A stretch of DNA of 63,560 nt, counting the filler, from Reclinomonas americana ATCC 50394 (lineage: Eukaryota), in NCBI GenBank assembly GCA_048213135.1. It is 15 parts of 15 records of this genome, joined end to end, with 100 filler letters (N's around TTAATTAATTAA, not from the genome) between each part and the next. Parts side by side here need not be neighbours in the genome. Positions count along the whole stretch, not along the records: positions 1 to 7,163 come from AFZH01018843.1; positions 7,264 to 12,516 come from AFZH01018845.1; positions 12,617 to 16,281 come from AFZH01018846.1; positions 16,382 to 24,562 come from AFZH01018847.1; positions 24,663 to 28,278 come from AFZH01018848.1; positions 28,379 to 32,014 come from AFZH01018849.1; positions 32,115 to 40,002 come from AFZH01018850.1; positions 40,103 to 42,310 come from AFZH01018851.1; 7 more parts are not named here. The stretch is one strand, 5' to 3'. The notes under the pieces are model-generated. The model made no database searches and had not been told where the DNA came from. It saw nothing but the letters and a program-made list of their open reading frames with translations. Made by a program: the position numbers and the translations under genes. This document shows positions 1 to 63,560 of this stretch, piece by piece. The first letter of the stretch is position 1. Every line of letters begins with the position of its first letter.

Positions 1-198
1 TGGAGGAGGTGGCGGAGGAGGAGGAGGAGGAGGAGGGCGTATAGTGCTCAGCAACGCCACCAGCGCCGACAACCCGCTGGCCACCAACGCGCACATGACG
101 GCGCCGCACCCGATGCGAGTGGGCCGACGAAGAATGTAACTCCGCCAGTCAGAGAAGGGTCTCTTCTGTTCGCGATAGGATAACAGCGTGTCAAACGC

Positions 199-280
199 GC
201 GTCGGTGGCCGAGTGGTCTAAGGCGTCCGACTCAAGTTCGGATCTAGCGATAGGCATGGGTTCGAATCCCATCCGACGCA
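199..280 (+). tRNA. tRNA-Leu (anticodon CAA), long variable arm, no intron
   Basis: Acceptor stem GCGTCGG/CCGACGC plus discriminator A; D-arm TGGCCGAGTGGTCTAAGGC; anticodon arm TCCGA-CTCAAGT-TCGGA (CAA at 233-235); T-loop GGTTCGAATCC. Confidence 0.97.
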
Positions 281-284
281 ATCA

Positions 285-306
285 TTTTTTTGCTTTTTTT
301 CTTTTT
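285..306 (+). terminator. RNA polymerase III oligo-T terminator
   Basis: T7 run 4 nt after the tRNA 3' end, followed by more T tracts. Confidence 0.85.
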
Positions 307-308
307 GC

Positions 309-2113
309 ATGTGCGTGTGCGACAGTCCCGATGCCACGGACTGGATTCGCACTGTCTTTGGGCAGTGTGTGTTGCGTGCAACATCTTGCCATGATGTGAG
401 GGGAAAGAGAGTCCCTCATCACTGACTGCGCAGCAACACTCCGCTGCAAATGTTTGCTTTCTGGCTCGGCCTGAGGTCTGCCACTGCGTGTGTTGCATGT
501 GCTGTTGTTGCCTTTTGCACTCACACACATGCACTCGCCATGTGCACAGCTCAATCGCAGTTGCGTTCTGTTCCACGAAGATGCGTGTGTGAGTGTGCTC
601 GAAATCCTCATGTGTGTGTGATCGCCGTGCAGATCTGGCTTGTCGCCACGTTGCCGTTGCGTGTGCTGTGCATCGATGCCCTCTCTCCACACACACATGC
701 CCTCAATCCACACGCACACACACACAGTCAGTTCATCAGCAACTATCGGCTGGGACGAGCCGAGCACTTGCATTGGCTGTTTCTTCTCCAGTGGTTGATG
801 GGCGACACGGCGAATTTTGTTGGAGCCCTGATCACACTACAGCTGGGCACGCAGGTACACACACACACATTGCGCTGTGTGAGTCTGGCAGGCAGTTGCT
901 GACTTCGTTGATGATAAGATCGCCACCGGTGCCTCGTTTGTGGCCACCGACTGCCTACTCATGACGCAGTTCCTGTATGTTGCGTGAGCTCGTCATGGTA
1001 CGTGTCCTCGTGTACGCGCTTATCCACTCGCAACGCAGTATCACTTCCGCGACAAGAGACGTCGGCAGCGCGAGGGCGAGTTGCTGCCGCTTCTGCATGG
1101 TCCCAGGTGTGCTCTGGTCGGCGCTTGTTGCGCTCTGCTTGCTTTCACACTGACCCTGTCGATGTTAGTCCGAATGAGACCGTCTCTGTGGAGCCGTCGG
1201 CGGTGGTGAATTCGATTCTGTTGCCACTGGTGCTCACCACCGGCGTGCTGTTCTCGGTGTTTCACGTGTTCCACGGCGCCGCGGAACTGCCGGTCAGCGA
1301 CGCGACTGGTGTCGGTCGGCGGCAGTTGCTCACGCTGGGCGATATGCCCAACAAGGCACGTGCATGACCACGAGAGATCGCGTGGTGCGTGCTTGCACTC
1401 ATTCTGTGCTTCATAGTGTGGTGACATTCCGGCTGGCGAGGAGTGGCGACGCATTCCGGGACTGGTGAGACTACGAGAAGAGTGAGAGAGCACACGTTGT
1501 TCGCCGACGTGCCATCCTCCCTCTCTGCAGATCATTGGCTGGTTCGCCGCCACATGCTCCATGCTCTCCCGCATTCCGCAGCTGGTCAAGAACGTTTCGT
1601 GCGCGCGCGTGTCGGTGTTGCTTGTCTCGCCGCAACGCTGTGCTGAATGCACATCGCATTCAATCGTAGGTGCGGCGCAAGTCGACCGAAGGCCTCGCAC
1701 CAATGCTCTTTGTGTTTGCCGTGTGCGGCAATGCGTTGCGTTTTGTCGCCCCAACTCACCACCTCCGCGCGCAAGCAGCCGCTCATCTTTCACGTCGTGC
1801 AGCACATACGCCGCCTCTGTATTCATCAATGGCTCGATTCTGAATTCGCTGCCGTGGCTGGCCGGCAGGTGTGCATGTGTGTTTTTTCGCGATCGGCACA
1901 CCTCTGCAGTGACTGATCAGGAGTTGTCGTGTGTGTGGCACGCGCAGTTGCATCCCCATGATGCTCGACTGTGTCATGCTGACACAGATCTGGTACTACA
2001 CCCGCCGGAACAAGCCGCCAAAGGTGCCGGATGTGGACGAGAGTATGCAGAGCATGGCGTCGTTCCAGCCGCAGTCATTGGCCGACGACGATACCGACAC
2101 GAAGCGGGATTGA
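309..2113 (+). CDS. PQ-loop lysosomal amino-acid transporter (PQLC2/Ypq-like), ~13 exons
   Basis: Spliced MCVCDSPDATDWIRTVFGQCV...GLSSIAIWLVATLPQFISNYR...WLMGDTANFVG; second repeat SRIPQLVKNVRRKSTEGLAPMLFVFAVCGNATYAAS...LPWLAG; two PQ motifs. Confidence 0.9.
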
Positions 2114-2730
2114 CACATAGTAGCTGCCGATGCCATCGGCGATTTATTAACAATTAATAATCGAACCTTGTAGTTGTACATCTACCGGGCATGTGCCCCA
2201 CCAAGTGCACGCGTGGTGACCCGGCGACGCCATGTCCAGCGGGAGTCTCCGGTCGACCGCACTGCACCGATCACTGTCTACGGTGGCGCGTTCATCGCTC
2301 TTTCGTGGCACCTGGCTCGTTCTCGTGAGTGCCCACCATCCTGCGGCCGTATTCATCGTTTTGGAGATCGAGAGTTTCCAATCTTGCAAGCAATGTGATA
2401 TTCGAACTTCGCTACTCTGTGTCGTTGTCTTCGTCGTCCGACAACTCTCTCCCTCCTCTCCACCGCCATCTACCACGCTTCTCTGCAACCGCAGGCGGTG
2501 AAACGCGCCAACTCGACCGAGACTTCGCGCGCAGGACAACCCCGTTCCCGCCAATTTTGTGATTGTCATTCACACGCGGAGACAGGGTCGGTGGTGTGCA
2601 CGTGGAGCAGTCCGCACCCTTCCCCTCGAGGAGCAGCACGTCTGGTTGTGTGCGCGCGTGTGTGCGTGTGTGCGTGTGTGTTGTGTGGTCGGTTTCCCCC
2701 ACGCACACACTCCACTTGCAACTGCACACA

Positions 2731-5700
2731 ATGAGTGAGCAAGAGAGCGTGCCGCCGCCGGAAGACGCCAGCTCACTGCAGTCATCGTCACCGCCACTGT
2801 CCTCGGTGGCAGTGCCCGCCGCCGCCGCTGGAGAGGCGATTGTTCGTGTCAACAGCAACAGCAGCAGCAGCAGTGGCAGCGATGAAGACGATGACGATGA
2901 GGAAGAGATGGTGGCGATGACCGCTTCACTCTCGCCCACCATGGTCAACGGAGCAGCTGCTGCCGCCGCAGCTGCCGCCGCCGCCGCCGCTCTGTCGGGG
3001 TCGACTGGCGACGATTCATCATCGACTCCATCCACAGCGACAACGACGTCCTCGGCGTCGTCGACTGCGGAGAGCTTCACGGGGTTCCGGCGGGTGAAGC
3101 TGTACCAGTTGGATGAGGACGGGCAGGTGTGTGCGCGTGGTGGGGCTTGTGCATGTCAATGGCCATGTGCTCTCGGGACTCCTCACACACACGCGCACAC
3201 ACACACGCGCGCGCGCTTTCTCTCAGTCAATTGTGTGTGACATTTCGCTCTTGTCTCTGCGCTTGTGTTTGTGCGCTGGTGGTCGGGTGTGCGTGTGTGT
3301 GTGTGGGGAGGTGCTGTTGGGAGTGCGTGTGTGTGTCCGCGCCACTGCTGCGTCCCTCCAATCAACCCGTATCCGTCTTGTTCGATGTTGCCACACTCGC
3401 ACGCTCGCATCTGCGCTGTCTCGACTGCTGCACGCTGTTCTCTGTCTTGTCGGGGCGTGCAATCTGACGACTGTGCGCGTGTGTCTGTGTTCGCAGTGGG
3501 ATGACAAGGGAACTGGCCACGTGACGATCCGCGTGGGCGAGGTGCGTGCGGGGTGGGAAGCAGCAGGCGCAGAGACGCGGAGGGGCGTGGCACCACTGGC
3601 GACACAGACACACAGTGTCTATTCGCAGAGCACAGGGGGGAGAGGGGGAAGAGGGAGAGATAAGCATTCCACTTCCGCGTTCTCCGTCACATTGCATCGA
3701 GAAGGCGAGAAGTGAGGGAAAGCAACGAGCATCCCGCACCTTGGAGAATCTGTGTACGCTCTGTTTGTAATCCTTCTCGTCACTGTGCAAGCACACGGTG
3801 TATGTGTGTGTGCACCTATCGCTGCAATGGGTTTGCATGTGAATGTGTCGCATGTCTATGCTTGCTGCCTGTTGCCGTCGCCGCTGCGCCTGTGCATGCT
3901 GTTGGCAGTGTCCATGCTGTCGGCAGTCCTTGATTCTCTTTATTCCTTCACTCTCTTCTCGTTCCTCTTCACTGCGTCACATGTCGTTGTTCGATACTGA
4001 CCCATGTGCGCACACCAGACTCCTCGTGATGCCACGGTGGTCATGTCGCTGGAGACGACGGGAGAGTCGTTGTTCGAGGGCAAGGTGTCAGAGGAGGACA
4101 TTTACCAGCGACAAGGAGGTGGGTTGTACTCTCTACCCGACAGATGAGTGAGGGCGTTGCTGACGGAAACACGCAGAAACTCTCATTCTGTGGACGGATG
4201 CGGAATCGGGGATTGACCTGGCACTCAGTTTCCAGGAGGCGGAAGGCGCGCAAGAGATATGGCGTCAAATCAGGCAGATCCAGGGGCGACCCGATCTACG
4301 TTGCGCTTCTCATTGTTGTCGCTCGCTGCATGCTCTTGTACAGTCACTGAAACCTGTCGTGATTAGCAGCGGAGAGCACCGTCGAGGAGGTTTCCGAGTC
4401 CATCCTCCCAAAACCTGAAGTGGGCAACCTGGCCGAATTGGCGGAGACGCTGGCCTCGTTGCCCCCTTACCAAAAGGACGACGTGGCACAGCAGTTGCTC
4501 AATGAGGTGCGAGAGAGAGAGAGAGAAAACATCATGGCGCCGCGTTCTTTGCCGCTGTGTCCTTATTCTGTACTGTCACTGCTCTTGCATTCCGTCCACA
4601 GCAAGGGTACATGGCCAAGTTGATGGAGGTGTTCCACACGTGCGAGGACCTGGAGGATACCGCCGGTCTGATCCACCTGTACCAGGTGGCCAAATCAATG
4701 GGTGCGCGCGTCCGTGTATCTCGAGGCATGCCGTCGCTCGCTGGACTGACTTCTTATGTGCACAGTGATGCTGAACAATGCGCTTCTGGTGGAGATGTTG
4801 TTGGGCGAAGAGTTCGTGCTGGATGTGATGGGAATTCTCGAATGTGAGTCTGTTTCCTTCCTTCCTTCCCTGTTGCACTGCATGGTGATTGACGCCACCG
4901 CAGATGATCCCGAGAGACCGGGCGGTCGCAAGGCGTCGTACAGGGAGTTTCTGACGCAGCAAGCCGCATTCAAAGAGGTTGGACAGAGTCGTGTTATCTT
5001 TCGCGAAATCACTGCGAAGTTCTCACTCGCCCACGCAGGTCATCCCCTTCAAGGACCCAGAAGTAATCACCAAGATCCACATGAATTTCCGTATCAACTA
5101 CCTCAAGGATGTGGTGTTGGCACGTGTGCTGGACGACACCACCTTCAACCTGCTGGGCAGCATTGTGTTTTACAACAACCGCGACATTCTGGTGCACATT
5201 CACGAGGACACGCAGTGGCTGAACGAAGTGTGAGTAATGCCCGCTCATGCCTGTCGTTGCTCGGATGCTGATTGCAATCACCGCCAGGTTCAACGCTCTG
5301 CGATCACCTTCGACTGGACGCCAAGAATACGTGGATCTGATCATGCTGCTGCAAGAGCTGGTGAATCTGACCAAGACAGTGCAAGTGGCGCGCAGCGACT
5401 TGCTGAAGGCACTGTCGGAGCGCGGCCTCTTTGAGGTGCTCAGTACATCGCTCTCCGACGCCGCCGACGATGTGAGGCAAAGCACGTTGCGTTTCATCTC
5501 TTCCTCTTCTCGCTCTCTCTCTCTCTCTGTGTGCGATGAGAGAGTCTGACCCCGCGCTGTTGATGGACACTGCAGTGCCGACATTCTCCTAATCTGTGCA
5601 AATAATGAGGCGTCGATCCTGCGCTCGTTCGTGCTGCGGGAGCGGCCCGTCTATAATTTCTTCTCCTGCCTCGTGAGTCGACTATCTCTGGAACGCGACG

Positions 5701-7163
5701 TGGGGCTAATCTCGCAATACGTTGACATTATCCGCATGCTGCTGGACGCCGACTCCATGGCCATGGTGAGTGCATATTGCGCGTGATGCCACGAAGATCA
5801 TTGTTCGCTCATTCACTCGCTGCGTGGTCTGCAGACGGAGCGTGACGACTTCTTGAACATGTTCTACGAACGGTTCGCCGCCAAGCTGCTCGACTGCTTC
5901 AGGAAGAGCACGGCGGAAGACGAAGGTGCGCGCGTGTTGCAGATTATCATTTGGTGGCGAGAGTGCTGATTTCAACGGTGTGCTGAGCAGCGACTCGTGA
6001 GTCTCGTGAGAGGCTGAGCACGCTGCGCATCCACCTGTGCGACCTGCTGGCGTACTGCATCCAGGCGCACTCGTTCCGCAGTCGGAATTTTGTCATCAAG
6101 CACAATGTGCTGTCTCTGGTGCTGTCGCAAATCTCACTGCGAGACAAGCCTTTTGCCCTTGGTGCGTCATTGCGCGTGTGTGAGAGATTCCACCAGTGTC
6201 GCTCACTCTTGCTCCACACAGCGGGCATTCGGCTGTTCCGTTCATGGATTGGATTGAAGGATCCGACGTGTGCGCGGCACGTGTTCCGCAACGACCTCTT
6301 CGACCCGATTGTGGCGGTGTTTGTGGCCAATGGTCCCAAGTACAATCTCCTCAACTCGGCAATCATCGAGCTGTTTGAGTTTGTGCGAAAGGTGAGTCTC
6401 ACCGTGACCCTGGCTGCCGCGAGTTGTTTGGCTAAAGTTGTGGTGGTGGCGCTGCAGGAGAATGCGAGGACGGTGGTGGAGTATGTGGTGGAGAAGCACA
6501 GAGCAGCATTCGAGGGCATCAAGTACGTCTCCACGTTCACGGATCTCATCCAAAAGTACGAGCAGACGCATGAGCACGCGACCGCTTCGGGGACCACGGT
6601 GCGTGAGAATCGCGCGCGACAATGTGAATCATCATCAGCCACTCACGGTTTTGCGTGCAGTTGTCGTCGCCCGTCAGTCCCTCCATGTCCGTCACGGCGC
6701 CGTCACTGTTGCGTCTGGCGAGAACACGCTACGACTTGAAGAGACTTCCCGACGACGATGAGGACGAGGCGTACCTGAACGACGAGGATGCGCCGGCGAC
6801 CGCAGCTGCCGACGAGACCTTGAGCCGGTTGAGCCAGTACAGTGGCGACGAGGATGCCGAGGGTGGCGGTGCTGGCAGCGGCGCAGCAGCAGCAGCAGCA
6901 GCGGCGGCTGCGGCTTCAGGCGAAACTTCCGAAAAGGGTCGTCGTGACGCTGATGGTGGAAAGGAGAATGTGCCAGTGTCGAGCGATGATGGTGCGTGAC
7001 TCGTGCGTGTGTTTGCACATTGCTTGCGTACTCATCGATCCGTGTGTGTCGTGCAGTGTCGTCACGTGTGCTGGGCAAGCGAGCACGGCACGCCGACTCG
7101 GACGATCTTGGCGACTCACTGTTGGCACTTGCGTCATCTTCGTCGGCCTCCTCCTCCACAACG
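2731..7163 (+). CDS. PPP4R3: PP4 regulatory subunit 3 (SMEK/Psy2/PP4R3); 3' end runs into the gap
   Basis: EVH1-like [48 protein letters not shown]...KIHMNFRINYLKDVVL; NGPKYNLLNSAIIELFEFVRKEN. Confidence 0.93.
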
Positions 7164-7263
7164 NNNNNNNNNNNNNNNNNNNNNNNNNNNNNNNNNNNNN
7201 NNNNNNNTTAATTAATTAANNNNNNNNNNNNNNNNNNNNNNNNNNNNNNNNNNNNNNNNNNNN
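7164..7263. other. Artificial contig linker, first of 14 (others start at 12517, 16282, 24563, 28279, 32015, 40003, 42311, 44911, 48963, 52244, 55146, 59332, 60690)
   Basis: Identical N44-TTAATTAATTAA-N44 cassette with stops in all frames. Confidence 0.98.
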
Positions 7264-7329
7264 CTCCTCCTCCTCCTCCTGTTGTCAAACCGTCTGTGTG
7301 CCACTGGTGAGACTGATCTCTCGATGCAG

Positions 7330-7879
7330 GAGTACCCACCGGGTGCCGAGGTGCTGCCACTGATTTACCTGTTCACCGAGTTGTCGACTCCGTTCGTCAA
7401 CTTCCGCTACTGGTTGCTGGAGACAGACATGAAGGAATCGATGCTCTACATTGTCAATGTTGCGTCTTTTGTCCGTCGTATATCTCCCTTTGTGTGGGGA
7501 GAGACTGACGGCGGCACCGGGAGCAGGGCATTGCGATGGCGACTGCATTCTTTGTGTTCCGCATTCTCGTCATTCCCAAGCAGCTGGAGTTCTCCTGGTG
7601 GATCGCCGATCGCATTGCAAACGAGATTGGCTTGTGGCCTGGTGCGGGAACAAATGGCATCCTCTGCTTTCTTGTCGTTCGCTCGTCCTCACTGTGCGTT
7701 TTTTTCGCTGCGCAGCGTTTTGTATGAGTTTTGGTATGCTGGCTGGTGGCTGTCTGAACATCTTCTGGATGGCACTCATCGTCAAGGGCTTTGTGGAGCG
7801 CTTTGTCACCAAGGGCGAGGAAACCACTGAGTTTGAGAAGCTGAAGGACAGGAATGCGGCCAAGCTGCGCACCGAGTAA
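7330..7879 (+). CDS. TLC-domain membrane protein (TMEM56/TLCD4-like), 3' part
   Basis: TELSTPFVNFRYWL, LYIVNGIAMATAFFVFRI, LNIFWMALIVKG. Confidence 0.85.
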
Positions 7880-7921
7880 CTACGTAACACCCCTATTGTA
7901 TTTTTCAGTCATGTTTTACGA

Positions 7922-9835
7922 TTATTCATCCCCGCCGCCACCTCCGCCATCCTCCTGTTCTCCTCCGTTTTCCTCACCACTTTCGTCGCCGTCTTCACTG
8001 CCGTCGCCGTGAGTGGACACGGACGATGACGACGACGATGATGACGGCGATGGTGGTTGATCGTCGTCGTCATCGGCACTCTGCCTGCATTGCAATCGAT
8101 GCCGTTGCAGCACACTCGTGTCAGCAGGCATGGATGGTATGCGGTGCAGCAGTTCTCGGCGGCACGCTCACGCAACACTTGCTGCACCGTCACATTGAGG
8201 AGGTACTCGGAGAGCTGTCGTCGCTTCTCCAGCACCTCATCAATGCTGCGACTGGCAAACACGCCTAGCGGACCACGTGCCAGGAATGCAGGTGGCAGGA
8301 GTGCTAGTTGTGGTTCATCCAACACCTCTGCCAACTTGCGCAACACCTGTGTGGTGCGAGTGGGCACATGCATGATTTGATGTAAGGACACTCCCTGTGA
8401 CGCAACGGCAGCTCCATTCGGCAGCGACCCGTTCCCTGGATGCAACGTGAGCACATAGCCGGCGAGTTCGCGTCGCCGAGCCTCGCTCTCATCGACCGGT
8501 GGCGGCAACGCCTCGGCAATGTCCGCTGCGCCAACCACAAAATCAGATCTCCTCCATTCCTCTCCAGCCACATCGCGGTCAGCACGCACCCTCGTATCCC
8601 ATCTGCTTGGCCACGGTGGCCACCACATCAAACGTCATCCGATGCGTCTTGCTCCACATCGACTGCAGCCATTCAAACTCAGTAATGGTGGCATCCGATA
8701 TGGTTACCGGAACGCCGGCGGCCTCCAACCGCTGTCGCATGGCTTCGCACTGCTCCGCCGGCCCCACATGCAAACGCACCCGACCGGTTCCGCGCGCGTA
8801 CCAGAACAGCTGTTCGTGACAAGTGAGAGGAAGAACAAACAACAAAGTTGGCATTCTCGCCTCCTCCCCCACTTCACGAACCACATCGGCCTGGGCAAAC
8901 GACGGCCATCGCAGCACCGCCCGCAACGCCGTCACCGTCTCCCGATTCAGTTCTCGCAGTGTATCAGCGTCGTCCACATTGGAGCGCCCATCCATCCACA
9001 CGCACTTGTACTCGGCCGGAAACAACGACACATCCTCACAGGGCACATCTGCGATTCCCGTGAGGGAGATGGGAAGGGGAGCAGGAAACCTCCAAAAAAC
9101 GCTCACCAAGCTCCGCGCAGTGCGCGATCGCAGGCACGCCATATTGCCGCACGATGGCTGCTACGCGGAAGCATCCGAGCACCGACATGCTGACAACGCA
9201 GTCAGCACTCGCACAGACAGAAACAACCAGCAAGTGAGCGATCCGCGCAACGTTGTCACGCGGCAACACCCCAGCGCCTCTGCTCGACGAGCGTAGAAGA
9301 TGGTGTGCTCGTCAGGAATGTGGCACTCGACACGCAGAGCTTCCTGGACTGCGCGATTCTCAGCACGAGAGAGATCGAGAACCGAGAATGGAGAGCCCCG
9401 ATCAGACAACACACACACACACCATCACCAATGTTGACGGCCTCACAGTTCACCAACAGCACGTGACAAGTGAGTCCTAACCAGCGTACACACCGTCAGT
9501 GAACAAGAGAGAGAGAGAGAGGAAGAAGAGCGCACGCAACTCAATGCTCGTGCAACGTTCTTCGGATGTACTCTTCGCCCCGTGCCGAGCACACCAAACC
9601 CAAAGTGCGAGCGACACAGGTGCTCCCAACACACTGGCAGCTGCTCGCACGCACACGCACACACAAGGAAACCTCAGCAAGTTGTCACAAGCGCGTCACT
9701 GCAGACATCAATCACCTCTGCAGCCTCATGCCACTGCCGACACGTGCACAGCACAGACGAGTACAGGTCGCGAATGGATAGCCATGAGAAGCACTCGGCC
9801 CAGAGCTCAGCAGGCAGCCGCATCTCGCTGCTCAT
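7922..9835 (-). CDS. F-box protein with possible ClpS-like middle domain and PX-like C-terminal motifs
   Basis: N-terminus MSSEMRLPAELWAECFSWLSIRDLYSSVLCTCRQWHEAAE...VCWEHLC is a typical F-box; downstream domains tentative; 3' end approximate. Confidence 0.75.
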
Positions 9836-9894
9836 CACTCACTCACTCACTTATGTGACGAACCGATGAAAAGCCTCACACCTCATTTTCGTTC

Positions 9895-12455
9895 ATGCAC
9901 ACGCGCACAAGCAGCCTTGTGCTGCTGCTGCTCCTTGTCGTCGTCGTGTGTTGTACAGTGGCAACACGTGCAGTTGCGCCCTCCTCTCGTTCTCTCTCGC
10001 GCTCTGTGCACGACGTCTCACTGTTCGCGCGCGCGCAGTTGCCTGCACGCGAGGAGGTGCCGCCTGCCGCTGTGTCACTGGTGTACCAGTCGACTGAGAG
10101 TGTGCTCGATGAGGTCATGCGATTGGCCGAGAGTCGAACTGCGTTGTGGGGCTTGAAGAGCGACGTGGACCGGAGAGTAGAGCGCGGTCAGTCTCTCGCG
10201 CTCACTCACGCAGCAAGTCATCAATATAACACACACACATTGGGCAGATGAGTTGATGCACTGGCTGCAACCTGGTGCCGACGAGCTGGGTGTGACGCTG
10301 CGGTTGCGAGAGGATCCGCGTACGCGAGTCGTGCGCTGTGCGTCGTCCAAGGTGACACGCGTCTTGTCGGTGCGCTGCGCCGCCAACGTGCCAGGCAGCG
10401 ATCTGTGTGTGCCAGTTGTGCAGTGGCGCATTGCGTTGGAGCCGGGAGCGTCTGCGCCACGAGAGGACGCAGTGCGTGCTCTCATTGTGTTTGGCGAGCA
10501 CGGACGGGAACTCGTGTCGACCGAGATCGGCATGTCGCTGCTGGATCGAGTGCTGATGGCCACCGAGGGTCCCTGTGATCTCGACCAAGAGCCACTGGAT
10601 CGGTTCCTGTGGGAGCGTGTGGAGTTTACAGTTTCGTATCCTCGGCGGTCGGTCATCAGTGCCACACCAAACTGATCGATGCTCGCCGATAGATCTTTCC
10701 GCTGGTCAACCCGCACGGGCACCGCACGGCGCGCACCAGCAACGCCTGTTCGCGCACCAACAGCAATCAGGTCGATCTCAATCGCAACTACGAGAAGCAC
10801 TGTTGAGTGGTTCTTGTTGTCGGCTTGATCGCGAGGGGAGTTTGACACATGACTGTGCTCGTCACAGGGCGATCGCAGCATGAGCCCGGCCACGAGGAGT
10901 ACTCTGGCCCATCGGCATTCAGTGAGTTCGAGTCGCGTCTCGTGCGCCAAGCCGCCATGGCCTTTCGGCCGCACCTCTTTGTGTACGTCGTCGTTGCATG
11001 CATCGTGGCCGCCGGCTCCGGAACGAGATCTCTTACATGTGCTTGTTATTCGCGCAGCAACGTGCACTCGGGCGAGTTCTCCTTGTACTCGCCGTACGAT
11101 TACACGAGAGATCCACTGCCACCGGCATTCAACGTCATGAAGGAGATTCTGTCGGCGGCCGCCAATCAAGTACCGTGCCCGCGCTGTGTGATTGGTGCCG
11201 GCGGAGCGGCATCAACCTATGTGGCGTACGGCACCAGGTGCGTCTGCCATCCCTTGTACGTGCGACAACCCTCGCCTCATATCTATCTCTGTCTCTCTCT
11301 CTCCGCACCTCCATAGCATGGACTACATGTACGAGGAGATTGGCGTGCCGATGAGCGTGACTCTGGAGGTGTACAGCCATTCGCAACTGCAGACATGCGC
11401 CGGCTACTTCAATCCACTTTCTATTGAAGAACTCAACACCACCACCTCCTCGTGGACGCGCGGTTGCGTCCCCCTTTTCCTGCATCACCACCTTGCCTTC
11501 TTTCCGTCTATAACACGCACGTGCAGCGATTGTGGAGCTGGCGGTGGGCGTGCACGATCGCCTGTTCGGCAGCAAGACGCTGCCGCTTCCCGGCGGCGAC
11601 AACAGTGCACACCATCGCGTTGCTGAGCAGGTGGTCTCCGCCGCAGCACTCGGCAGCCGCGATTTTGTCAGTGGCTTGTGCGGCGCATCCGATTGCCTGC
11701 TGGGAGAGACGCCCATCACGGCAGAGTGGTACACGTACGTGCCGGCTGTGTTGGGACGCTCTGCGTCGTCTCTCGGTGATTCGACGACTGGAGACTCGTT
11801 GCTGGTGGGCGAGAAGCTCCATCGGCAGCAGTTGATCATCCGCACGCTGGCGGCCATCTCGCTGGGAGCGCTTGCGTTGTTGAGCTATGCCATTTTGAGC
11901 ACGAGGAGATCTGTGGGCTCTGTGAACGGCAGTGTGACACTCGGCGGCGGCGGCGGTGGCGTCGGTGGTGTCGGTACCGCTCTGTCGTCCACGCGGCGTG
12001 CACCACCACTGTCGCGCCAGTTTTCGTCGCGAACATCACAGTCGTATGCTGGCGGCAGTGGCTCCTTTAGCGGCAGCAGTGGCTCACTGGGTGGCGTGGG
12101 AGGTGCGGCTGGTGGAGTTGGCGGCAGTGCCGTAAGTGGCGGCTTGCGACCGGCCAGCTCCGCCACCGCACTGTCATCGCCTCCGACGCATAGCGTGTTG
12201 CGCCACGAGCGTGGACCAGTGGCAATGGTGAGACCAAGCGGCAGCAGCGGGGTGCTGGTGGGCGGAGGTGGTGGTGGCGGTGGTGGCGGCCCTGTAGCCA
12301 TAGGCAGTGTCGGCAGCTCCATCACCGTGCTGCCAGAGGAGACGCCGGTGATCGTGGCCGACGACAGTCTCTTTGACGTGCACCATGTGGCGCGTGGTGT
12401 GCCGTCGAGCCAGTACGACGCAAGTGGCTCCCCATTACGACCATCCAACGTGTAA
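9895..12455 (+). CDS. M14 zinc carboxypeptidase with signal peptide and C-terminal TM segment
   Basis: FGEHGRE (HxxE), RTNSNQVDLNRNYEKHW, YSGPSAFSEFE, NVHSG, GTSMDYMY...LEV; hydrophobic N-terminus; late TM LAAISLGALALLSYAIL. Confidence 0.9.
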
Positions 12456-12616
12456 TAGTGAAGACGTACAACAAGAGGAAAGCAACATGCAGCTGTCGCG
12501 TTTTATTCCACAGGATNNNNNNNNNNNNNNNNNNNNNNNNNNNNNNNNNNNNNNNNNNNNTTAATTAATTAANNNNNNNNNNNNNNNNNNNNNNNNNNNN
12601 NNNNNNNNNNNNNNNN

Positions 12617-15600
12617 AGACGAGCGCACAAAGTGCCATTTCAGTGTACGCGGTCGCGGCATGCCCAGCAAGCGTCGATTGCAAGTCAACAGGATGCGGTG
12701 CTCTCTACGTCGATCGCACACACATGCAGTGAGCTCGTACAGTGTGCGCCTCCACAACCGTGCCAGCAACACACGAACCGCACAGCCAGTGCCACCAGCT
12801 CGGCAATGCTGACGCCCGGGAAGAACCAAGTGTCGATACCACAATGCCGCATGCGCCGGCCACTTCATCCGCCACGTAAGTGAGACAAACAGGCGAAAGA
12901 TCACCGCATCGCACGAAGGGAACGCAACAGTCGACGGAGTGTGGAATCGACGACAAACTTGTGCGGTAGGCCAGCATAGTCACCGGGCGATGGCATGGGC
13001 GGAATCACGTACACTTCGGTGGAGGCCGCACTGTTGGTGGAACAATGAGCACCCTCGCACATAACATCACACCTTATCGGTGCGTCACGCACTTGGCCGC
13101 TGTCAGCACCGCCTCGACTCGATGTCTGCCGACGGTCTCCAGTGACATATCTCGGATGCAGGAGGCCAGCGACAAACCGAGGTGTGAAGCACACTCGGCC
13201 ATCGAGTCAAACAGCGGCAACTACACGAGTGCACGACACGAGTGAGCAGTGCTGCTGTGCAGCACCGTACGCGCCAAGCAGAACGCAACCAGACAGTGCG
13301 CATCAGTGCTGGCATACATGCGCTGCTCGGTAGTCAGGGGTCTGCAGAGAGACGACAGATTGCGTGAACACAAACGCGTGCGTTTCCCCGCCCGATCACA
13401 CGAATAACCTGCGTTCCCAGTTGGAGAGTTGCTGCTGCTTGGAAATGTCGCCGCCGAGGTACACATGACACAGCTCCGACAGCGACACCGGATGTCGCCG
13501 GTTCAGCCGGCTACGCAGATCCAACTCGGGCAACGCGTAGCCTTCGCGCAGATTGCCGAGACTGAACTCAAAGTCGGCAAACACCAGTTGCTCATCGGCA
13601 TCTGCCTGCTCATCCGCCGAACCAGATCCAGACGCCGAGTTCGACGAAGTGATGAGATTCGCCACCTCGGCGAGATCAACAAAGCACGCGGCGCGCTGAA
13701 AGCACGGTGCATGTGGATATGAGCTGCATAGCCGCTGCAAGTCATTATGGAAGCGGTACCCTGCGGCGACGTGGAATGTGAGGTGAATACCTCAAGGCGC
13801 AGAGACCACAGTACGTACCGACTTTGAGGAGAGAGTCACACTCGAACAGACCGGTCAGCAACTCCGTTGTCTCCCGCATATGTGGATTGCTGGCGCTACT
13901 GCATTCTGCATCAGCCTCTGCCGTCTCCTCGGCGCTCTCCATCTCCACAAACGGGCTGCGTGCCAACAAGCGCGGCAGATCCACCAAGTACACGCGGTTG
14001 GGTGTCGCAATTTGCAGAAGCTGCGCACAGAGAGATTAAGATGGCTGCAGAGAGAGAGAGCACGCCCCATGCACTGCCACACACGCACTGCCACTCGCGA
14101 GTTGGGGAAGCAATTCAGCGCCGGCTTCCACTCGGCATCCATGGCGGCAATCGGGGCCTGCAAAAGGTAACACTGTGCCGTGAGAGCCATACACACAAAC
14201 AAGGCACTCTCCAAAACACGCATTCACACCTCGAGGCACGCAGCCACCATCTCCGCCACCTGTTCGTGCGTTTCGACATTGTGGACCGTGACGTGCGCCG
14301 GAAGTGCCAGCACCTTGGTTCCCGGTTCGTCACTCTCCTCGTCTCTGCATACTCGCCATTGAGTGCACGCATGCGTCACCATCAATGGATAGGCCACCAT
14401 CGAACCTCTCCTCTGCATCACCCGTGGGGCGCATGTCGCCAGTGGAGATGACAGTCATCATACCGGTGCAGAGAACCTCGGGTTGACCGGCTGTCAGTTC
14501 ACCGGGCGCCGCCAGATTTTTTCGCTGCAACATCTCCACCGAGTTTCCGTGTGCCCAAGCCGCACGACGAGCGTGCTTCGTACCAGAGACACCCGGTGGC
14601 GGCACAGCATCGCCAGAAGACATGTCTGCGATTGCGACCTCAATCTCCAAGTGCGCCAGGTGGTCCACGTGGAGGATGAAGGCCTCCACTTGCGACGCCA
14701 GGTCGCCGTCACCTCTCGGTTCAACCAGGCCGTCAGCAAAGGCTCGGTGTACCACCTGTCGGGCGTGGCTCGACTGTCCGCAGCGCACCAACTCGGTGGC
14801 CACTGCCTCCAGCATGGAAGTGCGCCAAGCCGCAATCGGGTCGCTGCTCGAACAGTTTTCACAGTACCGACGCGGTGGTTGGTCGTCCACAAACCCATAC
14901 AGCATCTCCACATTGGCGCCGGAGTTGATCAGTCGCTTGGCCACATACCGTTGTGTGTACGACACCAGCTGAGCGGTGGGCGAGTGAGTGTGGGGATGGG
15001 TGGGTGAACAAGGATGTTGAGCGATGCACACATCGTACCGCAGGAAACGCGCACTCCTTGTCGTGGAGACCAAACTCGTGTAGCATGCGACGCGAGGCCG
15101 GCAGCTGCACCGAACAGAGTTGGAATGCAGTTGATAGCGGCCATGATGAATGAAGAAAAAGAGATTGAATAACCTTGTTGACTCGGATCAATGCCTCGAT
15201 CACTAGTTGCGGCACTCCGCGCTGGCTGTACGTGCGAGCAAACTCCATAGCCACATCGTGACGATCCTGTCGGCACACACCAAGTCAGAAGCTCGGCGAT
15301 CCGTGGTGATCACCACACTCGAGTCTCCACGCACCAGTGCGACAATCTCGCGAACCAGCGTTGCCACATCGACCTTGTCAAACAACTCCTCAAAGTGTGC
15401 AACATAGGCCGCCGCTCGTACACAACCGTCTCGCGACGCCTGCATCACCGCGGTCACAATGTCCAACAGTGACACACCTGCGTGATCGTATGAGTCTCGC
15501 AACACACGACCGCGATGCGCGCTGTGTGTGTGTGATTGCAACTGCGCATGTGCTCGTCGCCGTAGTAGTGCACCAGCATGACCCGGAAGACCGCCGGGTG

Positions 15601-16170
15601 CACCTCGCGTGCCAGACGAGCCAGCGCCACTTCCGCGTGGAACCATCTGCATCAAGACAACTCGGATCTGAGCACGATGCACGCACACGCAGCGCACAAC
15701 GCAGATCGACCGCAACTCGTTCCACGACGGGTGCACAGCGTCTGCCTCTCGCATGACACGAGGCAGCACGGCTCTGCACACGACAAAGAACGCCTCGTGC
15801 AACTCGGGCAACTGCGAGGGGCGCGCACAAGACAGTCACATTCCAGCTCACACACACACACACGCTGTGCTGCGGCGAGGCTAAACACCTTGGAGATCTT
15901 GGCGGCGTACTGCACGAACAACTCGGCGTCGTCGCGACAGTGCGGCAGCACACTGGCGGCACTCCATTCACACAACTCGTCGATGCGATCCGTGGTCGAC
16001 TGGTGGTCGCGCAGCACACGCAGCCACTCTCGCAGCAGCTTGCGACGACACAACTCGACTGCGTCGGGCACTTTGGCGGCGCTGGAGCCACTGGTGGCTG
16101 CAGCGGCTGCGTCGCTCATGGACTCTCGAGTGGGGTGGGCCAGGGGACACGAGGACGATGGCATGTACAT
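12617..16170 (-). CDS. EXD3: Exonuclease Mut-7/EXD3/Nibbler homolog (DEDDy 3'-5' exonuclease + Mut7-C); 3' end truncated by gap
   Basis: AMDAEWKP, LQIAT, LLKVG, SLSELCHVYLGGDISKQQQLSNWERRPLTTEQRMYASTDAHCL; Mut7-C FVVDSTLRRLGRRMRHCGIDT...EHRILLTCN. Confidence 0.88.
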
Positions 16171-16426
16171 TCACTCTTGTTTTTACATACACACAAAGAC
16201 GACAGACAAGTCGACGGGAACCCCACATTACGCCGCAGAGAGCGTAGCGTTCAAGGGTGGAAAAAGTAAACATCATTCGTTNNNNNNNNNNNNNNNNNNN
16301 NNNNNNNNNNNNNNNNNNNNNNNNNTTAATTAATTAANNNNNNNNNNNNNNNNNNNNNNNNNNNNNNNNNNNNNNNNNNNNAACAACAACAACATCAACA
16401 ACAACAAAAACAAGGCTTTTCTGTCA

Positions 16427-19400
16427 TCATGGCTCGTCGAGGCGCTGGTCACGAATGGACTGCACCAGGTCGAGAATTCGTTGGGTAGGACCGGCTTCCT
16501 ATAATCACACAACCAAAATAGAGAGATCAGCATTCGCACACAAACAGAGAGAGAATTGAGACTGGCAGCGCACCCGTTCCATGAGCTCCGCCAGCTCTCG
16601 CAGCGAGTACTTGGCCATCGACAGCCGCTGCAGGGACGAATCCATGTCGGCGTACTGCTCGCGTTCCCACGCACTCGACGGCTTGAAATGTGGGAAGTCG
16701 GAGAAGAGTTCCAGCTCACGCAGCATGTTGACCTGCATGCAACCAGCCACATGAACAACAGGCGACCTCCTCATTCAACGGCGAAAGGAAAGCCCCACAT
16801 ACCTCGCCCACAATGTCGGCACTCCGGTAGTCAGCCGACTGCACGCATGCGCACACACATACACGTGAGAAAGAGGAGGGAGAGTGTGAGGAGGAGACAG
16901 CACAACGCACCGTGCTAAAAGTGATTAGATTGTCGAGACATTGCAGGGTGGTCTTCAGCTCCTCCTCCATCAACAATTGGTACTGCACCGCGCGAACTCA
17001 CACGTGTGAGTAACTGATATCAAGCAGAACGAGCATGCACGCGCGCGCACACAGACCTCTTCAACACGCTGCCGCGATTCAGGATCCACCACCAGTGGTT
17101 TGGGCGCCGCTGACGTCGGCGTCGACGCGGCCACACGCTGTGGCGATGCTGCCGCAACGGCTGGTGCTGGTGCTGGCGCTGCCACCGGCGGTGGTGCATG
17201 GTTCGACGACGAGAACGACACCGCCTTCCGAGCCGAATCGTCGCCATGGCCATTGTGCGAGGCCGGCGACTGTTGTTGTTGCTGGTGCGGCGGCTGGCCA
17301 CCACGCGGTGTTGTCTCGCGCGATGTTTGCCTGCTGTGCGACCGGCTGCCATTGGCGCTCCGGTTGCCGCTAGCACTTCCATTGGTGTAACCATGAACTG
17401 GTGACGGTGACCGCCGAGTGGGCGACGGCACCGGCGAGTACCGTGGCGGAGTGGCAGCGTGCGACGAGCGGCTGCGACCCTCGTCGGACTCGATCACGCG
17501 TCCGTGATTCTGCATCACGTGAAGTTCCAGTTGATCCTTGAGACGAAGCAAATCGGTGGTGTCCACTGCGTGCCCATGCTCGGCAGCCTGCGCACACACG
17601 CCCTCCCACAGTGAGATACACAGAGAGAGAGAGAGAGAGCGACAAGGGGATCGCATCACACGCTCACCTTGTCCATCAGCGACACTGCTTCACGGAGCGC
17701 CTCCTGCGTCTCTGCCAGCTGCTCTCGCAAGTCTTTTTCTGATCGCACAGGCACCTCCGTCTGCATTTTTCAGCCACCACGAATGAGTACACACAGTGGC
17801 GATCACGCTCGCACGCAATCCCGCAAGCCACACGAAACCTTGCGCAATGCCGACGCCAGTGTCGTCTTGGTTCTCTCCAGATCGTCGGTGACAGCCTTGA
17901 GTTGCAGTTGTTGCTTGGCCACCAGATCGATCTCGGCCAGATGCCTGTGAGCGCCACATGCGTGAGATTTTACGCGTGGAGGTGGAGCGAGTGACATCGC
18001 CACACACACACACAAACTCACCAATTGTACAGCTTGTTGATCTTCTTGTTGAGCTCCTTGAGCATGCGCTTCAAACCGGCCTTCTCCTGCGTCGGTGAAG
18101 TCGGTGAATCGAGGCCGCCGCGACGCAACACCTGACCGTCGTCAGAGCCCATCGATCCCGATTCATCGTCACTCATTTCCGCACCCAGCCGCGTCGCACG
18201 TTCTGCACAGGCAGTGTGAGTATGACGCGTCGACACAAAGGAGCACTCCAGCATTTGCATACGCACCAACTGCCACACCCAGATCGTGCACCAGGTTCAT
18301 GTAGTCGTCGGGCGCCGCCGAATGTGACGAGTGCGGTGGCGGCAGCAGTGGTGAGCGGTCGCTGGCCGACGACGACTTGGAGACCACAGACTGCTGCACA
18401 TCGACATGCGACGACGCAGCGCGGTTGGGCGACGGTTGCCTGTGCGGCACAGGTGACGCCGTCGTCGCCGACGCTGCCACTCGTCGAGGTGAAGGTGGCT
18501 GTGCGGCGCGTGGTGACGAGCGACGCTGTGGCGACGGCGGCACTGGTTGCGGTGCGCTGGGCTCCACAGGTGGCGACGTTTGCGACTGACGGTCGACACG
18601 GGACGGTGACGGAGCGCGTCGTGCCGGTGCACCATTGCGTGCGCTCGCCGACGGCGAGAAGCCGTCACGTGATCGTGATGGAGACTCGCGACCATTGGTG
18701 GAGACAGCGACCAGTGTGCGCAGAGCCGCATCAGTGTCCACGGCTCCTGCAGACTTGCCGCGACTGCGCGACACCGTGATGAGAGGCGTGCGACGGCGCA
18801 TGGAGCACGCAATGTGAAATACACAAACCGTTGTGATGGTGGCGGCTCGCGGTAGTGAGCTTCCGGCGGAGTTGGTGGACGCTTCTTTGCTGACCGTGGC
18901 TGCACAACGGCTGGTGGCGGAGGCGGAGGCGTCACGTTGGATGATCCATCGGTGGCTACACAAGCGAAAGCATTAGACACACACACATACGAGTGCGTTG
19001 CAATTATGAGCATGCACACCTTGACCATCGATGCGCGTCAGATTCGGCAGTGTGCGGCGCAGCGTCTGTCGATACCCTTGCACGCTACGCAAAGAGAGAA
19101 ACTCATTAGCACGGAGCGCACAAGTCCCACAAATGATGAGTATGTGGGAACGCAACAGAGCCAGCGGATTGCCGCGCAGAATGATCTCCGTGAGTGCGTA
19201 GTTGGCCGACAGCTTGCGCAGCGACAGATGCTCCTCGGGCCCGAGGCAGTTCTGGCCGAGGTCGAGCTTGCGAAGTTGTCGCAAGTGCGCCAGATTGGAG
19301 ACCTTGGTGATCTGGTTGTTGTTGAGCACGAGCTCCTCCAGGTTGGGCGTCTTGCGCAGGCCGTCGATCACGCCAATCGAATTGTGCGACAAGTCGAGAA

Positions 19401-22400
19401 CCCGGAGCAAGCGCAGCTCCTGCAGACCAGACATTTTCGCCAGCTTATTGTGCGACGCGTAGAGGTACTTGAGAGTGTTGGGCAGCGCCGACAGAGTGGC
19501 TGTGCGCAAGCGACAGTCAGTGACGCATCCAGAAACAATAGCAGAGCAAGGGGCAAAGATCGCAACTGAGTTGATTGTGTGAGATGTCCAGCCACACCAG
19601 ATTCGAGGCCGAGTGCACCGCGGGCGGCACCATAGTGAGAGTGCGCTTGGCCAGCGAGAGGCTGCGACCCTCCTCATTCTCCATCTCGCCCATCGACTCG
19701 ACCAGTTCGGCCTCGCTAATGTGCTCGCTTCCACGACGGCGCAACGGCGACGTGGCTGACGTCGGTCGTGGTGGCCGGGCTGAAGTCGGCGACGCGGCGC
19801 GTGTGGCATAGGACGACGGGGTGGTGGAGGCAGCGGCCGCTGTGGGAGTGCCAACTGCACGTCGCGGCGAAGGCGAGGTAGAGCGGCGAGGTGATGGTAC
19901 AGGCGAGGCGCGCTTGTTGTATCCCTGCTGCTGCAGCTGCGGTGGTGACTCGGGCTGATAATCGGCATGTTGCTCGCCGTCATGCTCCCACGGTGACACG
20001 GCACGGTGATCGCCACCGGCACCTCGTTCCGCCACGCCATCGTCGTCGGCCACTGGGATTTCGCGCAGTACCGGCTGGTGGTGTAGCGGCGACGATGATG
20101 CCGGGTGGCCAGTGGGCGAGTGATGGTGTCCAACTCGGTGGCGCGCGTGTGAGTAGCCCGGGGAACCGGCACCAGCTATTTGGCCACCGCCGGAAACAGG
20201 CGACAGTGGACCCCGGGCCTCAGCTTTTGGGTGATGGTGCTGGTGATGGAGGGAATGATGGTGCGGGTGTCCGTGCTGATGCTGAGCCAGGTCGTCGATC
20301 ATGTCCTCGCCCTCGGAGGCCAGCGAACCCTCGCTGCCGTCGGCCAGTCCGTGATCGAGTGACAGTGTGTTGGATATGCTGGCGGGTGCCTCGCGGGCGT
20401 GTTCCAGATCTGCCTCTCCATCCTCGCCATCCTCCTCCACGTCCGCGTCACTCCCATGCAAGCGTCGTACCGCGTGGCCGTTGCGCTCCACCGGCTCATC
20501 ACCCGTGGCCGCGGCTGCCGTCAGCGAGGCCGAGGACGGCACTGGCGTGACGGGTCCACCGGCGCCGTGTGTGGCCTCTCCCGTGGCGGTGGCAGTTGTC
20601 AAGGCCGTGGTGGGTGACGAACGCGACGAGAACAGGCTGATGCGCACGTGCTGCACGGTACCCATGGCGTCGGTGGGGTCGTCGTCATCGTCCTCCGCAA
20701 TCACGGCCGACGACGGAACCTCGGGCATTGGGTTGGACGAACCCACCGTGTTGTCTGTGTTCAGTGTGCCCAACTCGGGCTCATCCGACGCCGCCGTCAG
20801 CCGACTGCCACCAGCGGCGGCACTGGCCGAAGAAGGCGAGCCCGCAGACATGTACGAGCGCGACGACGGCGAACCGACAACCGGATCGTGCCCTTCGACC
20901 GACAGGCTCACTCGACGCGGAACCACAGCCACCACCGCCGCACCCTCTGCCACGGGTTCGTGAACGAGCGCACTCGGCTGTACGACGAAGAAGGTAGAGT
21001 GTGAGGCACATGTTTGTGGAGAGTGGCGGCATAATTGCTTCTCACCGGCAAGCGCGACGACGACGTCGGCGACGGCGGCAGCATTCCAGCGGCCATTGAA
21101 CCGTGCGCAAACGTGACCTTGCTCTTTGGCGGCGCCACTGGTGACATGGGCCGGGCGGCCGACGACGCTGCACCACCGCTGGACGGCATCGAAGGCAACG
21201 AGGCGTGCGTGGCCGAGCCAGATTCGTCGCCCAGCGGCGTGTGCGGCTCCTCTTCCTCGTCGTCGTCACCGTCATGGTGACCACCGTTGGCCTGCTGCAA
21301 TTGCTGGATGAGATAACGCGGCAATACAGAGGGGAGAGAGCAAGGGTACAAAGGGATCGACTTGCCTCTGCGCCTGCTGATGATCGCGCGACAACGAGCG
21401 GCGGTGGTGCCGGGTGGTCATCACGCGCACCACCATTCAATGACACCGCCCCATTTCCGTAGTGATGATGGTGATCGGAATCGCCACCATTCGCAGACGC
21501 TGCTGCTGCTGCTGCTGCTGCTGGACTGACCGCCCCAACAAGTGACGACGGCGGTCGACGAGTGCGAGGTGCCTGCGTCGACGCAATGAGCGATAGATAC
21601 AGAGAGCGCACCGAACGAGCGACCAAGGTCGGACATACCCGTGTGGCCGTGTACAACTCCTCCAGTGCATCCGGCGTGCACAGCGACGTGTGCACACGAA
21701 TGTCACGCAGTGTCTCGTTGTGCACCAACGCATCAAAGATCGCCCGCGCACCGGCATCCCTATCGCCACGGCTTCAGCATGCGTGCACGGCAGACGACCA
21801 AGAAACGCACAGTACGCAACGAGATACGATTGCCCGACAGGTTGATGCTCTCAATGCTCTCATTCTCCGTCAACATATCCGCCACCGCACGCGCCGACTT
21901 GTCGGTAAGCTACCCCCCGCACACACAAACAATGAGCGACGCACACACACATACACGCAGAGAGTGATAAAACACGCTCACCTGATTGAACTTGAGATTG
22001 AGAACCTTGAGCGTGCGATGCGACTTGAGCAGCGGCATCAGCGGCACCACCTCCGCATCCGTCAGCCGCATACGCTTGAGCGATAGCAGCTCCTGCGCAT
22101 GACGACCTTGTTTCATTTGACACACACACAATGAGCGAATCATCATCCAAGCCTTCATGTGAAAGAGTGTGTGTGTGTGTACCTTTCGTGGCCACAAACT
22201 TATCCAGCACACGTCCCACCGACTTGCGTCTTCCCATGGCCAGCTCGCCGACCGCCGACTCCTCTCCATCGCGCCACTCACTCGCCACCGCCTGGAATCG
22301 CTCACTCAACTCCGGCCCGGCGACTCCACTCGTCGGCGTTGCTGCCACGGGTGGTGACACACTGGGCGCAGGCGAGGCGGGCGCAGGACTCTGTGCCTCA

Positions 22401-22483
22401 TCGACCTCCGCCTCTACCTCATCGCTCGTCGACTTCGGCGCGGGTGTGGTCGGCGTCTGCGGTGCGCTCGGTTGGTTGCCCAT
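16427..22483 (-). CDS. Large LRR protein: N-myristoylation-like start, RNI-like LRRs, disordered region, SDS22-like LRRs, coiled-coil C-terminus
   Basis: MGNQPS start; LKVLNLKFNQLTDKSARAVADML...INLSGNRISDAGARAIFDAL; LRVLDLSHNSIGVIDGL, LEELVLNNNQITKVSNL, LRGNPL...YRQTLRRTLPNLTRIDG (LRRcap); exons join in frame. Confidence 0.75.
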
Positions 22484-22714
22484 TCTTCGCGCGCAAAGTG
22501 CGTTCTCTCTCTCTGCGTGTGTGTTGGAAGAGTGCGCGCGCGGCTCTCATCTGTCCGCTCCTCTGCTGCTCGCGGCGACTCTCACACCTCCGTCGTTGCA
22601 TCAAACGCACGCACAAGCGAGTGCGGTGGAGGAGGAGGCGGCGGGAAAGAGCAGACGCGTGCGTGCGTGTGTGTCAGAGAGTGTGTGAGTGTGAGTGTGT
22701 GCGAGTTAGTGGCC

Positions 22715-24562
22715 ATGGCCAACCAGGACATCTCGGGTGCGTTGCGGTTGCTGTCGGACGAGTGGAGACGATTCGAGAAGGAGCGTGCGGTGTGGGAGGT
22801 GGAGCGGGAGCAGCTCAAGGTGTGTGTGCGTGCGTGCGTGAGGGGAGAGAGAGAGAGAGAATGAGAGGAATGAGAGAGAGGGAAACGCGGAGAAAGATGT
22901 GTGTGTTATGTGTGTGTGGAGGAGGGAGAGAGAGGTGCGTGTGTGCGTGCGTGCGTGTGTGAGCGGAGGCTGTGTGTGCTTGCGTGCGTGCGTGTGTGTG
23001 TGTGACATGGCCATGGGTCCCGAGTGCCCCTTTTTTTCCAATGTTGGCGATGATGATGTTGAGGTGATGACGTTCGCTCTTCATGCTACTCGCTTTTTCA
23101 CTCTCTTTCTTTTGTGCTTGTGTGTGTGTGTGTCTCTCGCGTGACACAGTCGAAGATCAAGTCGTGCGAAAGCGAATTGGAGAAGCAGGAGCGGCTGCGC
23201 AATGAGCTGTTTACGCGGATCCGAGAGCTGGAGACGGAACTCAAGCGCACGGGGTGAGAGAGCAACACATAACAAGTCTCTCTCTCTCTCTCATGCTCAT
23301 TCACATGCTTGGTGCGCAGAGCTGGTGGTGTTGAGGTACCACACGCCAACGGCGGACCGCCGAAAGGTGAACCTGCTCTTGCCCGCCGTTCCCGCGCTGT
23401 CTGTCTGTGTGTTTTGCTCACTCGTGCGCAGCTGTGGAGCGAGAGAAGCGGGCGATTGCCATGACCAGCCGCCAGTTGTTGCAAAAGTTGCGTCGTCATT
23501 GACCATCGTCATCATCTGCGAGTGTGCTGCTGATCTCTCGTTTGTGTGGCCGTAGGATGACGGAGGTGTTCCAGTCGGATGCACGAGCGAGTGCTGCGTC
23601 GGCTGTGGTGTCGTCGCTGCCGAATGCCGCGACGCCGTCGTATGCCTCTGCCGTGTCGCGCACTCCCGGTCTGTCGGCGGCTCCGTCACAGCCTGCGGCG
23701 TCGGCAAAGCCCGGCTCCTCGTCGTCGTCGTCGTCGTCGGGTGCGACTGGGGCGCGCGCTGCAGGTGGAAGCAGCAGATCGGCGGCCTCAAGCGCTCAAC
23801 CAAAAGTCGTTCCCAGTTGCGGCGGCGTCACTGTGTATGTTTGTGTGTGTGTGTGATATGATGCTCACATACCGCACACAGAGCCCGAGAAGCTGCCGCT
23901 GTCGCTTTCGCCGGCGTTTGTCGGCGGTCTCACAGATCAGCAACGGCAACTCGTCCTCAAGCCGAAGAAGGCGTCGGAGAAGAGCAGTGTTACCAATGGC
24001 AGCGACGACATTGAGCGGGAGAAGCAAGAGCTGCGAGTGAGGCGGCAAGAGGAGAAGAGGAAACGGGAGGAGGAGAAGCGACGGAGAGAACAGGAGAAGA
24101 GGGCAGCATTGGCGGCGGCAACAGCCGCGGCTACAGGGACACGTGGAAGTGGGGACTCGGCGTCGGCAATTTCAGCGCCGTCGCCCTTGGCTGGTGGAAT
24201 GTCGCCGCTGCCACCACTGTCGCTTTCGGTAGGCAGCCGGGCATCGGCGTTTGCGGATCCTGTATCACCCGCGGCGCCATATCCGGTGGATGTGGAGGCC
24301 ATGAAGGCTCTCAAGCCGTCGCTGGTGATTCGCCAACACTCGCGGCCTGTTCGCGCGGTGGCGTTTGCGCCCTCTACCGCCGTTCTGTTTTGCGGTTCGT
24401 TGTTGTTTATTGTTGTACTGTAGCAGTCCCTCCCGAGTCGCTCGACTGACACTTTGACGATGTGCGTTGCGTGCACAGGTTGCGACGACGCGACCATTAG
24501 CGTGTTCCAGCTGGACGTGCTGCTCACCGACGCCAAGCCACCATCCAAGTTGCCGGCGGCGG
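22715..24562 (+). CDS. Striatin-family protein (N-terminal coiled coil + start of WD40); truncated by gap
   Basis: ISGALRLLSDEWRRFEKERAVWEVEREQLK (striatin N-domain), SRQLLQK, WD repeat HSRPVRAVAF...CGCDDATISVF. Confidence 0.82.
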
Positions 24563-24662
24563 NNNNNNNNNNNNNNNNNNNNNNNNNNNNNNNNNNNNNN
24601 NNNNNNTTAATTAATTAANNNNNNNNNNNNNNNNNNNNNNNNNNNNNNNNNNNNNNNNNNNN

Positions 24663-27395
24663 AGACACTGCCACGCCTTCTGCCGCCAGCACCACTACCG
24701 CCGCCGCCGCTGCTGCTGCTGCTGCTGTTTCGGGTGCCACGACTGCGACTGCTCCCACCGCGCCTGCACCAGAGCCAGTCGCGAAACCTGTCGTCAAACT
24801 GCCACTGACCACCGCCGACAGCCAATTGACGGACCAGACGCTACTGCGGCGACTCAAGCGAGTTGCGTCGTGTGTTTCGCAATCTTGAGCCACACATGAT
24901 GTTTGTGTCTCACTATATTCGGTGTGTCAGTCGGCTCTCGAGCGCATTGTGAGTGCAGTGACCACCAAGAAGCTCGAGGTCAGCGGCCGGGCCAACATGC
25001 ACAGCCGGGTGGTGGCCTCGTTGTTGGACATGCCGGTGGAGAGCTTCATGTACGATCTCGACGCTTCCTCGCCGCCGTCACCACTGCCGTACAGCAAGCT
25101 GGCGCTGCCGCCGGCGAAGAACGTGTGGGCCGAGACTGTGGTGGCGCACTGCTTGCAGGACTTTGACGCTCGCTTCGAGACAGCCATGTTGTGCATCTAT
25201 CGCACGTTCTCGTCGCACTGCGCGCAAGTGGATGCCGATCCGGCGCACCCTACCATGTACAAGTGGCTGGTGTCTACGCTCAGTGAGCAGCTGTTGACCA
25301 GCGGCAGATTCCCGCAGTTCTCCAAGCTGCTGTTGGAGGTGCCGGCGCTATTCCAGCAGCTGGTTGACCAACTCGACGTGTGTTGCACGTCGTCGCTCAG
25401 GTGTGTACGTGTGTGGCGCAGTCGCCTGTGCTGCGCTTGGTGCTCATATTGCGGTTTGGTGACTCGGCAGTGCATCCGCCGGTCTCGAGACGCTGCAGCA
25501 GCTGGCGGTCGGTCGATTCGGCCAGCGCTCGCATGTGTTGGAACTGGTGCTGCGATATTCGATGCGCACTGGTGAGTGTCGACTGGCGGTTGCCGCAGTT
25601 GATGAGCTCACACTCACTGGTGTGTGTGTGTGTTACGATTGAGCAGAGAAAGAGCTGTGGACGCCGGCCATGCGCACCATTTTCCAGCTGGTCGACAAGT
25701 TCGCCGACAGCGAAGAAGACATTCTCGGCACCGCACATCACCGCCTGCTGCTGCTGTCGCGCATCAACAACCCGTACAAGGCCCCCGATGCGAAGATGGA
25801 GGGCTCCGAAGACGTCCCCGACGCACAACCGCTGGTCGACAACGCGCTGGTGGACGAACTGAAGGCACTCTGCGAGTCCACACCATCGATCGATGTGGAG
25901 GAGGCGCATCTGCAAGTGACGATGCAGAACCATGCGCGTCTGTACTTTGCGCTCGTCTCCATCCGCTCTCCACACTTGATCAGCAAGTTGCGGCACTGCT
26001 CACCCGCTCTCCATCATGCATATAGCTCACCCTCGTGTGCGATAGTGTGCTGGCCGTGTACGCCTTCTGCAGTGCCACCGTGCGGACGCGATTGCGAGAA
26101 ATGTTCCACGAGTTGATTCGCACCGTGGGTGTCGATTCACTGCACGTGCTCAGTCTGCTGCAGACACGCACGAGTGGTGTGGAGCTGCGAGAGTTTATGC
26201 TTGACATTGTCACCTTTTTGGCCAACAATGGTACGCTCGCTTTGATTGCGACCCCCGCGCATCACCAGCTGCCGACTGTCTCTCTCCCTCCCTCGTCCTT
26301 GCAGGCGCACTGCGTGGCGACAAGAGCGACTTTTTCGTGCAGGTGGTCAAGGATCTGTTCGAGACGCACGGACGAGATGCACGCTTCCTTGTGCCGGTGC
26401 TGCCTGGCATGTCACGGCGCGACCTGGAGTCGCACCTGGACAGCGTGCTGCAGTTGCCATGTGCGTTTGCGTGCTTGCTTGCTGGTGTTTTTCTCCCCAT
26501 TCTAACTGAGTGACGTGTGTCACAGTGGAGCGTGTGCACGAGGCGCTGGAGCGCTTGCTCACGTCGCCAGTGAGCACGGTGCCGCCACGCGATGTGTTGG
26601 TCATGATCCACCTGACGAACGCCCCGTTGAGGAACCAAGTGGCTGGTGCGGTCGCTGATTCTGCTCGGCTCCTCTCCATGTGTACTGACTTGTATTCGTG
26701 TGGAACAGCGGCCACATTTTGCCTCGGACACCAGGCGGTGGCCAACGAGAAAGTGCTGCGCGAGGCCATTCTCTGCATTGCCGATTTGTTCCCGATACCA
26801 AAGCTCACCATGTGGACGGTGCGTGTTTGTTTGGGCAACGGAGATGCAGTGCGGCGAAAAAGTGTGCTCATCTCTGACACAGTTCATCAAGTGCCACGCC
26901 ACATACACATCGCCACTCGTCAACGCCGCTGTTGTCGATGGGCTGAAGAAGCTCATTGCCAAGCAAGTGTGGGAGGACGCAATGCTGTGGGAGGGCTTTG
27001 TCAAGTGCTGTAACGAGGTGCCGCAGTTGTCCTTTGTCGTTCTTGTTCTCACGGTTGCCTGTCGGCTCATTGTCGTTCTTTGTGTTGTGCAGGAGCTGCG
27101 TGATTCGTCGTTCCCGGCGCTGCTTGTGTTGCCGTCGGACCAGCTGGTGGCCTACATGGAGAAGACGGCGTTCCGACAACTGCCGGCTCTGGCGCGCGCC
27201 GTCGAGGTCTTGGAGAGCAAGGGGCATGCGGTGCCGGTGCACGTCCACAGTGCGCTGCAGCGTGCGGGCGAAGCTCAACAACGGCAGCAACAGCCGCGGG
27301 AAGAGGAGCAGCAACAAGAACCGGAACAACCACCACCAGCAGCAGTAGCAGCGATGGAGGTCGATCATAGCGGCGTCAAGCAAGAGAAGAACTAG
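24663..27395 (+). CDS. SYMPK: Symplekin, C-terminal part
   Basis: FSKLLLEVP, DARFLVPVLPGMSR, VPPRDVLVMIH, PIPKLTMWT, LIAKQVWEDAMLWEGFVKCC, SFPALLVLPSDQL (Symplekin_C pattern). Confidence 0.88.
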
Positions 27396-27432
27396 CACAC
27401 AATGAATGCAACTGACATCTAAAATGGTCGCA

Positions 27433-28278
27433 CTATACTTTCTTCTCTGCAGCAAACAAGTCCTCCTGTCGCGATAGCTCCGGCAGCATCTCCGTCAGCA
27501 GCTGCGTCAGCGAGGCCACCGATCCGATCTCTGTCCGCGTCGCCACCTGCTTGTCGCCCAGCAGCGCAAAGTACGGCAGACGAATCGGCGCGTACTCGTT
27601 GCCTGCATCGGGAACGAGTGAGTGTCGTTGCAGCTGCGGCTGCACGCGACCACGCTACATGCATACCGAGTCGTGCCACCAACAGCATGCCACGTCGGTC
27701 GGCAGTGAGGATCCACGCTTCTTCCACCGCCTGCGGATCCGTGTGCGTACCCTGCAATGCCAGACGACACAGCGCTCGTACTTCGCGTTCGTGTTCATCG
27801 TTCATCCACGACAACACCTCGCCACTATTCAACGCCACCGCATCGGCAATGGCTCGCTGATACTCGGTGACCTCCACTTGCTCCACCGTGGCCGTTCTGT
27901 GCATCTCCATGAGACAGACAACTGGAGCCACATGCACACAGCGATGCCGCACGCACCCTCCCGAGTAGTGAATCGACGACACATCCAGCGTGCAAAACAC
28001 GCACGTGTTGCGTGCAAAGAACTCGGCCAGGTTCGCGTGCTGCTTCATCAGGCGCTGCTGCGCCAGCGAGGCCTCATTGCCACGCAGCTCACGCACCTCC
28101 CCGAAGAGATTGATGCGCGGCAGCATCACCAGCGGGTCCAGCGGTGCACGCTTCCCAGCGGAAGCCGCACCCGGATGCGGCACCATCAGCGACGCCCGCG
28201 CATCGCGCTGCAGGTTGCCTCGCTGCGGAGAATCGTGTCGCAGGAAAAAGTACGGTCGCCCTCGCACATCCAACGCGT
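27433..28278 (-). CDS. HugZ/GluTR-binding-protein-like split-barrel protein (PNPOx-like + DUF2470-like); 5' end missing
   Basis: GRPYFFL...NLQRDARASLMV...PRINLFGEV; VLSWMNDEH...ADRRGM...IRLPY. Confidence 0.72.
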
Positions 28279-28378
28279 NNNNNNNNNNNNNNNNNNNNNN
28301 NNNNNNNNNNNNNNNNNNNNNNTTAATTAATTAANNNNNNNNNNNNNNNNNNNNNNNNNNNNNNNNNNNNNNNNNNNN

Positions 28379-30230
28379 ATGAGTGAGGAGGTGTTGGATC
28401 CGCGTGGCCGCCGAGTGGTGGAGCGCAACGAGCGCGGCGATGTGATTACCACAGTGTACAGTGCGCAGGGAGAAGCAGTGTGGAAGCGCGTCGAGAAGCA
28501 TGTACGAGTGCCGGGGGAAGTCATTGGTCTGTGTGCTGCATTCGTTGTTTGAGGCCTCTCTCTCTCTCTCTCTGACTGTGTGCACACCAGTGCTCACAAA
28601 GCGCGAGCTCACGGACGCGCAGGTCGTGGCGTCGCCGCTGCCTGCGCATGTAATGTCGGTGAACTATTCATCGAATGCACTCACGCGCATTCCTGTTGCG
28701 TCTCTCTGGTTTCGACACTCGAGTGCATACATGCACTGACCACAGTGAGAGTGTGCGTTGACAGGATATCAGAGATCGCCGCGCGCTGACGCTGCTCAAC
28801 GTGTCGCACAACCAGATTGCGTCGCTCGATGCATTGCCAGAGGCGACGCCGCTGCCTGAGTTCAAAGGTCATTTTTCCGTCTCTTGTCGCACTCTGTCGC
28901 GCTTTTTGTTGACGGTGATGGTGCAGCGTTGATTGTGTCGGATAACGCGCTGACCACGCTGCGACCGCTCGAGACGCGGGCCAGTGTACGCGTACTGGAG
29001 TCGATCGTGGCCAACGCGAATCGCATTCGTGAGCTCGGCGATCTGTCGTTGCTCACGCAGCTCAGGACCCTCGGTGTGTGTGTGTGTGTGTGTGTGTGGG
29101 TGTGCCTGCTTTGCTGCCCGTGTTGACTTGCGCTGACTGATGGCCGGCAGTGCTCACCAACAACATGCTGGACGACAAGGCGCTGGCGAGTGCCGGTCTG
29201 GAGAGGTTGCCGCATCTGACGAAGGTGTCGTGTGGCGAGAATGTTCTCACCGAGTTTCCGGGCTACTTGTTGGTGCGTGTTTTTCCGGCGAGGTTGCATT
29301 CGCCACGCGCCTCTCCTCGTCCACTCACTCGTCCTCCTTGCAGCGATGCCCGGCACTCAAGGAGTTGCGACTGGCGCACAATCAGATCTCGGCAATCACC
29401 ATGCCGTCGGACGCCTGTGCACCGCTGACCATTCTCAACATGTCGAGCAAGTGCGTTGCAGTTCGCCTCCAGCAGTCCGTTGCACCTTTGCTAAAAACGC
29501 GTTGCATGCTACTCGCAGCATGTTGTCCAAGTTCAAGTCGCTGCGTCGCCTGTCGCAGCTGCCGACACTGGTCAATCTGTCGCTGCGCGGCAACCCTGTG
29601 ACGGAGCGTGATGGCTTTGAAGAGCACCTGCGCATTCTTATGCCGTGGTTGGAGCTGCTGGATGGCACCGTCATGGCGAGAGGAGGAGGGGGAGGAGGAG
29701 AAGGCAGCGGGGAGGCGATGGAGGTCACCAGACCGCACAAGGTGAAGAAACAGAAGAGCGAGACGGCAGAAGGTGCGGAGCCGATGGAAGACGAGGAGGT
29801 GGAGGAGTCGAGCAAGGAGGAGAAAAAGAAGAAGAGGAAGAGGGAGAAGAAGAAGAAGGCGGAAGAAGCGGCGGCGGCAGAGGACGACCAAGGAGCGTTG
29901 TCGTCGCAGCCACTCACGGCAGCGGAGATTGGCGCCAAGACCGAGGAAGTTGAGCGTCCACGCAAGGCACTGCAGTCGGGTGTCGTGAGCGGTGGCAACC
30001 TGTCGGGAGACGTGTTTGCACGAGCTGCGCGGAAACGACCACGCGACGCCGAAGCCGGCGACGACGATGGACCGAGCTCGAAACGCAAGGATCAAAAGGA
30101 GAAGAAGAACAAGAACAAGAAGAAGGACAAGGGCAAGTCGAGATCGGACAGTGTCAACGGCGCACCCGCGCTGGCACGACTGCCTGGTCTCAACGACGAT
30201 CTGTCGGGTGTCGTGGGAGGCTGGGACTAG
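28379..30230 (+). CDS. SDS22-like LRR protein with Lys/Glu-rich C-terminal tail
   Basis: LTLLNVSHNQIASL, LKELRLAHNQI, LVNLSLRGNPV...LMPWLELLDG; KKEKKKK-type tail. Confidence 0.8.
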
Positions 30231-30408
30231 TCAGCGCACTCGTAAAACATTTTAGATTATCAATAGACGAAGCACATGTGTTCTGAATCTTTAATCACAT
30301 CCCTTGCGAGCAGATGCCTTGATGTGAGACACAAGCAAGAGGGCGAGTGCCATGCAATCACAGCAGCGAGCGTGTGGGCCGATGTACGACTTTGTTGTAC
30401 AACAATCG

Positions 30409-31532
30409 TTACCAACTCGATGCACGCTGGGTGATGACATCGGCATGTTCGCCGACAAAGCAACGCAGAACGATCTCAACCAAGCAGCGGTCGTTGGCCA
30501 TGGAGCCGCCCGCAAGAAGTTCTTTCACAACAGACAGTGCATATCGCACGCTTTTGACTTCGGCACGGGCACATCCAAGTTCTGAGTACCACACACGTAT
30601 TGTGCCGTCTCCTCCTCCACTCACAATGAGCTGCCCGTCGGGAGTCACGGCAACAGACGACACTTTATCAGTGTGTCCGTCAAAGCGCCACATCTCAGTG
30701 CCACTTGCCATGGACCACAGGCGAATTGACTTGTCGTGGCTCCCACTCACGATACGCTGCCCGTCGGGAGTGACGGCAATCGACAGCACCTGATCGAAGT
30801 GTCCCACCAGTCGTTGTACTTCGCGGCCGCTCGCCAGCGACCACACTCGAATCGTCGTATCATTACCCCCGCTCACGACGAGCTGGCAGTCGGGAGTGAC
30901 GGCTGCACAAAACACCGCATCAGTGTGCCCCTCCAGTCGATGCACCTCGTCGCCGCTGGCCAACGACCACACTCGAACCATGTTGTCCCAACCACCAGAC
31001 ACCACGTGTCGACTGTCGGAAGTCACGGCAATGGAGAACACCTCGCCAGTGTGCCCTCTCGAACACCGCAGTTCCTTTCCTTGCGACAATGACCACACGC
31101 GCACAGTCATGTCGTAGCTTCCGCTCACAGCATGCAGTCCGTCAGCGGCAACGGCGACAGCTGACACTGCGGTGGTGTGCCCTTTCAGCCGCACGACTTT
31201 CTTTCCACTCTCCACTGACCACACATGCACCACTCCGTCAATGCCCCCACTCAAGATCTGTTGACCGTCAGGAGTGACGGCGACTGCCCACACGGCGCCA
31301 CTGAGTACTTCAAACTGGCGCACTCGCGTGCCATCCACAACCGACCACACTTGAATGGTTTCGTCGCCACTCCCGCTTACCACGTGACAACCGTCAGCAG
31401 TGACGGCAATGGACGACACAGCGTCGGTGTGGCCACGCAATATCTGTGTCTGTTGTGGTGGTGGCAGTGAGTCACATAACGCTGCATGGATGCAGACCGC
31501 AGGGTTGTGAAACGCACTCTCACAGCCATCAT
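30409..31532 (-). CDS. WD40-repeat protein (7 repeats); at most one 5' intron
   Basis: Repeated GHT-x-x-V-x-x-(V/I)AVT-x-DG-x-x-(V/I)VSG-x-x-D-x-T(I/V)RVWS units; start inferred at ATG ATG followed by an intron. Confidence 0.88.
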
Positions 31533-31614
31533 CGTAGTGCGAGTGATGACTTTGACTTGAAATTGCGCCTGGCGTGATTGAACTCTCCTCCTCCGCCTCT
31601 CGAAAGAGCAAAGT

Positions 31615-32372
31615 ATGATGGGTTCCTCCGCGTCCTCAGCCAAGGCCAGTGTCGTCCGGTCGAGCCTGCGTTTCCTCTCGTGGAACGTATGGTTCGACAG
31701 GTTCGCCTTTGACAGCCGCGTGCAGCAGATCTTCTCCGTCGCCGAGGCCTCGGAAGCCGACTTTCTGTGCTTCCAGGAGGTTGGTTGGTGGACCTCTCTC
31801 CTCTCATCCTGCTGTCCATCTCATGGCCTCTTGCTGCTGCGCAGGTCACACCGCGCTTCTTCTGCCTTTGTTGCGCGATGCATTGTGATGATGGATGTCA
31901 AAAATAACTTCATCACTCACTCGTTGCTGATCGTCGCCAGTGGAGCGTCACCGATCGCTGACCCGCAACTATGTCATGTCGGCCTCGCATCAGCAGCAAG
32001 TGGCTCCATACCAANNNNNNNNNNNNNNNNNNNNNNNNNNNNNNNNNNNNNNNNNNNNTTAATTAATTAANNNNNNNNNNNNNNNNNNNNNNNNNNNNNN
32101 NNNNNNNNNNNNNNCACTGTTCCACATGGAATCGCTCACACTTATCACCACCACCGCACAGCACGAATCTGGTGCTGAGGGGGCACAGGGAAGAGACAAT
32201 GCGCTACGACCGCATCTGCGCTCGTCTGTCATCCAAGTGGGCGGCCACCAGCATCGAGATGATTGGCACCGAGGCGTTTGTCGATCCGGCGACAGGGCAC
32301 ATGCTGCATGCGTCGGACCACTATGGCTTGATGGCGTGCATTGAGGCACGTGACGCAGAGGCACCACAATGA
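31615..32372 (+). CDS. EEP-family phosphodiesterase, TDP2-like; interrupted by gap 32015-32114
   Basis: LRFLSWNVWF...ADFLCFQEV before the gap; RYDRI...IEMIGTE...ASDHYGL after it. Confidence 0.82.
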
Positions 32373-32539
32373 ACAATATCGATGATCGCAAAGCAAGTGA
32401 CCTAGGGGGCGGCGACTGCACCGTTCACTCAATCTACGAGGGCGACGACATGCATGCACCGCAATAACAACTATAGCGGGGGGAGGCGAAGGAGAGAAGA
32501 AAGAAGGGGAAAGGAAACGGTTTAGGCGCATTTCACGCA

Positions 32540-35500
32540 TTACAGCCACGGCTCCAGCGAGATGTCGGCAAGACTGGCGCCCTGTTGACCGGCGCACGTC
32601 TCCGCCACCATCATGTACGTGCTGGCCAACTTGGCATCGGCCTCGGCAGCACCGGCACGCGGGTACTTTTGCAGGAAGCGCGCAAACGCCAGTGGATAGA
32701 TTGGCAGCAAGGTGTCGTGCTGAATGGTGGCGCACGCCAGCAGCGACGTGCGCGCCTTTTCCAGATCGCCCCGCTGCACGTACAGCAGACCGAGCCACAA
32801 ATGCACCTGCAGCACGATCACAAACATGAGCATCAATTTAGGTGAGATGCGCGCATACATGTCGCCGCCACCACCAACCTCAGCATTGTTGCCATCGGGG
32901 AAGGAGAGGGCCTTCTCGTACAGTCGCTCGGCCTCTTCCAAGTTGCTTCGCACAATGTGGAAAAACGTTCCCAACTGCAAGAATGCCTGCGACATGGTCG
33001 GGAACTCGGTGGTGGTGGCAAGTGTCAGAATCTCCTCGGTGCGATCGGCGTCTTCGGGGCGCGCGGTCGCATACAGGAAGGTGCCGTAGGCCACAGTAAT
33101 CTGGTAATCGTTCGGGCTGCGCATCACGACCGTGAGACAGAGGCGTGTGAATCGACCGGGAAAAAACACCACACCTCAGTGCCACGGCCTTCTCGTACAC
33201 CTCCTTGGCCTTGAGGTACTGCTCGTCGGGCATGGTGTACTGCGCTTGCGTCAGAGTGGCTTTCGGCAAACGGTGCTCGATCGACGCCCGTCGAGCCAGG
33301 AAGTTGCCGTACGAGGCGAACACCAGTGCCTTGTCGGGGTGCTGCTTCATGGCGTCCAAATAGGCGGCCTCCGCCTGCGGCCACTTGTCTTGCAGCATCA
33401 ACAAATCGGCGTGCAGAACCATGGACTCGACGCGGCGCGGCCCGAGTCTCTGCAAGCGTGCCACCACGGGCTCGACTTCACGCACATTCTACACACACAC
33501 AAAAGAATTCGTGAGAATGGCGTCGATGATAGAAACACCAAGCACACTTCTCACACACCGATGCCGTGAGCAAGAGCACTTCCGCGTACTTGGCGTTCGC
33601 ATCAAAGTTCTTCGGATCGGCCACTGTGGCGGCGTACAGGTGCTCCTTGGCGCGGCCAGTCGTCAGCGACTGTCCGAGATCGAGCTCGAGCGATCCCAGG
33701 TGCCAGAGAGCATCGGCATGTGACTGCACGTGCACAAGCGGGGTGAGACAACACCGCTGCCATCACAGGAACACAGAAAATAATGCAGACCTTGTTGTAC
33801 GAAATGGCCTTGCTGTACGCGCGACACGCATGCTTCGCATCCTTGAATCGCTGCTCGTACAGCAATCCGAGCTGGTAGTGCAGCTCGGCGTTCGTCGGCT
33901 GCACCTTCAGCAGTCTCTTGAAGAGAGTGCGAGAAACCAGCGGCTGGTTGGCGATCCGGTTCAAGAACCCAGCAAACACTTCGTTGAAGGCGAATGCTGC
34001 GTTCTGCGGCGGGCAGGCCATAGGAATGCCTGTTCATCGTATATCTCGACGTGAGACCGCAGCCGCACGAGGATTGCATGCACCCGACCGTTGCTTACCA
34101 AGTTCAAACACGTCGGTGGGATGAATCGGCACGGAGAGGAACAACAGCGCCGGCAAGGCCAAGTGTTGCAGGATGACCGACACGGGAACCTCGGCAGGTA
34201 CTGCCGGCGAAGACGACGAAGACGATCCCTCGGCCGCATCCACACTGCCGCCACTGACTGACGAAGCAAAGGCCGAGTAGGCTGCCGCAGCAGACTCGGC
34301 GTCATCGCGACCGAGCAAAAAGTAGAATGCAGAGTTGAGCGCCAGAGTTGGATTGCCTGCATTTGGGTGTCAATTCCCAAGTGGTTCGACCATCGGCTCC
34401 GCGACGACACCATCACGCAACTGCGCCAGTCCACATTCTTCATCAGCCGGGTGGCCACATCAGCCTTCTTCCACAGTACAAGAGTGATGACATAGCACGA
34501 GAGGCAGGCCGGCGATCCCGGGAACAGCTTCATCAGCTGATCAAGCGCGGACATTATATCTCGTCGTGAGAACGCGACACTGGGGGAACAAGGGTTGACA
34601 CAGACGACGAAAGAAAGTACCTCCTTGAAGGCTGTCTCGCCCTGCTTGAAGCTCACATTGGCCCACAGATGCAGCGCACGCAGCATGTGCACGTACTCGT
34701 CCGCAGGCGCGAGTGCAGCAGCCGTGTCGAATGCTGCCGCCGCGGTGACGCGGTCACGAGATTTGAGCCATCGCACCAGGCCAACTTCGCTCGCGAACCC
34801 TGCTCGCGCCGCTGGATCGGCGACTTCCGAACTGGCACTATCGAGAGACAAGCAGAATGCAATTTGAGTGATAACTTAAAGGAAGCAACAGATCCCACAG
34901 CCGGCGACGCACGCTTCAAGCAACAGAATTGCATCGTCGGGTTTGTTCTCCACGTACGCCAACTGGCGTGCATAGCTCGTTACCGCCTGCAAGGAAGTGC
35001 GTGAATACTGTGTGCCTCAAAAAGCAAGAATGCATATATGTGTGGAGAGACAGAGGCAACGCAACGACCGTCGACTGCGGATCCAATTTCACTGCCTCCT
35101 GGAACAACTGGCTGACCACGTCGACTGGCTGCTGCGAGGCCACGGCAGACACGGCGGCAGTGAGCTTCTCGCCGGCTGCATCAGAGAGGACGGACGGCGT
35201 GAGCACAGGTGAGTTGTCGCAGGGGCATGCACAGCTGCACGGACGCAACATTGATCCGACTGGCGACGACCACCAAACAGCGAGCGGAACGGGTTCGGCA
35301 CGTCAGCAACCGGGGCCGGAGGTGCTGATGGTGCTGGTGGAGGTGGTGGTGGTGGTGGGCTGGCCGGCGACGCCACAACAGTCTCGGGAGTGACCGGTGG
35401 CGATACGACGGACGGCGCAGGCGAATCGACAACAGCGGTAACCATGGCATTCTTCTTCTCTCGCAGACGTGCCTTCTTCTCCTGATGGCGCAGCTGCTTT

Positions 35501-37024
35501 GCCGTCAGACGTGGGGGAGATGTCACAGAGCCAGCAGCCTTCTCTGCGTGCTCCTTGTCATCAGAAGGCGAATCGCCGCCGGATTCGTCTCTCTCCTCCA
35601 CCTCCGCCTCCTCCTCCACTTCCTCCTCCACTTGCACTTTCTCTTCGACCTTCACCGGTTGCTGCTTGCCCGCCGCAACGGTGACGGTCAGCACACGTTC
35701 CTCATGCGTTGCAGTGGCGACAGCGGTGGTCGTGGTGGTGGTGGTAGTGGTGATGGTGGCGGTCGTCGTGCTGTTACTGCTGCTGTAGCTGCGAGTGTCT
35801 GTTGCCGTTACCGACGCGCTCACCACCTTGACGGCTGCATTCTCTGCAGACGACGAGACGGGCTTCGGAATCGAGAACACCGTCACCGGCGGCACGTCGT
35901 CGCCAAAGAGACCGCCAATCACCATGGTTTCCGCCTCCGCGACAGGCGCGACGGGGAAAACGTGACCATTCGCCTTGGGCGCCTCCACTGGCTTCGGTGC
36001 TGGAGCCGCGGCAACGACAGCAGGCTTCGGAGCCGGAGCAGCGGTGACAACAGGAGCTGGCGCCGCTGCTGCCTTCGGTGCCGGTGCCGGTGCCGGTGCT
36101 TGAACCGGCTTGGCAGGAGCGGCAACCGGAGCTGCAGCCGGCTTTGGTGCAGGCTTCGGTGCTTCCGCGGAGACTGGAGCCGGTGCTGGGGGAGCAGCAG
36201 CAGCAGCAGCAGCAGCGGGCTTGGGTGCTGGCTGTGCGGCGGCGACAGGCTTCGGAGCCGGAGCTGGAGCAGCAGCTGCAACAGCAGCGGGCTTGGGTGC
36301 GGCAGGCTTCGGTGCCGGAGCAGTGGCCACTGGAGCTGGAGCTGGAGCAGCAGCAACAGCGGGCTTGGGTGCCGGTTTGGGTGCCTCTGTAGCAGCTGGC
36401 CTCGCCGCAGCAGGCTTGGGTGCCGGAGCAGCGGCCACTGGAGCTGGAGCTGGAGCAGCAGCATCAGCGGGCTTGGGCGCGGCAGGCTTTGGTGCTTCCG
36501 CAGCAGCTGGCCTCGCCGCAGAAGGCTTCGGCGCCGGTGGAGCTGGAGTGGCAACAGGCTTGGGCGCGGCGGGCTTTGGTGCCTCCGCTGCTGCTGCTGC
36601 CTTCGCCTTCGGTGCCGCCTTGCCGTTCTGCGCCGGCTTGGCGGGCGACACCACCACCTCAGTCGCGCTCACTTGCTGCTGCTGCTGCGGCTGTCGCTGC
36701 GGCTTTGCGGGCGCCGCTGTCGTCACCACAGTCGTGCTGCTGACGACCACGGCGGCGGCCGAGGCCGCAGCGGTCGCAGACACAGTGGACACTTGCTCCT
36801 CACTACGTCCTCGCGTGGTGGGTGATGCCGCGGTGACTGTGGCGTGCGGACGGGGGGTGTTGGTGGTCGGGGGTGAGTGAGCAGATGTGCATGTGCACCA
36901 GCAACAAAAACGCGACGGAACTCGTGGAGAGCGTGAACTCGCCCATTTGCACAGAGGCTGAACTTGCAGGAACCTGCTCCTGTTGCTGCTGCTGCTGCTG
37001 CGAGCTGCTGCGACGATTCATCAT
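32540..37024 (-). CDS. TPR-repeat protein with long Pro/Ala/Lys-rich N-terminal region
   Basis: TPR-like segments (LFQEAVKLDPQST, LLKVQPTNAELHYQLGLLY, AEAAYLDAMKQHPDKALVFASYGNFL, AERLYEKALS); single-gene model inferred. Confidence 0.72.
35960..36620 (-). repeat. Coding degenerate tandem repeats (APKPAA/APAPVA)
   Basis: Recurrent ggcttgggtgc/ggagctggagc units encoding PKPAA-type peptides. Confidence 0.85.
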
Positions 37025-37403
37025 GTGTCGCACGCCAGCGGCGACGAGCTGCCAGGCGGAGAGTGAGTGAGTGTGACATGTCCTCCGCAGCGGGCAGACG
37101 AGAGGAGAGAGGGAGAGGGGAGTGTGCCTACCGGCAGAGAGGCCGCCACAGTGGCAAGCAGCGGAATGAGAGGATTCCCCTCGGACATGGCGTTCTCCGA
37201 GAGAAAAAATGTAGAGTGTGACAAGTTTTGTCGGATTGCTTGCTGCTCGGTGGACTTCATTTCGCGAAGCGTAAAAGAGAGGAAAAGCCACGCAGGGCAG
37301 CGACCATTGAAGTACATAACGCGCATATGTAAGGTGAGAAAGAAGAAAAAAACAAACAGAAAAGAAAAAGATCAACAGTCAAAACTGGCGGCGATGAGCT
37401 GGC

Positions 37404-49065: not shown

Positions 49066-51378
49066 TCATCTTGTCGTCGACGACGGCCGCCTGTGCCAAT
49101 TCAGAGTGAATACGGGGACACGAACGCACACACACACACATGCGTGCATGCTGGCCTGGACGCAACGCATGGAGTGGTGAGGGGAACCGACTGAGGTGGT
49201 ACGTTGGCGCGCCAGGAATCGCACCGATGCGCATTGCCTCTTCGCGAGCGCATGCAAACAGTGAGTTTATGGAGGCAAACAAGCGCCTCGCAACAACAAA
49301 ACACACACACCGTCCACGATTTGGTGACTGGGGATCTCTCGATCCTTTAGGTACGCCCTCACATTGTACTGCTCGCCAAAGATGCTCGTGTCGTTCAGCA
49401 CACGCAGAGTACGGACAGCGTCCACCGCTGCATCCACGAACTCGGTAAGAAGGCACGCGAAGGCATGGCGACGAGCAGCACAAAAAGACACACTGCACGC
49501 ACGATCGACAAACTCCACAATCGCGAATCCCTTGCTACCGGCACGCATTTTGGCCACTGGTCCGACACAGAGGCTGAGATACGCCAGCAACTCATACTTG
49601 CGTTCGTCTGCGGTGCGCGGGAAGCCTGTGATGAAGACAGTGCGACTCTGCGCGCCATCAAAAAACGCGCGATGTATGAGGTCCACCGAGTCCTTCCTGC
49701 ACAAAAGTGGTCAGTGTGATGGCGAAAGAAGCGCCAGCCTGGCCAGTTTAACACGTAACTGACTCGGGAGGTACACAGAGCACGAGTCGGTGAGCGCGTG
49801 GTCCACCACCGTAATGCGATTCAGCACTTGCCACAGATCATCTTCAGTCGGTGGCGCGCCAATCGGGATCGTGCGCAGGCGTGTGAATGGTGACAGGGAG
49901 CGTGGTGGTTCGCGCTCATCAGGCGATCGTGCTCGCCGCGGTGGCGGTGGCGACGCCCGCGGACCGGCAAATCGTGGGTTGTCGTGGCGCGGGGGTGAGC
50001 GTCGACCCGGCGGTGAACGTGTTCGCGAATCGCGCCACCCATCCTGCGGATGCCCGTTGCCAGCACGTGCAGGGTAACGATCACGGTGCGGCGGTGGTGG
50101 CGATGCCGATGACAACGGCGGCGGCAGCGGTGGTGGCGGTGGCAAATGGCGAGCTGGTGGTGGCTGGTGATAACTGTGGTGTGGAGGCGGAGGATGTGCA
50201 AGTGGCACTGGAGGTGGCGGCACCGTGTCGCCACTGTACGGTGGTCGTGAGTCCCGTCGTGGAGAAGACCAGCGACCGCGAGGCGGCGCCGCAGATGCCG
50301 ACTGCAGACACACGCACACACACACACACGCAGCGTGAGCATAGAAGCACGTGAGACAAAGAGGAGACGCCGTACACACCTCGTAACGGCGAGCAGAGGG
50401 TGATGCGCCGCCGCCGCCGCCGTAGTCTGGATAATCGCGTCGCGACACCGAATGTGGCGGCGGAGGTGGCGGCGGCGGTGGTGGTGGCAGCGGTGGCTGC
50501 CGACGATCGCTGTCGCTACCACGCCTGTCATACGAGTCGAACGACGAGGGAGCGCGTCTGTCGTCTGCATTTGCGAACCGATCGGGTGGCGGCGGTCGAC
50601 GGCCTTGGTCGCGGTGATCGTGCTGATCGTAGTAGGGATTGCGCTGACGGTGATGGTCTCGAATGTGATGCACTGTCACCACTGGTGGCGGCGGCACTGG
50701 CGGTGGCGGCGGCGGTGGTGGTGGCGGAGAATGCTGACGACGATGATGATGATGATGGTGGTGGTGGTGACGGTGATCGTCGTGATGCTGGTGCGGGTGA
50801 TGCTGCTGCGATGGTGCCGATCGACGCGACTCGTGGTGCGATCGATGACGATCATCACCAGCGCGCTCACCGACAGGCGACGGCGACCGCGGCCGCTTTC
50901 GATCCTGCCGGTCCTTGTGTTCACGCTCACGGCGCTCGTTGTGATTGGGCGAGTCCCACGACGACAGCGGCGACGGACTCTGCTGCCCCGCGGTCACCTG
51001 CAGCGTGTCACCTGCCGCCGCGCCAGTCGATGATGCTGCTCCCTTGCTCGCCACACCCGTATCCTCCGCATCATCCTCCGCCATTCCCACATCGTCCTCA
51101 TCATCGTCATCACGCGCATGTCGCGACGAAGGTGCACCCCCACGCGACGCACTGGTGGCCGCCGTGACCGAGTCGGCAGTGGCTGCACGGCTGGCCGCAG
51201 TCACCGAGGTCACCAGTGTGCTACTGCTGCCACTGCCTCCTCCGCCTCTGCTGCTGCCGCCACCACCACCGCCAGTGCCAGCGAGGGTGGTGGCGGGGGT
51301 GGATGGAGTGGTAGTGGTGGTGGTGTTTGTGGTGATGGCACTGCGCGGGCGCACAACAAAGCCTCCGGGGAACTGCAT
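49066..51378 (-). CDS. RRM protein with long Pro/His/Arg/Ser low-complexity N-terminus
   Basis: RTVFITGFPR...GPVAKMRAGSKGFAIVEFVDPVDA...LNDTSIFGEQYNVR; start and end inferred. Confidence 0.7.
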
Positions 51379-51944
51379 GCAAAATGCATCATCGACGACA
51401 CAATAAGAGACGTGTGTGTTGCATGTGTGTGTGCGTCTGTGTACGTGTGTGTACGTGTGTGTGCCTGAGATGTATGCACACGAGTCACGAACCATGGTGG
51501 TGGTGGCGCTTGAGAATGCTTGCGCGTCGAGATGATACAGGACCAAGTTTTACGACTTGACTTTCTCGACGCTGCATACTCCAGCGTCGTGGCAGTGCAG
51601 ACAAGCAAAAAACGCCCAGTGCACTCACGTGTGTCTAGGCTGCGCTGCTGGTGCTGCTGCACGATTGAATGGCGAAGTTGGCGACAACCGGCGCCGGCAT
51701 GCAAACGCTTTGTATGCACCGCTGCGTGCTTGCTATTGGTCACTGGCAATGCATGAGTACGTCGTCGCAAGGGGGTCGCGCAGTCGTGCTTGCCCACACC
51801 GCACTGCATCAGCGCGAAAAAAACGCGTGCTCACAACGAGAATACCACAGCGGCTGCTGACGCCAGCAGATACACTTGTGCGGGGGGCGGTTACGCCTCC
51901 GCAATGACGACTCTCTGTATTCTCTCTCTCTCCCTCTCTCCCTC

Positions 51945-52165
51945 TCAGTCGACCTTGCTGACATCGACACCGTTTCCGCCGACAACTGCACTGCCATGCA
52001 CTCGGCGCTTCAGGGCGCGCACCGTCGACCACTCCCAGGCCACGCCCGCCAACAGTGCCGTGCACTCCAGCACCACAATGCCCAGCATGCCCCACTCGAA
52101 GGCCGGCGGCACCTTTCGATCCTCCACGAGGTGGAATCGGAAAATCGCTACGCAGCTCCACGTGG
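51945..52165 (-). CDS. Last exon of an unidentified membrane protein
   Basis: Hydrophobic helix GMLGIVVLECTALLAGVAWEW, ending SKVD-stop. Confidence 0.4.
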
Positions 52166-52170
52166 TGAGG

Positions 52171-52171
<1 letters not shown>

Positions 52172-52242
<71 letters not shown>
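52172..52242. repeat. (CA)n microsatellite at contig end
   Basis: ~35 perfect CA units next to the gap. Confidence 0.95.
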
Positions 52243-52243
<1 letters not shown>

Positions 52244-52343
52244 NNNNNNNNNNNNNNNNNNNNNNNNNNNNNNNNNNNNNNNNNNNNTTAATTAATTAAN
52301 NNNNNNNNNNNNNNNNNNNNNNNNNNNNNNNNNNNNNNNNNNN

Positions 52344-54849
52344 CTCTCGGCCGCTGCCTCCACTACCACCGCCACCCACGCCACCGTCCACGCGTGCCAG
52401 TAGTGGCAGTTCGCGAGCTTCACTTGGATCACCATCCTCCGCAAGTGCATTTGCGCTCGCGACTCCCACACACGCGCACACTGGCAAGAGCAGTGACAGT
52501 GACGACAGCACCGACACGGAAGAGGAGGCAGTAGAGGGCACCACCACCACCACCACAACAACAACTGAGAGCGACGAGGGTGTGGTCATCATGTCGGTGC
52601 CTCCACCCATGCCACGGACGACGCATCGGATGAAGGACGATGAGCGCGTGACTGCCACAGCAACCGCCACTGCGACAAGCTCAATGCCAATGGGCGACGA
52701 TGAAGCGTGGTCGGATCTGGATGGCGACGAGGACGACGATGAGGAGGAAGAGGAGGAGGAAGAGGTGTGATGATGGCAGTCAACAGCAGCTGCGATTGAG
52801 CGCTCATTGTGTGTGCGTGTGCAGGGCATGCGGATTCACGTGTCGCGTATTCCCGTGTCGCCGGGCTTGGATGAGTACGCGCACATGGCGGCGCAGGTGG
52901 CGCTGGATGAGAGCGGGCAGCAGCGATCGTCGGTGGCCGTGGAGGCGCAATTGAGACGGCTGGTAATGGACGATCGGTTTGCCAATTCGCATCCGCGGGT
53001 GCTGGCGTTGCTGATGCCGGCCAGTGGAGCGCCGCAAGTGTGCGCCGAGTGCAGTGCGCCCGATCCCGATTGGGCGTCGGTCAATGTTGGCATTTTCTTG
53101 TGTATCGGCTGTGCGGGAGTGCATCGCTCGCTCGGAACACATCTCTCCAAAGTGCGCAGTGTGACGCTGGATGAGTGGAGCGAGGAGTTGTTGCAGGTGC
53201 GTGCAAGCGTGTGCGGTTGTCGCGTTTGAGGTTGCCTGCTCAATAACATTTCGCGATTGCTGATGGCAGGAATTTGAGACGGCGTGTACGCATGACCACG
53301 CGAGGGAGTGGGAGTACCGCCTGCCACCGTTTTGCAAGCCACAGGCGCAGGATGCCAACACCCTCAAGGCCTGGTTCGTGAAGCAAAAATACCAAAAGCA
53401 GACATGGCGACGTCGCGAAGGCGATCCTCCTAAATGGACCAAAGGTCCGTCTGGCGCCACCGTGAGCGTCTCTGCAAGTCGCATTAATAGTTTATGAGGT
53501 GTGCGTGCAGTCATTTATGATGGACCGGGTGCCATGCTATCGCAACGCGCCATGGCCAAGTTCCGACCCGCCGACTCGTTGCAAGTGGTGACTATTGCTG
53601 CTCGCGGCACCGTTCTCCAGGTGTGTGGGCCGCAGTCTTCGTGCACGTGCTCGTGGTGTACTCCCTTTTTCTTTGGTGAGCTCACCGCTCCGGCAGGCGT
53701 ACCCCGTCGACATTAACCACTCGTCGTTCCCCGTGTACGTCGGCACGATTCCCGTCGATGCGCGAGTTGCCATTACCGCACCGCCGTTTACGCCCACAGG
53801 TAACATGCTCTTGCGCACTCGCACACACACTGGCATACTTGTGTTGACGCGTTGCGGGATATGCGTGCTGCAGGTCCGCAACGACGCTCCGTGGTCACCG
53901 TCACCTCGCCCTCCGACGAGAGTCTCCAGTGGAGTCTCACCTCGGACTCCGAGCAGGAGGTGATTGAGTGGGCGTTGTATCTGCGTGCATCGACGTTCTG
54001 GGACGCCTCGGTGCGGCAGTCGTCGCTCGGTTCGCCGGGCGTTCGTGCGCTGCTGGAGGGTCGCCCCGACAACGACATGCTGATGTTGCTGGTGAGTTTC
54101 TCGCTGCACTTGTCCCCTTGTGCTCAGCGACTCACTGCGGCGAGGGGGCGGCAATAGCGTGACTTGAGAATACGTGAAGAACACGTGCATGGCTATCTGG
54201 AGAAGGTCGGCGGGCGTTTCCGGTCGTGGAAGAAGCGCTACTTTGTGTTGCAAGGATGCACGCTGTTCTATTTTGACAAGCAAAAGGTATCCACGCATGC
54301 ATGCCTGTGTGAGAGCACTACCTGCAAGATGTGACTGCTCACGCCACCATGTGCGCTCCGTCGCAGCTCAAACGCCTCAAGGGCAGCATCTCGCTGCGCA
54401 ACTCGGTGACCACCATGACCGACGATGCCGGACGCCACGGCTTTGTGCTGTCCATTTTGACGCACAGCCGCTGCTTCCAGCTGGCCAGCAAGTCGCGCGA
54501 CGACCTGCTACGCTGGAAGCTCGCCCTCGATCAACGCGTGGCGCAGTTTCAACAAGGCGCCCTGTATCCGAACGTTTCGTCCGTTTCTCCCTGTTTCCTT
54601 CTGTTGGTACACACTTTTCTGACAACCACGGAATCACATGCGCAGGGCGTGCCTACATTTGGTCGCTGGACCGGCGTCACGCACTCGGTGGACCTGGTGA
54701 GTGTCGCCGAGCACGCGTACGCGATAAAACTCTTCGACCAAAAAACTCCCCGCATTGCACAGGATGACGGCGATGTGACGGTGGATGGCGGCATCGGCAG
54801 CAGCAGTAGCAGCAGCATAAGCAGCATGGCTACACACGCTCCACCATAA
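52344..54849 (+). CDS. ArfGAP + PH-domain protein; 5' end missing
   Basis: CAECSAPDPDWASVNVGIFLCIGCAGVHRSLGTHLSKVRSVTLDEW; PH domain HGYLEKVGGRFRSWKKRYFVL...LKGSISL...DLLRWKLAL. Confidence 0.9.
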
Positions 54850-55245
54850 GCATAGCACAATTGAGACAAACATGAAACTTCGAATCTCCGCATGTGCGTC
54901 CGGCGGGGATTCCACCGCGCTTTTTTGTGTGTGTTTCAGAGAAGAGAAAGAATGTCAGCCGAGTCTGCCACCCGTCGCGTGCGCATTGTTGCGTCTCCTC
55001 TCACTGCACACACATAGCACGTGCGCGAGTGTGTGTCTCCCTCGTGTGTGTGTCACTGATGCCATGTCAACCCCCTGCAGCACGCCGCGCATCTTGCCCC
55101 CGTCGATGCATCTGCTGCCAGTGGCAGTGGCAGCCTTCCGGTGGANNNNNNNNNNNNNNNNNNNNNNNNNNNNNNNNNNNNNNNNNNNNTTAATTAATTA
55201 ANNNNNNNNNNNNNNNNNNNNNNNNNNNNNNNNNNNNNNNNNNNN

Positions 55246-55730
55246 GAGAGAGAGAGAGAGAGAGAGAGAGATGGGCGATCGAGAGAGTGAGGGAAAGAGA
55301 GAGAAGCGAGGGTGAGAGAGAAGAGAGAAGAGAGTGAGGGAAAGAGAAAGAGACAGTGAGAGGTGAGAGTGAGCTTAATGACAAGGGAAAGAGAGAAAGA
55401 GAACGACTGAGGTTGATAGAAGAGCAGAGGCGACCGACAGACAGACAGAGAGAGAGAGAGAGAGGACGAGAGACAGACAGACAGACAGAGAGAAAGAGAG
55501 AAGAGAGGGCGAGAGAAGAGCGATCGAGACAGAGAGAAGAGTTGGCGAGAGAAGGGCGATTGAGAGAGTGAGGGAAAGAGAGAGAAGAGAGAGCGAGAGA
55601 GAGAGAGGTGAGGGTGAGCTTAATGACAAGGGAAGGAGAGAAAGAACGACTGAGGTTGATAGAGAGAGAAGATGCGAGAGAGAGAGACAGACAGAGAGAG
55701 GGAGAGAGATAGGGAGGGGGAGAGAGGCTC
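55246..55730. repeat. GA-rich low-complexity tract with an internal degenerate duplication
   Basis: gagcttaatgacaagggaa...aacgactgaggttgataga at ~55371 and ~55616; gggcgat(c/t)gagagagtgagggaaagagagagaag at ~55273 and ~55553. Confidence 0.75.
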
Positions 55731-55763
55731 ACAGCGTCGCTCACTCATTCGTCGTGTTCGCAG

Positions 55764-56472
55764 GATGTTGTTCCGGTCGCTTTGCCTGCTGGTGAGTGTC
55801 TCTCTCCGTCCTTCCCCCTCCTGTCTCTGTGTTTTGTTCCATTCTCCCGGACACGTCCGCTCATTGCTTCTTTGCCCCCGCGTATCGCTGTCTCACTCTG
55901 TGGCTCTCATTCCCACTCTCCCTGTGTCTTTCTCATTCTCCTCCGCTCTCAGTCCTACTTGCTGCTCCCCCGGTCACTCTCGGTTGCACCTCTCTTCTCT
56001 CCTTTCCTCTCTGTGCTCGCTTTCTCTCCCTGTCGCATCTGCCACTCACATCTTATTTCTGCTGCCACTTGTCGCCATCTCTTGCCTTGTGTTTCTCTCG
56101 TCTGCGCCCATTTCTCTCTCTCTCTCTCTCTCACTCCCGTGCTCATCTCCTTTCCCCTTCTCCCCTCCCCATCTCGCTCACCATCGACGCGCAGACGACC
56201 GGCGGCCTGACCTCCGACACCGTCCTCTGGAGCACTCTCCAGCACCTCCTCCACCTCCGCCTCCTCCGCCACCTTCTCCACCACCACCAGTTGTGGTTGA
56301 AGAACCACCGCCACCACCACCTCCACCTCCTCCACCACAGCAGCACCATGCGCCTCCCGAGAGACATGCTGTTGCTGTCACACAATCACAGTCACCACCT
56401 CCACCTCCACCACCGAGTCGGCGACTGTTGGACGAGAATGGACGGCTACCGCGACGACTGGACGGGCGATGA
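55764..56472 (+). CDS. 3' exons of an unidentified proline-rich protein
   Basis: Exon DVVPVALPA then GTGAGT donor; terminal exon DRRPDLRHRPLEHSPAPPPP...LDGR-stop. Confidence 0.5.
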
Positions 56473-56494
56473 TGTTTTGTATGATGGATTATAC

Positions 56495-59072
56495 TTACTT
56501 TTGTTCTTCTACTTCCTCCTCATCCTCCTCCTCTATACGCGATGCCAGTGGCACATTGTCTTGCTCCCCCTGCTCGATGTCGTCGCTCTGAGAGTGGCGA
56601 TGAGTGTGCGAGAGCTCTCCACTCTCCAGCAAATGTTGCGTGCGTGCTTACCTTGCCGCCATCCATGAGTGTGTCGAGCTCCACGTCACCGTCTCCGCCG
56701 CTGGCGTTTATGGTGGCTAATGTTGGGCGGTGCTCGATGGCGGCGATGCGTTGCACGCAAATGGCCTCCTTGTCCCAGTCGACGCGCAGCACAAAGAAGA
56801 GCATGGCGATAATGACGACGATCAGCGCGGCGAGGAGGCCGCACCACAGGCCGACCACGCCCCAGTTCTGTGGGGGAAGGGAGAGAGAGGATAGGATGAG
56901 AAGGGGGAAAATGACAAGGAGGAACGAGAACCAAGCTCGCGCGCAAAAAGAGAGGCGGGAACCGCGCGACAGAAGGAACAATGAGAACTGAACTCGCCCG
57001 CATGCAGAGAGTGAAAGAGGGTCGAAATCGAAGAGAACAAGCATTGCAGCAAAGCAAGCGAGCGAACGAGAATCGTTTGCATAGAGAGAGGGAGGTTTGA
57101 CATGCGAAGGGAAGTACCAGAAAGAGACAGAGAGGGTTGATAGGAGAAGGGAGAAACCGACAAGGAGGGAGAATGAGAACACGCAGAGCGAGAGAGAGAG
57201 AGTAAATATGAGTAGGGAAGTTTGCTGCTTGAGAACTGATGTCGCTCGCGGAGAGAATGTTGGTGAGAAGGCAGAAAGCGAAGGGTGCCTAGAAGAAAGA
57301 ATGAGCTCGTACGGCGAGCGCGAGAGAGACAGAGAGGGTTGAAATGGGAAGTGAACGACGAAAGGAGGAAGAATTCGCTGCAAAGAGAGAACGAGAGAGG
57401 GTTGAAACAGAAAGGGACACATCCCACGGAAAGCAGTACGAAAACTGCGCTCAGGAGGGGAAACCACAAAGGTCGCTGCTTAGCAGAGGAATCCGCGTGG
57501 AGAAAGAGAGAGAGAGAAGGGATGGCAAGGGCAAGAGAGCGACTGAATCAAACCCTTGGTTGGACGGAGAATAAGAGAGAAGAAGTGCGAGAGTAGTCTG
57601 GAGGCCAAACATGTCGCTCACCAGGTAGAATGTGAAACTGCAGAGTACGACAAAGGGTGAGCAACGCAGCGAGGGAAACAACGCATGGAGGGGAGCACGC
57701 ACAAGACGCCAAGCGGGGTGCCGACAAGGTAGAATCCCACAGCATGTGCCTGTGTTTGATGCGTGTCAACAACCCCACGCAACCGAATTCACAAAAAGAA
57801 CACTGAGCAGCGTAACAATGGCGCCCTGCGTCGGTTTGCCAAGGCCCTTGAGCATGCCGCCGAGCGTCGATTGCATGCAGTCGCCAAGCTGCGGGGGTGG
57901 TTTCGGTGAGATTCCGACAGTGGCCACAGGAAATCACCACCTCCAACGTACATGCATAATGTAGCCAAAGAGCAGCAGTTGTGCGATCAGCGACACGACC
58001 TCTGGCGAGTCGGAGTACGCGTAACCCATGACGTGACGCGTGGCGATACCGGTGCCACACACCACCACGCCAATGCTCAGCGCACTGCCGACGGCCACAA
58101 ATCCTGCAAGCGAGCGGTGAGGTTAAATAATGCGCTGCCGACCGAGATCATGAAAAAAGAGACAGAAGCGCACCAGAGAACTTGGCATCCGACGGCCGAT
58201 TTTCACCCATGAGATTGCCGACACGCACAGTGGTCGCAATGCTGCGCAGGAAGGAGTAAGCACGCGGAGAAATCATAGCGCGCAAGCAAATGGAAATGTA
58301 CCCGACGCCAAGAGGCAACTGCGGGAAGCACGAGTTAATGACGAGGGCGAGCGAGGAAAAGAGAGGTGACACGCTCGCGCACCATGAAGATCAGCGCCGT
58401 GAAATTGAGGACCACGCTATGCGCAGCGAGTGACTGCTCGTTGATGAGGCCGGCGAGGAAAATGGTCACCTCGAAACCCTGCGCAGTGGGAGAATCATGG
58501 AGGGTTGGTGACTCCCTACAAACAAAATAGCAAAAGAAGAGGACGCACCATGGCCTCGGCCACCAGCATTACCGAGCCAGCGATGCCGATTTGGATAAAC
58601 ACTTTCATATCGGGCCAGCGGAGCTCGGAGCGCGACCAGCCTGCATGGGTCGTGGTGAGCAGGGGAAGAGGAAAAGGGAGGGGAAGGGAGGAGGTGATGA
58701 CGCAACCAAACCACGTCGCCTTGTGGTACTTTTTGAGCACGGTGAACAGATACATGCACGCAAACATGGAAAATCGCTGCGCGCAAGGGTGATGCAGTGA
58801 GCGAGACAAGGGAGCGCGAGTAGGAGGGTGTGTGGGATGAATCGGCTGACCGAAAGGGAGGTGGCAATGGCGGAGCCGATGAATCCGTAGCCGAGGGCGT
58901 AGATGAAGACGTAGTTGAAGACGATCTGTCGGGAGGGGAAGGGCGGAAGGGAAAGGGTGGAGTGAGGGCGAAGAGGGATGAACGGAGAGGGTGAAGATTG
59001 GAAAGGGAGAGATGACGACTGAGATGTTGGGTGAATGACAACAGAAATAGTCGAAACACTTCTGGTGAGTGT

Positions 59073-59103
<31 letters not shown>

Positions 59104-59431
59104 CGACAAGGATGAGAAAGTATTGAAAAGAGGTTGCCAGAGAACACTGTGAGTGGGGTGGAGACAAGAACCAAAGTGAATGAGAGATCACGCGATGGCA
59201 AAGGGGGCGAGTCACCAGCTGATAAAAGCATGGGAGAGATAATTAGCAAGAGAGTGACAAGGATGGGAAAGAGTTGAAAGCAGATTGCGCAGAAGTAGAG
59301 CAACGCGCGAACCAGAGAGAGAGAGAGAGAGNNNNNNNNNNNNNNNNNNNNNNNNNNNNNNNNNNNNNNNNNNNNTTAATTAATTAANNNNNNNNNNNNN
59401 NNNNNNNNNNNNNNNNNNNNNNNNNNNNNNN

Positions 59432-59477
<46 letters not shown>

Positions 59478-60689
59478 CAGAATCAGCAGGAAAGCCAGAG
59501 CATGGCGAAACATGGGACGAGAGAGGCGACAGAGAGAGCCAGCGAGTTAGTGCACACGCTGCAAAGCGACGACGAGCAACCCATGACCTTAGTGGGAGAG
59601 GGTGACGATAGCAAGAAAGCCACCGACAGATGAAACACGGAGCCAGCGAGGAGAGCTCCGAGGCACGACTGCAGTTGCGTGCAAGCGACGCAACATTCAA
59701 CACGTTCACAATCAGCACACAGGCAAGCGACGGCCATATGATGTTTTGCGCCAGCAGGTACTTGGCCAGCACATTGAACATGATCTGCGCCAGAGAATGA
59801 GCTCGAAACACCGCGTTGCCTTCTCCGCCAAGCACACGCAACATTCGGCCACATGCCACAGGAGAGCACGCGTGAGAAAAGGTCAGTTAGCGCCGACACC
59901 TCTGGATCCTGCCCGAGCAGCACCATGGTCGGTCCGGCCACCCAGCACAACTGCATCGCCAGTTGCAGCAATCAGAAAACCACATTGCTTTCCCACAATC
60001 ACAGCGAGGTTTCTTCCGCACCGGAACAAGCACGAGGAGCACAAGAATGGTCGACAACACGACGCCACGTTGCAAGACACCTCCGACCATGCGCATGTTC
60101 TCTGTCGCGCACAGCAAATGAGAGAGGACTACAGAGCAGGAGAGTGAGATGTGATGACGCACTGGCGCCATATGCTTGACTGGCCAGTGTATCCTGCGAG
60201 CATGCACAGTCTGAGCACAACAGCAGCTGACTGAGTGGGCTTGAAAAATTTCGCAACAATCGCGGAGATGAACCCAGAGGCCACGTGCGTGAGCATGCCA
60301 GTCCACATGTTTCCGAGTGATGCAGCGGCCAACTGCAGTGTTCCGAGGTGACCCTGTGATCGATGCACCGCGTGTCAAATCGTTCATTTGTGAGACAGAA
60401 TGCAGTCAAGATTGAGATGTTTACCACAAAGAGCAAGTCGACGACTGCCAGACTCCAGAAGCTGGCAACAGAGTGGTGTGAGAGGGTGAGGGTGAGGGTG
60501 TGTGTGTGTGAGAGAGAGAGAGAGACCTGACTGTGGTCAACACCACGGGACCTGCGAGTGACCATAGTGCACGCTCCTCTGCCCACAATCTGCGTGGTGA
60601 CGAGTGAGGTGCAGGCGATTGATTACTTGCGAGTGTGTTGTGTGTGTGCAGCAGACCGGGCGGAAGACCACTTTGGTGGTGTGTGCTCC
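56495..60689 (-). CDS. MATE (SLC47-like) efflux transporter; spans gap 59332-59431; first exon beyond next gap
   Basis: LWSLAGPVVL...FVGHLGTLQLAAASLG...SAIDTLASQAYGA; GYGFIGSAIATS; ATTVRVGNLMG; GFYLVGTPLG; GVVGLWCGL...DWDKEA. Confidence 0.93.
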
Positions 60690-60890
60690 NNNNNNNNNNN
60701 NNNNNNNNNNNNNNNNNNNNNNNNNNNNNNNNNTTAATTAATTAANNNNNNNNNNNNNNNNNNNNNNNNNNNNNNNNNNNNNNNNNNNNCGGTACGGTAA
60801 CGGTACGTACGGTAACGGTACGGTAACCGGTACGTAACGTAACCGTACGTACGTACCTACGTACGTACGACGTAGTACGACGACGAGTAC

Positions 60891-60894
<4 letters not shown>

Positions 60895-60942
<48 letters not shown>

Positions 60943-60960
60943 CCGACACACACACACACA
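60895..60960. repeat. (GA)n and (CA)n microsatellites
   Basis: Direct inspection. Confidence 0.9.
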
Positions 60961-62237
60961 ATGCGCAGTCTCTGTTTGTCTTGGCTCACCATGGCAAACG
61001 CAAACTTGAAGTGTCGGTGTGCGGGTTGCTCGCGCCGGAGTATGACAAACCGTGCAAGTTGTGAGTGGCTTCGGGCACCCTTTTGCTTCCCCCAACGATG
61101 AACAGGTTGTGTTTGATTGCACGCACTTCTGCTGGAGCTGCGCGTGGAGTGCATGCGCAGGAAATGCAGTTCCAATACGATTTTTGATCGAAATCGCGCG
61201 TTTTGTTGCATTGTCTTCAAAGAAGCAAAGCCAGGGCATGGCCATGCCACTCGTGAACTGAATAGCTCAGGTTCTTCAACGCAGAGCAGTCGAATTCCTT
61301 GAGAGCACTGTGCAACTTTGAATTTCTTTTTTCTGTTTCGCAGCTTCTCCGACTCGCCCATCATGCCCTGAGTCACTGCATAGCTGGGCTCTCACCCATC
61401 ACTAAAAACCCCTCGCCACACCTCAGACAGCCTCGCAGAGACAAGCAAGCATTTCTTTTTGAAATGCTCCGCCGCCTTCCCCATTTCCCTCTCTCCATCG
61501 CTCTCAGACCCTTCCTCGCCCACCCACTCGCTGACAGCACACTGAACTCTCATCTCCGTCACCGCCCATCTCTCGCCACACCTCCAAAGACCTCGAAAAA
61601 TCAATGCCCACTCCTCCCCCCTTCCCTGCGCACAACCAGCGCCTTCCTAGGCCTCTCGCCCACCCACCCGCTCCCTGAGCTCTCACCCTCATCAATCCTC
61701 CTTCTCGGTCTCAGGCGCGCGCCCTTCTCTCGAGCTCTCGCCCACTCCCTCGCTGCAAACCCAGCGCTCCTACGACCTCACAGAGCTTGTCTCTTCCCTT
61801 ATTCCCTGCACCTTCCCCTTCGCCCACCCACTTGCTGAAAGCCACTGTGTTCTCATCTTCATCGCCACCAATCCCCACACGATAGAGTCGAACCGCGTTC
61901 CGCGCCACTTAACTCACCCACCGCCTCCTCCCCACCTCACATCCAACAATCTCAGAGTCTGACTTCCTTTGTTTCTTCCATTGATCCCATCTCGCACTCA
62001 GCGCCTCCCACAACCTCACAGAGCCGCACCGCCTTCCCAAGTTCCCCTGCGCCACCCACCCCTCCCTCCCCTCTCCCTGCCGTCTTCTCCACCTTTTCCC
62101 ACCTCCCTCTCCTTCCCCTTCCCCCTTCCCCCTCCCCTTCCCCCTCCCTGTCCCTCCCTCTTTTTCTCCATCAACCTCACACTTCAATCCTCCCTTTCCC
62201 TCAAACCTCCCTTTCCCCATTTCCCTTCCCCTGTGCC

Positions 62238-63284
62238 TCAGCGCACATCCAACGCCTTCCTTGCCTCCTTGACCATCTCCCAGCACACGCCGAGCAACAA
62301 CACATGCTTCACCGTGTGCCCGCTGACCAAATGGACCGTGGCGGCATACACGAAACGGTCGGCGACATCGGCGACCAGCGCCGCCACAAACAGCGCCACC
62401 ATGCGCAGCAGCGAGCGCGTGCTAAAGATGTGCGGGTGCCGCTGCACGTGCAACATGACGTCCTCGTACTCCCGCGGCCGCCGCGCCGCGTACGCATCCC
62501 CATGATCGGCAATGCTGCTGCTGTAGTTGTCGGCGAGGCGCCGATGCGCGTGCCGGTGGCGCGGAAAGAGGAGCAGCGTGAGGAGCACGACAATGGGCGT
62601 GCCAAACTCCACCAGGCTGTACGACCGCGTGTCGCCGTGACCCTCCAGCTCGGTGCGATGCCAGCGCCAGGCGGTCCACACGCCGGCAATCGCCAGCGGC
62701 GAGATGAGGATCTTACCGAGGCGATAGTCGACACGATCGCCCGTCACCACCGTGAGAAACGCACCAAAGGTGACGCTGGCAAACAGGCGCGTCCAGTACA
62801 GGCGCTCATTGTCGGGCGCCGTGTGGTACACCATCGAGGCGACGCAATTGGCGGCCATGGCGGCAAAGAGCACCATCAGCGGCCAGCGCAACTCATACGC
62901 CGCCACGAGAAAGCGCGTCGGATGCAACGGATCAATACCCTCGCTGCCGCGCAGCAGCTGCACGCGCTTGTACACCACACTGCTGTACTGCCAGGCGATC
63001 CACAAGCCCCAGGCGGCGAGCAGCAAGCGCGGAAACGAGGTGGCAACGTTGAGAAAGTGCGGGAGTCCGAGAAACGCCCGCTGGTCCACAAAGTCGTGGT
63101 AGGTGGCCGGAAGCGGTTTCGGCGAGAAGAGGAGCCAGGTGGCGCCCGCGAGAACCGTGCAGGCGCCGGCCAGCAACGCGCAACGTGTCTCAAACGGCAC
63201 AAATCGCTGCGTGTTAACGACGACTTGGCCAACTACGGCCGGAAGTGCTCGTAGGCGAGCGGACGAGGGCAGTCGAAGGTGCAT
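62238..63284 (-). CDS. Intronless CREST-superfamily 'alkaline phytoceramidase (aPHC)-like' membrane protein
   Basis: YHDFVDQRAFLGLPHFLNV, SMVYHTAPDNERLYWTRL, GDTRSY, VSGHTVKH; uninterrupted ORF. Confidence 0.82.
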   Translation of the reverse strand: MHLRLPSSARLRALPAVVGQVVVNTQRFVPFETRCALLAGACTVLAGATWLLFSPKPLPATYHDFVDQRAFLGLPHFLNVATSFPRLLLAAWGLWIAWQYSSVVYKRVQLLRGSEGIDPLHPTRFLVAAYELRWPLMVLFAAMAANCVASMVYHTAPDNERLYWTRLFASVTFGAFLTVVTGDRVDYRLGKILISPLAIAGVWTAWRWHRTELEGHGDTRSYSLVEFGTPIVVLLTLLLFPRHRHAHRRLADNYSSSIADHGDAYAARRPREYEDVMLHVQRHPHIFSTRSLLRMVALFVAALVADVADRFVYAATVHLVSGHTVKHVLLLGVCWEMVKEARKALDVR

Positions 63285-63560
63285 TCTCCTCCTCGAGCTC
63301 GAGCAATGATGATGAGGATGGAGAAAAGAGACAACAGAATCAGATGGGGACAAGACTCGCCATGATGCAGTGCGTGAGTGAGTGGGAGGGAAGAAGGAGA
63401 GGGAGAGAAGGGTGGCGCGACACAGGCACAGCAAGCGCGCCAACGTCGTGTGCGTCCCATTTGTGTCCTCCTTGTCTTGCACACACACGCGCGCGCGCAC
63501 ATGGCATATCGTGGTGGTTACTATGGTGGTGGAGGTGGAGGAGGAGGAGGTGGCGCAGGT

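Follow-up and report, generated by a model that had tools for sequence, protein, structure and literature searches.

The window analysed here, a 63,560-nt stretch of Reclinomonas americana DNA, is intron-dense and carries, among others, PQ-loop, PP4R3, anoctamin, Vps26, Vps54 and MATE genes. Best protein matches to the genes of the window were 58-64% identical, named matches (from an oomycete, algae, fungi and plants) were 45-51% identical, and when the Vps26 exon was used to scan metagenomes, 80 loci came up, almost all of them at <=50% identity and with no close relative represented. Rfam matches in the window consisted of a tRNA-Leu at 199-280 and chance-level rows only. The introns begin with two kinds of donor (a slash marks the junction throughout): class A, with the consensus xAG/GTGCGTG, and class B, with the consensus xx/GTTGCGT or, more generally, GT-T-NN-GT, to which roughly one in four of the short introns here belongs. 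Class B forms a discrete and abundant group of donors, and its consensus is the ordinary one moved by a single nucleotide.

Both classes were recovered by a donor-blind EM in which the donor position was hidden and the starts were random. It invariably divided the donors into G/GTGCGTG (62-68%) and x/GTTGCGT (32-38%), both in 8/8 starts of the full model (logL 1584 to 1715) and in 5/5 starts when exon positions were left out (logL 1563.7 to 1664.8). In the EM result GTTGCGT reads as G, then T, then class-A positions +2 to +6, so that +5 is C and +6 is G. The two N positions of class B hold GC, followed by TC, GA, CA and AC, and mirror +3/+4 of class A; GC fills them in 28/38 class-B donors, which makes for a more uniform heptamer than that of class A. 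Beyond the core, class B is C-rich at +8/+9, while class A has G/T at +7 to +10, a difference that a pure shift does not predict. GTTGCG donors were far commoner than expected from independent position frequencies, both among 87 introns (15 vs 0.78 expected) and in the 151-intron set (28 vs 1.3 expected). An earlier note on this DNA, which listed 31 GTTGCG donors and described their consensus as displaced by one nucleotide, is borne out by the two classes of the EM and by this excess.

Spliced alignment to homologues, a donor-agnostic procedure constrained to GT and AG only, confirmed seven of the listed donors (371, 560, 656, 979, 1735, 5486 and 38827) and added GTTTCGT donors at 1594 and 37890. 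Homology thus demands excision as GT...AG at 9 class-B junctions, and frame-compatible GT...AG pairs were present in all modelled class-B introns. On the plus strand of the PQ-loop gene, GTTGCGT introns were placed at 371..433 (15/16 homologues), at 560..632 after a 10-nt microexon at 550-559 (13/16), at 656..727, splitting LP/Q of the PQ motif (15/16), at 979..1038 (donor 14/16, acceptor 10/16) and at 1735..1802, splitting GNA/TY, with an upstream exon that corresponds to positions 26-45 of the PQ-loop profile (14/16). A GTTTCGT intron at 1594..1669 (15/16) was absent from the earlier list. That list had five GTTGCG donors among about 12 introns of this gene; the 9 junctions consistently placed by most homologues agree with it, containing five GTTGCGT and one GTTTCGT, with 1040-1530 being a poorly conserved stretch.

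Outside the PQ-loop gene, homology placed GTTGCGT introns at 5486..5575 (plus strand, PP4R3 gene, 4/5 homologues) and, in the anoctamin gene on the minus strand, at 38755..38827, where the downstream exon matches the Anoctamin profile from position 167. Another anoctamin intron, with a GTTTCGT donor, lies at 37823..37890 on the minus strand (spliced alignment to a homologue; EM posterior 1.0). Two further listed sites were consistent with homology. A probable GTTGCGT donor at 44847..44910 on the plus strand marks the end of a Vps26 exon, at which 27/30 homologue alignments stop, and its intron leaves the contig; a probable GTTGCGC donor at 40148..40153 on the minus strand follows an exon whose length, counted to 40154, fits the homologue spacing, and its intron enters the linker. 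Pfam searches with 59 single exons flanking class-B introns gave domain continuity for PQ-loop, anoctamin, RING and M14 only.

Most of the remaining class-B introns received high donor posteriors from the EM. On the plus strand, GTTGCGT introns with a posterior of 1.0 span 7459..7526 (3 options; also used by a signal-aware gene model), 11463..11526 (2 options), 24862..24930, 28695..28764 (within an LRR) and 45163..45257 (Vps54 gene, 2 options). Other heptamers on this strand were GTTTCGT at 10631..10692 (posterior 0.99; signal-aware model), GTTGAGT at 10802..10867 (1.0, with a Peptidase_M14 match in the upstream exon), GTTGCGG at 25987..26045 (1.0) and GTTCAGT at 45396..45454 (1.0, 2 options). 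On the minus strand, GTTGCGT introns with a posterior of 1.0 span 8079..8176 (also in the signal-aware model), 21760..21820 (junction residues NRI/.DAGA, 2 options), 35176..35249 and 42066..42136, which splits a RING finger (RFGLL/.C) whose downstream exon matches zf-C3HC4 from position 17. The intron at 39503..39573 had the same donor and posterior and is ambiguous, as the homologue alignment picks 39562 in a poorly aligned stretch. GTTGCGT introns also span 35008..35065 (0.99, 6 options) and 34357..34421, the sole frame-compatible donor of its gap. The minus strand further carries GTTGCGG at 15647..15716 (0.85; signal-aware model), GTTTCGT at 17719..17838 (0.99), GTTGCGA at 19500..19566 (within an LRR; 1.0, 2 options, LRR_4 match in the downstream exon) and GTTACGT at 49697..49759 (1.0).

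The signal-aware model alone placed GTTGCGT at 23487..23555 and GTTTCGT at 54574..54645 on the plus strand and, on the minus strand, GTTGCGT introns at 8347..8406, 12809..12928, 13221..13289, 19085..19156, 40841..40922, 58641..58706 (MATE gene) and 59559..59694, the last with an uncertain acceptor. It also used the minus-strand introns 59785..59842 (GTTGCGT, frame-compatible) and 60194..60257 (GTTGCGA, with junction residues SAI/DTLASQAYGA). GTTGCG was present at 31/31 coordinates of the earlier list on the strand given, the number for minus-strand sites being the upper coordinate. The signal-aware model used 23 of these donors but left eight unused (4300, 9251, 9540, 23816, 40153, 44847, 46190 and 49166), and it contributed 9 GTTGCG donors that are new relative to the list (8176, 8406, 15716, 19156, 35249, 39573, 40922, 58706 and 59842), counts that come from gene models self-trained on 63 kb and that presuppose class B in the model. 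Apart from 40153 and 44847, the unused sites are kept as candidate donors. GTTGCGC at 4300..4305 (plus strand) is frame-compatible with an acceptor at 4369 and was picked by 0/5 homologue alignments; models favoured 23741 (GTGCGAC) instead of GTTGCGG at 23816..23821 (plus strand); the EM favoured 46183 (posterior 0.83) over GTTGCGT at 46190..46195 (plus strand), and the signal-aware model favoured 49139 over GTTGCGT at 49161..49166 (minus strand). The two others, both on the minus strand, are GTTGCGC at 9246..9251 and GTTGCGT at 9535..9540, the latter followed by CACTGAC and then TAG 66 nt downstream.

The eight unused sites could be taken to mean that GTTGCG hexamers occur near exon ends by chance and that the real donors lie elsewhere, as could the hexamer count in the window, which is just mildly above that of shuffled sequence (88 copies vs 67.6 +/- 8.7 in 100 shuffles, 1 of which reached 88). 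We regard such an artefact as very improbable. The heptamer GTTGCGT, which makes up 42/88 of the copies, was strongly oriented with respect to the coding strand (37 sense vs 5 antisense, p 4e-7), while GTTGCG[ACG] was not significantly so (27 vs 19). An early analysis of exon-exon gaps met many donor options per gap, with 4 unique; among the 396 frame-compatible candidate GT sites of 97 gaps, GTTGCG was found 18 times vs 4.2 expected and GTTGCGT 15 times vs 2.0 expected, and a GT[AG]NG alternative was absent in 13/18 of the gaps with a GTTGCG candidate. The junctions fixed by homology argue against chance as well. Class B might instead be a separate intron type, either minor-spliceosome (U12-type) introns or mobile introners with a donor of their own. 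Its rigid donor recalls U12-type introns, which likewise have a second, more rigid donor consensus beside the main one, and young introner copies. U12-type introns are characterised by donors of the form RTATCCTT and a TCCTTRAY branch site, however, whereas the class-B consensus is GTTGCGT and class B shares with class A a branch-like motif of the form YTSAY, and we rejected a U12-type assignment. The introner reading was rejected too: all-against-all blastn of 151 intron interiors returned 1 class-B pair, matched through a CT repeat, and the interiors of the 38 class-B introns were otherwise without mutual similarity. Both classes had a median length of 68-70 nt, a YTSAY branch-like motif within -45 to -7 (34/44 class A, 15/19 class B; median 19 nt from the acceptor) and a CAG acceptor (C at -3 in 38/44 and 15/19, respectively). 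As length, branch-like motif and acceptor are equal in both classes, one spliceosome suffices; a comparison of these three features gave no sign of a second one, and a separate intron type is scarcely credible.

The exon side of the junction bears on how a class-B donor is read. G occupied exon position -1 at 37/44 class-A but 1/19 class-B donors (p 3e-9), at 13/16 vs 0/9 when only homology-verified junctions were counted (p 1e-4), and at 4/38 in the larger class-B set. As internal controls, GTT-starting donors with G at +5 (GTTNG) had a -1 G in 10/11 cases and GTTNNGT donors in 4/34. Class-B exon positions -3 to -1 had a log likelihood of -75.8 with the class-A profile shifted by one, -80.5 with the background and -108.2 with that profile in the same register. 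The shifted profile exceeds the background by no more than 4.7 log units, which leaves the loss of the -1 G, rather than a positive fit, as the firm result. The shifted register proposed in the earlier note is supported in part, by the two donor classes and by this displacement on the exon side. Loss of the -1 G agrees with displacement of the entire motif by one position and speaks against a bulged U, in which ordinary U1 pairing would hold at -1, +1 G and +2 U, one U would be bulged and pairing would resume on GCGU. A bulge preserves the pairs at G+1 and U+2, a single T insertion in GTGCGT would yield such sites with the exon unchanged, and the excerpts of Tan et al. 2016 (PMC4856993) describe a bulge at +3 (or +2) register as validated in human cells. 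We nevertheless consider it unlikely: it predicts that the -1 G is retained, its same-register likelihood lies 32 log units below the shifted one, and in duplexes with the textbook U1 5' end, which may not be this organism's, bulging gains no stability over shifting (+2.5 vs +0.4 kcal/mol, with -1.4 kcal/mol for the best class-B duplex and -9.7 kcal/mol for class A). Class B pairs weakly with that end in every register, which counts against the shifted reading too, and these energies do not discriminate between the registers. Similarly doubtful is a variant snRNA, that is, a second U1 paralogue or a non-textbook U1 5' end complementary to GUUGCGU(CC), which would read class B with no shift. 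The uniformity of the class-B heptamer, its own C-rich +8/+9 and the very weak pairing with textbook U1 all speak for a variant, and snRNA changes were likewise put forward as possible for the GTGCGTG donors of Ostreococcus in the excerpts of Irimia and Roy 2008 (PMC2483917). Against it, a variant with one inserted base would still prefer a -1 G, a preference that was not seen, and branch and acceptor signals are alike in both classes. Rfam (at gathering and E<=1) found no U1, U5 or U6 genes in the 63,560-nt window, which holds no snRNA gene of any kind and so lends the variant no direct support.

We lean, if only slightly, towards the reading that the window contains true GT-AG introns, removed by the ordinary (U2-type) spliceosome and falling into two donor classes, class B being the class-A motif shifted by one base. 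Under the shifted reading, the G at exon -1 of class A would take the role of intron +1 in class B, and the usual +1 G would become U. A reader of UGCGU, presumably the U1 5' end and then U6, would pair with one and the same core whichever the class, the pairing RNA sitting in a +1-shifted register in class B, and the catalytic step would cut at the GU found one base upstream of the position indicated by that register. More tentatively, and as a conjecture to which we give a little less credence than to its negation, this lineage may uncouple the cleavage site from the 5' splice-site register genome-wide: one RNA, probably a U1 with a 5' end re-tuned to UGCGU given the poor pairing of the textbook end, would dock on that core, the cut would fall at a GU directly before it or one base earlier, and a quarter of introns would be read at +1.

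To our knowledge, displaced donor reading was previously known only from rare human introns. According to the excerpts of Tan et al. 2016 (PMC4856993), reading of donors in a shifted register is well established for human cells, and in the donors attributed there to Roca and Krainer 2009 every base pair with U1 moves by one position while the cut is still made at the GU; taken together, the validated bulge and asymmetric-loop registers account for 1.5% of 201,541 human 5'ss. The names INPP4A and GTF2H1, offered in the earlier note as human examples, are absent from Tan et al. 2016 (PMC4856993). As far as the human shifted-register sites are described in those excerpts, they and class B both start with GU and then resemble normal positions +2 to +6. 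The human sites are rare, however, whereas the displaced class here comprises ~25% of introns; their core is UAAGU rather than UGCGU. The bulge +3 (or +2) register (Roca et al. 2012, cited in the excerpts of Tan et al. 2016) also produces donors that begin GUU, one U more than the consensus has, but this register predicts that exon -1 G is kept, and in class B it is not. For class A the nearest likeness is with Ostreococcus lucimarinus, whose constrained introns are described in the excerpts of Irimia and Roy 2008 (PMC2483917) as having a 5' GTGCGTG and a branch GACTGACG; the atypical GTGCGTG consensus is common to both, and a CTGAC-type branch motif is also found here. In contrast to that genome, described in the same excerpts as intron-poor, the window is intron-dense and has a second donor class. 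The proteins encoded here reach at most about 64% identity with any match, which sets the window apart from that alga. The string GTTGCG has 0 occurrences in Irimia and Roy 2008 (PMC2483917), and full-text literature searches yielded, among the matches listed, no description of a GTTGCGT/GUUGCGU donor class.

At issue is whether a spliceosome can use displaced registers routinely and what then sets the exact cut. If about one in four introns of a genome had the displaced signal and the others were ordinary introns alike in every other respect, this would constitute a natural experiment, in which hundreds to thousands of matched sites would let the contributions of U1, U6 and the catalytic core to the choice of the cleaved phosphate be asked. 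Gene finders trained on a single donor model would place the junctions of roughly one intron in four wrongly in such a genome.

The window of 63,560 bases contains 15 short contigs of about 1.3 to 8 kb each (G+C 54-62%) from an intron-dense eukaryote. The contigs are joined by 14 copies of one linker, in which 44 N stand on either side of TTAATTAATTAA (7164-7263, 12517-12616, 16282-16381, 24563-24662, 28279-28378, 32015-32114, 40003-40102, 42311-42410, 44911-45010, 48963-49062, 52244-52343, 55146-55245, 59332-59431 and 60690-60789), so the window is a chain rather than a continuous sequence, and features crossing a linker are not neighbours by sequence. A coding model for which the window served as training data identified 109 coding segments in same-strand runs with gaps of about 60-90 nt. 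Pfam matches on these segments (PP4R3, anoctamin, Vps26, Vps54, symplekin, WD40, LRR, TPR, MatE and others) indicate that the model follows real genes. The best protein matches reached 58-64% identity; those with a named source (an oomycete, algae, fungi, plants) reached 45-51%. A search for RNA genes across the window found solely tRNA-Leu(CAA) at 199-280 (+), which is intronless, is followed by a T run and sits immediately upstream of the PQ-loop gene.

The earlier note proposed 31 introns beginning with GTTGCG, and the hexamer was indeed present on the expected strand at all 31 sites. It was mildly enriched in the window (88 copies compared with 67.6 +/- 8.7 in shuffles, 1 of 100 of which reached 88), with T as the next base in 42 of the 88. 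Using nothing beyond the strand of each gene block, we observed 37 sense versus 5 antisense copies of GTTGCGT (p 4e-7), and 89 versus 36 for the ordinary donor GTGCGT. Strand bias was absent when GTTGCG was followed by A, C or G (27 sense versus 19 antisense).

We next located donors with no motif presupposed. Given just GT and AG, a Viterbi gene model returned 172 introns, many of them spurious, among which GTTGCG (11) and GTGCGT (10) were the commonest donor hexamers. A strand-masked run gave 134 introns, and we applied expectation-maximisation (EM) to the 97 that lacked N, were at most 200 in length and had a coding score of at least 5 in both flanking exons. For each gap, all frame-compatible GT/AG pairs without in-frame stops were considered (mean 4.1 donors), and the donor profile was initialised at random. 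A single profile yielded the consensus G|GTgcGtg, while two profiles converged from 8 of 8 starts on aG|GTGCGTgtgt (62%; class A) and ....|GTTGCGTc (38%; class B), raising the log-likelihood from 1584 to 1715. With exon positions removed from both signal models, identical classes emerged from 5 of 5 starts (68% and 32%; 1563.7 to 1664.8). Among the 396 candidate GT sites, GTTGCG occurred 18 times (4.2 expected) and GTTGCGT 15 times (2.0 expected); 13 of the 18 gaps holding these GTTGCG candidates had no GT[AG]NG alternative. Donor counts were restricted to introns with a donor posterior of at least 0.9 and a length of 45-130 nt, which left 87 of the 97. GTTGCG began 15 of these, compared with 0.78 predicted from marginal base frequencies, exceeding the independent-position expectation against which the earlier note had proposed to judge it.

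Class B proved broader than GTTGCG, with the general form GT-T-NN-GT. Of the 87 introns, 22 (25%) were class B (GTTGCGT, 13; GTTTCGT, 3; GTTGCG[AG], 2; GTTGAGT, GTTCAGT, GTTGTGT and GTTACGT, 1 each), 50 had GTNNG donors and 15 fitted neither. A signal-aware gene model, whose totals are descriptive rather than independent since it already contains class B, gave 151 introns of 45-130 nt (89 class A, 38 class B, 24 other; 28 GTTGCG). It retained 23 of the 31 proposed sites, left 8 unused (4300, 9251, 9540, 23816, 40153, 44847, 46190 and 49166), six of which are still plausible donors, and added nine further GTTGCG donors.

Junctions were also placed by homology, using a purpose-written protein-to-DNA spliced aligner that charges a flat penalty per intron, accepts every GT...AG and ignores the rest of the donor. 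For the PQ-loop gene, a 42-residue exon used as query found 53 homologues, of which we used 16, mostly longer and full-length-like. Class B accounted for 6 of the 9 consistently placed junctions, all on the plus strand: 371 (15/16 homologues), 560 (13/16), 656 (LP|Q; 15/16), 979 (14/16), 1594 (GTTTCGT; 15/16) and 1735 (GNA|TY; 14/16). The ordinary donors were 476, 855 and 1869 (+), and conservation between 1040 and 1530 was too poor for placement. The donor at 560 follows a 10-nt microexon coding SIA (550-559, +; position from 13/16 alignments), flanked by two short introns. In PP4R3, the intron from 5486 to 5575 (+) was recovered with 4/5 homologues, and site 4300 was picked by 0/5. Alignment of the anoctamin gene to one close homologue (P0001) placed class-B donors at 38827 (GTTGCGT) and 37890 (GTTTCGT), both on the minus strand, together with five GTG[CA]GT donors and one GTTCGT. 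At 40153, the exon up to the site matches the homologue spacing in length, and the intron enters the linker. For Vps26, 27 of 30 alignments (the best 30 of 120 listed matches) ended exactly at 44847, 64 nt before the contig end. Removal of the homology-placed introns as GT...AG preserved the frame; cutting one base deeper with the acceptor unchanged would shift it in all of them.

Several further features were noted. The anoctamin (TMEM16-like) gene (37548-39941 and 40185-40833, -) continues on both sides of the linker at 40003-40102 with its order and orientation correct, indicating that at least its two contigs are placed as in the genome. A Vps26 intron at 43769-44440 (+; donor GTGGGCG, 30/30 alignments) measures 672 nt, ~10-fold the usual length in the window. 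The homology-fixed ordinary donors at 476, 855, 1869, 4119 and 43769 (+; GTCTGCC, GTACACA, GTGTGCA, GTGGGTT and GTGGGCG) all had G at exon position -1, and several lacked G at +5; the ordinary class is tolerant of a weak intron-side match if the exon side is strong. Many ordinary donors lead directly into (GT)n microsatellites, e.g. 40335-40416 (-), 29074-29150 (+) and 22820-23149 (+), and since class A reads GTGT at +7 to +10, the exact donor inside such runs is ambiguous.

Class B is the class A motif displaced as a whole by one base into the intron (|GTTGCGT versus G|GTGCGT). Class B could be read by either of two known non-canonical U1 pairings (Tan et al. 2016, PMC4856993): one in a register shifted by one, the other with a U bulged out at +3 or +2. 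With a bulge, exon position -1 would face an unchanged U1 base and G there should remain preferred, whereas with a shift the intron +1 G would occupy that U1 position, freeing -1. With signal models blind to exon bases, G at -1 was found in 37/44 class A but 1/19 class B introns (p 3e-9), and homology-verified junctions alone gave 13/16 and 0/9, respectively (p 1e-4). GTT donors retaining +5 G (GTTCGT, GTTTGT) kept -1 G in 5/5 cases (10/11 in a larger set), compared with 1/17 (4/34) for GTTNNGT, indicating that the loss is not due to T at +3. Positions -3 to -1 of class B fitted the class A profile better when it was moved by one (log-likelihood -75.8) than in the same register (-108.2), with background at -80.5. 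The one-base displacement that the earlier note described is confirmed, and it involves the exon side as well.

Three observations count against a simple +1 shift of donor reading. The margin of the shifted profile over background is small, positions +8/+9 are C-rich in class B and G/T in class A, and a textbook U1 5' end, which may differ from that of this organism, forms almost no duplex with class B in any register, compared with -9.7 kcal/mol for class A. Either the U1 5' end is tuned to UGCGU in this organism, or the core is read by another RNA or a protein, or a second U1 is present. The shifted-register interpretation as a whole is supported in part: the displacement is established and the pairing partner putative.

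Full-text literature searches for a description of GTTGCGT/GUUGCGU, or of a shifted-register donor class like class B, found none. Class A shares GTGCGTG and a CTGAC-type branch with the 'atypical' consensus reported for Ostreococcus lucimarinus, for which possible matching snRNA changes were raised (Irimia and Roy 2008, PMC2483917); the string GTTGCG does not occur in that paper. Class-B introns are not mutual copies, and introners were rejected. In human, predicted users of validated bulge or asymmetric-loop registers are put at 1.5% of 201,541 5' splice sites, whereas the displaced class here comprises about a quarter of introns. Classes A and B did not differ in length, branch-like motif, branch-acceptor distance or acceptor; given this shared architecture, one spliceosome suffices for both.

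Follow-up and report, generated by a model that had tools for sequence, protein, structure and literature searches.

A displaced class of 5' splice sites in Reclinomonas americana and a variant U1 snRNA gene complementary to it

How is a 5' splice site recognized when its consensus appears to lie one base too deep in the intron? The question is raised by a stretch of Reclinomonas americana DNA of 63,560 nt (hereafter the window), in which a first-pass annotation had read two donors, GTTGAGT at 10802 and GTTACG at 57816, as ordinary donors with an extra T. Both are present in the sequence. Together with a third site, they are assigned here to a donor class, class B, in which a non-G exon end is followed by GTTGCGT or a variant of it:

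10802..10867, plus strand, 66 nt, phase 1: class-B intron act/GTTGAGT...CACAG/gg (t at -1; A at +5, a minority variant) in a zinc carboxypeptidase (M14-like) gene; homologue alignment, allele C3546, donor-blind call
57750..57816, minus strand, 67 nt, phase 0: class-B intron att/GTTACGC...CACAG/gca (t at -1; A at +4, a Watson-Crick match to the second U1) in a MATE gene; frame, length, single AG, allele
40620..40692, minus strand: probable class-B intron a/GTCGCGT (C at +3, CAG acceptor) in the upstream part of an anoctamin gene; open frame

The unspliced frame at 10802 ends at a TGA (10804-10806), and splicing restores the reading as proposed: the alignment with carboxypeptidase P0125 is gapless across the junction (68 residues), and carboxypeptidase P0124 has an aromatic F opposite the W of the spliced peptide. 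When 74 donor/acceptor pairs were tried, with donors scored from -12 to +24, this pair was the sole stop-free one among the eight best-scoring GT/GC pairs, and a donor-blind gene finder also calls the intron. The claim that no other GT precedes the in-frame TGA holds downstream of the conserved DLNRN motif; a further GT lies at 10771, outside the scored range, and by inspection its use would remove that motif. Support for the GTTACG donor at 57816 comes from the frame, the length of the intron and the haplotype, and none from homology. There is a single AG within 45 nt of the acceptor, and introns from the competing in-frame GT donors (57801, 57792 and 57783) would be 52, 43 and 34 nt long, below the 5th percentile of intron length (57-58 nt); the donor-blind model chose 57801 with a wrong long intron. 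A search with the MATE exon found no homologue for the junction, and Pfam MatE matches two exons upstream of it and no others; the spliced peptide presumably resembles a MATE motif. The second haplotype retains both donors, 10802 and 57816, and carries a 1-nt insertion within the 57816 intron. At 40692, GTCGCG had been called possible but ambiguous; the site is present, and GTCGCG is the likelier reading, as the rival donor GTCACA requires a GAG acceptor (~1% of acceptors) and the allele loses one of the two GAG options. Since GTCGCGT, like GTTGTG, shows no excess at the shifted position in a 677-kb sample of the genome, this call is drawn from the site itself. An anoctamin exon homologue search gave two weak matches.

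In the 677-kb sample, class B comprises 373 of 1,586 predicted introns, and the ordinary donors (class A, 1,213 introns) follow the consensus G/GT[G/A/T]NGT, with -1G absent in 12%. All intron counts derive from a self-trained predictor restricted to GT/GC-AG introns. A two-class mixture left a posterior between 0.1 and 0.9 for just 16 of the 1,586, although its logo is sharpened partly by construction. Class B amounts to a single tight motif that tolerates some variants, of which GTTGAGT and GTTACG are rare (GTTGCG 279, GTTGAG 17, GTTACG 8). C occupies +5 in 92% (lower, 214/249, in donor-blind values), against 38% at ordinary-donor +4. No donor 7-mer is commoner than GTTGCGT in the predictions of the donor-blind gene finder (158/1,480). 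As a word it occurs 339 times in the 677 kb, compared with 72-103 for A/C/T+TTGCGT; GTTGAGT occurs 92 times against 40-66 for comparison words, and GTTACG[TC] is not enriched (52 vs 40-52). A predictor-free intron-likeness test favours GTTGCGT (147/332 vs 22/271) and gives no support to GTTGAGT (13/91 vs 15/156) or GTTACG[TC] (6/49 vs 21/131). A free +2 base is rejected, GATGCGT being used at offset 0 in none of 107 sites. Intron length is the same in both classes (p 0.50), and both occur in 107 of the 127 genes that have at least five introns. Ordinary-register sites make up 187 of all 545 GTT donors, and a three-class fit splits class A into AG//GUNNN-like and NN//GURAG-like parts. The window holds the following further examples:

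1..63560, whole window: class B, 51 of 169 predicted introns (37 GTTGCG, 5 GTTTCG, 3 GTTACG, 2 GTCGCG, 1 GTTGAG, 3 other)
656..727, plus strand: class-B intron c/GTTGCGT in a PQ-loop repeat; splicing at G restores the PQ dipeptide, and the next exon begins at profile position 20
1594..1669, plus strand: class-B intron c/GTTTCGT in the PQ-loop gene; the exons on either side match PF04193 positions 4-24 and 26-45
4978..5038, plus strand: counter-example, an ordinary-register GTT donor ag/GTTGGA with G at -1 and +5, so not all GTT donors are shifted
5486..5575, plus strand: class-B intron c/GTTGCGT in a PP4R3/SMEK gene; flanking exons match PF04802 positions 173-236 and 241-305
10631..10692, plus strand: class-B intron a/GTTTCGT in the carboxypeptidase gene; junction contiguous in P0124; GTTGCGT in the other haplotype (allele change at +4)
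11463..11526, plus strand: class-B intron g/GTTGCGT; haplotype comparison; the acceptor is followed by C, so the donor G must belong to the intron
38755..38827, minus strand: class-B intron c/GTTGCGT in the anoctamin gene; predicted intron
39503..39573, minus strand: class-B intron c/GTTGCGT in the anoctamin gene; PF04547 matched on both flanks
42066..42136, minus strand: class-B intron c/GTTGCGT within a RING finger; acceptor followed by A
58641..58706, minus strand: second class-B intron of the MATE gene, g/GTTGCGT; haplotype comparison

The reading frames show that the class-B cut falls before the G. With the intron start left movable, 204 of 221 GTTGCGT introns began at the G and 12 at +1 (control GTGCGT, 190/222). 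In a profile of XPB homologues (closest, 51% identity), offset 0 ranked first both for a GTTGCGT donor (90.9 bits vs 22.2 at +1) and for GTTACGC (75.7 vs 33.1). A cut after the G, giving introns that start with UU, is attractive in that class B, with its G counted as -1, aligns with class A apart from the U at +1; moreover, the C. elegans sup-39 suppressor U1 is described as pairing with UU-beginning introns and boosting both UU and -1 sites (PMC11098459). We regard it as extremely unlikely in view of the frames and of the XPB and carboxypeptidase homology; A/C/T+TTGCGT is also nearly unused (no offset taken more than 5 times in 72-103 sites), though 12% of class A lacks the -1G.

Two U1 types are encoded in the genome, a canonical U1a (5' AUACUUACCUG) and a second, U1b (5' AUACGUAACUU), whose arm differs at positions 5, 8 and 11. 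Position 8 is reportedly also where the sup-39 U1 is changed. The genes are:

G000:C429:9347-9500 and C479:4310-4463, outside the window: U1b gene, Rfam U1 match
C343:5715-5887, outside the window: canonical U1a gene, Rfam U1 match

U1b matches Rfam RF00003 over its full length (64 bits, E 5.8e-14), below the gathering score of 69.5, as is canonical U1a (63.7 bits). It has a single-stranded 5' arm, U1-70K loop, U1A loop, Sm site and stem-loop IV, and a CCCACAA element at -66 that is common to U2, U4, U5, U6, U11 and U6atac at -62..-72; this element or a one-base variant occurs there in 9 of 10 snRNA loci, compared with a background of 0.0008 per 15-nt window. The two U1b copies are identical (0/154 differences) and their flanks differ at 52 of 2,432 positions, a comparison of modest significance given the ~2% flank divergence. 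No look-alike windows were found in other genomes. These features and the pairing below suggest that U1b would be expressed and bind class-B donors.

U1b pairs better than U1a with 98% of class B, and for 87% of class A the canonical U1a is a partner no worse than U1b. Median duplex energies for U1b and U1a are -8.5 and -1.4 kcal/mol on class B, and -3.3 and -6.0 kcal/mol on class A. On class B, U1b makes 6.75 pairs in the +1 register vs 2.0 in the normal one, and U1a 4.9 vs 3.0, the C at +5 mismatching U1a in both. The median U1a energy is -1.4/-1.5 kcal/mol for GTTGCG/GTTACG and -4.6 for GTTGAG, whose donors make 5.9 Watson-Crick pairs with U1a (+1 register) vs 6.2 with U1b; the 10802 donor makes 6 and 5, respectively. 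The class-B +4 base is mostly G, a wobble to U1b, not the best-pairing A, with GTTACG found just 8 times. A further point against U1b as the reader is that 1.5% of random genomic 11-mers equal its arm in binding to class B. The tightness of the motif matches a second U1 snRNA.

Building on the class, cut position, U1b gene and complementarity established computationally, we propose with moderate confidence that two U2-type intron classes coexist, each with its own U1 snRNA, class B accounting for about 24%. Ordinary donors would pair with canonical U1a and class-B donors with U1b, through C9:G+1, A8:U+2, A7:U+3, U6:G+4 (wobble) or A+4, G5:C+5, C4:G+6, A3:U+7 and U10:A-1. The U1b helix would thus lie one base deeper into the intron than usual, with the cut staying before the G. 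GTTACG would be a perfect U1b partner, and GTTGAG would lack the G5-C pair, U1a in the +1 register being about equal to U1b on it. Ordinary U2 machinery would handle the branch site and 3' end, and the donor would be handed to the single U6, most likely with G+6/U+7 on C42/A41 and one extra base looped out; this U6 step is the least supported part of the model.

In branch site and 3' end, class B does not depart from ordinary U2-type introns. The branch motif CT[CG]A[CT] occurs in 261/373 class-B and 810/1,213 class-A introns at the same distance (KS p 0.81), and class B has GT(GC)-AG termini whose splicing restores the frame. U11, a U12 candidate and a CC-type U6atac are present in the genome, as are canonical U12-type introns; class B, however, lacks the U12-type RTATCCTT donor complementary to U11, carries the branch CCTT[AG]A in 0.5% (class A, 0.7%) and does not fit CCTTRAC. 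Canonical U6 in its normal register would make Watson-Crick pairs with class B in 0% (A41), 0% (C42) and 8% (A43), and in the +1 register in 97% (C42) and 75% (A41). Its three copies are identical (Rfam, pattern, BLAST), and no second U6, Prp8 or U1-70K that could explain the U6 step was found in the genome. Cleavage is stated to occur five bases upstream of the G:C42 pair, the sole exception reported in the excerpted text being -1 (PMC11162779); class B, having neither G at +5 nor an exonic G, contradicts this rule. No precedent for a +1 U6 register was found in the literature examined.

The first-pass annotation had proposed a shift applying to each donor type, that is, a general +1 register. 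Such a register could be read by canonical U1. The one-base displacement is real, embraces the whole logo and extends to the exon side, class-B -1/-2 resembling ordinary -2/-3 (chi-square p 0.1, 0.75); GTTGAG pairs with U1a about as well as with U1b, and a +1 U1 register is known in human (PMC4856993). Donor types are nevertheless not shifted in proportion. GTTGAG and GTTACG are few beside GTTGCG; the logo comparison then suggested, of GTT +4..+7 with ordinary +3..+6, fails at each position (p 2.5e-20, 1e-70, 1.6e-8, 1.1e-6); GAGT:GCGT stands at 13:158 in shifted vs 69:135 in ordinary donors (p 3e-10, donor-blind model); and the common ordinary GTGTGT (78), GTTTGT (48) and GTATGT (23) have just 6, 1 and 1 shifted counterparts. 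The dominant C+5 moreover mismatches U1a, and a better-matched U1 exists. A general +1 rule is thus contradicted and canonical U1 as its reader very unlikely, though for the GTTGAG minority it may still hold. It is also quite unlikely that U1b is no dedicated reader, being either the chief U1 of the two classes, bound to one and the same physical motif while the first GU fixes the cut, or little used, with proteins defining class B. U1b does make 5.1 Watson-Crick pairs with class A in the normal register, its G5 matching the commonest class-A +4 base; the single assembled U1a copy has its promoter in a gap; and Mastigamoeba is reported to have just one U1, which carries G5 (10.1101/2022.06.08.495308). 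Yet U1a is intact and is the equal or better partner for most of class A, whose G+1 U1b mismatches.

A hybrid third spliceosome, in which U1b and U2 (perhaps a second U2 type) define the intron and U6atac (with U4atac and U5) takes the donor core, suggests itself because class B and the CC-type U6atac can pair without a register shift, G15 with +5 in 92% and C14 with +6 in 97%. Canonical U6 pairing there is almost nil, with no compensating exonic G; helix I between U2 and this U6atac can form, and the U12 candidate carries U2's GAUC in place of the Rfam consensus AACU. We consider it unlikely. U1b already accounts for the two positions that match, and U6atac C13 would favour a +7 G, seen in 3% of class B. 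The CC variant is described as widespread in species not known for such donors (PMC2396436), and the idea that the U6atac box co-evolved with class B was demoted as the box is this published variant. ATTGCGT is not enriched (72 vs 99 and 103 in 677 kb), although ~93 of the 100 listed U12-type matches begin with AT; branch and 3' features are ordinary; U4atac, like U1C, was not found in the genome search, which does not imply absence; and a review of major/minor cross-talk mentions no hybrid in its accessible part (PMC8329584). If true, such a spliceosome would splice a quarter of all introns, provide the unexplained CC-type U6atac with a substrate and demonstrate that components of the major and minor machineries are mixable in nature. 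An origin of class B from an intron-generating element is hardly credible, and the earlier claim against such an element stands, no such signature having been found. In favour of that origin, one motif dominates, phases are flatter (138/126/109 vs 530/456/227 in class A, p 7e-5), and a very old intron burst would leave no sequence similarity. However, non-self matches in intron bodies (6/373; class A, 73/1,213), direct repeats of at least 4 nt across the ends (3/373) and terminal inverted 10-mers (12/373 vs 21/1,213, no family evident) are scarce, and class B is not clustered by gene (chi-square 145.8, df 126). A related organism (P0123) shares the position of the 10631 intron, and there the read-through implies an ordinary-type donor.

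The two-U1 arrangement has partial parallels. Human atypical 5' splice sites use a shifted (+1) U1 register (Roca and Krainer 2009, as described in PMC4856993 and PMC9311317), with pairs displaced one base, GU kept at +1/+2 and the cut before the G; there it is an exception read by canonical U1, whereas here ~24% of introns are involved, with C at +5 and a complementary second U1. U1 arms have co-evolved with donors in Entamoeba (ACAAAC for GUUUGU) and Mastigamoeba (ACGUAC for GUACGU; 10.1101/2022.06.08.495308). The U1b arm is likewise altered to match donors, its G5 change being that of Mastigamoeba, but those species are described with a single U1 candidate in the normal register, and here a variant accompanies the canonical U1, one base out. 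Like sup-39 acting at unc-73(e936), U1b is altered to pair a U where G+1 is read; sup-39, which raises -1 GU and UU sites, is a laboratory allele at a mutant site (PMC11098459), whereas U1b is natural and genome-wide, and frames put the cut before the G. Of the two main types of 5' splice site, AG//GUNNN and NN//GURAG (PMC11732430, as outlined there), class B resembles the U6-side one in lacking an exonic G; having neither exon-side AG nor G+5, it fits neither in the normal register. C at +5, the lack of an exonic consensus and flatter phases recall U12-type introns (PMC2396436, PMC10639083), but class B mismatches the U11 arm, uses branch sites of the U2 type and lacks an AT-AC form. The STAT3 tandem donor indicates that U6 pairing is displaceable by one base, at one human site and in the opposite direction, -1 (PMC11162779).

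Shifted U1 pairing as a human exception, and co-evolved arms where one U1 serves one consensus, are thus known. A published case of two U1s splitting the major introns was not found in a literature search that covered mainly openly accessible papers. Two coexisting U1s dividing major introns in different registers would be a new spliceosome arrangement and a natural version of the suppressor-U1 experiments. Because class-B donors contradict the G:C42 rule, the question of what sets the 5' cleavage site once U1 has gone could be tested at thousands of naturally occurring sites. In this genome, about a quarter of intron starts would be put in the wrong place by a gene finder that had learned from ordinary donors.

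Several other RNA candidates were set aside. A U1b-like metagenome pattern match (L134) has no counterpart in Rfam and is the intron of a gene unrelated to U1, and one pattern match (two alleles) for a canonical-box U6atac is purine-rich, with a 13-bit partial match only. A truncated U2-derived RNA considered as a donor reader has an arm that binds class A and class B alike (-5.5 and -5.8 kcal/mol), and 17.5% of random arms match its donor binding.

The assembly (G000; 108 Mb, 16,441 contigs) holds two haplotypes, with second copies of the window pieces at 84-98% identity. The window, 15 assembly pieces with N/TTAATTAATTAA spacers between them, is GC-rich (~59%) and intron-dense. A self-training exon-intron model was applied to 677,375 bases, namely the window and 78 genome stretches (L013-L032, L036-L093), leaving out L035, pieces <800 nt and genes <450 coding nt. 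L035 lies on a 2.3-Mb contig (C1) that is 48% GC and without microsatellites in the stretch seen, and that is probably another organism within the assembly.

Given only GT/GC at the donor, the model returned GTTGCGT as the commonest donor 7-mer (158/1,480). An unsupervised two-class fit, whose counts are predictions and whose mixture sharpens its own logo, placed 373 of 1,586 introns (23.5%) in class B, with G at -1 in 9%, T at +3 in 97%, G at +4 in 86%, C at +5 in 91-92%, G at +6 in 97% and T at +7 in 75%. Ordinary (class A) donors carry G at -1 in 88% and at +5 in 86%. Class B accounts for 51 of the 169 introns predicted in the window. Donor-blind estimates were lower than those of the mixture but agreed with it (C at +5 in 214/249 versus C at +4 in 238/606, p 3e-38). 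GC donors were predicted in both classes (30/1,213 in A, 6/373 in B), including GC-AG introns in the window at 1356 (+), 21365 (-) and 46605 (+).

The position of the cut is evidenced in several ways. When intron starts at -1, 0, +1 or +2 were scored equally (free-offset test), GTTGCGT introns began at the G in 204/221 cases (control GTGCGT, 190/222), and TTGCGT preceded by A, C or T was hardly ever used as a donor. A homologue profile of XPB ranked offset 0 first at both class-B donors of that gene, one exon of which has at best 51% identity to any match found. A Pfam scan of the first 150 of 365 exons flanking class-B introns, the majority of which had no match, yielded eight introns with one family on both flanks, in the predicted frames and at near-contiguous profile positions (KAP, XPB and MMADHC, two each; glycerol-3-phosphate dehydrogenase; eIF3i). 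Between alleles (11.5-15 kb compared), changes affected 1/90 sites at class-B +3..+7 versus 26/478 mid-intron (p 0.04), while class-B introns held 6 indels of non-triplet length, class-A introns 28 and predicted exons 1. None of 52 introns compared switched class between alleles; polymorphism stays within class at 10631 (GTTTCGT/GTTGCGT, allele on C3546) and 3542 (GTGCGT/GTGAGT, allele on C3545).

The first-pass annotation had reported displaced donors at 10802 (+, GTTGAGT) and 57816 (-, GTTACG), and both are confirmed. At 10802, the unspliced frame meets a stop two codons past NRNYEKH, while removal of 10802-10867 gives a peptide aligned gaplessly with a carboxypeptidase (P0125, 68 residues) and also with P0124 (47% identity over 78); the upstream exon matches Peptidase_M14. 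At 57816, no homologue found spans the junction; support for the donor comes from the frame, the intron length (67 nt; median 68), the presence of just one AG nearby, and the second allele, in which the donor is conserved and the intron itself carries a 1-nt insertion. Downstream in-frame GT rivals leave introns of <=52 nt; the donor-blind model even so settled on one of these and predicted a wrong, long intron. For 40692 (-), the preferred reading is GTCGCG paired with a CAG acceptor, ahead of GTCACA paired with GAG. Another MATE intron, at 56868-57621 (-), is unusually long (754 nt) and C/T-rich, with partial matches in C265 and C12253 near its downstream side.

The interpretation then offered, a general +1 shift of each donor type and no intron-generating element, survives in part. 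Sequence families, target-site repeats and clustering by gene are absent, and the second half stands. The shift, however, is not general. The displaced logo agrees on the exon side, where a pure shift fits (p 0.75, 0.1), but intronic +4..+7 differs from ordinary +3..+6 at all positions. Donors starting GTTGCG, GTTGAG and GTTACG number 279, 17 and 8. In the free-offset test, starts at G were in excess for GTTGAG (23 versus 4-6 at other offsets), GTTTCG (30 versus 2-6) and GTTCCG (9 versus 0-2), weakly so for GTTACG (6 versus 0-3), and not for GTTGTG (17 versus 7-17) or GTCGCGT (2 versus 2-4). One third of GTT donors (187/545) are of ordinary type, with G at -1 in 178 and at +5 in 158. Because of these counts, the donors at 10802 and 57816 are best regarded as tolerated variants of one motif rather than products of a general shift. 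GTAC/GTTAC repeat runs at contig ends (window ~39920-40002 and ~60790-60850; L103 2326-2416), probably sequencing artefacts, raise GTTACG word counts and yield one false-looking donor call at 39937.

Two U1 snRNA types occur in the genome, canonical U1a (C343) and U1b (identical copies on C429 and C479, probably alleles), with 5' arms AUACGUAACUU and AUACUUACCUG, respectively. Numbering of U1, U6 and U6atac and the U1 loop names follow established conventions. In U1b the loops that bind proteins, the Sm site and stem-loop IV are intact, and a CCCACAA element of the kind that precedes the other snRNA genes sits 66 bases upstream. With C9 on G+1, it forms a mean of 6.75 Watson-Crick and 1.5 wobble pairs on class B, and pairs better than U1a at 98% of class-B but 13% of class-A donors. 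Duplex energies (U1b versus U1a, kcal/mol) are -7.2 versus +0.7 at 57816, -6.5 versus -2.0 at 40692 and -4.7 versus -3.8 at 10802; on these energies, the GTTACG donor points to U1b, and GTTGAG could be read by either. The CCCACAA element, at -62 to -72, is common to Sm-type genes and U6/U6atac, and could help to locate other small-RNA genes, for example U4atac, which is so far missing.

The classes are alike in branch motifs, branch distance, acceptors and lengths, and U2 therefore appears to serve both. The branch-like motif most frequent in all introns is CTCAC (34-37%), not CTRAC, even though the branch-pairing sequence is canonical in both U2 types (199 and 216-217 nt), which share it and differ in their 3' halves.

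L094 (C14); L095/L096 (C409, C371), 1501-1717: U2 snRNA types
L096, ~2460-2670, minus: U2-derived RNA gene adjoining the second U2
L097/L098, 1501-1632; L101/L102, 1501-1654; L099/L100: CC-type U6atac, canonical-arm U11, U12 candidate

The U2-derived gene keeps a promoter element, Sm site and 3' stem-loops and lacks the branch-pairing region; no matching copy was found in L138, from the other U2 locus. A minor spliceosome is also present, with U11, U6atac, a weak U12 candidate and U12-type introns (164 canonical matches genome-wide versus 12 in the control; stretches L107-L131). Among the 100 matches listed, ~93 start with AT, and a CCTTGAC branch site is present in most. The U12 candidate has GAUC as its helix Ia strand, as in U2, and U6atac carries a compensating C.

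We consider it fairly probable that U1b serves class B and U1a the ordinary donors, both classes being U2-type. The class-B donor would then pass to U6 by pairing displaced by one base: C42 and A41 are paired at 0 class-B donors in the normal register and at 97% and 75% in the displaced one. The cut is stated to fall five bases upstream of the G:C42 pair, the sole exception given being -1 (PMC11162779). U6atac might instead replace U6 at these donors, its box pairing unshifted with +5 (92%) and +6 (97%); however, that box is the known CC variant, present in many lineages and termed hard to explain (PMC2396436), and we think such a hybrid improbable and favour displaced U6 pairing. Only one U6 sequence was found among the copies, Prp8 and U1-70K were each found at a single locus in two alleles, and SNRNP27 is present.

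In its proposed mode of action, the class-B system with U1b resembles the human shifted register (PMC4856993, PMC9311317), the sup-39 suppressor U1 (PMC11098459) and the U1 arms that co-evolved with donors in Entamoeba and Mastigamoeba (10.1101/2022.06.08.495308); the differences are its scale and the presence of two U1 RNAs side by side. Further comparison sources are PMC11732430, PMC10639083 and PMC8329584. A literature search, with most subscription journals outside its coverage, found no published case of such an arrangement.

A 197-residue orthologue from another organism (P0123; window 10250-10803) shows, precisely at the position of the 10631 intron, a read-through insert of 20 residues (V...Q), and its last residues are NRNYEKHC, like the unspliced 10802 frame. 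Judging by its first codons, the insert would derive from an intron with an ordinary-type donor at a position that is class B in this genome; the ending, if a stop codon, would point to an intron beginning GTT after T at the position of 10802. Together the insert and the ending hint that existing introns were converted to class B and that a relative has GTT donors. A tRNA-Leu(CAA) gene lies at 199-280 (+) of the window, directly upstream of the PQ-loop gene.
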